Source: Dudresnaya verticillata
Taxonomy: Eukaryota
NCBI GenBank assembly: GCA_977862235.1
Contig: OZ374560.1
Location: forward strand, 2,728,001-2,792,000
Direction of reading: 5' to 3'
DNA: 64,000 nt
The position numbers and the translations under genes were made by a program. Shown here piece after piece: positions 1-64,000 of the stretch. A model generated the notes under the pieces. It was not told the origin of the DNA, did not search any database, and saw only the letters and a list, made by a program, of their open reading frames with translations. How positions within the stretch are numbered: the first letter of the stretch is position 1; each line of letters starts with the position of its first letter.

Positions 1-132
1 AGTTACTAACCCGCAATCTGCAACTTGCGGGGTTTGGCCACCACAGTAGCGAGGAAGAAACTGGCCGTCGTCGACTACGGCCAGCTACTCGAGTCTTCTA
101 ACGGAGAATTACGGCCGAAATCACAACTGATC

Positions 133-150
133 TTCTAGGTCGGGAGACCA
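133..150 (-). promoter_or_regulatory. Primer-binding site of element B (TGGTCTCCCGACCTAGAA), probably tRNA-Tyr
   Basis: Plus strand reads TTCTAGGTCGGGAGACCA, a tRNA-like 3' end, 1 nt from the LTR. G72-A73-CCA fits eukaryotic tRNA-Tyr identity (inference). Confidence 0.85.
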
Positions 151-151
151 G

Positions 152-915
152 TGTAGTATCTCTAGAGCACCACCGCGTACGGCAGCCCAACGAGACCCCA
201 AGAAGACCACAAAGACCTGTCGGATTTGACCAAAACTGGCCAGAACGTAGAGCGGACCTGCGCGCCGGTAGCAAGCGTGGTAGAGCGGGAGCGCGCAGAC
301 GAAGTCGTGGCCAGTATCCGTGATGAGGACGGAAAATGGCCAAGTCGGGGGTTCAGTTGCTAACTTTACTCCCAACCTCTGGCGGGACGGCTTCGTACCT
401 TTTTCGGCTTAGCCGTAGTGTGTGGCCAGCTAAGTAGGCCCAAAATTGGCCATCAGAGCTAATCTAGAGCTATTCTACAGTTAGTGGCCGAGGTTACTCC
501 GGTCGGCCATAATATCTACTTGTGTTCCGGCGTCGGGCCAATGTTGTACCCTTACCAGACTAAACCAAGTACTTGTTCGTTAGTGGTTGGCCAAATGAGT
601 TAGATTTTCCCTTGATTTTTCCACTGTCTTCCCTTTGATTCACCTTGCGGCCAAATCCAATTTCCATTTGTGTCCTGGCCGAGAACCGGATCATACGTGT
701 ACAGCGGGCCACGTGGTGCGCTTCAGTGTCGTAGGTGGCCACGTGTGAGCCACGTGTACAGTCGGTGGCCACGTATCATACTTGCGCGCGCTCACCGCCG
801 TCCGCGCGCCGACGGCGCAACTTCATTGGCCAAGTGTCTTCGTTTGGTTGGGCCGATCGTACAGTTGGCCCGTCGATTTGCTTCCTTTCGGCGGCCCCCT
901 TGCCGTTGCACCACA
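152..915 (-). repeat. 5' LTR of element B (764 bp); also at 4108-4871, 8064-8827, 12020-12783, 15976-16739, 19932-20695
   Basis: TGTAG...CCACA termini; near-identical to 55340-56103; PBS on the left, CCGTA target-site copy at 916-920 on the right. Confidence 0.95.
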
Positions 916-1535
916 CCGTAGACAGCGGTCTGCTGCGCTTACGTGTGTTCATCGCCGCACACACCGGACGAGGAGGACACCGCGGTATCGCACCGACTAA
1001 GGCAATCGTGCGCGAACACTTCCGCTGGACGTCAATGGCTAAGGACGTGGAGGCATTCGTGAAAACGTGCCTGCATTGCCTCTGCACCGCGTCAGGAAGG
1101 ACAATCCCGAGACCCATGGGGTACAGTCTACATGCCGACGGTCCTAACAAGATCTTGCACTTCGACTTCTGCTACATTGGCAAGAGCGACAAGGCGTTTC
1201 TGTACGTGCTGATCCTGAAGGACGACTTTAGCTCCTTCGGTTGGCTTTTCCCTTTCGAGGCCGCAGACGCCTCGTCGACAGTGGACGCCCTGATGGAATG
1301 GTTCTCCTCATTCGGGGTCGTCCTACAGTGGGTATCCGACCGGGGACCCCATTTCAAGAACGAAGTCGTAGCAGGACTCAGCAAGAAGCTGCGAGGCTCT
1401 CAACACTTCACACTCCCATACTGTCCATGGACTAATGGTACAATAGAGGTGGTTTGCCGGGAACTTATGCGCGTTCTTAGAGCCCTCACGTCTGAGTTCC
1501 AAATACCTTTCAAGTCGTGGCGGTCCGTGCCAGTC
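916..1535 (+). pseudogene. Integrase fragment of element C (HHCC + DDE core), repeated in every array unit
   Basis: ORF 735-1556 has H(TGRGG)H...CLHC, LHFDFCY, VSDRG and NGTIE. It is in frame with C pol ending ...GGVFWLPV at 55339. The C-terminus is lost at a junction near 1535 (approximate). Confidence 0.9.
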
Positions 1536-2069
1536 TTTGAAAGACACAGAGCCTAAGGGAAAAGGGGGAAAAGGGGCGGCGCCACCCAGCTCGCACAGAG
1601 CAACCGTCGTGTGGAGGCAAGGCTCGTAAAGCACCTGAAAGGGAGGTTACGGTGAGTCCGTGAATTCCAAAAAAAGGGTAAAGACCCGAAACCCACCGTG
1701 GGTTCTATTCAGGAGGCCCCTGCTACTCAGGGGCCTATTAAGTATGCAGAGCCGAAAATGCTCTTACCTCCTATGAGCTATTCTAAGCGATTCTAACTGT
1801 CATTATTAATCTAATTGTACTGTTGTCAGTTATAAATACGGATGAGTTGTAGTACCGCGTCGGGACGCGTGAGCGGCCACAATAAATTACCCAATGGCAA
1901 TTTGCCATCAGTTTTGGTGCCAGCAGGGACGCCAGCGAGGCGCATCGCCCTTACAGCGCACGGTGCTTGTGCGCGCCTTACAGCTTGATGCGCGTGGGCG
2001 TCTTACACCTTGATGCGCATAAATGACTTGCAGTGCGCCAGCACTCCTGCTGCGGCTCATTCTTCTACA
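1536..2069 (-). repeat. Truncated LTR of element D, related to LTR F
   Basis: Ends ...TTCTACA at 2069. Shares a block with LTR F (AAACCCACCGTGGGTTCTATTCAGG...CAGGGGCCTATTAA vs AAACTCCCCGTGGGGTTCAATCAGG...CAGGGGACCAATAA) and has CTTACA repeats. Left boundary is approximate. Confidence 0.65.
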
Positions 2070-2097
2070 GCAACGTAGCCAATCGGAATTTCCGAAC

Positions 2098-2115
2098 TTC
2101 TAGGTCGGGGGACCA
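2098..2115 (-). promoter_or_regulatory. PBS of element E (one mismatch to the B/F/G PBS); last copy at 21878-21895
   Basis: TTCTAGGTCGGGGGACCA followed by AA-TGTAGT. Confidence 0.8.
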
Positions 2116-2255
2116 AATGTAGTGCAATCCCACTCGGTATAATCGAGGATGCAGCTCAGGCAGTTCGAGGGCCTGGTGGTAGCAGGTGAGGTTGTAGCAG
2201 TACAGCAGGGGAATAGCCCCGTAGTGCGACTGTAAAACACTACAAGACCGAGAAC

Positions 2256-2855
2256 TGTAGCACAACGGGTCCAGCCCAGGAAGAGCAAAAAGAACAAAGG
2301 ACACCTGTCCGGAACCGTCGTGCTCACATGTACCTCGGGTGTGGTAGAGGCTTGGTAGAATGGCGCTAGGCCAGGAAAAAGGAAAAGGAAAAAGGGGGAC
2401 GCGACCCGGTATTCCGCAGGGAACCTGCCGTACGGTGACGAGCCTGTAGTTGGCGTCCAAAAAGGGAACGGGAAGCGCCCGGAATCCAGAAAATGATCAA
2501 GACCGAGAAACTCCCCGTGGGGTTCAATCAGGGGTGCCCTGCCATTCAGGGGACCAATAAATAGGGCTTGTGCCCGTGCTAATACTAACTACTACAGTGT
2601 ACTGTACACGAATTACATTGAGCAGTGGGAGGCGGATCTACGCCCCTGTGGCGGCGTATAATCGGGAAATATCCCAACGCCGCACCAATGATCAGGCGCC
2701 AATTGCGCGTCTGAGGCGCAGATGATTTCGCGCCAGGCGCCAATCACGTGTCGCATCATGGCGCAGTCCAGCAATGCCAGCGCCTTACAGGGCATTGGCC
2801 CGTTAAAACTTACAGCGTCGAGCGCCCACTTGGCGCAAATCGCCGTTATGCCACA
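2256..2855 (-). repeat. 3' LTR of element F (600 bp) as amplified in the array, with PPT at about 2856-2868
   Basis: Matches 47505-48104; preceded by AGAAC; followed by CGGCCCCCCTCG (purine tract on the minus strand). Confidence 0.93.
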
Positions 2856-2987
2856 CGGCCCCCCTCGTAAGACCGAGAGCCCCGCGAGGTCTGAACCGTC
2901 TCTGTGCCACAGTTTCCAATTTGCATTGGCGTTCTGCCAGATTTGTCGGGCCAAAGCCGTTGCAGCGTAACGTTGCGACTGGGACGC

Positions 2988-3630
2988 AACGTTGGCCAGG
3001 AGGAGCAGGGAGTTTCCCCTTCCCGTCGGAAGAGAAAACGGCCTTCTCAACCTTTTCCAGACGCTCATCATAACGTTCTGCTATGGCCGTAAGTGCACCG
3101 TCTAGAATGACGGAGTGTATCTCCTGGCGAAGCTGCTGGTCCCTAATCAGAGCCGTGGTGGACATCTTGACTTGCATCTCGCCAAACTGGTTCTTTACCT
3201 CTTGCTGCCACTCGGCCGTACGTCGCTTATACTGGTAGAACTCTTGCCGGCCCAACCAAACGTCGTGTTCTGGCTGGGAATCATCATCAACTGGAGGTGG
3301 ACGAAGATTGGCAGGAGCGGCCAGCGGGGTCATCGGCGGCGCTGTGGCCGCCGGTGGCGTGCGCCATGGCGAGACCGGTGGGGCTGTCCACGGCAGTGCC
3401 TCATTACGGACGGCACCTGCTGTGGAAGCTGACCCTGCTCGTCCAACTGTCGGAGGAATGAACTGGCCAGCCGATAACGGGGCCGGAGGAGCTGGTGTTG
3501 GCCCCGATAACGGTGGATACAGGCCAGGAGCAGGGGGTGGGCCTATGGGAGCTCCCAACGTGGAGGGAGGCGGAGCCGAGTCTTGTAAGGACTGCGGTTG
3601 TCCGCCTGCCTGTGAAGAAGAAGAAGACAT
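2988..3630 (-). pseudogene. N-terminal gag fragment of element B, fused at the array junction to element F sequence
   Basis: ORF 2803-3630 is Pro-rich then coiled-coil-like and starts about 460 bp downstream of the B PBS. Its last ~60 codons derive from F sequence. Gag identity is inferred from position. Confidence 0.7.
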
Positions 3631-6600
3631 GACGAAGTACTTCGGAGACTGATTGGCCAGATACTTCTAGCGATTCGTGGCCACCCCGTGGCCGACGTGT
3701 GCAAAGTGGCCTTCCTGGGAACCACACTGTCGTGTGCAAAACACAGGGGTGGGAACGGACGATTCCGAGCTAATAGTCCCTATACTAAGGGCCGGACACT
3801 GCCGTGTGCAAAGCTCCCTGTGCTGGGAACGAACCAGCGAGTGTACAAAGTGGCCAACCTGGGAACGAACCAAGCGACGGGTATCTGGCCTGTGACCTAG
3901 ACTGTGGCCACAGAAACGGGTTGAAGTAAACTGACAATCAGATTGCGGAACCGGGTAGTTACTAACCCGCAATCTGCAACTTGCGGGGTTTGGCCACCAC
4001 AGTAGCGAGGAAGAAACTGGCCGTCGTCGACTACGGCCAGCTACTCGAGTCTTCTAACGGAGAATTACGGCCGAAATCACAACTGATCTTCTAGGTCGGG
4101 AGACCAGTGTAGTATCTCTAGAGCACCACCGCGTACGGCAGCCCAACGAGACCCCAAGAAGACCACAAAGACCTGTCGGATTTGACCAAAACTGGCCAGA
4201 ACGTAGAGCGGACCTGCGCGCTGGTAGCAAGCGTGGTAGAGCGGGAGCGCGCAGACGAAGTCGTGGCCAGTATCCGTGATGAGGACGGAAAATGGCCAAG
4301 TCGGGGGTTCAGTTGCTAACTTTACTCCCAACCTCTGGCGGGACGGCTTCGTACCTTTTTCGGCTTAGCCGTAGTGTGTGGCCAGCTAAGTAGGCCCAAA
4401 ATTGGCCATCAGAGCTAATCTAGAGCTATTCTACAGTTAGTGGCCGAGGTTACTCCGGTCGGCCATAATATCTACTTGTGTTCCGGCGTCGGGCCAATGT
4501 TGTACCCTTACCAGACTAAACCAAGTACTTGTTCGTTAGTGGTTGGCCAAATGAGTTAGATTTTCCCTTGATTTTTCCACTGTCTTCCCTTTGATTCACC
4601 TTGCGGCCAAATCCAATTTCCATTTGTGTCCTGGCCGAGAACCGGATCATACGTGTACAGCGGGCCACGTGGTGCGCTTCAGTGTCGTAGGTGGCCACGT
4701 GTGAGCCACGTGTACAGTCGGTGGCCACGTATCATACTTGCGCGCGCTCACCGCCGTCCGCGCGCCGACGGCGCAACTTCATTGGCCAAGTGTCTTCGTT
4801 TGGTTGGGCCGATCGTACAGTTGGCCCGTCGATTTGCTTCCTTTCGGCGGCCCCCTTGCCGTTGCACCACACCGTAGACAGCGGTCTGCTGCGCTTACGT
4901 GTGCTCATCGCCGCACACACCGGACGAGGAGGACACCGCGGTATCGCACCGACTAAGGCAATCGTGCGCGAACACTTCCGCTGGACGTCAATGGCTAAGG
5001 ACGTGGAGGCATTCGTGAAAACGTGCCTGCATTGCCTCTGCACCGCGTCAGGAAGGACAATCCCGAGACCCATGGGGTACAGTCTACATGCCGACGGTCC
5101 TAACAAGATCTTGCACTTCGACTTCTGCTACATTGGCAAGAGCGACAAGGCGTTTCTGTACGTGCTGATCCTGAAGGACGACTTTAGCTCCTTCGGTTGG
5201 CTTTTCCCTTTCGAGGCCGCAGACGCCTCGTCGACAGTGGACGCCCTGATGGAATGGTTCTCCTCATTCGGGGTCGTCCTACAGTGGGTATCCGACCGGG
5301 GACCCCATTTCAAGAACGAAGTCGTAGCAGGACTCAGCAAGAAGCTGCGAGGCTCTCAACACTTCACACTCCCATACTGTCCATGGACTAATGGTACAAT
5401 AGAGGTGGTTTGCCGGGAACTTATGCGCGTTCTTAGAGCCCTCACGTCTGAGTTCCAAATACCTTTCAAGTCGTGGCGGTCCGTGCCAGTCTTTGAAAGA
5501 CACAGAGCCTAAGGGAAAAGGGGGAAAAGGGGCGGCGCCACCCAGCTCGCACAGAGCAACCGTCGTGTGGAGGCAAGGCTCGTAAAGCACCTGAAAGGGA
5601 GGTTACGGTGAGTCCGTGAATTCCAAAAAAAGGGTAAAGACCCGAAACCCACCGTGGGTTCTATTCAGGAGGCCCCTGCTACTCAGGGGCCTATTAAGTA
5701 TACAGAGCCGAAAATGCTCTTACCTCCTATGAGCTATTCTAAGCGATTCTAACTGTCATTATTAATCTAATTGTACTGTTGTCAGTTATAAATACGGATG
5801 AGTTGTAGTACCGCGTCGGGACGCGTGAGCGGCCACAATAAATTACCCAATGGCAATTTGCCATCAGTTTTGGTGCCAGCAGGGACGCCAGCGAGGCGCA
5901 TCGCCCTTACAGCGCACGGTGCTTGTGCGCGCCTTACAGCTTGATGCGCGTGGGCGTCTTACACCTTGATGCGCATAAATGACTTACAGTGCGCCAGCAC
6001 TCCTGCTGCGGCTCATTCTTCTACAGCAACGTAGCCAATCGGAATTTCCGAACTTCTAGGTCGGGGGACCAAATGTAGTGCAATCCCACTCGGTATAATC
6101 GAGGATGCAGCTCAGGCAGTTCGAGGGCCTGGTGGTAGCAGGTGAGGTTGTAGCGGTACAGCAGGGGAATAGCCCCGTAGTGCGACTGTAAAACACTACA
6201 AGACCGAGAACTGTAGCACAACGGGTCCAGCCCAGGAAGAGCAAAAAGAACAAAGGACACCTGTCCGGAACCGTCGTGCTCACATGTACCTCGGGTGTGG
6301 TAGAGGCTTGGTAGAATGGCGCTAGGCCAGGAAAAAGGAAAAGGAAAAAGGGGGACGCGACCCGGTATTCCGCAGGGAACCTGCCGTACGGTGACGAGCC
6401 TGTAGTTGGCGTCCAAAAAGGGAACGGGAAGCGCCCGGAATCCAGAAAATGATCAAGACCGAGAAACTCCCCGTGGGGTTCAATCAGGGGTGCCCTGCCA
6501 TTCAGGGGACCAATAAATAGGGCTTGTGCCCGTGCTAATACTAACTACTACAGTGTACTGTACACGAATTACATTGAGCAGTGGGAGGCGGATCTACGCC

Positions 6601-9600
6601 CCTGTGGCGGCGTATAATCGGGAAATATCCCAACGCCGCACCAATGATCAGGCGCCAATTGCGCGTCTGAGGCGCAGATGATTTCGCGCCAGGCGCCAAT
6701 CACGTGTCGCATCATGGCGCAGTCCAGCAATGCCAGCGCCTTACAGGGCATTGGCCCGTTAAAACTTACAGCGTCGAGCGCCCACTTGGCGCAAATCGCC
6801 GTTATGCCACACGGCCCCCCTCGTAAGACCGAGAGCCCCGCGAGGTCTGAACCGTCTCTGTGCCACAGTTTCCAATTTGCATTGGCGTTCTGCCAGATTT
6901 GTCGGGCCAAAGCCGTTGCAGCGTAACGTTGCGACTGGGACGCAACGTTGGCCAGGAGGAGCAGGGAGTTTCCCCTTCCCGTCGGAAGAGAAAACGGCCT
7001 TCTCAACCTTTTCCAGACGCTCATCATAACGTTCTGCTATGGCCGTAAGTGCACCGTCTAGAATGACGGAGTGTATCTCCTGGCGAAGCTGCTGGTCCCT
7101 AATCAGAGCCGTGGTGGACATCTTGACTTGCATCTCGCCAAACTGGTTCTTTACCTCTTGCTGCCACTCGGCCGTACGTCGCTTATACTGGTAGAACTCT
7201 TGCCGGCCCAACCAAACGTCGTGTTCTGGCTGGGAATCATCATCAACTGGAGGTGGACGAAGATTGGCAGGAGCGGCCAGCGGGGTCATCGGCGGCGCTG
7301 TGGCCGCCGGTGGCGTGCGCCATGGCGAGACCGGTGGGGCTGTCCGCGGCAGTGCCTCATTACGGACGGCACCTGCTGTGGAAGCTGACCCTGCTCGTCC
7401 AACTGTCGGAGGAATGAACTGGCCAGCCGATAACGGGGCCGGAGGAGCTGGTGTTGGCCCCGATAACGGTGGATACAGGCCAGGAGCAGGGGGTGGGCCT
7501 ATGGGAGCTCCCAACGTGGAGGGAGGCGGAGCCGAGTCTTGTAAGGACTGCGGTTGTCCGCCTGCCTGTGAAGAAGAAGAAGACATGACGAAGTACTTCG
7601 GAGACTGATTGGCCAGATACTTCTAGCGATTCGTGGCCACCCCGTGGCCGACGTGTGCAAAGTGGCCTTCCTGGGAACCACACTGTCGTGTGCAAAACAC
7701 AGGGGTGGGAACGGACGATTCCGAGCTAATAGTCCCTATACTAAGGGCCGGACACTGCCGTGTGCAAAGCTCCCTGTGCTGGGAACGAACCAGCGAGTGT
7801 GCAAAGTGGCCAACCTGGGAACGAACCAAGCGACGGGTATCTGGCCTGTGACCTAGACTGTGGCCACAGAAACGGGTTGAAGTAAACTGACAATCAGATT
7901 GCGGAACCGGGTAGTTACTAACCCGCAATCTGCAACTTGCGGGGTTTGGCCACCACAGTAGCGAGGAAGAAACTGGCCGTCGTCGACTACGGCCAGCTAC
8001 TCGAGTCTTCTAACGGAGAATTACGGCCGAAATCACAACTGATCTTCTAGGTCGGGAGACCAGTGTAGTATCTCTAGAGCACCACCGCGTACGGCAGCCC
8101 AACGAGACCCCAAGAAGACCACAAAGACCTGTCGGATTTGACCAAAACTGGCCAGAACGTAGAGCGGACCTGCGCGCCGGTAGCAAGCGTGGTAGAGCGG
8201 GAGCGCGCAGACGAAGTCGTGGCCAGTATCCGTGATGAGGACGGAAAATGGCCAAGTCGGGGGTTCAGTTGCTAACTTTACTCCCAACCTCTGGCGGGAC
8301 GGCTTCGTACCTTTTTCGGCTTAGCCGTAGTGTGTGGCCAGCTAAGTAGGCCCAAAATTGGCCATCAGAGCTAATCTAGAGCTATTCTACAGTTAGTGGC
8401 CGAGGTTACTCCGGTCGGCCATAATATCTACTTGTGTTCCGGCGTCGGGCCAATGTTGTACCCTTACCAGACTAAACCAAGTACTTGTTCGTTAGTGGTT
8501 GGCCAAATGAGTTAGATTTTCCCTTGATTTTTCCACTGTCTTCCCTTTGATTCACCTTGCGGCCAAATCCAATTTCCATTTGTGTCCTGGCCGAGAACCG
8601 GATCATACGTGTACAGCGGGCCACGTGGTGCGCTTCAGTGTCGTAGGTGGCCACGTGTGAGCCACGTGTACAGTCGGTGGCCACGTATCATACTTGCGCG
8701 CGCTCACCGCCGTCCGCGCGCCGACGGCGCAACTTCATTGGCCAAGTGTCTTCGTTTGGTTGGGCCGATCGTACAGTTGGCCCGTCGATTTGCTTCCTTT
8801 CGGCGGCCCCCTTGCCGTTGCACCACACCGTAGACAGCGGTCTGCTGCGCTTACGTGTGTTCATCGCCGCACACACCGGACGAGGAGGACACCGCGGTAT
8901 CGCACCGACTAAGGCAATCGTGCGCGAACACTTCCGCTGGACGTCAATGGCTAAGGACGTGGAGGCATTCGTGAAAACGTGCCTGCATTGCCTCTGCACC
9001 GCGTCAGGAAGGACAATCCCGAGACCCATGGGGTACAGTCTACATGCCGACGGTCCTAACAAGATCTTGCACTTCGACTTCTGCTACATTGGCAAGAGCG
9101 ACAAGGCGTTTCTGTACGTGCTGATCCTGAAGGACGACTTTAGCTCCTTCGGTTGGCTTTTCCCTTTCGAGGCCGCAGACGCCTCGTCGACAGTGGACGC
9201 CCTGATGGAATGGTTCTCCTCATTCGGGGTCGTCCTACAGTGGGTATCCGACCGGGGACCCCATTTCAAGAACGAAGTCGTAGCAGGACTCAGCAAGAAG
9301 CTGCGAGGCTCTCAACACTTCACACTCCCATACTGTCCATGGACTAATGGTACAATAGAGGTGGTTTGCCGGGAACTTATGCGCGTTCTTAGAGCCCTCA
9401 CGTCTGAGTTCCAAATACCTTTCAAGTCGTGGCGGTCCGTGCCAGTCTTTGAAAGACACAGAGCCTAAGGGAAAAGGGGGAAAAGGGGCGGCGCCACCCA
9501 GCTCGCACAGAGCAACCGTCGTGTGGAGGCAAGGCTCGTAAAGCACCTGAAAGGGAGGTTACGGTGAGTCCGTGAATTCCAAAAAAAGGGTAAAGACCCG

Positions 9601-12600
9601 AAACCCACCGTGGGTTCTATTCAGGAGGCCCCTGCTACTCAGGGGCCTATTAAGTATGCAGAGCCGAAAATGCTCTTACCTCCTATGAGCTATTCTAAGC
9701 GATTCTAACTGTCATTATTAATCTAATTGTACTGTTGTCAGTTATAAATACGGATGAGTTGTAGTACCGCGTCGGGACGCGTGAGCGGCCACAATAAATT
9801 ACCCAATGGCAATTTGCCATCAGTTTTGGTGCCAGCAGGGACGCCAGCGAGGCGCATCGCCCTTACAGCGCACGGTGCTTGTGCGCGCCTTACAGCTTGA
9901 TGCGCGTGGGCGTCTTACACCTTGATGCGCATAAATGACTTGCAGTGCGCCAGCACTCCTGCTGCGGCTCATTCTTCTACAGCAACGTAGCCAATCGGAA
10001 TTTCCGAACTTCTAGGTCGGGGGACCAAATGTAGTGCAATCCCACTCGGTATAATCGAGGATGCAGCTCAGGCAGTTCGAGGGCCTGGTGGTAGCAGGTG
10101 AGGTTGTAGCAGTACAGCAGGGGAATAGCCCCGTAGTGCGACTGTAAAACACTACAAGACCGAGAACTGTAGCACAACGGGTCCAGCCCAGGAAGAGCAA
10201 AAAGAACAAAGGACACCTGTCCGGAACCGTCGTGCTCACATGTACCTCGGGTGTGGTAGAGGCTTGGTAGAATGGCGCTAGGCCAGGAAAAAGGAAAAGG
10301 AAAAAGGGGGACGCGACCCGGTATTCCGCAGGGAACCTGCCGTACGGTGACGAGCCTGTAGTTGGCGTCCAAAAAGGGAACGGGAAGCGCCCGGAATCCA
10401 GAAAATGATCAAGACCGAGAAACTCCCCGTGGGGTTCAATCAGGGGTGCCCTGCCATTCAGGGGACCAATAAATAGGGCTTGTGCCCGTGCTAATACTAA
10501 CTACTACAGTGTACTGTACACGAATTACATTGAGCAGTGGGAGGCGGATCTACGCCCCTGTGGCGGCGTATAATCGGGAAATATCCCAACGCCGCACCAA
10601 TGATCAGGCGCCAATTGCGCGTCTGAGGCGCAGATGATTTCGCGCCAGGCGCCAATCACGTGTCGCATCATGGCGCAGTCCAGCAATGCCAGCGCCTTAC
10701 AGGGCATTGGCCCGTTAAAACTTACAGCGTCGAGCGCCCACTTGGCGCAAATCGCCGTTATGCCACACGGCCCCCCTCGTAAGACCGAGAGCCCCGCGAG
10801 GTCTGAACCGTCTCTGTGCCACAGTTTCCAATTTGCATTGGCGTTCTGCCAGATTTGTCGGGCCAAAGCCGTTGCAGCGTAACGTTGCGACTGGGACGCA
10901 ACGTTGGCCAGGAGGAGCAGGGAGTTTCCCCTTCCCGTCGGAAGAGAAAACGGCCTTCTCAACCTTTTCCAGACGCTCATCATAACGTTCTGCTATGGCC
11001 GTAAGTGCACCGTCTAGAATGACGGAGTGTATCTCCTGGCGAAGCTGCTGGTCCCTAATCAGAGCCGTGGTGGACATCTTGACTTGCATCTCGCCAAACT
11101 GGTTCTTTACCTCTTGCTGCCACTCGGCCGTACGTCGCTTATACTGGTAGAACTCTTGCCGGCCCAACCAAACGTCGTGTTCTGGCTGGGAATCATCATC
11201 AACTGGAGGTGGACGAAGATTGGCAGGAGCGGCCAGCGGGGTCATCGGCGGCGCTGTGGCCGCCGGTGGCGTGCGCCATGGCGAGACCGGTGGGGCTGTC
11301 CACGGCAGTGCCTCATTACGGACGGCACCTGCTGTGGAAGCTGACCCTGCTCGTCCAACTGTCGGAGGAATGAACTGGCCAGCCGATAACGGGGCCGGAG
11401 GAGCTGGTGTTGGCCCCGATAACGGTGGATACAGGCCAGGAGCAGGGGGTGGGCCTATGGGAGCTCCCAACGTGGAGGGAGGCGGAGCCGAGTCTTGTAA
11501 GGACTGCGGTTGTCCGCCTGCCTGTGAAGAAGAAGAAGACATGACGAAGTACTTCGGAGACTGATTGGCCAGATACTTCTAGCGATTCGTGGCCACCCCG
11601 TGGCCGACGTGTGCAAAGTGGCCTTCCTGGGAACCACACTGTCGTGTGCAAAACACAGGGGTGGGAACGGACGATTCCGAGCTAATAGTCCCTATACTAA
11701 GGGCCGGACACTGCCGTGTGCAAAGCTCCCTGTGCTGGGAACGAACCAGCGAGTGTACAAAGTGGCCAACCTGGGAACGAACCAAGCGACGGGTATCTGG
11801 CCTGTGACCTAGACTGTGGCCACAGAAACGGGTTGAAGTAAACTGACAATCAGATTGCGGAACCGGGTAGTTACTAACCCGCAATCTGCAACTTGCGGGG
11901 TTTGGCCACCACAGTAGCGAGGAAGAAACTGGCCGTCGTCGACTACGGCCAGCTACTCGAGTCTTCTAACGGAGAATTACGGCCGAAATCACAACTGATC
12001 TTCTAGGTCGGGAGACCAGTGTAGTATCTCTAGAGCACCACCGCGTACGGCAGCCCAACGAGACCCCAAGAAGACCACAAAGACCTGTCGGATTTGACCA
12101 AAACTGGCCAGAACGTAGAGCGGACCTGCGCGCTGGTAGCAAGCGTGGTAGAGCGGGAGCGCGCAGACGAAGTCGTGGCCAGTATCCGTGATGAGGACGG
12201 AAAATGGCCAAGTCGGGGGTTCAGTTGCTAACTTTACTCCCAACCTCTGGCGGGACGGCTTCGTACCTTTTTCGGCTTAGCCGTAGTGTGTGGCCAGCTA
12301 AGTAGGCCCAAAATTGGCCATCAGAGCTAATCTAGAGCTATTCTACAGTTAGTGGCCGAGGTTACTCCGGTCGGCCATAATATCTACTTGTGTTCCGGCG
12401 TCGGGCCAATGTTGTACCCTTACCAGACTAAACCAAGTACTTGTTCGTTAGTGGTTGGCCAAATGAGTTAGATTTTCCCTTGATTTTTCCACTGTCTTCC
12501 CTTTGATTCACCTTGCGGCCAAATCCAATTTCCATTTGTGTCCTGGCCGAGAACCGGATCATACGTGTACAGCGGGCCACGTGGTGCGCTTCAGTGTCGT

Positions 12601-15600
12601 AGGTGGCCACGTGTGAGCCACGTGTACAGTCGGTGGCCACGTATCATACTTGCGCGCGCTCACCGCCGTCCGCGCGCCGACGGCGCAACTTCATTGGCCA
12701 AGTGTCTTCGTTTGGTTGGGCCGATCGTACAGTTGGCCCGTCGATTTGCTTCCTTTCGGCGGCCCCCTTGCCGTTGCACCACACCGTAGACAGCGGTCTG
12801 CTGCGCTTACGTGTGCTCATCGCCGCACACACCGGACGAGGAGGACACCGCGGTATCGCACCGACTAAGGCAATCGTGCGCGAACACTTCCGCTGGACGT
12901 CAATGGCTAAGGACGTGGAGGCATTCGTGAAAACGTGCCTGCATTGCCTCTGCACCGCGTCAGGAAGGACAATCCCGAGACCCATGGGGTACAGTCTACA
13001 TGCCGACGGTCCTAACAAGATCTTGCACTTCGACTTCTGCTACATTGGCAAGAGCGACAAGGCGTTTCTGTACGTGCTGATCCTGAAGGACGACTTTAGC
13101 TCCTTCGGTTGGCTTTTCCCTTTCGAGGCCGCAGACGCCTCGTCGACAGTGGACGCCCTGATGGAATGGTTCTCCTCATTCGGGGTCGTCCTACAGTGGG
13201 TATCCGACCGGGGACCCCATTTCAAGAACGAAGTCGTAGCAGGACTCAGCAAGAAGCTGCGAGGCTCTCAACACTTCACACTCCCATACTGTCCATGGAC
13301 TAATGGTACAATAGAGGTGGTTTGCCGGGAACTTATGCGCGTTCTTAGAGCCCTCACGTCTGAGTTCCAAATACCTTTCAAGTCGTGGCGGTCCGTGCCA
13401 GTCTTTGAAAGACACAGAGCCTAAGGGAAAAGGGGGAAAAGGGGCGGCGCCACCCAGCTCGCACAGAGCAACCGTCGTGTGGAGGCAAGGCTCGTAAAGC
13501 ACCTGAAAGGGAGGTTACGGTGAGTCCGTGAATTCCAAAAAAAGGGTAAAGACCCGAAACCCACCGTGGGTTCTATTCAGGAGGCCCCTGCTACTCAGGG
13601 GCCTATTAAGTATACAGAGCCGAAAATGCTCTTACCTCCTATGAGCTATTCTAAGCGATTCTAACTGTCATTATTAATCTAATTGTACTGTTGTCAGTTA
13701 TAAATACGGATGAGTTGTAGTACCGCGTCGGGACGCGTGAGCGGCCACAATAAATTACCCAATGGCAATTTGCCATCAGTTTTGGTGCCAGCAGGGACGC
13801 CAGCGAGGCGCATCGCCCTTACAGCGCACGGTGCTTGTGCGCGCCTTACAGCTTGATGCGCGTGGGCGTCTTACACCTTGATGCGCATAAATGACTTACA
13901 GTGCGCCAGCACTCCTGCTGCGGCTCATTCTTCTACAGCAACGTAGCCAATCGGAATTTCCGAACTTCTAGGTCGGGGGACCAAATGTAGTGCAATCCCA
14001 CTCGGTATAATCGAGGATGCAGCTCAGGCAGTTCGAGGGCCTGGTGGTAGCAGGTGAGGTTGTAGCGGTACAGCAGGGGAATAGCCCCGTAGTGCGACTG
14101 TAAAACACTACAAGACCGAGAACTGTAGCACAACGGGTCCAGCCCAGGAAGAGCAAAAAGAACAAAGGACACCTGTCCGGAACCGTCGTGCTCACATGTA
14201 CCTCGGGTGTGGTAGAGGCTTGGTAGAATGGCGCTAGGCCAGGAAAAAGGAAAAGGAAAAAGGGGGACGCGACCCGGTATTCCGCAGGGAACCTGCCGTA
14301 CGGTGACGAGCCTGTAGTTGGCGTCCAAAAAGGGAACGGGAAGCGCCCGGAATCCAGAAAATGATCAAGACCGAGAAACTCCCCGTGGGGTTCAATCAGG
14401 GGTGCCCTGCCATTCAGGGGACCAATAAATAGGGCTTGTGCCCGTGCTAATACTAACTACTACAGTGTACTGTACACGAATTACATTGAGCAGTGGGAGG
14501 CGGATCTACGCCCCTGTGGCGGCGTATAATCGGGAAATATCCCAACGCCGCACCAATGATCAGGCGCCAATTGCGCGTCTGAGGCGCAGATGATTTCGCG
14601 CCAGGCGCCAATCACGTGTCGCATCATGGCGCAGTCCAGCAATGCCAGCGCCTTACAGGGCATTGGCCCGTTAAAACTTACAGCGTCGAGCGCCCACTTG
14701 GCGCAAATCGCCGTTATGCCACACGGCCCCCCTCGTAAGACCGAGAGCCCCGCGAGGTCTGAACCGTCTCTGTGCCACAGTTTCCAATTTGCATTGGCGT
14801 TCTGCCAGATTTGTCGGGCCAAAGCCGTTGCAGCGTAACGTTGCGACTGGGACGCAACGTTGGCCAGGAGGAGCAGGGAGTTTCCCCTTCCCGTCGGAAG
14901 AGAAAACGGCCTTCTCAACCTTTTCCAGACGCTCATCATAACGTTCTGCTATGGCCGTAAGTGCACCGTCTAGAATGACGGAGTGTATCTCCTGGCGAAG
15001 CTGCTGGTCCCTAATCAGAGCCGTGGTGGACATCTTGACTTGCATCTCGCCAAACTGGTTCTTTACCTCTTGCTGCCACTCGGCCGTACGTCGCTTATAC
15101 TGGTAGAACTCTTGCCGGCCCAACCAAACGTCGTGTTCTGGCTGGGAATCATCATCAACTGGAGGTGGACGAAGATTGGCAGGAGCGGCCAGCGGGGTCA
15201 TCGGCGGCGCTGTGGCCGCCGGTGGCGTGCGCCATGGCGAGACCGGTGGGGCTGTCCGCGGCAGTGCCTCATTACGGACGGCACCTGCTGTGGAAGCTGA
15301 CCCTGCTCGTCCAACTGTCGGAGGAATGAACTGGCCAGCCGATAACGGGGCCGGAGGAGCTGGTGTTGGCCCCGATAACGGTGGATACAGGCCAGGAGCA
15401 GGGGGTGGGCCTATGGGAGCTCCCAACGTGGAGGGAGGCGGAGCCGAGTCTTGTAAGGACTGCGGTTGTCCGCCTGCCTGTGAAGAAGAAGAAGACATGA
15501 CGAAGTACTTCGGAGACTGATTGGCCAGATACTTCTAGCGATTCGTGGCCACCCCGTGGCCGACGTGTGCAAAGTGGCCTTCCTGGGAACCACACTGTCG

Positions 15601-18600
15601 TGTGCAAAACACAGGGGTGGGAACGGACGATTCCGAGCTAATAGTCCCTATACTAAGGGCCGGACACTGCCGTGTGCAAAGCTCCCTGTGCTGGGAACGA
15701 ACCAGCGAGTGTACAAAGTGGCCAACCTGGGAACGAACCAAGCGACGGGTATCTGGCCTGTGACCTAGACTGTGGCCACAGAAACGGGTTGAAGTAAACT
15801 GACAATCAGATTGCGGAACCGGGTAGTTACTAACCCGCAATCTGCAACTTGCGGGGTTTGGCCACCACAGTAGCGAGGAAGAAACTGGCCGTCGTCGACT
15901 ACGGCCAGCTACTCGAGTCTTCTAACGGAGAATTACGGCCGAAATCACAACTGATCTTCTAGGTCGGGAGACCAGTGTAGTATCTCTAGAGCACCACCGC
16001 GTACGGCAGCCCAACGAGACCCCAAGAAGACCACAAAGACCTGTCGGATTTGACCAAAACTGGCCAGAACGTAGAGCGGACCTGCGCGCCGGTAGCAAGC
16101 GTGGTAGAGCGGGAGCGCGCAGACGAAGTCGTGGCCAGTATCCGTGATGAGGACGGAAAATGGCCAAGTCGGGGGTTCAGTTGCTAACTTTACTCCCAAC
16201 CTCTGGCGGGACGGCTTCGTACCTTTTTCGGCTTAGCCGTAGTGTGTGGCCAGCTAAGTAGGCCCAAAATTGGCCATCAGAGCTAATCTAGAGCTATTCT
16301 ACAGTTAGTGGCCGAGGTTACTCCGGTCGGCCATAATATCTACTTGTGTTCCGGCGTCGGGCCAATGTTGTACCCTTACCAGACTAAACCAAGTACTTGT
16401 TCGTTAGTGGTTGGCCAAATGAGTTAGATTTTCCCTTGATTTTTCCACTGTCTTCCCTTTGATTCACCTTGCGGCCAAATCCAATTTCCATTTGTGTCCT
16501 GGCCGAGAACCGGATCATACGTGTACAGCGGGCCACGTGGTGCGCTTCAGTGTCGTAGGTGGCCACGTGTGAGCCACGTGTACAGTCGGTGGCCACGTAT
16601 CATACTTGCGCGCGCTCACCGCCGTCCGCGCGCCGACGGCGCAACTTCATTGGCCAAGTGTCTTCGTTTGGTTGGGCCGATCGTACAGTTGGCCCGTCGA
16701 TTTGCTTCCTTTCGGCGGCCCCCTTGCCGTTGCACCACACCGTAGACAGCGGTCTGCTGCGCTTACGTGTGCTCATCGCCGCACACACCGGACGAGGAGG
16801 ACACCGCGGTATCGCACCGACTAAGGCAATCGTGCGCGAACACTTCCGCTGGACGTCAATGGCTAAGGACGTGGAGGCATTCGTGAAAACGTGCCTGCAT
16901 TGCCTCTGCACCGCGTCAGGAAGGACAATCCCGAGACCCATGGGGTACAGTCTACATGCCGACGGTCCTAACAAGATCTTGCACTTCGACTTCTGCTACA
17001 TTGGCAAGAGCGACAAGGCGTTTCTGTACGTGCTGATCCTGAAGGACGACTTTAGCTCCTTCGGTTGGCTTTTCCCTTTCGAGGCCGCAGACGCCTCGTC
17101 GACAGTGGACGCCCTGATGGAATGGTTCTCCTCATTCGGGGTCGTCCTACAGTGGGTATCCGACCGGGGACCCCATTTCAAGAACGAAGTCGTAGCAGGA
17201 CTCAGCAAGAAGCTGCGAGGCTCTCAACACTTCACACTCCCATACTGTCCATGGACTAATGGTACAATAGAGGTGGTTTGCCGGGAACTTATGCGCGTTC
17301 TTAGAGCCCTCACGTCTGAGTTCCAAATACCTTTCAAGTCGTGGCGGTCCGTGCCAGTCTTTGAAAGACACAGAGCCTAAGGGAAAAGGGGGAAAAGGGG
17401 CGGCGCCACCCAGCTCGCACAGAGCAACCGTCGTGTGGAGACAAGGCTCGTAAAGCACCTGAAAGGGAGGTTACGGTGAGTCCGTGAATTCCAAAAAAAG
17501 GGTAAAGACCCGAAACCCACCGTGGGTTCTATTCAGGAGGCCCCTGCTACTCAGGGGCCTATTAAGTATACAGAGCCGAAAATGCTCTTACCTCCTATGA
17601 GCTATTCTAAGCGATTCTAACTGTCATTATTAATCTAATTGTACTGTTGTCAGTTATAAATACGGATGAGTTGTAGTACCGCGTCGGGACGCGTGAGCGG
17701 CCACAATAAATTACCCAATGGCAATTTGCCATCAGTTTTGGTGCCAGCAGGGACGCCAGCGAGGCGCATCGCCCTTACAGCGCACGGTGCTTGTGCGCGC
17801 CTTACAGCTTGATGCGCGTGGGCGTCTTACACCTTGATGCGCATAAATGACTTACAGTGCGCCAGCACTCCTGCTGCGGCTCATTCTTCTACAGCAACGT
17901 AGCCAATCGGAATTTCCGAACTTCTAGGTCGGGGGACCAAATGTAGTGCAATCCCACTCGGTATAATCGAGGATGCAGCTCAGGCAGTTCGAGGGCCTGG
18001 TGGTAGCAGGTGAGGTTGTAGCGGTACAGCAGGGGAATAGCCCCGTAGTGCGACTGTAAAACACTACAAGACCGAGAACTGTAGCACAACGGGTCCAGCC
18101 CAGGAAGAGCAAAAAGAACAAAGGACACCTGTCCGGAACCGTCGTGCTCACATGTACCTCGGGTGTGGTAGAGGCTTGGTAGAATGGCGCTAGGCCAGGA
18201 AAAAGGAAAAGGAAAAAGGGGGACGCGACCCGGTATTCCGCAGGGAACCTGCCGTACGGTGACGAGCCTGTAGTTGGCGTCCAAAAAGGGAACGGGAAGC
18301 GCCCGGAATCCAGAAAATGATCAAGACCGAGAAACTCCCCGTGGGGTTCAATCAGGGGTGCCCTGCCATTCAGGGGACCAATAAATAGGGCTTGTGCCCG
18401 TGCTAATACTAACTACTACAGTGTACTGTACACGAATTACATTGAGCAGTGGGAGGCGGATCTACGCCCCTGTGGCGGCGTATAATCGGGAAATATCCCA
18501 ACGCCGCACCAATGATCAGGCGCCAATTGCGCGTCTGAGGCGCAGATGATTTCGCGCCAGGCGCCAATCACGTGTCGCATCATGGCGCAGTCCAGCAATG

Positions 18601-21600
18601 CCAGCGCCTTACAGGGCATTGGCCCGTTAAAACTTACAGCGTCGAGCGCCCACTTGGCGCAAATCGCCGTTATGCCACACGGCCCCCCTCGTAAGACCGA
18701 GAGCCCCGCGAGGTCTGAACCGTCTCTGTGCCACAGTTTCCAATTTGCATTGGCGTTCTGCCAGATTTGTCGGGCCAAAGCCGTTGCAGCGTAACGTTGC
18801 GACTGGGACGCAACGTTGGCCAGGAGGAGCAGGGAGTTTCCCCTTCCCGTCGGAAGAGAAAACGGCCTTCTCAACCTTTTCCAGACGCTCATCATAACGT
18901 TCTGCTATGGCCGTAAGTGCACCGTCTAGAATGACGGAGTGTATCTCCTGGCGAAGCTGCTGGTCCCTAATCAGAGCCGTGGTGGACATCTTGACTTGCA
19001 TCTCGCCAAACTGGTTCTTTACCTCTTGCTGCCACTCGGCCGTACGTCGCTTATACTGGTAGAACTCTTGCCGGCCCAACCAAACGTCGTGTTCTGGCTG
19101 GGAATCATCATCAACTGGAGGTGGACGAAGATTGGCAGGAGCGGCCAGCGGGGTCATCGGCGGCGCTGTGGCCGCCGGTGGCGTGCGCCATGGCGAGACC
19201 GGTGGGGCTGTCCGCGGCAGTGCCTCATTACGGACGGCACCTGCTGTGGAAGCTGACCCTGCTCGTCCAACTGTCGGAGGAATGAACTGGCCAGCCGATA
19301 ACGGGGCCGGAGGAGCTGGTGTTGGCCCCGATAACGGTGGATACAGGCCAGGAGCAGGGGGTGGGCCTATGGGAGCTCCCAACGTGGAGGGAGGCGGAGC
19401 CGAGTCTTGTAAGGACTGCGGTTGTCCGCCTGCCTGTGAAGAAGAAGAAGACATGACGAAGTACTTCGGAGACTGATTGGCCAGATACTTCTAGCGATTC
19501 GTGGCCACCCCGTGGCCGACGTGTGCAAAGTGGCCTTCCTGGGAACCACACTGTCGTGTGCAAAACACAGGGGTGGGAACGGACGATTCCGAGCTAATAG
19601 TCCCTATACTAAGGGCCGGACACTGCCGTGTGCAAAGCTCCCTGTGCTGGGAACGAACCAGCGAGTGTACAAAGTGGCCAACCTGGGAACGAACCAAGCG
19701 ACGGGTATCTGGCCTGTGACCTAGACTGTGGCCACAGAAACGGGTTGAAGTAAACTGACAATCAGATTGCGGAACCGGGTAGTTACTAACCCGCAATCTG
19801 CAACTTGCGGGGTTTGGCCACCACAGTAGCGAGGAAGAAACTGGCCGTCGTCGACTACGGCCAGCTACTCGAGTCTTCTAACGGAGAATTACGGCCGAAA
19901 TCACAACTGATCTTCTAGGTCGGGAGACCAGTGTAGTATCTCTAGAGCACCACCGCGTACGGCAGCCCAACGAGACCCCAAGAAGACCACAAAGACCTGT
20001 CGGATTTGACCAAAACTGGCCAGAACGTAGAGCGGACCTGCGCGCCGGTAGCAAGCGTGGTAGAGCGGGAGCGCGCAGACGAAGTCGTGGCCAGTATCCG
20101 TGATGAGGACGGAAAATGGCCAAGTCGGGGGTTCAGTTGCTAACTTTACTCCCAACCTCTGGCGGGACGGCTTCGTACCTTTTTCGGCTTAGCCGTAGTG
20201 TGTGGCCAGCTAAGTAGGCCCAAAATTGGCCATCAGAGCTAATCTAGAGCTATTCTACAGTTAGTGGCCGAGGTTACTCCGGTCGGCCATAATATCTACT
20301 TGTGTTCCGGCGTCGGGCCAATGTTGTACCCTTACCAGACTAAACCAAGTACTTGTTCGTTAGTGGTTGGCCAAATGAGTTAGATTTTCCCTTGATTTTT
20401 CCACTGTCTTCCCTTTGATTCACCTTGCGGCCAAATCCAATTTCCATTTGTGTCCTGGCCGAGAACCGGATCATACGTGTACAGCGGGCCACGTGGTGCG
20501 CTTCAGTGTCGTAGGTGGCCACGTGTGAGCCACGTGTACAGTCGGTGGCCACGTATCATACTTGCGCGCGCTCACCGCCGTCCGCGCGCCGACGGCGCAA
20601 CTTCATTGGCCAAGTGTCTTCGTTTGGTTGGGCCGATCGTACAGTTGGCCCGTCGATTTGCTTCCTTTCGGCGGCCCCCTTGCCGTTGCACCACACCGTA
20701 GACAGCGGTCTGCTGCGCTTACGTGTGCTCATCGCCGCACACACCGGACGAGGAGGACACCGCGGTATCGCACCGACTAAGGCAATCGTGCGCGAACACT
20801 TCCGCTGGACGTCAATGGCTAAGGACGTGGAGGCATTCGTGAAAACGTGCCTGCATTGCCTCTGCACCGCGTCAGGAAGGACAATCCCGAGACCCATGGG
20901 GTACAGTCTACATGCCGACGGTCCTAACAAGATCTTGCACTTCGACTTCTGCTACATTGGCAAGAGCGACAAGGCGTTTCTGTACGTGCTGATCCTGAAG
21001 GACGACTTTAGCTCCTTCGGTTGGCTTTTCCCTTTCGAGGCCGCAGACGCCTCGTCGACAGTGGACGCCCTGATGGAATGGTTCTCCTCATTCGGGGTCG
21101 TCCTACAGTGGGTATCCGACCGGGGACCCCATTTCAAGAACGAAGTCGTAGCAGGACTCAGCAAGAAGCTGCGAGGCTCTCAACACTTCACACTCCCATA
21201 CTGTCCATGGACTAATGGTACAATAGAGGTGGTTTGCCGGGAACTTATGCGCGTTCTTAGAGCCCTCACGTCTGAGTTCCAAATACCTTTCAAGTCGTGG
21301 CGGTCCGTGCCAGTCTTTGAAAGACACAGAGCCTAAGGGAAAAGGGGGAAAAGGGGCGGCGCCACCCAGCTCGCACAGAGCAACCGTCGTGTGGAGACAA
21401 GGCTCGTAAAGCACCTGAAAGGGAGGTTACGGTGAGTCCGTGAATTCCAAAAAAAGGGTAAAGACCCGAAACCCACCGTGGGTTCTATTCAGGAGGCCCC
21501 TGCTACTCAGGGGCCTATTAAGTATACAGAGCCGAAAATGCTCTTACCTCCTATGAGCTATTCTAAGCGATTCTAACTGTCATTATTAATCTAATTGTAC

Positions 21601-23200
21601 TGTTGTCAGTTATAAATACGGATGAGTTGTAGTACCGCGTCGGGACGCGTGAGCGGCCACAATAAATTACCCAATGGCAATTTGCCATCAGTTTTGGTGC
21701 CAGCAGGGACGCCAGCGAGGCGCATCGCCCTTACAGCGCACGGTGCTTGTGCGCGCCTTACAGCTTGATGCGCGTGGGCGTCTTACACCTTGATGCGCAT
21801 AAATGACTTACAGTGCGCCAGCACTCCTGCTGCGGCTCATTCTTCTACAGCAACGTAGCCAATCGGAATTTCCGAACTTCTAGGTCGGGGGACCAAATGT
21901 AGTGCAATCCCACTCGGTATAATCGAGGATGCAGCTCAGGCAGTTCGAGGGCCTGGTGGTAGCAGGTGAGGTTGTAGCGGTACAGCAGGGGAATAGCCCC
22001 GTAGTGCGACTGTAAAACACTACAAGACCGAGAACTGTAGCACAACGGGTCCAGCCCAGGAAGAGCAAAAAGAACAAAGGACACCTGTCCGGAACCGTCG
22101 TGCTCACATGTACCTCGGGTGTGGTAGAGGCTTGGTAGAATGGCGCTAGGCCAGGAAAAAGGAAAAGGAAAAAGGGGGACGCGACCCGGTATTCCGCAGG
22201 GAACCTGCCGTACGGTGACGAGCCTGTAGTTGGCGTCCAAAAAGGGAACGGGAAGCGCCCGGAATCCAGAAAATGATCAAGACCGAGAAACTCCCCGTGG
22301 GGTTCAATCAGGGGTGCCCTGCCATTCAGGGGACCAATAAATAGGGCTTGTGCCCGTGCTAATACTAACTACTACAGTGTACTGTACACGAATTACATTG
22401 AGCAGTGGGAGGCGGATCTACGCCCCTGTGGCGGCGTATAATCGGGAAATATCCCAACGCCGCACCAATGATCAGGCGCCAATTGCGCGTCTGAGGCGCA
22501 GATGATTTCGCGCCAGGCGCCAATCACGTGTCGCATCATGGCGCAGTCCAGCAATGCCAGATTGGCCCGTTAAAACTTACAGCGTCGAGCGCCCACTTGG
22601 CGCAAATCGCCGTTATGCCACACGGCCCCCCTCGTAAGACCGAGAGCCCCGCGAGGTCTGAACCGTCTCTGTGCCACAGTTTCCAATTTGCATTGGCGTT
22701 CTGCCAGATTTGTCGGGCCAAAGCCGTTGCAGCGTAACGTTGCGACTGGGACGCCGTCGACGAGAAGTCCCGCACTCCGAGCCAGCGCTCCAAATAGTGA
22801 GCGTATATCAGGGTCTTCACCCGCGGCGTCGCAAGGTGTTTTGCGCCGGTACCCACCCCAACTCGCGCTCTCATCGCGGCCTCGTCGTCCCCTTTCCTCG
22901 AGCACGGGCAGTCCCTTCCTTCCACAATTCCTCAGCGGGTGAGCCTTTTCGGCAATCTCCGAGTGTCAACGCCGCGCGCGCGTCCTCCTTGCCAACTTGC
23001 ATCCCCCACGCCGTAGGGATCGCCACCGCGAGTCGACGGTCGCACGACGCTGTCATCCTCGCGCCTAACGCACATCATCCTCCCCGACCGACCGTCTGGA
23101 CAAGGCAGCGCCTTTGCAGTTTGCAGAAGAAGACCTCCGGGCCAGGCCCGTTGCAGGAGAACTATAGAAGGTCGGCGAGAGTCGCTCACGCCTTGGCACC

Positions 23201-25544
23201 ATGCCCGTGAATCCGCACTTCCAGTACGGACAGCCAGGGTCTTCCGACAATGTGGCGCCGGTCGCCGTGGTGGCGGGAGGCGTTCCCGCGGACGTAGCGG
23301 CCAGACGCGACTGGCAGGTGCGCACAGACCTGAACCATGTGCGGCCTATGGCAGGGGCCAATCGGGATGAGATACGCCGCTTGGGCGGGAAGAGGGCAGA
23401 AGCCAAGGCTTGGAACACGTTGATACGTACGCGGGTGAGTCAGCTCTCGATGACGACGTTGCGTATCTCGACCCCGGGACTATTCCCCTTCGACTTAGCG
23501 CGCGCTCGTTGGCGCTGGGAAGTGCCGTGGGTGGAGAGCATGTCGAGCTTCATGAGCGATCGGAAGTACGTCCTGGACGAAATTGCGTTATCCGACAAGT
23601 ATGACCTGCGGGCTGTAGGGCATAAGCGCCCCTTCATTCGCGCGGGTCGGGACAACTTCCCCTACAACACCATGCGGATCACACTTCCGAATAACCGAAC
23701 GACGTACAAGTACCATCTGGATACGCCGCAGACGGCTCTCCCGCACGAAGCGGCCCGCTTTGAGCGTCGCCAGCGGCATCGGACCGGCTGTTTGGTTCCG
23801 TGCCATTGCCAAGAGGTTACGGCTCTTAAGCCTGAGATGTTCACGAGTAAGTATCCTCAGATACCACCGGACTACGAATACTACGAGTATCGTATTCGAT
23901 GCTGGTGGGAGTGCCCACCATCGTCGCCTACCTAGGCTTGGAGTTGGTGCAGTCGTCCAACACGAACCTGTTGTGACTCCTCTACCGGCACGAACGGATC
24001 GTGCTGATCACCCAAGTCTTCATGTACGAGGCGCGGAAAGGCCGCCTATTCTTCATCAACCAGAAGATACGTGATGATATTCGCGAGATCGGCTCGTCGG
24101 AGTTTACGGCCAATGCAGATGATGCCGTTGACTTCGACTCGCTCCTTCTCTTTGTTGAGCGTATCGTCTGGCGAAGAGCGTCGAAGCAAAATCGGTTCTT
24201 GCCCGCAGATACGGGCACTATCACACCGGTGTTTGACTGTGGGGTTTGGGTAGACTTCGACCCTGAGGCCTGGGTGCCGGATATTCCCGAAGACTTACTC
24301 AAGGGTGTCCCAGTGGACCCGGCTTCCTTGGAAGCCGATGAAGGCATGCACCTGCGATCCGGCTTTACCGCGGGATGGGTGTGCAACAACTGGCAAGAGC
24401 CGAAGACGCCTGCGGAGGTGCCCGCGTACGATGCCTTGACCGATGGTCAACCTCTGGGCCCCTACGCCCCTCCGGTTTTTCACGGCCGTAGCAAGGCGGA
24501 CGCCGCGATTCGTGAAGTGTTCCGCCAGCGCGGTTTGGCTGTGAGGCTCCACAACCACTGGAATATCCAGAATCTGACGGTGCACTCCCTCGCGGATTGG
24601 GTAGAAGCAGCCATGGTTGACTACGAAGCCTCGTGGCTTACGGTTCCGGGGCCCATCCATCGTATGTCGGAACATTTCCGAGGCTTGCCCCGTTTGGGCG
24701 AGTCCGCTAAGGTGGAGCGAGACGCGCCTGTCGCGCGAGAAGAGTTGGCCAACACTGCGACCAGTTCGGCTCCAGCGGCATCTACAGCCATCGTTACCGC
24801 CCCCGCGGCCACTGCGTCGGAAGCTCCTGCCGGAGATACTCGACCCAGAGGCCGTCATGGCATCGGTTCAGCTGGCGTTGAGCCCGTCAGGAGGAGGAGA
24901 TAGCGCAAGGCTTGGCCATTCAAGGAGTCACGATACCTGGCACTCCGGGGAGTGCCCCACTTGCCGAGAGACGCGATGATCGCGAGGGCGACGCGGCAAT
25001 GGCGTCTCTTCCTCCTATTTCGGAAGCTACCCTTGGGGCCTTTCCGTCTCAAGAGCCAAAAACAACGGCAGCAGCAACGGCACCGGCCAGCGGGGGAGAT
25101 GAGGATCGGATTGAGCCGGTCGCTCCTGCTGCGACGACTGCTCCAGCGTCCACTTCGGCCCCTGGGGCAGCGATGATGTCTTCCCTGCCGCCGGGTGAGG
25201 CGCCGACGTCACTACCTATTGAAGGCAATGCGATGTCCGGGCCTGGCCCGATCGAGGCTGATTCAGTGCAACTCGTCTCTAGGACGGCAGCAGTAGTCAG
25301 CGCCAGGGTGTCGCCCGATGAGGAGTCGAAAGTCATGCCGGAAGAAGGCGGGGGCCTGGTTAAGACCGAGCTCGTCATTAAGGAAGAGCTCGAAGAGGAG
25401 CCAACTCCTATGGGAACGGGCCCTGCTCAGCCGCGAGTGCGTCGCATCATCCGCGAAGTGCGGTGTATCGTTCACCCGGTTGGTGCCGTGCGTCCAGCTA
25501 ATGTGTACAACGACGAGGTAGTTGACCTGACGGAGGATGAGTAG
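23201..25544 (+). pseudogene. Antisense accessory ORF of element F (disrupted, about 780 codons), unknown function
   Basis: Adjacent ORFs 23201-23935, 24001-24903 and 24912-25544, joined by frameshifts and a TGA. Aligns by eye with the G and B antisense ORFs. Ends EVVDLTEDE*. Confidence 0.75.
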
Positions 25545-26296
25545 ACTCCCATCCTCCTGTTGCTCATTAGGGCGTTTAGCCCAAGAAGTTAGAGCGGGTT
25601 TGCCGCGTAGAAGTTAATGTCTGTGCATGAGTTAAGAATAAAAGTCACTGTTGACGGGGGAATTCGCCAAGCTAATGGCCGCCGCCAACATTGGTCGGGT
25701 TAGTGTTGGAGTTAAAGTGCGCGTCGTGCGCGAGTTAGCCTCGTTGGTTTGTACAGTAGGTCAGGGGCCTCAGCCCTGTTCCAGCTTTCTGGAATAGGGA
25801 GTGAGCCTCCGCTCCATGACACCTGCGCCGTTTGGCAGAGAGAGAAGAGGGCAATTATCCTCGGATTCCAAGCGTAGCGGCGAACGGGTCGAGAACGCCC
25901 CCTAGCGTTGCGTCGAGGCCAGCCTCTAAGGCAGGCAGCTTACTGCCTTCCCCCTCGTAGTGGGGAAGGAGACAGTTATTTCCAAAACAATGCTTGCCGT
26001 ACGTGCGCGTACAATATTCGGTATCATACCGTCGCTAGACAGTGTCCTTTCCCACTTGAGATATATCTCCTCTCGCTGTGCGGCCACAGTACGCCCAACG
26101 GCATCAAGTGCCAGCACTGTGCTATTTTGGCTTACACCTCTGCCCGTGGCATCGGACGGTGCCGCCTCGCATTGTATCAGGCCGTGAAGCCAAAGGGGGT
26201 GTTGAGGCCGAGATATCTCTACCATATGGTAATCCGCCTATCTCCAGGCGCTTGCCAACTCCCGTCCCAATGGGGGAGCTATGTCGCATACGCGAG

Positions 26297-29200
26297 TTAA
26301 AGGGGAATGCACCGTTTGCGATGGTACCTCGCCACGAGGTTGTGAGGAAGGTTCTCTCGGGGTTCCCACGTGTCGTCAGAGGCCGAGCGCTGGTGCCAGC
26401 GGATCTTATACCGTGCCGACTCGGGGTCATAGGACATGATCCGATCATAGACGTGCTCCCGCGGGATAGGGCGCTGATAGCGTGAGAAGCGGCGCTCCGC
26501 TGGCGAAGTCTCAGGCTCTTGCTCAGAACTTTCGCTCTCAACGGCGGGAGGAGTGGCGTTAGTGGGCCTCGCCTGTATCGGCTGTAGTGCGGTCAAGGGC
26601 GCGGTTCCCGATTCGAGGGGGCCTGGTCCAGTAGCCGGATTCGCCTCCATGATAGTAGGGGCTTCACCCCGAGCATCCAGCGACTCGTCAGGGGGAGGCG
26701 CTAGCGTCACTGTGTCTAGGGAGACTGATTCCCGTTCGCCCTTGACTTCAAGGACCACAACGTGCATGCCACGATCCACCACCTTATATGGGCCTAGCGC
26801 CTTAGGAAACAGTTTGCCTTCGCGATCCACGCCATCCACGTCTTTCACCCGAGTCTCGCGCTCTAGGAACACCCAGCTACCAACTCGAATATTCCGGTTC
26901 GCAGGGCGCACCCGTCGGTTGAAGTCCGCATGATAGCGCTTCTGCGCGAGCCTCAAACGGGGGAGAGCTGTGTCCATTAATCGCTCCAATCGCTCTGATA
27001 AGCGTTTCTTGACGTTAGTCGCGGGGACATTAGCAACTTCCACCGTCTCGGATCGCTCCAGGAGCAGGGAGTTCGGGGGATTTGAGATCACCAGGTCGAA
27101 AGGGGATAGCCCCGTGGCTTTGTGCACCGTGGTATTGTACGCAAACGTGAGTGCGTTAGAAAACTCATCCCAGTCACGCTGATTCTCAGCGATGAAGTGC
27201 CTTAGCCCGGCTAGAATGGTGCGATTAAAGCGTTCGGTCTGGCCGTTACTTTGCGGGTGATATGTAGAAGTAAATAGGTTACGCACTTGCAGAATGCTGC
27301 AAATGTTCATGAAGAACTTCGAGGCAAACTCGGACCCATTGTCCGATAGCACATACCGCGGAGGTCCATATACATAGACCCAGTGGTCGCAGAAGGCCTT
27401 AGCGACGGTATAGGCCGTAATCGTCTTGAGCGGAACAGTCTAGGTTAGCTTTGAGAAGCAATCCGTGATCACGAGTAAATACTCATTTCCATTGGTTGAC
27501 TTGGTCAATGGACCTAGAATGTCAATTCCGACAAACTCCAAGGGAGCCGTAGCTGGGAAGAGCTTGAGAAACGAAGTGTGCTTCCTGAGCTTGACTCGTT
27601 CTTTCGCGCACTGGACGCAATTCCGAACGGTTGAGTAGACGGCCAAGGCCATATCTGGCCAATACACTTGCCGGCGTAGGTTGTGAAACATGCGGGTTCC
27701 CCCTGGGTGGCCAGCTAGGGCCGGATAATGGGCCAAATGTAGCACCTTTTCGCGAAGGCTCGCGGGTATGAGAACCTGTATGGCTCCATTCAAGTAAGCC
27801 TTGCGGGCGAGGATCCCTCGTTCGTCTTCCAAGTAACACCCGGGGCTTCCCATATCGAGGCGCTTCTGCACGTCTTGGCAGAACGAGTCTCGTTTTTGCT
27901 CTCGGAGCAGCTCGTCTACAGTAACTTGTGAGAATGTGCCCTCGTCGGCTCGCTTCTCCGCCGCGGTGGCGATGAGTATCCCATGTGACTATAATCCTCG
28001 AGGGGTTCGATGTGCCACGCCTCTAGGGGCTCTATTGTGGTGGGTCTATCCGTGAACAGCATTGGCTCCGCTGAAGTCATTCGGACTGGACCATCTTCCT
28101 CTTCGACTATGAAGCAAGGTATCTCGAGATCAGGCTCCTTGTGGGTATGACCCCATGTAGGGAGGCGAGACACCGCGTCGGCAATCTGGTTCTTACGCCC
28201 CGTCCGGTATTGGACCGTAAAGTCATATTCCAAAAGGCGAAGCCTCCATCTCGCCAAGCGTCCTGACGCGTCAGACATACTCATGATCCAGCGTAACGCT
28301 TGATGATCCATGAAAAGATCGAAGTGAGACCGCTCCAAATAGGGTCGCAATATCTGTACTGCCCATACGACGGCGAGACACTCTTTCTCTCCGACTGAGT
28401 AGTTCTTCTCAGCTTTCGTTAGCGAGCGTCTCCAGAAACCAATAGGGTGCCGATCACCATTCTCATCGGTCTGCATCAGGGCACAGCCCACTTGATAGTC
28501 GCACGCGTCGGTGTCGACTGATAATTGGCGTCCCACTTGCGGCAGCTGGAGTATGGGCGGAGCCACGAGTGCTTTCTTCAGAAGCGAGAAGGAATCTCTT
28601 TGTTCCTCGTTGAACGTCGGGAGGTTGAAATCCACTGTCTTCTGCAGTAATGCGTTAAGCGGCGCAGCGACTCTCGCAAAGTTGGGCACGAACCGTCTAT
28701 AAACGTTGCACAAGCCAAGGAAAGAGCGTAGCTGCGTTTGCGTCTTTGGTTCCCCAAACCCGTCGATGGCTTGTGTTTTCTTCGAGGCGACCTCCAGGAG
28801 GCCAGGGCGGACCACGTGTCCCAGATAATCGACGCTCTTCGCGAAGAAGTTACATTTCTTCAACTTCAGCGATACTCCAGCGTTCTGGAGCACCTCCAGG
28901 ATTTCCTTTACGTGAGCAAGGTGCTCTTTGACGCTTTTGGAGAAGATGATGATATCAGACAGATATACCAAGCACGACTTCCATCTGAATCCAGACAGGA
29001 GAATGTCGACCGTTTGCTGGAACGTGGCTGGTGCATTACATAGCCCAAAGGGCATGCGGCAAAATTGGAAGCATCCAGCGTGACAAGTGAACGCCGTCTT
29101 CGTCTGGTCTCCCTTGGCGACCGGTATCTGCCAGTAGCCAGAATTACAATCAAGCGTTGTGAAGAATTGGGCATCTCCCAGGGAGTCCAGACACTCGTCC

Positions 29201-30672
29201 ATACGAGGCAAACGATAAGAATCCTTGATCGTTACTGCATTAAGCTTTCGATAGTCGACGAAAAAGCGTAAGGAGCCATCAGGCTTATTGGCCAGCACGA
29301 CTGGGCTCGCGAATTCCGACCGCGCGGGTTGTATGACCCCTGCTTCCAACATCTTGGTTACTTCCGCTTGTTCAGCCTGTCGAGCTTTGGGGACTGCCCT
29401 ATAGGGTTGTGAGAAGACGGGCTTCGTCCCTGGTTTGAGCTCGATACGGTGCTCCGTGACTTTGATAGTCCTGAGTTTACCACTCCACATTTCCGAGAAT
29501 GGCCGCAGCATCTTGCGTACTCGACGCTGATCCTTTGGTTCCAGATGTGAAAGGTTTAGGTCTTCGACCGTCATGTTGGCGGCCGAGGCCTTAATGCCTG
29601 GTTTTGGATCCGTATCCGGAGAAAAGGCAGCAGCAAGCCCTGCCCCCCCCACATCGAGCGACGGCTCGTCGGGTTCTTGAGGAGCAGATGGGGCGTCCTC
29701 GAAGGACAGAGCGTAATATGGGGTTGTGGAAGGAGCCGGAATGGCGTGTCCAATCCTCTGGCGTTTGGCCAGTCGCTTCGGGCCTTGAGAGAAATTGGCG
29801 ACCTTGACCCGGAACGGCCGGTTGGGTTGCACTTCGATGATGCCATTTGTGGCAACCAGACCCTGGCGGTCGTAGAGCCGCTGGAATGAATCCATGAAGT
29901 GTACACCTCGCGCCGGGCACGTGACCGTGACCCAGGCTTCTGACGCCGCAGGTATAACAACCGAATGTGCCACGCGCAGGTGTCGCGGTTCGGGAGGACC
30001 AGTGGGGACCTCTTGTGATTCCGTGGGGCGCGAAGCGCGTGGAAGTCCGCATCGTCGGCGTAATATCGGGTGTATGGACCCATCACGCAAGACGGCGCGT
30101 TGACGCTTGATTCATAAGTTATCGACATGGTGGTCGATGAAGGTACAACCCAGGATCACGTCCACGGCGAGTGCTCGGACGACGGTGAAAGGTTGTCGGA
30201 CCGTGTAGGTTCCGATTCGAACGTACAGGGAGATAGTCCCTAAGGTAGTTAGTTTGTGCCGTGAGGCGGAAGTTAGATTCAAGATGGACCGGCCAGAAGC
30301 GATCTTCTTTTGATCCTCAGAGGAAAGAGCACCAGCTCGTATGAGGTTGGGGCCTGCCCCTGTATCCAGGACCGAAAGGACGCGAGAGAGTTCGACAAGA
30401 GAGGTCCCAATGGACGCTGCCACTTTATAGTTATATCGCGACAGCGCGCATATGGGATCCTTACAATACTCATCAAAAGTGCGTCCTCGAGGAAGCCCTA
30501 GAGGGCGAGATAAAATCTTCCTTGGGAGGAGATTTGTGTCAGGTTCCGGTTCCGGCCGATCCGGGAATGACGGGGACGGGTGACCGTCCTCGCTCGATCG
30601 GTCGGGGGACCCCGGGTCGCGTAGCAAGAGCTGCGGTTCGACGGGGTCCAAGGTCCCCCAGTCTAGTTTTTC
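26297..30672 (-). pseudogene. pol: pol of element F (PR, RT, RNase H, INT, chromodomain), disrupted
   Basis: VLDTGAG; TTLDCNSGYWQ; YLSD in place of YLDD; DTDAC...EKECLA; GHPG...CVQC; LSDNG...NGQTERFN; YKIRW...TWEP. Split over several ORFs. Confidence 0.93.
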
Positions 30673-33430
30673 GGCACACGGGCGTGTTTTGTTCATGGGG
30701 ATGCCGGTAAAGGCGGAGGAGGTGGGAACGGTCTGCCACTTGGGCGAGGAGAGCGGGGGTTACTCCGCGGCCTATCCACAGGATGGTTGAGTGCATCGGC
30801 GAACTGCACCTGGGGACTTGTCGGTCGGGGTGCTCCCCTGTTCTCCGGGTGCGGGCTGGCCTTGCCCTCGTTGAAATGTCGGCGTGAATTTTGAGGACCT
30901 GGATCCGAGGGACGCAGCTCATTCGCGAATGATGGCGAGCGGCCCACGATGGACAGCCATTCCCGTTTCTCCCTGGAGAGTTGGGCGTAGTGGTTACGTA
31001 GTATCTGTGAGAAGCCACGCTCGTCTGTTCTTGCCAGATATGGGCAATTGGGCTTTTTATGCCCGATACCCAGACATTCGAAGCAGATGTCATTCGGCCT
31101 ATCCTCCACCACTAACCAGCCGGGACGCTGTGTGCGAGATGGTTGGGCCCACGAGGGAAGCCTCGGATTCTGGTTGGATAGTACCGCACTGACGGAGTCA
31201 TAATAGCTGTCCGTAGCGTCCGACGGGGCTGTGGAGCAGACGCCCGATGTTGTTACGGACGAATCCGGCGCTTGGCTGTCGATGGCCGCCACCACTGCGT
31301 CCTCCGAATCGGAGCTAGTCCTTGTAGAGCCACCACTGTCACTTGACGCGACCTCAGTGTTGGGACGTCCCTGTCTGACCAGTAGCGCCCGTCCGGCCTT
31401 CTTGGATTTAACGGAGGACTTTCGTCGCAACATTGAAGTACCAGAGACACGCTCTCGACGACCAGCGCCCATGAGGGCCCGATGTGAGTCACCTTGGGCA
31501 GTAGCCAGTTCCACATAGTCGGCAAGCTTTGCCGTCCGTGGGTCCAAACCCGAATTGCTCAGTAACGGCTTTGTGGCCGGCAAGAGTCCACGGATGAACC
31601 GGGTAATCAGGTCCTGTTCTGTATACACACCTGCGACCTTTCGAGCCTTATTCTGGAGGCGCCGTGAGAAGGTCACTTCGTCCTCATCCTCGGCTTGTGC
31701 CATACGGTCCATTTCCGAGGCTATCCTCTCGATGTACACGTCCTTCGCATATGTGCGTAGGAGGTAATTGACGGCCTCGGGCCACTCGGAGAATCCTCCA
31801 TTATCATCCCCGGCCACGTCGAAGTTGGCTTCGAACATGTCTCGCGAATCCTTATCCAGGAACTCGGGAAGCACAAGGATTGCTGCTTCTTCGCTTATCC
31901 TGGCTTGGTCCAGTTGGCGCTTCAAAGCGGCTAAGAAGCCAATGATCGCAACTGGGTCACTTCCGTCGAACTTGCGACTCTTCATTACGGACTTGATCCT
32001 CTTGATCTTTTTCGACGTGTCCTCCGTGACTTCTGGACCCTGTATTGGTCCAGGTTCAGCAGACGATAGCGTCGATAAGAGAGAACCTGAATGAAAGCCG
32101 GGTTCTGCGGAGCCAGCTCCTTAACGTCAGAGCGTCTAGGTCCTCGCCAAGAGGGGCGCGATGAACGCCTCGGTGGGGAACTATCCTTTCCGGAGAACTG
32201 CGGCTGACGCCGCTGCTCCGACCGACGTGGTTCATCCCGGTTTCGACGGGATTCAGTCCCTTGACCAGTACGGCAGGTTTTGCAACCGGAATGCGCCGCG
32301 CGCGGGTTGTCCACATCCGAATGGTCGTGCACCGATTCCGCATCGGATTCTCGCCTAGGCGAATGACGTCGCCGGTCTCGAGTTCCTTTTGGCACCGGGC
32401 CCCGGCGTCGCTCCACTTCGGGCGATAGGTTCTTCTCAAGAAGACATAACTGGAGACGAGTCTCGATTATGTTGATCCGACGCCGTTCATCGGCTAGCTC
32501 CTTCCGTAAGAGCGCAATTGCTCGGTCTTGTTCTAAACACGTGGCGTCATTCCCCTCGAGACGAAGGGCCCGAACTGCTTCGGACGCTTCTTCCCGTGAG
32601 AGGCCCACTGCTCGAGTGAGGGGCTCAAAATCTCCGTGGATTGTTTCCACCCGCTCCACGAGCGATTCTACCCTCGCATCGAGTGATTCCATTTCATCCG
32701 CCACTCTCTGTCCTGTATCGGAGTGGCGGATGCGGCCGGTCATTTCCTCTTGACACAAGGTCAGTATCCGCTCATCTCGGCGTCCGGCTGACTCATCGAT
32801 GTAGCGTTGTACACGCGTGAGCGTTTCATCAGCCTGTGCTGCGGCAAGCGACCTGATTTGGGTCGCTACGAGGTGACCAACACTATCAGCGACCATTCGG
32901 TGGATCTCCGATTCCGTAAAGCATCGGACGTCCTCCGAATTGGTATTCGTTCGGGTCGGCTGCCCATTTCCAGGCGCCGAGTCGAGCTCTGTCGGTGCCG
33001 CGTAATCGGTCGATCGTCCACTGGGGAGTCACCGTGATTCCGGCATCACTTCTGGACCCTGGTCCTCATTCCCATCCACGTGTGTGGATGTTTGTGGTTC
33101 TGACCGGGTCATTTTTCCTTCAAACGAGGCCGAATCCCTTCCAGGGCTCGGCATTAAACCGGGAGTAGTCCCTAGAACAAGGTCGGGCCTAGAACTTCCA
33201 ACCAATGGCGGTCGTTCGCGGTTTGATCTTGGTTCGGGACCATCTTCATCGGGGGCGTCACCGTCTATATGGCGTCGCCCCAATCGCCCGTCCGAAGGGC
33301 TGCGCCTTAGCGCGGCAGTCCCCGAACGGGTGGTAACGCCCGTGATGCGGACTGAGGAAAGACTTCCGGCACAACTGCCACCACGGCCGATGAGGCTCGG
33401 CCTGGTTGTATCGCCATTCGATGTCGGCAT
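30663..33430 (-). pseudogene. gag: gag of element F, disrupted
   Basis: Fragments 33029-33430, 31985-32896 and 30693-31985; CCHC knuckle CFECLGIGHKKPNC; similar to G gag (LSYRRYRL vs LSYRTYRL; FDGSDPV vs FNGSDPV). Confidence 0.85.
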
Positions 33431-34949
33431 CCTTCCGATGGTATGGGACTAATAACCCGTCCCAAAAATAGGTAGTAATTCCGGAAGGACCGGTGGGTCG
33501 ATGGGACTTTTTCCCGATGCGCCAACCGGCGTTCCGTAACTGTTTCTCGCACGAGACGATGTGTCGAAGGGGAATCCTGTAGTGCAAACGTCGATGACGG
33601 ACACCGCCGAGCAGTTCAGGGCTCGGTGGGTAGCGACGCCTGCGGCGATGAGTGGCCTCGCCGTGGGCGTCTGTTGGTAGAGCGGTTGACTCGCCTGGGG
33701 CGGACTGTAAACGCCCGAGGCGGAAAAGAAGAACAAAAGAAAACAGAAAGGGAACACGTCGAGGACGGGTAGAGACGTGGAAGCACGGAGGTAGACGCTT
33801 AGCCGTAGGCAGCGGTAGGGTACGCGCGTGCTGAACGGGGAAGTCTGGACCAAGGCCGGCTTGCCGGGGTTTACTGTGACGTCTGAGACGGATCCACTAA
33901 GTACAGGATTTCCTAGCGGCGGCGACGCGGATGTACGCGTAACGCGGGAACTCGGGACACGTGTTGTCCCGAGGCGCGTCTGACAGATCCGTCCGTCATG
34001 CAGCCGCGCTCCTGACAGATCACGCGTAGCTTCCCCGCTCGAGTCCTTACACTTACACGTGGATTACTTCCTTACAGCCGCATGCGCCCCATGGCGCGAG
34101 CGATCTCGATCCGCACCAATCCCGATCCAGTCCGGATTCGGGCCAGCGATGCGGATGCGCCAGGCTTACAGGCGCGTGCCTTACACTCCTTAATCCCGAT
34201 GTGGGATCCCGATGTGGGATCCCGATTGGATCCGGATTCGGGCCACGCTTACAGCGAACGTTCCCGCCACTGCGCCATGCGCGTACGCGTGGCGCCGTAC
34301 AGTGGCCAGGCTCAGGCGTGCGGTCTGTACGCCCAGCAAGCCGTTCTGGCCCAAGTGGGCAGCGGCATGCGTCGGTGACGTGTTTGCGCCGCGGGCGGGT
34401 TGAGCGCGCCGTTGGCGGTCGTCCGTCGGTAGACGCTGCATATCAACGCTTGAAAGCGAAAACGGGGGACCCCCCCTGGCACTACACGACCCCCTCCGAA
34501 AACGCGACCACGTCAACCTGCTTCAGCCTGCCTGCTTATCCGCATCTGCGTCTCTTCCAGTGCCGATCGTGTCGGTCACCCGCGTCTTCACGTCTGCGTT
34601 TGCCCGCCCTTGGCGTTGGTTGAGCCCCGCCAAAGACGCACGTTCAGTTGCCCATCCGCCGTTGGCGCAGCAACAACTCCCTTCGAAGACGTGTCGTTGA
34701 CTAACTTCGCCAGTGGCGTGCGTGAAACCCCGTCGTTTACGTCTTATCTTGTGCAAGCGTGCGTGCGCTTATCGCCTAGGGCGTTTCTTTGAGTTCCGCA
34801 TTCGGCGTTGTTCGGTCTAGCGTCGTTGACGTGTGCCTTGTTTGCTTCCGCCTTTGGCGTAGTTGACTCGACTTCGGAGTCCGAGACCGTCGTTGACGTA
34901 TCGTGTGAAGTCCGCCAGTGGCGTGTGATTACGCAACGTCTCAGACGTA

Positions 34950-37243
34950 ATGGCGCAGTTCAATGGCCTGCAAGTGGCTGCGCCTTCGGCGGCGCCGGTG
35001 TATCCGTCCCCCTTCGACTTTTTCTGGAGGACGCCCCGCAACGATGCGCGATTGTTCTCGCGGGCCCCCTGGTTCGACCAGGAGGCCCTGCGACACGAGG
35101 ATCTCATCACCCATTACGCTGTGAGCGGATTTTTGCCAGGGGAGTTGCCCCTGGCCGTCGTGTGGACGAACGAGTGGCGCCATCGGTGCGCCATTCCGAG
35201 GGGTTGGCTGCGTATTGCCGCCGGCCAGACGCGTGCAGATGCACATGCGCGTTTCGTCGTTGACGTGTATCGGCGGTTTACCCGCTATCCGGGGTCGGTA
35301 TTGACGCCTACCGTCTTTGAATTTGACGCAGGGCAGTACCGCATAAATAGCGAGTTTGGGTATGGGGACCGTCTTGGGACGTTGTCATTAAGCCATGTGG
35401 CTGTTTCGGCTGAGCCGCGGGTGCTTCAGGAGATTAACCTCCTTGGTGTACGCTTGAAAGCGGATTTCCGATACTTGCATAGGACGGGCACCTTCTATTG
35501 GGAGCGCTGCGTCCGTTGGGATTGCGAAACGCGCCGCCGCAAAGGCGTTTTTGTGCCGTATCAAGATACGCAAGTCGATCGCATTGAGCGGGAAAAGTTG
35601 CCGCATTGCTTCATTCGCGTCCCGCCGATGTGGCGGGACTTTGAGGTCTGCGAGGGCTTTGCGGCTGAATTGCCTCCGTGTGTCACGTATATTTGCTCCG
35701 AGTTGCGGACGGATCCGTACTCCCGATGTTGGATCGTATTTTTCACCGAGTGGGTCGTCAACGTAACTTACGCATGGATGTGGGAGGTGTATGACACCTT
35801 CCGGCTCTATTATGTGCCGCCACGCGTAGTCAGCCTCCTTGGTGGGCTTGATTTGACCGAAGTGTTGGGTGGTGCCAGGAACTGCCAAGAGTTCTGGGAT
35901 TTACGCCAGGTGGCAGATAACGTCAACTGGGACGACCCGGCAGCTGTGCCGCCGGGAAACCGGCGCCGTAAGGCAAACCGTCCGCGTTACGCGATGAGTA
36001 GAAATTATTCCGCCTGTGGCGATTGGGTGTGGTGCAACCCGTGGACCAAACGTCTTACGACGGAGAACATCGCTGAGAGTCATCGTCGTACGGACCGCTT
36101 CACGCCAGCGAATCACCAACGTGGGTTGCGCAAGAATTGCGACTTTTCGGGGGATTTCCCGCCTTGATGGCGGAGGAGGATGCGTTTCACGCTAAAAGCG
36201 GACCGGTTAACCCGTCTGGGACGGACGTCATTACGCCTATGGCGGTTGAGCTTACTGCGGGGGCGACAGCTCCCGCGACGATTTCGCCAGCGGCGGTAGG
36301 ACCGTCGGCTGTTGTGCCTGTTGGCTTGCCGTCGGTTGCGCCACTGGATCTCTCGGCGCCCGTCAATGACGGTGATGGTGATGCCATCATGGCTGCGCCC
36401 ATGGCGAGTTCTGCGCCGGTAGTTACGCCTCAAGGCGGAGTGTCTAACGTCGCTGACGGTGCGCATCGCCCTCCTGCAGTGCCCGAGTGGACTGAGGAGC
36501 AGCGCCGCACGGTGCTCGCATTCTTGCGAGCCACCGGTGTCGTCACTGACGGGTCGGGCGGGTCATCCACGACGCCCCTCGGGCACTCGCTGCTGGCTGC
36601 TCTGCAGCCCAGCGTTGCTGCGGTTCCGGCGTCGACCGTCGTTGCGACTGTGCCGTCTAACGACGAAGGTGCGGCGTCTAATGACGGAGTGGCGAAAAAG
36701 CCTTTGTCGCCTAAGGCGGGTTGTGCGGGTTCGTCCGCCATTGCGTCCACTGACGTTGCTAGAAAAAGTCCGCCAAAGGCGAGTGCGGTGGTAGCGCCTA
36801 CGGCGGTTCCGCAGGCTCCAGTGGCCTCTTCGTCGGTGACGGATGTTGATCGTTCAACGCCCTTGGCGGTTAATGCGGTCCCGTCACCGGAGGTGCCGGG
36901 GCCGTCAACTTCGCCCAAGGCGGTTGAGGATGCTCCGCCGCCGAAGGCGAGTGAGCTTCCTTTTGTAACGCCTAAGGCGGGTTGTGACTATAACGTTGCG
37001 CCTATGGCGGTTGACGAACAGTCGTCGCCTAAGGCGGATTGTGAGACAGGTGCGTCGCCAGCGGCGGATGTCGCGACTTCGACAGCAGTGATTGTGGCGG
37101 GTCCCTTGCGGTCCGTTCCTGCCCCTGCCGCGAGCGCACCGTCGGTGACGGAAGACGACCTCTACGAAGAGGCGTTAAGAGAATCCGCCAATGGCGTTGG
37201 GGATGATGCCCCACTTGAACCGTCTGCGACGAAAAAGGCGTAG
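34950..37243 (+). CDS. Antisense accessory ORF of element G (two overlapping ORFs, probably one ~765-aa gene with a frameshift near 36150), unknown function
   Basis: ORF 34950-36167 is aromatic-rich and globular-looking; ORF 36137-37243 is A/P/S/V-rich with repeated PKA. Confidence 0.8.
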
Positions 37244-38461
37244 CCTTTGTGGGATCTTTGAGGACGGTTAGCAAACGCGAGAGCGCGTGTGGTGTCGCTT
37301 TGCCTGTCCCGTGTTGGGGCGGCGAGCGAGGGGTTCATACGTCATAGACGGTTAGTGCTGCGGCAGACGCGCGCGTCTCACGACGTAGGTCGTGGTGGAA
37401 GGTCATGCGGGCACGGGGGTTACCCTCGCTTATGAAGCCCGAATAAACTTGACCGTTGTTAAAACGTAGTTGCTTATGTGTCCGCTTGATGTAGAGCGCT
37501 GCGATAGCGAATAGTATGTAGCCGACGGGTCGCGTTCGTATAGACGTTTTTGTTGTCTGTTCGCGGTAGTAGCGTTTGCGTAAAAGCTTGGGGCGGTGCC
37601 GCCTTGGTGGCGTTTTTCTCCTTCTTGATGCCGCTACAGTAGCGTAAGCCCTTTTGGGAGGGTCCATTTTCTCATGCCGACCTAGTCGTTTTGTTCAAAT
37701 TGTGATTCCGCTTGTTGAGCGAATATGTAGTTGGGGAGCCGTTTGTCGGTAGTCTTTTCGTCTTTGACGTAGGGCATGTTGGGTTAGCGTCGGGGACGGT
37801 TAGCTTGGCGATGCGCCGCGCATGGGGCGCGTTTCTTGCGACTCCTGGGCGTGGCTGCCGTGCGCAGCGGCGGAGTCATTTTTGCGATTAGCGCGTCGTG
37901 CACGAAACGTAGCCCAACTCCGTCTTCGACGACTGTTTCTTCTCTCGTGTTTGCGGGCGACCCCTTCTTCGACTTGAGACACGTCGTTGACGTTCGCGAG
38001 CGTCACCCTCGAGGCGGTTGCGTGCGCCGCCCGTAAGGGTGACGAGTTTCGGACTTGGCCGTGGGTGGCGCGCTTGGGCGAGGACGTCGGAGACGGTTTG
38101 TCGCGTCCGTGCTTGGTTGCCTCGTGGGCGCTCGTAGTGCTGGGGTACACATTTGTCAGGTTCCCGTTGTTGGGCGCCCGCCGCCGCTGGTGCCCGCGTT
38201 ATTATTTTCGCATTAAAATTTTCCATTTCGCTGTTGCCCGATTTCGTGTGGTTCGTGCGCTCTCCACGCCTTCTGACTACTGTCAGCCGTTCTGTCCTTA
38301 CGGACCCCCTCCGAAGAGGGTTGCCTATTCGCGTCTCGCCAACCCAATCGTCCTTGCTCCGGTTGATTACAGCCCCAGTCGTCCGTAACGAGTGCACGTC
38401 CGCGTCAATCCGTATGAGGATGTGGCGTGTGTTTCGCTTCCAGCGCCCACCCTGACTAGGG

Positions 38462-41400
38462 TTATCCGCGTTGCGCGTCGTCGATATTTGCCGGCAGGCT
38501 CGTGTGCTTCTGACGGTGATACCGCACAACGTGCGATCGCGGTAGACTGGACACGGGTTCCCAGGTATTCGCTGAAGCGGGGTATCCAAACCACTTGACG
38601 CGGTAGAGGATCTCACCGTCTTCCGCGTGTGCGTGCGACTCAACCCGTTCGATAACGTACTCCTTCTCGCTTGCAGCGGTCGACGTGGGTTCCTGCCGTT
38701 CTAACGCCTTGGGCGGCTCACTTCGTTGTGTGATGGGCGTCTGCACCGGTTCGGCAAACCGTACTCGACGAGTCGATCGCCTGAGGCGCTGGGTCGGTGC
38801 CCCGAGCGCTTGCGTAGCGGTTTGTGGTTCGTCGCTTTTGCGTACTGGTTCCTCGCTTCTAGCGGCGTCTTTCGCGTTAGCGCGGTCTTCCTCATCGTCA
38901 GTCGATGCGCTCGAAGCGGGACCTACCTTGGTAGCCGGCGAAGCCGAGGTTGCGTGTCCCATTCGCGTACGGATGCCGGGACCCTCCTCCTCGTCGGAGA
39001 CGGATTGCAAGACACCGTCGTCGGGGTTAGCGGCAAAGGGCGAGAGCTCTGCTAATCCGCGGCTTCGTGGCGTTGCATTCATTCGCTCCTGCGAGTCGTT
39101 CGTGCTGCGCGGTGTCCCTGTGCCTCCTGCCGGGTCCGCCTGTGGCGTGTCTGGGGTTCCTGCTCCTTCGTCGGCTGACGTGGGGGCCGGGGGTCCCGGT
39201 ACGTCAGATGGTCCCGGTGGTTGCACTGTTGCGGGGGCGGTGTGCCCTGGTGGGGTTGGCGCCCATACCACGCGGTCTCGGGATAAGCGTTCGCGTTCGC
39301 TACGTCCCTTGTCGACGGTGACTGTCCCGTCGTCGACGTGTGTTACTCGATACGGTCCATCCGCTACAGGTGCGAGCTTGTGCTTGCGCTCTGAGCGATC
39401 GGTGCTCCCGCCGCGGGCGAAGTATTCCTTCCGCACGAATGCGAAGTCTCCCACAGCGATGTTCTCCTTCGATTTCCTCAGACGAGTATCGAAGTTCCGT
39501 TTGTAACGCGCCTGCGTTTTCGCGAGCGACGCGTTAGCGGTTCCCATCAATGCGGACAGCCAGGTTCGCCATTTGGTGTAGTACTGTCCGGCAGTGGGCA
39601 CGCTTTCCAGCGACGGCTCTGCTTCCAGCGACAATGGCCGCGGGGGCTTAGATAGCACCAGCTCGAATGGAGCGAGGTTGGTGGACGAGTGCAGTTGCGT
39701 ATTGTACGCGAACATCAGAGCATCGGTGAACAAATCCCAGTCCTTGGGGTGGTCTGCTACGTAGTGACGCAGGGAGGCGAGGATGGTTCGATTGAATCGT
39801 TCCACTTGGCCGTTACACTGCGGGTGGTACGTAGTAGTGAAGAGATTCTCCACCCCTAAGATGCGGCAGACATCCTGGAACAACTTGGCTACAAATTGCG
39901 GCCCATTGTCGGACAGCAGGTTCTTGGGTGGGCCATACACAAGCACCCAGTGTCGAACAAACGCCTGAGCGATTTCCAATGCCGTAATCTTACGCAAGGG
40001 AACCGTCCGGACCAGCTTCGAGAAGCGGTCCACGATGACGAGTAGAAACTTATTCCCCCGCTTAGTGCGTATGAGCTCTCCGAGTATATCGATGGACGCA
40101 AACTCGAGAGGCTCGGTTTCTGGGAACAGTTTCATCTCCTTCACGTTCTTTCGCATCAGTACCCGGTTCTTCGCGCAAGTAACGCAGTTGCGGACGGTCG
40201 CGTAACAATCCACCGACATAGACGGCCAATAATACTCACGTCGAAGCGTATGGTATAGCTTCCGTCCTCCAGGATGTCCTGCTAATTTAGCATGATATCG
40301 GAGATGGAGCAATCGAACGGGTAACGCGGATGGTACAACGACTTGGGGTCGGGCCTCGACGGTCCGAACCAATAGTCCTTGTTCGTCCGTTGCAAACGGT
40401 AGGTTGTCCCCGTCATCTAGACGTTTCCGGATCTCGTAACAGTACTGGTCACTGCCCTGAGCATGCACCAACTCTTCATGCGTCAATTGACGGAGGAGCA
40501 CTTCATCCGCCGGCGGCGCGTTGGTAACCAACATCTGGTCAAACTCCTCGAAGTCTCGTTCGGAGAAATCGACTTCGCCTTTGGCGTTTGATGTATCGCT
40601 TTCTGCGTGAGCGTAGCCGTCTTCTGACGAGTGATCCTCGTCTTTGACGCAGCTTCCGTGGTAACACGGGATATCATCGTCGATCGGTTCGACCGTTTCG
40701 CCGTTCGTCTGTAGACGTGAGAGGGCATCTGCCTGAGTATTCAGGTATCCCTTCTTATACTTCACGACGAAGTCGAACTCGGAGAGGCGAAGGCGCCATC
40801 TCATTAGCCGTCCCGAGGGATCGCTGATTTCCAAGAGCCACCTCAACGACGAATGGTCCGTATGGACTACGAAGGACTCCATATGAAGGTACGGTCTCAT
40901 CGTCGTGATCGACGAGACTACTGCTAGGCATTCCTTATCGGATACCGAGTAGTTGCGCTCCCGAGCGGTTAACGAGCGTGACCAGAATCCAAGCGGCTTC
41001 CGTTCGCCGTCAGGCTGCGTTTGGAAGAGTGCGCAGCCAACTTGGTATTCGCTCGCATCACAATCGACGGAGTACGGTAGTCCTTGCTGTGGCAACGCCA
41101 GGATGGGCGGGTGAGTCACCGCTTCGACAAGCGTGCTGAATGCCCGAGCTTGCTCCTCGGTGAACGGTTGTAACCGGAAGTCTTGCTCCTTCCTCAACAA
41201 TTTGTTGAGGGGAGCGGCGACGTGCGCGTATCGCGATACAAACCGTCTATAGACGTTGCACAATCCGAGAAAGCTCCGTAATTCCTTCTGGTCCCGCGGA
41301 TGCTTGGCTTCGCGTAACGCGGCTGTGACCGTACGGTCTACTTCCAATCGTCCCGGACGTATCACATGGCCTAAATAGTTGACGGTCGGGGTGAAGAAGT

Positions 41401-43210
41401 CGCACTTGGTCAACTTCAATGTCACCCCGGCCCGATGCAAGGTCGAAAGGATCTCGTCAACATGACGGAAGTGACTGTCAATATCGTTCGAGAAGATGAT
41501 CACATCGTCAAGGTAGAGGAGGCATGAGCGCCACTTGTATCCCGCAAGCAGTATATCGAGGGTCCGTTGAAACGTGGCCGGTGCGTTAGTGAGTCCGCAG
41601 GGCATACGCTTGTAGCGGAACAATCCGGCATGGCATGTGAATGCGGTCTTGTCGGGATCTCGCGGATTGATGGGCACCTGCCAGTAGCCACTATTGCAGT
41701 ATAGGGTGGTGAAGACGTTCGCTTCCCCTAGGCTGTCAATACATTCGTCGATTCGCGGGAGAGGGTACGTATCTCGTACCGTTACCGCGTTCAAGCGACG
41801 GTAGTCAACGCAGAAGCGGAGTGTACCGCCCTTCTTGGGAGCGAAGACGACCGGCGACGCCCATGGCGATTGTGCGGGTTCGATAACCCCCTGACGCAAC
41901 ATGCGATCCACCTCCGCTTGAGCGAGTTGCCTTTGCTTTGGGCCAGCGCGGTAAGCCGGGGATGAAATCGGCCTGGAGCCGGGGGGCAAGTCAATATAGT
42001 GCTCCGTGGGTGCGATTTATCCTAACGAACCGTCCCACATCGACGAGTACCTGCGCAGCATCTCCTTCAGCCGTCCTTGATGTTCGGCTGAGAGATGACT
42101 CAGGTCCAACTCGTCCACTGACGGAGGTTTCGCTACAGTTGCTTCGATCGACTTAGCGAATGTATCCGGCTGTGCCGTTACTCCATCATTCGTTTGAAAA
42201 CGGAAATCTTGATTCGCCTCTTCCTCCGCTGCCTGTTCCGCGGTGATACCTAGGACATCGGCCAGACTTATGTGACTGGGGAACACTGCTGTGGGATTTG
42301 GCAACGCGGTAGCGACGACTTGTCCTTTGACGAGCGCTTGCGGACGCGGGGAGAAGTTTGCGACGAGAATCCGGAACACTCTCAGCGGCTCTAATTGAGC
42401 GACCCCGTTAGTAACGGCCAAAGCTTGGCGATCATATAACGTTCCAAACAGTTGGATGGTAATGACCCCTGCTCGCTCGGTCGTTACCGAGATCCACTTT
42501 TGTGCCTGTGGCGGGATGATTGTTCGTTCTGCAACGCGTATCTTGGGCGACGTTCGTCCGCCGGCCGTACCCTACTCTTGTTCCGTTGGCAACGGGGGGT
42601 ACGACGGGGGCCGGCGCAGCGGGCGGCGCGTTATAGGGACACGGGTCCCGTCGTCCAACTCAATCTCGCGACTCCGCGGATAAATCGCTTCGACAAAGCG
42701 GTCGCAAAAGTCGCAACCGAGTATAACCGGCGCAGCGAGCCGTTCACAGACGATCAACTCCAACTTGACAACCCTTCGTCCGAGACGTACGACTAAATCG
42801 ATAGTGCCCCGGGTCTGAATCGCCTTGTTGTTAGCGTCTGATATGACGGGGAGACTCTTGGATACGATCCGTGATCGCGCTTCTAGCGAAATATCGTCAA
42901 TACGGATGAAATTCGGACCAGCCCCCGTGTCGAGGACAGTGAGTTTACGTGCCAAGGTACCTACAGTTACGCCTAGATCGGCGTATACTTTGTAGTTTCT
43001 TTTGACCATTACGAACAACTGTCCCCGGGCTTGTGGGGGCTGGTACCTACGCCAGGGGCGCTTCAAGGACGTCTGTGACGCGTCTACCCGCCCATCGGCG
43101 TATTTGTTAACTAGGTTCGGGCCCTCCTTCCGTGTCAGCACCCGAGGCGGAAGCCTCTCTGCTTGGTGCGACACCCCAGTGTCAGGAGTTGGTACCCTCA
43201 TTAGTTTTTC
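38462..43210 (-). pseudogene. pol: pol of element G (PR, RT, RNase H, INT, long linker, chromodomain) with premature stops
   Basis: One frame with stops at 42572 and 42017. VLDTGAG; first RT Asp reads TTLYCNSGY; YLDD; LSDNG...NGQVERFN; EYVIERV...YRVKWFGY...NTWEP. Confidence 0.94.
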
Positions 43211-45752
43211 GCCTGCGGCGGTTGTAGCGGCGCTGTGTAGCGATTGACCACCGTCGGATGACGTTCTGCTGCATGCGGCATAGGTCCGCCTCGTGGTGAT
43301 GGGGGTCGCGCTGCACGGCGTGCTGCTTCGCGCGCCGCGCGTTCTTTGTACCGAGTGTACGCATCGGCGGGGACCCCCGCCTTCTCGGCGTCTGTTAAGC
43401 CTTCGTAGTTGGCGATCGCTTTCATATACTCGCTCATGCGGAGGAAGCAGTCCGGTGCCATGTGACCACGGGCATAACACTGATGACAGATCAACTGTCT
43501 GCGAGCGTCTTGACGGAGCGGACCCCTGTCTTGCCAACCTGGCCTCGCCCGATGGACGTGGGGGGCATACTCCAAGTACGGGACGCGGGCACGACGGAAC
43601 GCCCAAAGGCGAGTGTAGGATCCATTGCCTCTGTGTCCTCGTCTTCGACGTAGCTGTCCGTTGGTAACGCTGACGTTGGCACTGATGCTTGTTCATCGGC
43701 CAAATAGAGATCGCCATCGGCGTGTGTTTCCATATCGTCTGCATGACGGGTGACATCACGGAACTCAACGGAGGTCTCCGCTATCATAGCGCGCGCGGCA
43801 GGCTTCGTGCCCCTCGTCTGTTGACGTAGAACCGTTCGGTTGTCGCCAATGGCGGGGCGCAATGCGCGAGCGGCTTGGGCCGGGGCCAATATATCCCGTC
43901 TTACTGACGTCGAGCCGGCCCTGCCGTGTCTTGCGCGTTGCGCGTCACCTTCGTCCTGTGCGAAGTGGACTAAACGTTCAAAATATAACTCCGCCCTCGG
44001 CGTTTCTTCGCGGAAGCGGGCCACTAAGGACCTGATCGTCGGGTCTAACCCATGGATGTACAGTGTCATCTTTTCCCATCCGGGATAAACGTTACCGCAA
44101 CGAATACATGCGCCGGCGAGTCTCATGCCGTAAGTCGTTTCGTCTTCGCCCTGCTTCTGGCTAGTCGACCGCAGGGCGAGGACAGCGTCTCGAATCGCCG
44201 AAGGAGTGGCGTATGTGCGGAGTAGGTAGTGCACCGCCTCCGGGTAAGATGATACGCCGCCGCGATGGCGAGAGGATGTCGATTTGACGGAGCGGAATTG
44301 CGTGGCTGCCGTGCCCTTTAAGAAGTACGGCAGCGCGACGAACGCTTGTGCTTCACTCATCTCTAGCGTGTCCGCTTCATCCGCGAACCGCGTTAAGAAT
44401 TCGAGGACCATGACGGGGTCGCTGCCGTTGAAGGCGGCGTCCTTCATCGTTAACTCGAGTCGCTTGATATGGTCTTTGACCTTCCAGGTTTCGCGTCCAG
44501 AGCGCTTCTGTCCCACGTCTTGGAGACGGTATGTGCGGTACGATAGAAACTGGTCGAAGAGAGGATTGGAGGGGCTTAGCTCCTTCAGTCCCTTGTATCG
44601 CTTTCCGCGGGGTCGCATTGCACTGCCGTGAGCCACGTTGCCGTCATCGTCTGACGACGAAGAGTCTGTTGACCCGCCGTCACTAGACGTGTCTGAAGAG
44701 GATGAGGATGAGTCCCCTCGTCGGCGACGGTTCTTCTTCCGTCCATGACGCGACTTGCGGCGATTCTTGCCCCGTCTTCTGCGATCTTTGCGTCTTCGAC
44801 GGTCTTCCTCGGAACTATCGTCATCCGACGGCGGCCCTTGGCGCCATTTGGCGGTTTCCAGTCGCTCTAAGCGGGTTGCCAATCGTTGAAAACGTTCGCG
44901 TGAATTCAGTTCCGACTGGGAATGGACCGTCAATGCCGTTGGCTGCTGAGCATCTACCCCTTGGTTGGGGTTCGTCATCAGACGGTCGAGGTCGGAACGG
45001 AGTCCTTGAAGGGCACCGTCCCGATCTTCTTCCAACGTCTGTAGACGGCTGAAGATACCTCCGACATTGTCGTCGAGCATCTCCGCGAATCGAGCGAGTA
45101 AGTTACCGTCTTCGGCGACGCATACTTCCCGAATCCGCTCGCGAGGTATCGTGAGATTCCCAACGCGGGCGGATGCTGGGGACGCCACTGGCGGTGTGCG
45201 CGCGGAGGTCGACGCCTGCGGCGGACCTCCCGTGCTGCGCGGTTGCGCTAACGGCCTGGCCGGTGAACATCCGGCACTGCCGTGGGGTGGGGGGCAGCAG
45301 CCCCTTGGGATTGGTGATTCGTCTACGACGTCGCGCCCCGCAGGGCGTTCTTGGTCGTCGTCGACGGGTAAGGTTGGTTGGTGGACCGGAACTTCCGGTT
45401 GTTCCTCGACGATGTCGGCTTGGGCTCCGTCCTCGACGGGTCGCTGTTCGGCTTGTACCGTGTCAGCGGAATCCACGTGCGAGTGGTAGGTTCGGAGGGC
45501 CGATTCGTTGGGAACGGTGGTGCGGATGACGACGGGTATCGGCGGGGGAGGTATTTCTCCCCTGTTGAGCGATATATGGGAGTGGTCGTGGCCTGGACCG
45601 GTCGGGAAGGCCGATGCGATCTCGGGGCTCACGAGGCGCCCAGACCTCGTTGTCATCCGCTGTAGCGACCGCTCCGACGCGGGGACACTCCCCGGCGTCG
45701 ATGACGGTCTTCTTGAACTGGGGCCTCGCGACGGCGGCGGTCGTGAGGCCAT
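43201..45752 (-). pseudogene. gag: gag of element G with one frameshift near 43550
   Basis: 753-aa ORF 43491-45752. The knuckle CHQCYARGHMAPDC is in the overlapping frame 43201-43575, which ends AKN*. Confidence 0.88.
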
Positions 45753-45777
45753 AATGCAGTCGTAGAGTTGCTTGAAC

Positions 45778-46141
45778 GTCGTGGACGATTAGCGACGGAT
45801 GTCTAGAGACGGAAGGTCGGACGTCGCACGACGGAGTAACTCGTTGAAACGTAGCACACTTCTAGGTCGTCGTGGACGATTAGCGACGGATGTCTAGAGA
45901 CGGAAGGTCGGACGTCGCACGACGGAGTAACTCGTTGAAACGTAGCACACTTCTAGGTCGTCGTGGACGATTAGCGACGGATGTCTAGAGACGGAAGGTC
46001 GGACGTCGCACGACGGAGTAACTCGTTGAAACGTAGCACACTTCTAGGTCGTCGTGGACGATTAGCGACGGATGTCTAGAGACGGAAGGTCGGACGTCGC
46101 ACGACGGAGTAACTCGTTGAAACGTAGCACACTTCTAGGTC
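45778..46141. repeat. Four identical 91-bp tandem repeats abutting the PBS of G
   Basis: GTCGTGGACGATTAGCG...CACACTTCTAGGTC starts at 45778, 45869, 45960 and 46051. Confidence 0.97.
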
Positions 46142-49100
46142 GGGAGACCAGTTGTAGTGCAAACGTCGATGACGGACACCGCCGAGCAGTTCGGGGCTCC
46201 GTGGGTAGCGACGCCTGCGGCGATGAGTGGCCTCGCCGTGGGCGTCTGTTGGTAGAGCGGTTGACTCGCCTGGGGCGGACTGTAAACGCCCGAGGCGGAA
46301 AAGAAGAACAAAAGAAAACAGAAAGGGAACACGTCGAGGACGGGTAGAGACGTGAAAGCACGGAGGTAGACGCTTAGCCGTAGGCAGCGGTAGGGTACAC
46401 GCGTGCTGAACGGGGAAGTCTGGACCAAGGCCGGCTTGCCGGGGTTTACTGTGACGTCTGAGACGGATCCACTAAGTACAGGATTTCCTAGCGGCGGCGA
46501 CGCGGATGTACGCGTAACGCGGGAACTCGGGACACGTGTTGTCCCGAGGCGCGTCTGACAGATCCGTCCGTCATGCAGCCGCGCTCCTGACAGATCACGC
46601 GTAGCTTCCCCGCTCGAGTCCTTACACTTACACGTGGATTACTTCCTTGCAGCCGCATGCGCCCCATGGCGCGAGCGATCTCGATCCGCACCAATCCCGA
46701 TCCAGTCCGGATTCGGGCCAGCGATGCGGATGCGCCAGGCTTACAGGCGCGTGCCTTACACTCCTTAATCCCGATGTGGGATCCCGATGTGGGATCCCGA
46801 TTGGATCCGGATTCGGGCCACGCTTACAGCGAACGTTCCCGCCACTGCGCCATGCGCGTACGCGTGGCGCCGTACAGTGGCCGGGCTCAGGCGTGCGGTC
46901 TGCACGCCCAGCAAGCCGTTCTGGCCCAAGTGGGCAGCGGCATGCGTCGGTGACGTGTTTGCGCCGCGGGCGGGTTGAGCGCGCCGTTGGCGGTCGTCCG
47001 TCGGTAGACGCTGCATATCAACGTTTGAAAGCGAAAACGGGCCCCCCTGGCACTACAAATCCTTTCCAGCTTGAACACGGTGCTCGTACGTAAGCCTTGG
47101 TAGACTTCAGGGCTACCAGCGATTTCTCCAAGAGGACTCTCCAACTTGTGCGCTGGCACGGCCTGTACAAAAGGACGGTGTTTTACCAGGATGCACCGAT
47201 AACCTGTCGAAGCAGTCTTGAGGGGGGCGTCAGTCACGCCCTCAACGGCCACTTCTAAATGGCCACTAGGGCCGGTTGTAATTCCAAGAATAAACGTGCT
47301 CGCCACTGATTTGACGCTACTCAGCAGCTTGAGATGGAGCGTAGAAACCGTCAACAATCCTGACTAGGGTTTCAACACCGGTTGGCCGGGAAACTCGTCC
47401 TTGACACGAAACAACGTCTTGCGTCCTGTACTCGTGAGTTAACCAACCAGGGTTGAGGAAGAAAGGGGAAACCAACCCAGAACACTTCTAGGTCGGGAGA
47501 CCAATGTAGCACAACGGGTCCAGCCCAGGAAGAGCAAAAAGAACAAAGAACACCTGTCCGGAACCGTAGTGCTCACAGGCAGCTCGGGTGTGGTAGAGGC
47601 TTGGTAGAATGGCGCTAGGCCAGGAAAAAGGAAAAGGAAAAAGGGGGACACGACCCGGTATTCCGCAGGGAACCTGCTGTACGGTGACTAGCCTGCAGTC
47701 GGCGTCCAAAAAGGGAACGGGAAGCGCCCGGAATCCAGAAAATGGTCAAGACCGAGAAACTCCCCGTGGGGTTCAATCAGGGGTGCCCTGCTATTCAGGG
47801 GACCAATAAATAGGGCTTGTGCCCGTGCTAATACTAACTACTATAGTGTACTCTACACAAATTACATTGAGCAGTGGGAGGCGGATCTACGCCCCTGTGG
47901 CGGCGTATAATCGGGAAATAGCCCAACGCCGCACCAATGATCAGGCGCCAATTGCGCGTCTGAGGCGCAGATGATTTCGCGCCAGGCGCCAATCACATGT
48001 CGCATCATGGCGCAGTCCAGCAATGCCAGCGCCTTACAGGGCATTGGCCCGTTACAACTTACAGCGTCGAGCGCCCACTTGGCGCAAATCGCCGTTATGC
48101 CACAAGAACGGGGGCTACCCTAGAAAGAAAGAGAAAACAAAGGGAAAATAAGAGAAAAACAGGATTCTGTACGGTGAAGATGGGTAGCGTACGTACTGGA
48201 GTCCAGCCTAGCGACGGCGTCGATAGGGTAGGAGGTTATGTCTCGCTGGGCCCACGCTAAGCCGTTTATAGTATGAGGGCGCACCTCAGGGCCCTAATAA
48301 ACTATATACGAGGCGGATGTGCCTTGGTGGCGGATTAAGGTAGTGGAAGGGGGCGTGCCACTTGGTATTGCGTGGTACGCACAAGTCTATAATTATCTAC
48401 TAAAATATCTTCTGTCAGTCTCTTGGTAGTGCGGCTTGACAGTGTGCGCCAAGGGGACACACGTGTGCACGTATGTGCGTTGTCGTTGTGAGGGGGCCAT
48501 CCTTGCTGGCAGCGAGAAACTGTCAGCTGGGATGGCTTGCAAGGGGATTTCCCCAATATCATTGCTGGCGTACGCGCGTTGTGCCAGAGCCCATTACACA
48601 AATTGGCTTTGAGCTCAAACGTACGCGCAGCGGTTGATCCGCATGTATCGGCCGTTTCGGCCCGTCGTCCGCAGTCGAGCCGCGGGCGACGCCCATTATG
48701 AAGAACTCTTCAGTAGTGCGCGAAGGCCATTTGCACCACACAAATCATTGCTACTTTATCACTAACAAGTTGTCAGGTCTGCTTTCTCGCCAACAGGAGC
48801 ATCGTCGTCGATGATGCAACATAACTTATAATTTACAAGTCATCGATCATTCAGCATTTAGGGTTAACTAAACGAGGCTAAATTTAGCCAAGAAGCGAAA
48901 GGTACCCTGGAAACTAGATCCTTTTATCAACTGCAACTTTATTATTGGATCCGTTGCCGAGGTTGACCGGCTCAGGAGCATTGCGGAGCACGTGCTAACC
49001 GACAATCGCAAGGCGATTACCACCAAGTTTTTGAAGCTATAATATTCCTCAAAATGAATGAACAGGTTTGACATCGCATTACACAAACGTTAACATGGAT

Positions 49101-49899
49101 CCCCATGCTTCCTTCGCACAATTTAAGTCTATTGCAAACTTATTGCACGACGTAGGCATATTCTGCAGATGTTACTGGGGCATGATGGTGGCTATATAGC
49201 AATACAGATTGCCGAAGGGGAGCGTATTGGTGCAACAAAAATTTGCAATGTTATTGCTTGCAAGCATTGCCCTAGAGCCCGGTTCTTATGCTGTTTTGTA
49301 ACTTGGTGAATTGATAGCTACGTAGGCCATTGGAGTAATACATCACGAATGGCAGCATTAGCTACAAATGCTACAGTACGGTACTAATGCTATGAATTAT
49401 TGTAATCGTGCTCTTTGTTAGAAAGTAAGATGAATCGTGAATTGATGTTGGCTAAGCAACACAGCTATAGATGTTGGACAAGGTGGTCGAGCTGGAAATG
49501 AATTTAATCATGACATGGCGGACGACAGATGGGATATACGACGTTTTACCGTCGAGCTAGTGTAAGTTTACAATGTATATTGATATACATTGTCACTGCA
49601 ATAAGAAATGCAATTTGCTATCATATCAGCAACTCGATATGCCATTGCTATTGTATATTGCAATATATTGCTACTGCTATTAATTGCACGACAGCCCTGG
49701 TCGCCAGCCCTGACGCGACGCTTCTGCAACTTTCTGCGCTTCTTTTCCTCTTCTTCCCCTCTTTTTGCCCTTCTTTTCTGTCTCTTCTGTCCTTTTTCTG
49801 CAGCCCATCCGACTCAGCCATGGCAGGGATCAAACAGATAGATAGTTTTCTATCACCTTGTCATGTGCTCATCATGATAGCCCCAGCAAACTATTACAC

Positions 49900-50990
49900 C
49901 GGCACTGTAATCACTCAACTCCGTTCATATTCGAAGCAACTGTGAACAATGTCGTGGCAGAGCTGTGCGACTCTCATGCATGCGATTTTAGACAAGTCTC
50001 CGAAGGGAGGTCCGTCGAATATCATCGATATATCTGCCCTTTTCGGTCTAACAACATCTCGAACACAAATGGGAATTGGCTTCGGTGCTGAAATGGACCG
50101 CGACCAGAGAATAGCTTTATCACCGTGTCTAGACTCCTTCGTGAAGGAAACCATGGGCGAATATATTATGTACCCATTGCGCCGATACTCCTGAAAGTTT
50201 GAAGAGAGGAAACACGTGCTTGAGAACGAACAAAGCGTTCAAAATATTTGTCAACACTTGTTCAGAGACTTTATCCGGACAAGACTGGCGGAGACGAAAC
50301 AAGAAACAGAGCCTCACTCCTCAGATCTCTTGTACTCGATCTTAGTCATCAGCAAGGGAGACATGACGTTGGACACCTCCCTGGTCGTCGAATTTGCTCT
50401 CTCCAGATACGTTTCAACCGACCAGGCCTTATCCTAGGCTGTTTACGAGACGTGCAGAAACTCTAATGTTGAATACTTGACAGGGACTGAAGTTTCTACC
50501 CGCTTTAGGGACCGGCTGTTTAACCGTCCTTTATCTAGACAGAAAGTTTGAGAGCCTCCGTATCTGAACGCGGTATGTAACTGCAACAATCAAGCAGCCC
50601 GCAAGACCGGTAATATTACGCAGTGGCGGAACCAAGATCCCAGAGGGGGCATTGGTGATGAGTCTTCAAAGCTGGGCACACCTGGACCCCAAAATATGGC
50701 GCGGTCCGTTGGGGTTTGATCCGGAAGGGTGGGTCTGCAGAACTTCTCGTAGAGAGGGTGGCAAAGTCCGGCCTGGAACTTATGTTCCGTTTGGTAGTAG
50801 GTCTCGTGCTTGCGCCGGTAGGTTTCGTGCCGAGTATGACTACGCTCTCATCCTTGCCGAATTGCACCGTAGTTTTAATTTCATGCTAGCTTCCGAGAAG
50901 AGCGAAGGAGTGGGAGAGACGGCTTTTGTCGAGGTTGCCAAATCACCCTCTGTGAAGGGAGGGGTAACTAAGCAGCTGTGTTCATGTTAG
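49900..50990 (+). pseudogene. Cytochrome P450 pseudogene
   Basis: ORF 50652-50990 has HLDPKIW, FDPEGW (PERF-like) and YVPFGSRSRACAG (heme-binding FxxGxRxCxG-like). Upstream fragments 49949-50194 and 50216-50437 are broken by stops. Start is approximate. Confidence 0.8.
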
Positions 50991-51169
50991 AATAGAGGGG
51001 CGATAGCATATTAGATTGTTTTGTGGTGATGTTGTGTCTATTTGTTGTTTAAGGTGATCCAGCGCGGGCAACTTGGGCCCCTATGCCGGGGGTAAACGTC
51101 ACTTTACGAAAGCATGAAGTTGCCGGCGCACCGCTAACGAGGTCCTTACTGGGGTCCTGGCGACAGTAC

Positions 51170-51965
51170 TGTAGCAGGGAGAGAGGATCTATTGTGAGTT
51201 CCCGCCAGTATGTGAGGTGGGAAAGTCACGTGCACAAAGGGTCCTGATTGCACAAATTGCACGCGAGATGGCTACAAGGGTCTGCGGGGAGGGGTGTGGC
51301 TTGGAGAGGTCGTGGGGTGCACGGGAATGTTTGCGCACTAAATCGCGGGCGGACAGGAAGCGTGGCGGGATGGGAAATGTTCCCAGGTGCCAACGGTTTG
51401 TGGTCTGTCAAGTTTCTCTGGAAGATCTGGCTTTGAAGTTGGCGCCCAACGTATTGCTAATTTCATTGCCAGCAAGCGCGGGACCTCTCCGTCTACGGAG
51501 AAACTTCGCCTCACTACTCGTTTACTCTCTTTAGTTCTCCAATGCGTCGCGGTGAGTGTCAACCGCCGCAAGCTTGCTCCTCCGCCTCTTTATGGAAGCT
51601 CTGAATCCTAAGCCCCCTTAAGGGGCTTCTCTCTTGTTCTTTAATAAATGTTATCCCGCTTTGGCACACAGCGGGCACTGTAGTTGACGCGGACAACGTT
51701 AGATGGCAGCCAGATCATCTGGTATGATAGCAAACCCGTCAGTCAAGATAGGACGCATGATTTGGCGCAATTATGCGACAATAATCGCGGGAAGCCGTTT
51801 GCACGCCAGCGCGGCGCGGACGAGGGCCGACGGCGGGTTCGAGCGGCTCCCGCCTTGACAGAAGGCCTATATAAACCTGCTCCACTCCAGTCGAGGAGTG
51901 GGGGCAACCAGTACGGTGCCCACCAGACTTGCCAGCGCCCGAGCGCCTCTTCCCAGATCCCTACA
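51170..51965 (+). repeat. Probable LTR region upstream of C gag; possibly two nested LTRs (H 51170-51678 and C 51679-51965)
   Basis: TGTAG at 51170 and 51679, AATAAA at about 51643, CTATATAAA at about 51867, CTACA at 51961-51965. No partner LTR in the window, so boundaries are unconfirmed. Confidence 0.4.
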
Positions 51966-52099
51966 GTGCCAACCGGGCTCCGGTAGCCACAGGGCACGCA
52001 CGCGATCGCCGCGCCGCACAGTACCCATCAAAGCGCTTTGTTCTTCGAAGAGCACTACTGAGCGACGCGCGTGGTACTGCGGGCACCGCCCACCACAAC

Positions 52100-55000
52100 A
52101 TGGCAGGCGCTACTATTTCGTCGATTACGGCGCCGCAACTCAAGTCAGTGATGGGAGAGGAGCTTCTCGCGTTCAAGATAAAGTACCGTGCCTACAAGGA
52201 CAAGGTCGAGGAGTTCAACCGCTCTCGGACACCGGCGCAACGCATACCGCCGGCAGGCCTCAAGTCGTGCATGGATCCCGAGCTACTCACATCGATGATC
52301 CTGTGCCAGGCTTTCCCCGGCGTCACTTCTACCGCAACGCTCACCGACGAGCACGTGAACACATGGCTGGAGGCGCGTTGCCGTGTCTCACACAAAGACA
52401 TCGACAACCAGGTGTCCAACGCACTGGACCGGGTCAAGTTCAAGCCGAAGAGCTCCGACCCCCAAGGTGCCGCACTGCAGTTCTTCACCTCAGTGACAAC
52501 CGAGCTGCAGAGGAACCGAGTGGCACAGGTCATCACCGAGGCACCGAAAGCCCTCTTCCAACAGCTGGTCCCGAAGTTGGAGCCGCGACTCCTGCGCGAC
52601 AAGGTCAAGTCGAGCATGAAGTACTGGAAGGAAGAAGACAAGAGAAGCTTCCACCACTTCCTTGAACAGGTCACCGCGACGTACGTCGACATCGCTTCGT
52701 ACGCAGAAAAAGAAAGCCCTCCGAGCAAAAACGGAGGCCGGGGCAAAGACAGCAACCCGAAGAAGGCTCGAAAAGACAAGAGCGAGCACGGCAACAACAA
52801 TGACAAAAGCCGAGAAAAGAACCCTAGCACCTCCAAGGATGCAGACAGCAGCGACGCTTCGAAGAGGAAGAAGAAACGCAAAAACACCGAGTGGTCAGAG
52901 CCGTGCCTGAACAAGGCCTGCCACAAGCATCATCGAGTCATGGACTGCGACATGACCAGCCCAGACGAGAAGAAAAGGCTGCTGGATGCGTTCTACGATG
53001 AGAAGAAGAAGGCTAAGATAGCCGCCATCTCAAGGGGTGCACTTGGAGATGGACGCTGGAAGGCTTTGCTGCACGAGTCAGTCGAAGTGATTGCCCTAGG
53101 CGACTACGGTGCAGACAATTCTGCTCTCCCTAACGGATCGTGAAGCTGCTCCAGCAGGCTGGCAAGGCTGTGGAGGTTGTGACGTTCGACACACCAATCA
53201 ACTTATCTCCCGCAGTCGAGCTGAAGCAAGGTACAATCACCGCGTCTGCGAAGGCTCTTTTCAACATCACTGTCTGCTTGCCATGTGGGCCGCTCCGACT
53301 GCGCAAAGTGGAGTTCCTGATCATCGACCAAGACATGGATGAGGTCCTGCTAGGACGTCCGCTTCTCAAGTGCCTATGCTTCAACTTAGAGTCACACTTG
53401 CAGAAGGTACGAGACAAGTACGACGAAGCGGACATCAGCGATCTCATGAGCCGCACTGAAGACGACTTCGAGGCCTCCAGTAACTCAGCCAAGACCGCAG
53501 CGTTCGCCCCATACACCGGCCTGTGGTATGACCAGGCTGAGGAAGATCCGATCGAACTGCCGCCCTCTGCAGGGGCCAACATTGGAACAGACAAGGAAGA
53601 AGACATCCAGGAAGCATTTAGAAGTATGCTGACGTCTGCGAAGGACAACGGGATGTCAGCAGAAGGGCTAGCAACAGCTAAACGGATGCTCGACGAGTAC
53701 AGGGAAATCTTCCGGATTAACCTGGGGGCAGACCCACCGGCCAAGGTGGAGCCGCTCAGGATCAAGCTCAAGCCTAACCACCGACCTGTCAGAGCCAAGC
53801 AGCGAAGGTACACTCCCAAACAGCACGCCTTCATCTCTACAGCCGTTCGTGAGCTCAAATCCGTGGGGGCCATTCGTAGCAACTCCCAAGCAAGATGGGC
53901 AAGCCCTGCCCTCTCGGTTCCAAAGCCAGGGTCCGACAAGTTCCGCTTCACAGTAGACCTACGGGCACCCAACCGGGAAACGATCCCAATCGTATCATCT
54001 ATGCCTGACCTCGACCATATGATACAGAAAACTGCAGGCAGCAAGTGCTTCGCAAAGCTGGACATGTGCCATGCGTACTGGCAGATCCCACTTCACGAAG
54101 AGTCACAAGAATGCATGTCTATCCAGACACCGCTCGGGTTGCACACTCCCGTTCGCCTCTTACAAGGGCAGACGGACGCCGGAAACCATTTCCAGTGCGT
54201 GACATCTCACATCTTTGTCGAGTGCATCAAGAAGATCATTCAGTGGTTGGACGACTTCCTGCTCCACGCCAAACACGAGAAGGAGCTACTGGAAGCCCTG
54301 CTGTTGTTCTTCAAGCAGTGTCGCAAGTACAACCTCAAGCTGCATGCCAAGAAGTGCGAACTCTTCGTGAAGGAAGCAAGCTTCTGTGGGCGTGTAATAG
54401 ATGAGACAGGTGTTCGCTATAGCCCACGGGAACTAGACACCATCCTGGGCATGCGAAAGCCAGAATTCGCTTCCTCCAACAGTTCTTGTGTGCTACGAAC
54501 TGGATGCGCAAGAGTATCCCCGAGTACTCTAAGACAATCGCACCGCTTCACGACCTGATGGAGATTTGCTACGGCAAGGCAAAGAAGCGAACCAAGAAAG
54601 CAGTAAAGAACATATCACTGTCTGGACTATGGGGGGCTACACACAACTCTGCCTTCAGTCAGATTCAATCTCACATAGTCCAGTCAATCAAGCTCGCACA
54701 TCCTAAGTCAAGCCATAGGCTTTGCCTCTTCACCGACGCCTCCGAGACCCATTGGGCGTCTGTACTAACGCAGATACACAGCAACAGATGGATTTGGACG
54801 TCGAGGAGCACGATCACGAGCCCTTAGCCTTTTTATCTGGATCCTTTACAGGCGCTGCAGCCAACTGGAGTATAGTAGAGAAGGAAGCATTCTCGGTCGT
54901 AGAATCTATGACAAGACTCGACCACTTCACAGCGGCAGGTGAGATCTCATTGTTCACGGACCATGCCAACCTGGTGTACATCTTCGACCCGTACGGAAGG

Positions 55001-55339
55001 AACCCAGGTATGAGCCGGCACACAGCGAACAAGCTCATGCGATGGGCGCTCAAGCTGAGCGCCCATCGATGCGTCATCGAGCACCTCCCTGGCGAGCAAA
55101 ACGTATGGGCGGACATACTAACGCGCTGGGCCGTCAAGCCCAGAGACAGAGTGAAGTCGGTCAAGCTAGCCAGCCTGTTCTACGCCCCAATTACTCCCGA
55201 GACTAACGAAGAGTATGACTGGCCAACTCGTAACGACTTCGCTAAGGCTCAGAAGGAAACAACAGAACAACCGCCGCATGGTTTCAGCGAGAAAGATGGA
55301 ATCATCCAAGACAATGGAGGTGTCTTCTGGCTTCCCGTA
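52100..55339 (+). mobile_element. Element C: gag-pol of a distinct Ty3/Gypsy lineage, frameshifted and interrupted by element B
   Basis: ATG at 52100; knuckle-like CLNKACHKHHRVMDC; protease LGDYGA; RT FAKLDMCHAYWQ and WLDD; RNase H LFTDAS...EKEAF; frameshifts near 53140, 54475 and 54780. Confidence 0.92.
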
Positions 55340-56345
55340 TGTAGTATGTCTAGAGCACCACCGCGTACGGCAGCCCAACGAGACCCCAAGAAGACCACAA
55401 AGACCTGTCGGATTTGACCAAAACTGGCCAGAACGTAGAACGGACCTGCGCGCCGGTAGCAAGCGTGGTAGAGCGGGAGCGCGCAGACGAAGTCGTGACC
55501 AGTATCCGTGATGAGGACGGAAAATGGCCAAGTCGGGGGTTCAGTTGCTAACTTTACTCCCAACCTCTGGCGGGACGGCTTCGTACCTTTTTCGGCTTAG
55601 CCGTAGTGTGTGGCCAGCTAAGTAGGCCCAAAATTGGCCATCAGAGCTAATCTAGAGCTATTCTACAGTTAGTGGCCGAGGTTACTCCGGTCGGCCATAA
55701 TATCTACTTGTGTTCCGGCGTCGGGCCAATGTTGTACCCTTACCAGACTAAACCAAGTACTTGTTCGTTAGTGGTTGGCCAAATGAGTTAGATTTTCCCT
55801 TGATTTTTCCACTGTCTTCCCTTTGATTCACCTTGCGGCCAAATCCAATTTCCATTTGTGTCCTGGCCGAGAACCGGATCATACGTGTACAGCGGGCCAC
55901 GTGGTGCGCTTCAGTGTCGTAGGTGGCCACGTGTGAGCCACGTGTACAGTCGGTGGCCACGTATCATACTTGCGCGCGCTCACCGCCGTCCGCGCGCCGA
56001 CGGCGCAACTTCATTGGCCAAGTGTCTTCGTTTGGTTGGGCCGATCGTACAGTTGGCCCGTCGATTTGCTTCCTTTCGGCGGCCCCCTTGCCGTTGCACC
56101 ACAGAGCCCCCTTCGCAAGCGCGGACTCCTGGCCGCGAGGGTTTCATCTGGCCATATCAGCGCGCGTGATCCCCGCCGCTACCCCTCTCCCTACATCCGG
56201 CCATCACCATCTTGCTCACACTTCACTTCCCCTTACCAACACTTCCCAACACATCGTGCGCACGCCCGCGCTTCTTGCCAACTTGTGCGCCCTTCCCTCG
56301 CTTCGGCCTCCACGTGCGCATCCGGCCAGTCGCTCTTGATGGCGG

Positions 56346-59300
56346 GTGGCCAAAGCGCGCCCGCGTCGCACAGCATCGGCTAAGAAGAAGACTGTTCGGC
56401 CGACCATTTCTTCCAGCTCGTCATCTACACCGCCGTCGAGCGACGAGGAAGTGGCTGTGGCCAGAGCGAAAGCGACCACGAAGAAGACTGGCCAGACGTC
56501 AAGGCCGCGCGGGATGAAGGCGCCTTGGGCATCTTCCGCCCCAGCACCCAAGACCCCAAGTGGCAAGCCCTTCGATCCGCTAGTTGCTGTAGCCACTACC
56601 ACAGCGGCGAAGCCCATCAAGACTGGCCAGAAGAAGAGTGTTGCTGCCTCCGCTACTCCGGTCATGGCGCAAGCGATGCCCGACGTTGGCACCGACAAGA
56701 TAATGCAGGAGATAGCGGCCATGCAGAAGAGGCGCGAAGCTGAGGAGCAACAATTGGCCAGTCTGAAGAAGAAACTTGCGGATGCGCAGAAGGCCAAGGT
56801 GGTGCGCAGTGTGACCATCGTCGCATCATCTTCATCAGAGGAGGCAGCGGCGGCAACAGGCCAACTTAAAAGAGGTAAGCCGACAGCGTCTTCTAACGTC
56901 GGTCCGCTAGCCAAGGAGACGAAGCAAACTGGCCAAAAGACAGCAGAAGCGCCTGAGAAAGGGTTGGTACAGGCCGAAGTGAAGCGTCTCGAGGCGAAGA
57001 AGTCAATGCCGGCCCCAAACACTTCGGTGCCAACGGCCATTAATCCGACGCCACCGCCGCTGGCCAGCGCTGTTGAGAAGGCTGTTATTGCCATCTCTCG
57101 TCCCCTGGTGGCTCAAGCTACCACTGCAGCAGCTGAAGAAGTAGCTGCGGCTCAACCCGAGGTTGCCGATTCGGCCATGGTATTCGTGCCCGCTCGAGAA
57201 GAACCACTGACCAGCAAGCAGGAGTTACCTGAAAAAGTTGAGAAGGTTGGGCCAGAGCAGAAGAAAGGAGACAAGTTGGGGCAGAAGGCTGCAGAAGCTT
57301 TGGCCAATATTCCTGTGCCACGCAAGTCGTCGCGTTCGGCCACTCCGAGCGCTTCAAGGAAATCCACGCCGCGACTACGTTCGGTGCCTTCGCCTTTCAT
57401 GCCGACGGCTGCGAGTCGTGCGCGCGAGCTGGTCAAGTTAAACATCGGCAAGCCCGCTGTTCAGGGTCCTCCCACAAAGAAGCAGCGGCTGCCGCCTAAG
57501 GAAGTTGACCAGACACCTCGCGACTAAGTTATCGACGTCGATGCTTCTACACCAATCCCGCCGGCCAATCTTATGTCAGACGGCGATCGTCGTCGCTTTG
57601 TGGCCTTGCTCCCCGACGCCGATGAGCTTAAAACTGGCCATTCTTCGTCTACGCCTTCTGTAGGCGTGCAGCCCAAGTCATCTGGCCAGGTTGAAGATCC
57701 TCGCGCTATGGAAGTTACTCCGCGTGAAGAGACCTTAGATATTACCAAGACTGGCCAGAGTTCAAGTGCTGGCCCCTCTGCTCCTACTCATCCGGATCAG
57801 GAGCCGGCTTCGCATAATCGTGCTGCCGTGCCTTTCCGCTGCGACATTCCGCCGGGACTAGAAGATCATGATGGCCCCGAATTAGTTTTGGATGAGCGAT
57901 TGCCTGGGACTTCCATCTGGCCAACGCGTCCTCGAGTGGATATTCCTTATGCCGAGTTGGTGGCCAATAGTGACAAGCTGGACATGATCCGCGTGCGAGA
58001 AAGCAATTGCCCTCTCAACGAGGCGTGGCATCAATATCGCAAATCGCATGACAATGGCCATCTCTACTGGATCCCTTCGGAGATTGAGTGCGACCGTGCC
58101 TTCTTGCTGTGCGCGCAAGACGTGATGTTCGTCCACGGGGCTTGGCTGATGTTCAAGGGCAAGTCTAATGTGTACCCTCATACGTCCACATGGTATTACG
58201 CCTTCCCTCACGCGTGGATGTTTGAGCGCTGGGAGCAGACGACCGTGCGAAACGCGAAAATGGCCAGTACAGACCTTCGTCGCATCATAGCGCCGGGAGA
58301 TTGGCTGGCCCATCGCACGGGTGGTAGCTATGTCTACCACGGCAGCACTCGTGGCCAAGAAGGTTTTTGGCCCCCTTTCGAATACTTCCCTAGCGTTCCC
58401 GCTTTTCTCTGGAGGGAGTGGCCATCGAAAGGAGAAGCTAGTCTACTTAGCCCGCTGGCTTATTATTTTGTTGGCCAGTATCGTCGTCGTGCGCTCGACC
58501 CCACCTGGGTTGAGTGCTTCCAAGAAACCGCTGTCATAGAGTTGCACATAATGGCCAGCATCTTCTTCCGCTATGAAGCACAGGCGTCGAAGAGAATGTG
58601 GTGGATGTCTTCTCAGGCCATTGCTCGACGAGTGGAAGTGGTGAAAGATCTTACCTACCTCCCCGTCAGCCAGGAGCATCAGCATCAGTTCAATCATGTA
58701 TATTGGCCAGATGTTGTGTCGCTGTATGAGAAGTTGGCCGACACCGTGCGGCACCGGGACCATTTGTTTCAACGCAGGGCTGGCCATGATGAGAAGTATT
58801 GCGGTTTCGACTGGAACAAACAAGTGACCTTTCGGCATGGCAGTAGCTTTGGAGTTGAAGTGGCCAACGACGCTTCCATCGTGCGGGCCAGCATCTTGCA
58901 TCCTCATCCGCATGTGGTGGCCGAACTTTCTGTGCGTGGCCATGTTAACCAAATGTCTTTCGCCAACGTCTTGCGGCAGCTGGACCAGAGCTTTGGCCGC
59001 CTCAGCGATACAAAGCGTGGCCAGACCGATGAACTCAACCGCGTTCGTCGTCATGTTGATGAAATGGAAGAGGTAATCAGGCGGGGTGAAGAGCGGTTGG
59101 CCAATATTAGAAGGCAGAAGGACCAAGTCGAGGCCGAATTGCAGGCCACAAAGGAGACGTTGGCCAGATCTAACGAGCAGGGTCTTGAGTGGAAGAGGCA
59201 GCGCGATCGCTGGTGCGATGAGACGCACAATCAACAGGCCTTACTTGACATGGAGCGCAATCGTGGATTTCATCAGCTGGCCAGTTTGCGCGCAGCTTAT

Positions 59301-59717
59301 GCGCCCTCCGTCTTTGGCCAGATGCCTCAGTTTCCTCTGTCTTCCTTGCCTACGCCTGCGCCGGGTATGCCGCAATATCCTGGGGTCTCAGTGGCACCGG
59401 CCACAACCCCCACGCCATCTCACGCTGGGGACATCAGCAGTCATCCACGTGCGCCGTCTCGACCGGCCGATTATCAACCAGAGCCAACTCGTCCGACTTT
59501 GTCGGCTCCGCCGACTCCTGTGGCCAATGTTGCTCAGCCTGGCCAGGTCCCTGGAAGCTTATCTCTGCCGGCCACTTCGCCTTTTGTGACGCCGCCAACC
59601 GTCCCTGCGACGGCCCCTCGTGTCCCCGCGACAGCGCCTCGTGCGCCTTCGCAGTCAAGGAGCAGAGAGCCCTATGCTTCGGGTTCTCCTCGCTCACCAA
59701 GTCCTTATGGCCGTTAG
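56346..59717 (+). CDS. Antisense accessory ORF of element B (about 1120 codons with one in-frame TAA at 57525-57527), unknown function
   Basis: ORFs 56346-57527 (K/A/T/P-rich) and 57573-59717 (aromatic-rich domain, coiled coil, Pro-rich tail) are in the same frame. Confidence 0.82.
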
Positions 59718-60631
59718 TTGTCAAGGTGTTGGATTAGTAGTTGGCCAGCTCGTCTTGTGCTCTTATGCTGGCCAATGAGTTGTTGTTAGTCTTGTGATTT
59801 CCTGTGTCTTGTGTTTGCGTTATCAAAAGTTGGTGACCAGGTTAGTGCTTCTAAGGCGGGACAGCCCCCTTGTCTTTGGGGGTTAAGTCTGTCCGGCCAG
59901 TCTTGAGTTAAAGTGCACTGGTTGCCTTCAAAAATGTTGTGTGTTATCGTGGCCAGTTACTAGTCAAATGGGGCCGTATGGCCTTTGTTAGTCCGGGTAG
60001 TAGACCTTGCTTCTGGCCAATGCTCATGAGCACAGCTGGAAAAAACGGGGTTAAGGGAGTTAGTGGTTAAGTCAAAACACAAAAATGGCCAGTGCGAGTG
60101 GTGGGGTGAAGTGGTCTTGATGCGGGGCTACCTCCCTCAAGGCGCCGAAGGAAGAGCAATGGCCAGCTATTGTCTTCGTCTCATCAGCCTCAAGCTCCTC
60201 ATTTGGCCATGTCTTCTTCTCTGGGCCAATTTCCTTCTTGTTGTCGGTAGGGGGTTATCGTCACTCCCCCTGTCCTCTCATTCTGCGCAAACCCCCGCTT
60301 GGGAGCACGACGCGTGGGAATTAGAGTTACCTGGAAAAGGCAGCAAAAGATGAGGTAGTTTCTACCGTCCATTTACACCCACTGAATTTTGGCGTACACC
60401 GGGAGATTTGCTGGCCGCAACTTTCTCACACATGATTGGCCAGCTTACATTATTCTGGGTTAACCCTAAACACCACCGTCGTGTTTTTGGCGGCGAGGTT
60501 CCAGCCGGGGTATTTCGTCACCCAGCATCTCCCTCCTCCGTCCACAACCACCCCGCATCTCCGTCTTCACAAGTTTTTGGCCAGACTCTGACTCCTCTCG
60601 CTTGACTTCCCTGGCCATGTCGAAGTTGACC

Positions 60632-63600
60632 TCACGAATTGTTTTGGCCCGGCGTAGCTCGGCGCTTCATGCGCGCGAAGAAGCGCGACACCAACGTGGC
60701 TGGCAGAAGAACCTCGGGTTCCCATGTTCGGCCATTATACCCATACCACTTGACCTGAAACCACCGTTGGCCAGTCGAATCCTCGCGCATATCCGTGAGC
60801 TTGTCAATGACATATTCCTCGGCCGACGCAGCAACTCCTTCAGGAAGGTTTCCCAATGCGGCACTGGCCAATGTTTCCGTAGCCATCGGTTGCCCCTGTG
60901 GCCTGGGTGCGGCTACTACTCGGTCCGAGCTAACACGCTCCAGTTGGCCAGCTCTGTCGATGACGAACGTACGGCCATCATTGCTTATAATTTTGTATGG
61001 CCCCTGGGCATGATGCTCTAGTTTTTTTGGCTGCTTTTCTGGGTTGTCCAGAAAGACAAACCCTCCAGCGGCCAGTATCTTATTCCCCGTTCTAACCGAG
61101 CGGTCGAAGTCCTTCTTGTAGCGCGCTTGTGTGCGAGTTAAACTGGCCGAAGCTTTATCCACGGCCTCTGATAATCGGCGCAAGAACGCTTCCTTCACAG
61201 TCCCTGTTGGCTTTGGCCGGTTTAACGTAGCTTCGAGTGAGAAGGGACTCGGCGGCCGACTGAGAACCAAGTCAAACGGCGTGGTTCCAGTGGAGCGATG
61301 TATATGGCAATTATAAGCATACGTCAATGCCGCAGCGTATTCATCCCAGTCAGTCTGGTGCTCATTCACGTAGCTCCTCAGCATCGCGGCCAGTGTTCGA
61401 TTGTACCTTTCTACCTGGCCATTTGTTTGTGGATGATATGTCGTTGTGAAGATGTTGGCCACCTGTAATTGTCGGCAGACTGCCTGGAAGAACTTGGCCG
61501 CAAACTGCCCACCGTTGTCAGTAAGAACTGTCTTTGGTGCACCGTACTTGAAAATCCAGTGAACGCAAAACGCCGTGGCCACATTATAGGCGGTTATCTT
61601 CGTCAGAGGCACCACCTGAGTCAACTTCGAGAAGCGGCATGTAATGACTAATATGTGCTCGAACCCCTTCTTAGTTTTGGGGAGGGGCCCGAGAAGATCC
61701 ATGGCCACACTCTCTAATGGTTGACTGGCCGGGAAAAGCTGTAACTTCGATGTATGTCGGAGACGACGAATCCGGTTTTTGGCGCAATGGCCACAGTTCC
61801 GAACCGTAGCTAGACAGTCAGCGGCCATGTGCGGCCAATAGTATGTCCGTCGAAGGGTCTGATACATTCGATTCTGGCCAGGGTGACCTGCCAGAACGGC
61901 ATGATGGCACAACCGAAGAATCCGGCCATGCAACGAAGCTGGAAGCACTATTTGTTTTCGGCCATCTGTCGGACAACGTCTGTAGAGGACCCCATCAACC
62001 CCTTCGAAGAAGAGAGGTTTCTTGGGTCGTCCCAGGCCAGCTCGCGTGGCGAGAATGGTCTGGCAGAAGTCATCGTTTTTCTGGCCCTCTATTATTTCAG
62101 TCTGTGTTACTGGTGTTGGGAGAGTCTCTGCTGTCTTCCCTTCCATTTGTGCACGACTGAAAACTTCCGCTCGGCCATAGTCCGTATAATCGGCCATCAA
62201 ATGTTCCTCCTCCCAGGCGTCGACATCATCGTCCCGTTCTCTCCTGTCGGCCATATTAGTTTCTCGATTTCTCCGGGCCCGCGTGGTCGTGAGAATAGAG
62301 GGGGTACCGTCCAATACAGGTACAGTATCATCTATTGGCCGTGCATCTCCGCTCTCTTGCGGGGCGACCAAGCGGGACAAGGCATCGGGGACTTGGTTCT
62401 TACGGCCCGGTTTATACTCAATCACAAAGTCGAACTCGGCCAGACGTAATCTCCATCTTGTAAGACGGCCAGACGAATCAGTGAGCGACATCAACCAACG
62501 GAGGGCATCATGGTCCGTACGGACTGTGAACTTGGTACCTTCAACATATGGCCATAATGATGTAATTGTCCACACCACTGACAAACACTCGCGCTCAGTG
62601 GCCGAATAGTTTTTCTCGGCCGACGTAAGGGAACGAGACCAATATCCCACGGGGTGGTACGTCTCGTCCTCTTGTTCTTGGAGCAAGACGCATCCAATCT
62701 GGTATGCGCTGGCATCAGTCTCGATCACATATGGCCGGCCGTATCTAGGTAAGGCCAGAATCGGCGGCGAGACGAGAGCAGCCTTCAGTTTCTCGAAGCT
62801 CTGACGTTGTTCCTCTGTTGGCCGTTCGAAGTCTGGCTCGGCATCCTTGCACAACATGCGCGTAAGTGGCCGTGCGATACTGGAATATTTGGCCACAAAT
62901 CTTCGGTAGACATTGCAAGCTCCCAAGAAGGACCGAAGTTCTGTAAGGGATCCTGGAAACTCGGCTTCTTGTATTGCCTTGGTACCCTGCATGGCCATAC
63001 TTAGTTTTCCGGGGGTCACTACATGACCCAGATAATCTACTTTGGCCTGAAAGAAGGAACACTTCTTCAACTTCAACGTAATGCCGGCCGCCTTCAACAA
63101 GGTTAAGACCTCGTCTAGATGGCCAAGATGATCCTCCACATTCTTGGAGAACACGATGACATCGTCCAGATAGATGAGGCAGATCTGCCATCGGACACCA
63201 GAGAGAACTATGTCAAGCGCGCGCTGAAATGTGGCCGGTGCGTTCTTCAAGCCAAATGGCATTCGATTGTACCTGAATGTTCCCAAGTGAGAGGTGAAGG
63301 CCGTCTTATCCTTGTCCTCCTCGGCCACTGGTATTTGCCAATATCCGGAGTTACAGTCCAAGGTTGAAAACACGGCCGCATCCCCAAGGGAGTCTATGCA
63401 ATCGTCCATGCGCGGGAGCGGGTATGCGTCACCAACTGTCTTCGCATTGAGTCGGCGATAGTCGACACAGAAGCGGAGGGTGCCATCCTTCTTCGGCACC
63501 ATGACAATTGGCGAGGCCCATTCTACGTGCGATGGCTCTATAACTCCGGCCTCCAACTGCTTCTTAATATCGGCCTCTGCGATCGCGCGTAACGCTGGAC

Positions 63601-63973
63601 CCTGTCGATAGGGCATCGCTCTTATTGGCCGGGTTCCATCTTCCAAGTCTATCCGATGTTCGGTGGCCATGATCTGTCCCAAGGAACCGTCCCACATTGC
63701 ACTGTGTTTCTCTAGGATGGCCATTATCTTTTCGCGTTGTTTCTTGTCCGGAATATGATCAAGTTTGATCTTATCCCGACATTCTTGTGCCTATTGTCTA
63801 GGTACCTTTGGTTCCGAAGGCTCACCTCTTTCTTGGCCAGATTCTTCTACTTCTACTTGACTACTATCCTGATCCACATGTGGAGTAAGCCCAAGTACAC
63901 TGGCCATATTCTCCACACTCCGTCCGTGTGGCGTCAGGATTGCCATGGGGTGGCGGACGGCATAGCCGACCAC
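60632..63973 (-). CDS. pol: pol of element B (RT, RNase H, INT, chromodomain); in-frame stop at 63791 upstream of RT
   Basis: 1030-aa ORF: FSTLDCNSGYWQ, YLDD, ETDAS...ERECL, H...GH...CGHC, VAMDL, LTDNG, NGQVERYN, EYVIDKL...FQVKWYGY...TWEP. Confidence 0.96.
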
Positions 63974-64000
63974 GGTACCCTTTGGCAGTAAGACATCCCT

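Follow-up and report, generated by a model that had tools for sequence, protein, structure and literature searches.

Antisense genes between pol and the 3' LTR in two, and probably three, chromodomain Gypsy elements of Dudresnaya verticillata belong to a large, apparently undescribed protein family

Three Gypsy retrotransposons, here called F, G and B, lie in a 64,000-nucleotide stretch of the Dudresnaya verticillata genome (contig OZ374560.1, positions 2,728,001 to 2,792,000; the window), and each carries an additional gene on the strand opposite to gag-pol, between the end of integrase and the 3' LTR. In F and G this is almost certainly a selected, element-borne gene, and the protein family to which it belongs is large and appears to be undescribed so far. 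We propose that F, G and probably B carry, as a third gene, members of one old retrotransposon-borne family.

The window consists of GC-rich, nested retrotransposon DNA in which F, G and B are all read on the minus strand and the extra genes on the plus strand. Element F (22036-48104) has LTRs that are 3.1% apart and is flanked by a 5-bp target duplication. Its 3' LTR (22036-22622) has TG...CA ends and differs from the 5' LTR (47505-48104) by 18 mismatches over 587 aligned bases and one 13-nt gap; the 5' LTR is followed by the same primer-binding site as in G. Element G (33578-47057), which also has a 5-bp target duplication, lies nested within F's 5' leader. Its LTRs are 0.9% apart, with 8 mismatches in 905 bases between the 3' LTR (33578-34486) and the 5' LTR (46153-47057, followed by the primer-binding site). 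Element B leaves the window, and its 3' LTR (55340-56103) shows 3 mismatches in 764 bases to 19932-20695. One primer-binding site is common to F, G and B, and a terminal polypurine tract (PPT) adjoins each 3' LTR (F, a purine run at 22623-22638; G, 34487-34502; B, at 56104). LTRs with TG...CA ends, primer-binding site, PPT and target duplication are the features of Ty3/Gypsy elements, complete in F and G and seen in B at the 3' end only.

The coding regions agree with this. The gag-pol of F (26297-33028), broken into several frames, encodes Gag, protease, RT, RNase H, integrase and a chromodomain, with Pfam matches to RVT_1, RT_RNaseH, Integrase_H2C2 and Chromo (28.9 bits). That of G (38462-45788) is broken upstream of RT and matches RVT_1, RT_RNaseH, rve and Chromo (34.9 bits). 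The pol of B (60632-63790) has Pfam matches for RT, RNase H and integrase and a chromodomain-like end, for which the Chromo match (E 9e-4) is below the Pfam cut-off. The pol order is protease, RT, RNase H, integrase, with weak protease matches (E 0.03-0.045) and the B protease outside the window. A chromodomain at the integrase C-terminus is a chromovirus feature and makes these elements candidate chromoviruses; chromodomain Gypsy lineages also exist outside the chromoviruses, according to passages of PMC12477816. The RT-RNase H regions are only 56-59% identical between elements, and the B pol is as near to F and G as F is to G.

The extra genes lie between the terminal PPT (22623 in F, 34487 in G, 56104 in B) and the stop of the chromodomain integrase (26297, 38462 and 60632, respectively). 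Their position, strand and span are thus as described in an initial annotation of the same DNA. That annotation took each gene for a single ORF of 2.3-3.4 kb, which does not hold: none is one open frame, and all three copies are broken. The F gene (23201-25544) is spread over three frames with three breaks, namely 23201-23935, ~23890-24903 (with one stop inside) and 24882-25544. A frameshift at about 23920 and a TGA had been suggested for it; these correspond to a frame change near 23.9 kb and an in-frame stop at 23974-23976, inside the block that had been singled out as conserved. A further frame change occurs near 24.9 kb. The G gene has two frames and one break. Its conserved folded core of 405 codons (34950-36167) is followed in another frame by a low-complexity tail (36077-37243) that is likely the remainder of the same gene, and core and tail share one frame in most full-length relatives. 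The B gene (56339-59717) comprises a Lys/Ala-rich N-terminal part, an aromatic-rich core (~57800-58970), a coiled-coil-like stretch and a Pro-rich tail; there is a stop at 57525-57527, and the first ATG, at 56339, is in a different frame from 56340-57527. Since gag-pol is also broken in F and G, the window copies are decayed. An origin as fortuitous reading frames opposite pol was rejected, since the genes have no overlap with pol and their protein sequence is conserved. A third gene on the sense strand was likewise rejected, as tblastx matches in minus frames have E ≥ 0.006.

Pairwise BLASTP links the genes of G and F weakly (E 0.010 and 0.020), and a word-based protein search returned two relatives of G and, with the alignment, two. 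Among 1.84 billion representatives, the 390-residue core of G matches 413 protein clusters at E ≤ 0.001 and 155 at 1e-10. Of the best 150 of these 413 relatives, the 77 with at least 250 matched residues were built into a profile of 401 positions; median pairwise identity within the family is 29%. The score of G on this profile (373 bits) is circular because G was the query, so that F is the independent test. The profile matches F in two pieces in adjacent frames, at 66-248 (49 bits) and 238-367 (27.5 bits), for which hhalign gives probabilities of 97 and 96. The F and G genes are therefore homologous, as the shared core aligned by eye in the initial annotation had implied. A profile search of all six frames of the window produced no match besides F and G.

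The domain had not been recognised at first reading, and no match in Pfam, NCBIfam, PHROGs or the PDB puts a name to it. Searches of 94 members against Pfam, NCBIfam and PHROGs yielded single-member matches only, all with E > 0.003; the best PDB sequence match (E 0.018) falls within the low-complexity tail, and Rfam gave no match. Twenty clusters of G-core matches were looked up; all derive from ENA, JGI or Logan and none is named; the cluster of one relative, P0002, is labelled 'hypothetical protein'. A literature search found no description of the family, and subscription papers, Repbase or Dfam entries and preprint supplements may hold one. Such a gene is absent from passages of PMC2774666, PMC12477816 and 10.1101/2025.02.11.637652.

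An intact counterpart exists outside the window. A search for loci in metagenomes gave one from 62 candidates, L001, which encodes an intact 748-residue member (424 bits on the profile) oriented tail to tail with an RNase H-integrase-chromodomain frame that is intact too, and has a PPT and LTR end upstream. L001 is a single case of the same layout, intact and in independent DNA, and brings the antisense arrangement to four of four elements (F, G, B and L001). The genomic context of outside members comes from this one locus, the other relatives being represented as protein only. Equivalent searches gave no locus for P0002 among 71 metagenome candidates, and none in viral contigs, either among 11 candidates or in a second search.

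Comparison of G with L001 shows what is being conserved. Over 385 codons the proteins are 27% identical, nucleotide identity by codon position is 0.45/0.51/0.28, and 42 of 56 four-fold degenerate third bases differ. There is no blastn match, and tblastx is significant in plus frames only (E 1e-31). From the codon pattern and the restriction of tblastx matches to plus frames it follows that the conservation is of the antisense protein. As judged from these alignments, third codon positions are saturated and the protein is conserved. The suggestion of an old, selected, element-encoded accessory protein therefore stands for F and G, given the median identity, the codon pattern and the intact L001; for B, membership of the family is likely.

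Is B a member of the family? Pairwise BLASTP between G and B gives E ≥ 3, and on the profile B scores 0.1 bits with hmmsearch, below threshold. With hhalign, B scores 20.7 bits; the 95th percentile of 100 shuffles is 20.6, and reversed B gets 20.9 (p ~0.05). A glocal alignment to the conserved block gives Z 2.6-3.0, equalled or exceeded by 3 of 200 shuffles (p 0.015); on the full profile, one of ten unrelated window proteins used as decoys reached Z 4.0. On a widened profile, 19 of 1000 shuffles score as high as B (5 of 1000 without null2; p 0.005-0.03), with profile positions 229-312 aligned to B residues 300-390. Taken together, the shuffle tests give p ~0.005-0.05, always in the register first proposed by eye. 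A word-based search among proteins of 400-1276 aa found no relatives of the B core. Of the core once thought common to all three families, the F-G part is thus secure and the B part suggestive, remaining below the profile threshold.

A serious, if lesser, possibility is that the B gene has no relationship to those of F and G, having been acquired independently at the same position. No homology test is clearly passed, the domain order differs (long N-terminal part, coiled coil), and, according to parts of PMC7264820, this position has acquired unrelated antisense genes on several occasions. However, all tests point one way and in the same register, B has in common with F and G the primer-binding site, the spot of the second PPT described below and an ATG-free leader, and its pol is no further from F and G than those two are from each other. 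On balance, these alignments suggest that the B gene is probably homologous to the other two.

Two features of the elements had not been noted in the initial annotation: a second copy of the element's PPT, placed between pol and the extra gene, and ATG-free leaders in F, G and B. In all four elements the best match to the terminal PPT falls in the short stretch that separates the stop codons of pol and the antisense gene. The copy in G (38302-38317, minus strand) contains a 13-nt exact run and that in L001 a 16-nt exact run, neither reached in 200 shuffles. The PPT-like copy in F (25946-25961, minus strand) is the best match in 10.9 kb, with a 10-nt exact run (22 of 200 shuffles), and the weak copy in B (59862-59877, minus strand) is the best in 7.9 kb, with a 9-nt run (47 of 200 shuffles); taken alone, neither is significant. 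The second PPT is likely maintained and not a relic, because the copies follow the PPT of their own family even as silent positions are saturated when families are compared. In Ty1, HIV-1 and EVADE, plus-strand synthesis is primed from internal PPTs (passages of PMC7197481), and the Bongo3 chromovirus of beet (Beta vulgaris) is described as having an additional PPT just downstream of the chromodomain, as here; an antisense gene is unmentioned in passages of PMC3605345, whereas in the present elements two PPTs bracket the gene. Plus-strand DNA synthesis may be primed at both tracts, which would help to copy the extra 3-4.5 kb.

On the plus strand, the sequence upstream of the first ATG is free of ATG for 585 (F), 582 (G) and 555 nt (B), in each case into the LTR; the minus strand of the same leaders has 6, 3 and 7 ATGs. 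The F leader (22616-23200, plus strand), which is likely a 5' UTR, has no ATG in 578 nt on the plus strand and six on the minus strand. Dinucleotide shuffles are ATG-free in 26 (F), 38 (G) and 130 (B) of 1000 cases. Such leaders would fit the long 5' UTR of an antisense transcript from the 3' LTR, and we lean towards an antisense mRNA driven by the 3' LTR in F, G and B. It would be a separate message with a leader of 0.5-0.6 kb, starting from the element's 3' end. L001, with six upstream ATGs and a TATA-like word at 767, near the gene, goes against a 3' LTR promoter as a rule and resembles instead an internal promoter, such as has been described for the antisense gene of Grande (passages of PMC7264820).

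The AlphaFold2 model of the core is confident (pLDDT 92.0, pTM 0.90; for the C-terminal half, 94.6 and 0.90) and has many short helices, long ordered loops and few strands. The predicted protein is a compact, irregular, mostly helical domain of ~390 residues between disordered Pro/Ala/Ser-rich flanks, often with a short two-helix motif in the tail; the flanks are rich in Ala, Ser and Pro. In the structure search that had been suggested as a check, Foldseek against the PDB found nothing at E ≤ 0.001 and BFVD gave no match; neither a missing match nor a weak one is proof of a new fold. The wide VIA search returned weak matches, at best Z 2.3 for the whole core (rmsd 4.5, 124 aligned) and Z 2.5 for the C-terminal half (rmsd 5.5, 134 aligned). 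Forty-two columns are at least 80% conserved; Arg, Glu or Asp occupies 14 of them, and Cys, His, Ser and Lys occupy none; no Cys column reaches 55% conservation in the family alignment. Near-invariant, in profile numbering, are D129, R134, E138, E196, R197, R200, E237 and D360. F keeps seven of these, and G has an atypical residue in two of the best columns. No membrane segment was found, a 19-residue hydropathy of 1.8 being reached by 4 of 77 relatives (G core, 1.13). The two-helix motif occurs in 28 of 71 tails; it is not significant in the window copies, where the best spot in G (36506) is equalled by 14 of 200 shuffles and the counts out of 200 are 20 for F and 119 for B. A possible resemblance of this motif to a helix-loop-helix DNA-binding unit was set aside, as Pfam and the PDB gave it no support.

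What might the protein do? Our tentative preference, held at somewhat under even confidence, is a binding or regulatory role as opposed to an enzymatic or structural one, because the nuclear GENE23 of Grande and TRP28 of Retand are analogues. GENE23 is described as having its own antisense transcript and TRP28 as having predicted DNA binding (passages of PMC7264820 and PMC11963269, respectively). The product would be a soluble nucleic-acid- or chromatin-binding helper that favours expression or integration of the element, and may act in trans, with DNA, RNA or chromatin of the element itself as its target. Of 42 full-length relatives, 8 have basic clusters outside the core, against a mean of 2.9 and a maximum of 7 in shuffled sequences. 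Against binding, no functional homologue or motif was found, 34 of the 42 relatives are without a simple basic cluster, and the core is near neutral (median net charge -1).

It is rather unlikely that the core is an enzyme of unrecognised fold, such as a nuclease or an eraser of DNA, RNA or histone marks, that counters host silencing. An orchid Gypsy study reportedly found enzyme cargo carried by the element. A compact 390-residue domain with near-invariant acidic and Arg residues, seven of them kept in F, would suit an enzyme, and cargo enzymes are described in algal transposons (Plavaka PAG2/PAG3, in passages of 10.1101/2025.02.11.637652). However, conserved Cys, His, Ser and Lys are all absent from the family, no nucleotide- or metal-binding motif can be recognised, and the Arg/Glu pairs may be structural salt bridges. 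Less probable again is a structural or movement factor, present in the particle or aiding cell-to-cell passage. Some viral structural proteins have a folded core with long disordered flanks, the architecture predicted here, and B and P0002 end in coiled-coil-like stretches; the antisense orientation and the lack of a membrane helix are nevertheless unlike env-like genes as characterised in parts of PMC7264820. Very improbable is a captured host gene or passenger without a role for the element, from a family of mainly host genes: for nearly all relatives the context is that of the protein alone and three of three window copies are broken, but the gene keeps its place and strand in elements with the divergent RT-RNase H regions given above, is intact in L001, is broken in F and G alongside a broken gag-pol, belongs to hundreds of divergent clusters, and has no named host protein among the 20 clusters looked up.

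The layout is known from Retand, Grande and Boty, and it is the protein family that appears undescribed. Like the Retand/Tat elements (TRP28/PF04195; maize Grande gene23; rice RIRE2), those described here have a long region between pol and the 3' LTR that harbours an ancient, conserved antisense gene of unassigned function, with no known relative outside elements. Retand, however, is a non-chromovirus lineage of flowering plants, whereas F, G and B elements have chromodomains (above the Pfam cut-off in F, G and L001), and TRP28 (PF04195) is matched by none of 94 members, 37 long members or 7 window pieces, with no other Pfam family above noise in the 94. The Tat/Retand comparison made in the initial annotation is therefore apt for the layout, an antisense ORF from pol to the 3' LTR, and fails for the chromodomain and TRP28. 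The brtn gene of Boty (Botrytis cinerea; named in passages of PMC7264820) is alike in layout. Env-like ORFs differ in sharing the orientation of gag-pol, the gene here being on the opposite strand in four of four elements and without a transmembrane helix. Accessory genes are also described for red- and brown-algal DNA transposons (Plavaka PAG1-3, Sola1), as are the VANDAL anti-silencing proteins, in passages of 10.1101/2025.02.11.637652 and PMC12477816. These too are transposon-borne and proposed to bind or modify their own element, and PAG1 has no known domain in that account; they differ in that their carriers are DNA transposons and their domains are ParB, methylase, SET or 2OG-oxygenase, of which none was detected here.

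For decades it has been asked what the additional antisense genes of LTR retrotransposons are for, and according to passages of PMC7264820 none of them has a known function. Because the present family is large and deeply conserved, is predicted with confidence to fold, and includes at least one natural member that is intact, expression, structure determination and assays are feasible. The finding is relevant to annotation because such genes get called host 'hypothetical proteins', and the paired PPTs and ATG-free leaders make direct predictions for replication intermediates and transcripts. More speculatively, and with considerable doubt, these elements may represent a chromodomain Gypsy lineage whose PPT-bracketed antisense cassette encodes a protein of new fold, with hundreds of divergent members, that serves either as an anti-silencing enzyme or as a factor that targets chromatin. 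If so, the cassette would be an undescribed class of retrotransposon counter-defence gene. The family itself would add a new accessory protein family, possibly with a new fold, to retrotransposon biology.

The first 22,754 nt of the window (1–22754) are occupied by a tandem array of a 3956-bp unit in about 5.7 copies, and units 1–5 differ pairwise by only 0–7 mismatches. The array reflects either an amplification of very recent date or an assembly artefact. The unit is chimeric, consisting of a B-type LTR with a primer-binding site (PBS), a piece of Gypsy integrase from another family, and the F 3′ LTR plus 132 bp. It also encodes, on the minus strand, a Pro-rich ORF with a helical end (2803–3666 and its repeats), which from its position is probably the start of B gag. 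The five bases to the right of an array B-type LTR (LTR and flank together, 19932–20700) are identical to the five bases to the left of the 3′ LTR of B itself (flank and LTR together, 55335–56103), and because these flanks match, the array carries the opposite end of the same B insertion. Such an end inside the array implies a segmental duplication of larger size.

One identical PBS is common to the chromodomain Gypsy elements F, G and B (in F at 47489–47504, in G at 46137–46152 and in B at about 19916–19931), and in the G 5′ leader it is adjoined by exact 91-bp tandem repeats (45777–46142). B splits a plus-strand Gypsy element of a different family (51875–55339) with a gag-like ORF, RT and RNase H; a chromodomain was not seen in the portions present in the window. 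A decayed plus-strand fragment at about 49900–50990 is putatively cytochrome P450-like, based on motifs in its translation.

Within the G antisense gene, the ATG of the tail frame overlaps the stop of the core (36165–36169). Stop-restart translation of core and tail is possible, but decay is the simpler account of the frame break because most full-length relatives are single-frame. A two-helix motif of 40 residues occurs in 28 of 71 C-terminal tails of G core relatives (P0003–P0152, the best 150 of 413), and also at 2747–2872 (E 1e-4) in L001, a metagenome locus with an intact family member; the motif was without a family match. In L001 the polypurine tract is duplicated exactly over 16 nt (227–242 and 3016–3031), with the duplicate 20 bases beyond the pol stop, making this locus the clearest example of a paired polypurine tract.

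Follow-up and report, generated by a model that had tools for sequence, protein, structure and literature searches.

Several systems that resemble parts of the locus analysed here have been described. In the VANC/VANDAL system, an anti-silencing accessory protein encoded by the transposable element occurs together with family-specific short motifs accumulated within the element (PMC5735166; PMC13547354), and related families carry differing motifs. One of these proteins, VANC21, is predicted to homodimerise via a coiled coil (PMC5735166; PMC13547354). VANDAL elements are Mutator-like DNA transposons of Arabidopsis, and their motifs lie in non-coding tandem repeats (PMC5735166). The plant Retand retrotransposons carry antisense ORFs between pol and the 3' LTR, for the products of which (TRP28, PF04195) DNA binding has been proposed; these elements are non-chromoviruses of flowering plants, and the accessible part of the paper reports no element-wide motif (PMC11963269). 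The MAIN/MAIL modules of the plant mobile domain (PMD) also combine a protein with a short motif to oppose silencing, but they concern host genes and promoters (bioRxiv 10.1101/2024.09.27.615353). In cyanobacteria, the hyper-abundant palindrome HIP1 occurs within and between ORFs, is argued to be under selection and is replaced by alternative words in some lineages; it is spread genome-wide, at about 1 per kb at saturation, and is linked to a methyltransferase (PMC5861425; PMC4390886).

In this work, a window (the whole stretch of 64,000 nucleotides analysed) was examined in which the palindrome YGGCCR tiles an LTR retrotransposon, element B, that also carries an antisense ORF in the Retand position and orientation. 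In contrast to the motifs of VANDAL, the sites are single palindromes dispersed through all ORFs of an LTR retrotransposon and subject to short-range exclusion; in contrast to HIP1, they are confined to single mobile-element families, where their density can be as high as 14 per kb. A search of the freely accessible literature turned up no description of LTR retrotransposons tiled with palindromes along the whole element. We propose, with a probability of roughly 55%, that the antisense protein of B is a dimeric reader of the YGGCCR tiling, that the tiling has been selected and that it probably serves anti-silencing.

Results

Architecture of element B

Element B belongs to the chromovirus-like Ty3/Gypsy LTR retrotransposons and is very young (Table 1). 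Its pol reading frame, open for 1052 codons, has the domain order RT-RNase H-integrase of the Ty3/Gypsy type, and TG...CA LTRs, target-site duplication, primer-binding site (PBS) and a likely PPT are all present, the 5' LTR being visible only as array copies. The LTR copies show 3 differences in 764 bp. The C-terminus of the B integrase matches the chromodomain weakly (19.5 bits, cut-off 25.1); F and G exceed the cut-off, and PF00385 (chromodomain) is present in many homologues. Homologue searches with the gag-like piece of the array copy found none, so its assignment to gag rests on contiguity with the LTR. The antisense ORF lies between pol and the 3' LTR. Its upstream part has the first in-frame Met at codon 59 and ends at an in-frame TAA (57525-57527), and its downstream part comprises a conserved domain without known family, a coiled coil and a Pro-rich tail; in this copy, the antisense ORF is interrupted by the in-frame stop. 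Tandem repeats in B are limited to one short example. The neighbouring C and F, which the sequence-only reading had taken for separate elements, turned out to be one element (F) with G nested inside.

Table 1. Positions in the window of the features of element B and of related features in neighbouring elements.
Feature	Positions	Strand	Remarks
Element B, visible extent	55340..64000	.	119 YGGCCR (66 TGGCCA), even spacing, strands alike
Target-site duplication CCGTA	55335..55339	+	second copy behind the array LTR, at which point host element A resumes its integrase frame
B 3' LTR, TG...CA, 764 bp	55340..56103	-	3-4 differences vs six tandem-array copies
Purine-rich tract adjoining B 3' LTR, likely PPT	56104..56120	-	from the sequence
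B antisense ORF, upstream part	56340..57527	+	395 codons, basic, low-complexity
B antisense ORF, downstream part	57528..59717	+	729 codons
Coiled coil of B antisense protein, predicted homodimer interface	59022..59255	+	
B non-coding spacer, antisense ORF to pol end	59718..60631	.	10 TGGCCA
B pol: RT, RNase H, integrase, weak chromodomain match	60632..63790	-	46 YGGCCR
Array copy of B 5' end	2988..4871	-	5' LTR (4108-4871), primer-binding site, leader, start of gag-like frame
Element G	33578..47057	-	LTRs 33578-34486 and 46153-47057; word CGYC-N3-GRCG
G antisense ORF	34929..36167	+	seed of the antisense protein family, distant kin of that of B
F antisense ORF, three frames	23168..24903	+	weak collinear matches to G-type profile

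Tiling of element B with YGGCCR

The sequence-only reading had noted dense TGGCCA through the LTR, antisense ORF, spacer and pol of B and a sparser occurrence in the neighbouring elements, and both observations withstand counting: 66 copies are found in 55340-64000, compared with 2.4 expected when scaled from the other elements (32,025 bp) and 12.7 under the order-2 Markov model of B itself. This corresponds to about one TGGCCA per 70 bases across the whole visible length, coding sequence included. The enrichment thus stands, and the exact word is refined: CGGCCA/TGGCCG (45 vs 7.3) and CGGCCG (8 vs 2.2) are also raised, the remaining NGGCCN words occur 1-13 times vs 2.2-5.9, and the true word is YGGCCR, broader than TGGCCA, with 119 sites (13.7 per kb). 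The density of GGCCA/TGGCC is 19.0 per kb in the LTR region, 15.4 in the antisense ORF, 15.3 in the spacer and 14.5 in pol. The motif also occurs, as had been claimed, in the B-derived parts of the array, with 15.2 GGCCA/TGGCC per kb in the leader (2988-4107) and the same site density in the whole array copy of the 5' end as in B. Across the A|B junction, the YGGCCR counts per 250 bp change abruptly from 0, 0, 0, 1 to 2, 5, 4, 4, 4. In the neighbouring elements of the same window YGGCCR is near background, unlike the genome-wide spread of HIP1, and 3,046 bp (48105-51150) contain no TGGCCA. Since the insertion is young (3/764) and the flanking element is devoid of sites, the sites were apparently gained during the replication of the element itself. 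A clustered-YGGCCR pattern search of G001-G003 found no B-like element. CpG decay of CGGCCG as the sole source of the sites was rejected, as CGGCCG and CGGCCA are themselves raised; the observed/expected CpG ratio is 0.93 in B and 0.90 in A.

The ORFs contain 89 of the 119 YGGCCR sites, dispersed along their length, and TGGCCA is used in all three reading frames, in line with the several codon contexts noted earlier. The suspicion that codon usage is insufficient as a cause was well founded: none of 1000 synonymous shuffles reached the observed TGGCCA counts in pol (15 vs 4.8) or in the two antisense parts (8 vs 1.2 and 22 vs 3.9), which rules codon usage out. Coding positions that permit TGGCCA are filled in 45 of 60 cases in B vs 2 of 39 in seven neighbour ORFs, and 22 of the 23 permitting positions in the downstream antisense part carry the word. 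In TGGCCA-compatible peptides, the three B proteins rank 1-3 of 132 (z 5.9, 4.5 and 4.4; median 1.0). The integrase region permits 7.95 YGGCCR per 100 aa, compared with 4.41±0.88 (maximum 6.05) in 41 homologues; the RT-RNase H region lies inside the homologue range. The motif sites of pol showed no excess in divergent columns, with homologues permitting the word at 0.35 of them vs 0.39 at control positions.

The sites also avoid each other. The gaps between 134 B sites have a coefficient of variation (CV) of 0.71 vs 0.98, gaps below 20 bp number 10 vs 34, and exclusion extends to about 16 bp. At a distance of 7-15 bp from another site, 2 of 25 permitting positions are occupied, equal to the background of the neighbours (30/277), whereas at a distance of at least 24 bp 81 of 118 are (p 1.6e-8). 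A 10-11 bp phasing of the sites was rejected (p 0.85).

The antisense protein family

The family seeded with the G antisense ORF has matches in 32 of 78 metagenome loci, 30 of them antisense to pol, and in none of 68 viral loci. Comparison of profiles places the B protein in this family (probability 82%, E 1e-5); when 16,011 segments are searched with the B-type profile, G ranks first apart from self matches (E 0.027). The ORF is fast-evolving, with 12-26% identity to that of G within the G subfamily. Word-indexed searches for homologues of the B protein recovered none or only P0202, a full HMMER scan recovered 4, and atlas searches yielded matches only below 0.9 or none. Pfam/PDB sequence searches recognised neither a DNA-binding nor a chromatin domain in the protein and gave no match to VANC or MAIN; TRP28 (PF04195) had no match among 27 + 8 family members, nor PMD in Pfam scans. 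The conserved domain of the B protein is not basic (40 K+R vs 43 D+E). Structure models are of low confidence (pLDDT 56.3 and 55.2), and fold searches with them gave no clear match, nor a link to VANC or MAIN among the structures searched; one search was dominated by the coiled coil, with the conserved domain barely probed.

The homodimer model of the B protein scored 0.34, compared with 0.00 for the best of 3 controls, with at least 56% of contacts shared between runs and a pLDDT of at least 37. Among microbial proteins, the same mark was attained by 21 of 30 whose structures were solved as pairs and by none of 23 solved alone; among eukaryotic proteins, 17 of 29 attained it, but only 1 of 7 that lack an older relative, and the pass may thus be due to a resemblance to coiled coils of known structure. 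The B antisense protein is predicted, marginally, to dimerise through its coiled coil.

Private words of related elements

A family-specific motif had been anticipated in both F and G, and one was found in G. Its gapped word, CGYC-N3-GRCG, has 79 sites in 33578-45776, across LTR, antisense region, spacer, pol and gag, at 6.5 per kb vs 0.1 in B; the G ORFs contain 29 vs 4.6. The smallest gaps between G sites, 17 and 20 bp, indicate an exclusion similar to that in B, and on a large scale the sites are clustered (CV 1.42). The anticipated word of F did not emerge, the best candidate being reached by 41 of 100 shuffles; F carries an antisense ORF yet lacks a significant word.

Gapped words were searched, besides contiguous 5-/6-mers, in relatives (loci designated by L numbers). 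Because gapped words escaped the contiguous-word tests, B had seemed unique; this was rejected once they were included. With the whole word search repeated in each of 100 shuffles, no shuffle matched the real sequence in 9 of 24 elements chosen by hand. A log-likelihood ratio (LLR) of 15 was reached by 12 of the 83 sequences from the lineage and by 3 of the 127 from outside it, although the antisense ORF is found in 32 of 78 loci. CTC-N6-GAG is the word of L147 and L149 (23 vs 3.1 in L147). At least three unrelated words, with gaps 0, 3 and 6, therefore occur within one lineage, and YGGCCR and CGYC-N3-GRCG stand side by side and are nearly mutually exclusive. Fixed-gap words are typical of dimeric DNA binders. 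Weaker words of L035, L044 and L148 (pol only, z 3.0-3.3) should be regarded as provisional, an excess of TCC-N4-GGA is shared between clades, and CTTACA clusters were rejected as a lineage word (0/106 loci).

No fixed word was found in the nearest RT relatives of B (L152-L154, L156, L157, L151) or in loci with B-type antisense ORFs (L225, L228), none of which stood at 0/100. Most B sisters and L225/L228-type loci are instead tiled with perfect, sequence-variable inverted repeats (48 vs 3.0 in L153, 40 vs 1.3 in L228). A sequence-specific reader leaves these variable hairpins unexplained.

Discussion

According to the proposed mechanism, dimers of the antisense protein of B would bind YGGCCR in double-stranded DNA. 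Selection acting through repeated cycles of retrotransposition would have introduced a site at each position that the genetic code permits, with one site for each footprint of the protein; the bound protein would coat the element and probably hold off host silencing. We infer that the reader is the antisense protein rather than a host factor or Gag/integrase. The best reading of the families together is that the antisense protein of each reads its own palindrome, a VANC-like self-recognition built differently. The suggestion of the sequence-only reading, that TGGCCA could be a self-recognition tag bound by the antisense protein of B, is thus supported in part. If the protein does bind the word, it is about an even bet that the benefit is anti-silencing, the alternatives being activation or cDNA protection.

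Any dimeric binder would fit the signs of selection and the footprint-like spacing, so host dimeric factors, or the integrase or Gag of the element acting on DNA, might bind the palindromes, each family exploiting a different factor while the antisense protein does otherwise. The lack of a recognised DNA-binding domain in this protein, the presence of antisense ORFs without a word in F and the sisters of B, and the exploitation of dose-dependent host motifs such as GATC by transposable elements (PMC13547354) favour such an explanation, which we nevertheless consider rather unlikely: three or more unrelated words in one lineage, two of them in one host, suggest a fast-evolving private reader, the common fast-evolving gene is the antisense ORF, and the words are near background in neighbouring elements, down to the absence of TGGCCA from 48105-51150. 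It is less probable still that the word acts in single strands, through UGGCCA self-pairing or Gag binding in genomic RNA or cDNA (packaging, dimerisation, compaction), as a counterpart of the hairpins of the sisters. The sisters are indeed tiled with stem-loops at up to 9 per kb (fold z -13.8 in the RT region of L153), 63 of the 119 B cores pair with another GGCC in local folds, and close hairpin sites would quench each other, which could produce short-range exclusion. However, B folds like shuffles and neighbours (z -1.5; mean z -1.05 vs -0.89 and -0.86), complementarity beside neighbouring sites is not raised (1.26 vs 1.12), imperfect YGGCCR variants are strand-symmetric (26 vs 19), arms of 3-4 bp around a fixed gap, as in G and L147, are ill suited to hairpin formation, and the stems of the sisters contain few sense-strand G-U pairs (3 of 55 single mismatches). 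In B, six-base palindromes of other sequence show no excess (118 vs 124), which also rules out a general palindrome excess.

A family-specific mutational ratchet, by template switching in reverse transcription or HIP1-like methylation-directed repair, could make palindromes without benefit. The perfect, sequence-variable inverted repeats of the sisters look templated, the most frequent single-mismatch word (CGGCCA, 45) has its change in the outer base, as in the ratchet model of HIP1, and this model also saturates (PMC4390886). We regard it as the least probable of these explanations, since no single precursor is drained (14 neighbour words at z -2.6 to +0.8; TGACCA 7 vs 4.3), a host process would also act on A, F and G, the visible B ORFs lack a methyltransferase domain, and the fixed gapped words, together with an exclusion over 16-20 bp in two families, call for a length scale of the kind that a reader would set. 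Repair of the very-short-patch type from a single precursor is rejected by the same lack of depletion.

The locus offers candidate protein-word pairs (B/YGGCCR, G/CGYC-N3-GRCG, L147/CTC-N6-GAG). Word and protein both follow the phylogeny, which deprives their pairing of independent weight as evidence. If a dimeric antisense-encoded reader is correct, retrotransposons would have arrived at self-recognition independently, with an effect powerful enough to alter the choice of codons and amino acids, and the readers could supply small chromatin tools with sequence specificity. A wider and more doubtful extension, to which we give somewhat less than even odds, is that a Ty3/Gypsy lineage, probably red-algal, encodes in antisense a fast-evolving dimeric reader of a new protein family, with the genome of each family, enzymes included, recoded as a palindrome lattice that would act as a self-recognition/anti-silencing code, and with sequence-free hairpins in some branches. 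Positional homology between B sites and the hairpins of the sisters was rejected (12/71 vs 11.6 expected, five loci); the overlap is high in L152 (4/5) and L154 (3/6).

A palindromic word tiles element B

The retrotransposon B (55340-64000) is tiled by a short palindromic word, and this tiling is real, element-specific and recurs with different words in related families. TGGCCA occurs 66 times in 8,661 bp against 2.4 expected by scaling from 32,025 bp of neighbours, and, with the same scaling, CGGCCA/TGGCCG occurs 45 times (7.3 expected), CGGCCG 8 times (2.2) and the remaining NGGCCN words 1-13 times (2.2-5.9). The word of B is YGGCCR, with 119 sites (13.7 per kb); none of 230 fetched loci exceeds 6.4 per kb, a value reached at 74% GC. 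A sequence-only reading had noticed the saturation, extended it to all compartments and found codon usage alone seemingly insufficient, and on each point the counts agree: density is flat across LTR, antisense ORF (between pol and the 3' LTR, on the strand opposite pol), spacer and pol, and synonymous shuffles leave an excess of TGGCCA in pol (15 versus 4.8) and in the antisense ORF parts (8 versus 1.2 and 22 versus 3.9), reached in 0/1000 shuffles each. Imperfect variants of the word are strand-symmetric, and the other six-base palindromes in B, summed, show no excess (118 versus 124). GCGCGC is mildly raised in 55340-64000 (12-14 versus about 3), half of it in or near the LTR. Contigs C24, C223, C273, C318, C333 and C379 of a cyanobacterial bin, G002 (L262, L265, L268, L271), contain TGGCCA-rich short tandem repeats apparently unrelated to B.

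Features of element B
Feature	Coordinates	Strand	Remarks
3' LTR	55340-56103	minus	
Antisense ORF	56340-59717	antisense to minus-strand B	395 + 729 codons flanking one in-frame TAA
Spacer			between antisense ORF and pol
pol	60632-63790	minus	RT, RNase H, integrase, weak chromodomain match

Selection and spacing

The tiling of B has the look of selection. Coding positions able to hold TGGCCA are filled in 45 of 60 cases in B versus 2 of 39 across seven ORFs of neighbours, and the three proteins of B rank as the top three among 132 for peptides compatible with the word. For YGGCCR-permitting positions, the integrase region of B stands above all 41 homologues and the RT-RNase H region does not; motif sites in pol do not lie on unusually divergent columns (0.35 versus 0.39). 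Spacing between sites is more regular than chance would give (CV 0.71 versus 0.98; 10 gaps under 20 bp versus 34 expected), and the evenness persists with draws from permitting positions only (pol, 2 versus 10.6, p 1e-4; antisense parts, p 0.03 and 0.15). The fraction of permitting positions filled is 0/11 at less than 7 bp from the nearest other site, 2/25 at 7-15 bp, 16/33 at 16-23 bp and 81/118 at 24 bp or more (p 1.6e-8 for 7-15 bp versus the last class). Filling is no higher than background when another site lies less than about 16 bp away, which is the pattern that a single bound protein with a footprint of about 16 bp would produce.

Inter-site distances in 55340-64000 and 2988-4107 cluster around multiples of some 4.8 bp (p 0.005), a weak lead, with p <0.05 under a frame-keeping null in only 2/12 whole-element settings and in no single compartment. 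At pol codon 413 (near 62550, RNase H) a TGGCCA site encodes Trp, where 20/20 homologues have Arg. One of three LTR-copy differences (55498) changes TGGCCA to TGACCA, a single, uninformative event.

Words and inverted repeats in related elements

Contiguous-word tests had left B as the sole word-bearing element, a result overturned by a spaced-palindrome search that was prompted by hairpins in relatives. The neighbouring element G carries CGYC-N3-GRCG at 79 sites in 33578-45776, or 6.5 per kb, versus 0.1 in B and 0.4 in F, the element around G. These sites occupy the LTR (10), antisense region (34), spacer (6), pol (11) and gag (18), with 29 in ORFs versus 4.6; the smallest gaps are 17, 20, 20 and 20 bp, and the scarcity of gaps under 20 bp (1 versus 9.0 expected) is partly due to the word's own length. 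A looser form, CGY-N5-RCG, has 151 sites in 33578-45776. Of F and G, in which family-specific motifs had been proposed as a check, G has such a motif; the best word of F is not significant (reached in 41/100 shuffles).

In a set of 24 elements hand-picked after earlier results, each shuffle being put through the complete 60 x 19 word search, nine beat 100/100 shuffles (B, G, L147, L149, L150, L035, L044, L076 and L013). L147 and L149 have CTC-N6-GAG in common (z 7.7 and 11.3 in pol alone). An unselected count at LLR 15, with lineage labelled by hand and sequences <3 kb and homopolymer half-sites excluded, gave 12/83 lineage versus 3/127 outside sequences. The weaker words are tentative.

A quick RT tree (71/94 sequences long enough; careful search unfinished) places B within a clade of L152-L156, and because these sisters have only 0.3-1.9 YGGCCR per kb, the word arose on the terminal branch of B (0.18 changes per column). 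The shuffle-tested search found no fixed word in sisters or in loci with B-type antisense ORFs. Most of these loci are tiled, inside ORFs, with inverted repeats that are perfect but vary in sequence, observed versus expected counts being 48 versus 3.0 in L153, 40 versus 1.3 in L228, 29 versus 3.7 in L156, 23 versus 4.3 in L154 and 21 versus 5.7 in L157, with no excess in L151 (2 versus 4.7). The dyad symmetry, dispersal and even spacing that these repeats have in common with the word of B suggest one selective agent behind both signatures. Inverted-repeat tiling (arms 8-15, loops 0-14; up to 9 per kb, the median over 228 sequences being 0.5) was seen in L153, L156, L154, L152, L157, L228, L225 and L249, and further in L035, L065, L069, L066, L043, L053, L049 and L073, with G-U pairs scarce on the sense strand; it is worth its own study.

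The antisense protein

The antisense ORF of G seeds a protein family matched in 32/78 metagenome loci, many of which also contributed to the profile; 30 of the matches are antisense to pol, and viral loci gave 0/68. The antisense ORF of B has four homologues in 1.84 billion representatives, three of them sharing its layout (a disordered N-terminus, then the conserved domain, the coiled coil and a tail), and four matches in the genome bin G001. Profile comparison aligns 81 columns between the B type and the G type (probability 82%, E 1e-5); the B protein alone does not score against the G-type profile, and hhalign gives it E 0.0037. An antisense profile match is present in 8 of the 9 elements with significant words, the exception, L149, having a minus-strand frame of 475 codons and a short DNA match to the L147 antisense region. 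Domain and fold searches returned no known domain or fold. A two-copy model of the B protein passes narrowly via the coiled coil (score 0.34, best control 0.00; contact agreement at least 56%, pLDDT at least 37), under a mark that calibrates at 21/30 and 0/23 in microbes and at 17/29 in eukaryotes, but at 1/7 without an older relative. The predicted coiled-coil homodimer fits a palindrome reader, and the pass may reflect only likeness to solved coiled coils.

Mechanism and known systems

We favour, with a probability of about 0.55, a mechanism in which a dimer of the antisense protein would bind the palindrome of its own family on double-stranded DNA, and selection over retrotransposition would tile the element with sites. 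That the words are bound on DNA by a host factor or by integrase/Gag is unlikely. Pairing or packaging of RNA or cDNA via the palindromes is less likely still: the RT region of the sister L153 folds with z -13.8, but B reaches only z -1.5 and has no perfect inverted repeats with arms of 8 or more. Least likely is a mutational ratchet that creates palindromes; perfect, sequence-variable repeats are what templating could leave, but no single precursor word is depleted in B. Both of these explanations stay alive because the sisters carry inverted-repeat tiling.

For binding by the antisense protein, the likeliest purpose would be anti-silencing, by analogy with VANC, the anti-silencing proteins of VANDAL transposons, like which the B system may work. 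In the red alga C. merolae, TEs are silenced by H3K27me3 (preprint). B is not a member of the VANC system: the element class differs, no homology of the antisense protein to VANC was detected, and VANC motifs are, in the excerpted text of PMC5735166, non-coding and tandem, whereas the words of B are palindromic and dispersed through coding DNA. Retand antisense ORFs occupy the same position as B-type ORFs but, according to excerpts of PMC11963269, contain TRP28, which B-family ORFs lack. The tiling resembles HIP1, as portrayed in parts of PMC5861425 and PMC4390886, at the scale of one element. No description of element-wide palindrome tiling of LTR retrotransposons was found in the literature searched, which lay outside subscription papers and supplements.

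Anatomy of the window

The whole window consists of nested Ty3/Gypsy elements. C and F, initially read as separate, belong to a single element within which G is nested, and in F and G, as in B, the interval from pol to the 3' LTR contains an antisense ORF. B has split the integrase of element A. A tandem array at the left, with a 3,956-bp unit, holds six copies of the other LTR of B, and after each copy come the target-site duplication CCGTA and the resumption of the A frame; because these copies differ from the 3' LTR at only 3-4/764 bases, the insertion is very young. The array units (1-22754) hold the 5' junction of B, the remainder of the A integrase and LTR pieces, in two alternating variants 6-7 bases apart.

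The host is probably a red alga: the relatives were recovered on contigs of marine metagenomes and on others assigned by binning to a genome titled Algimonas, whose habitat is seaweed. Chromoviruses are present in red algae, as stated in the part of PMC3605345 consulted. A near-identical primer-binding sequence is common to B, F and a third junction (4090-4107, 21880-21896, 47486-47503), and in the G leader (45777-46142) a 91-bp unit adjoining the primer-binding site is present in four copies that do not differ. CTTACA clusters, absent from the LTR of B and from 106 related loci, occur in G, F and the array within LTR or leader regions (21730-21812, 34046-34253, 46621-46828, 48033-48063) and may be sites for a host-specific factor.
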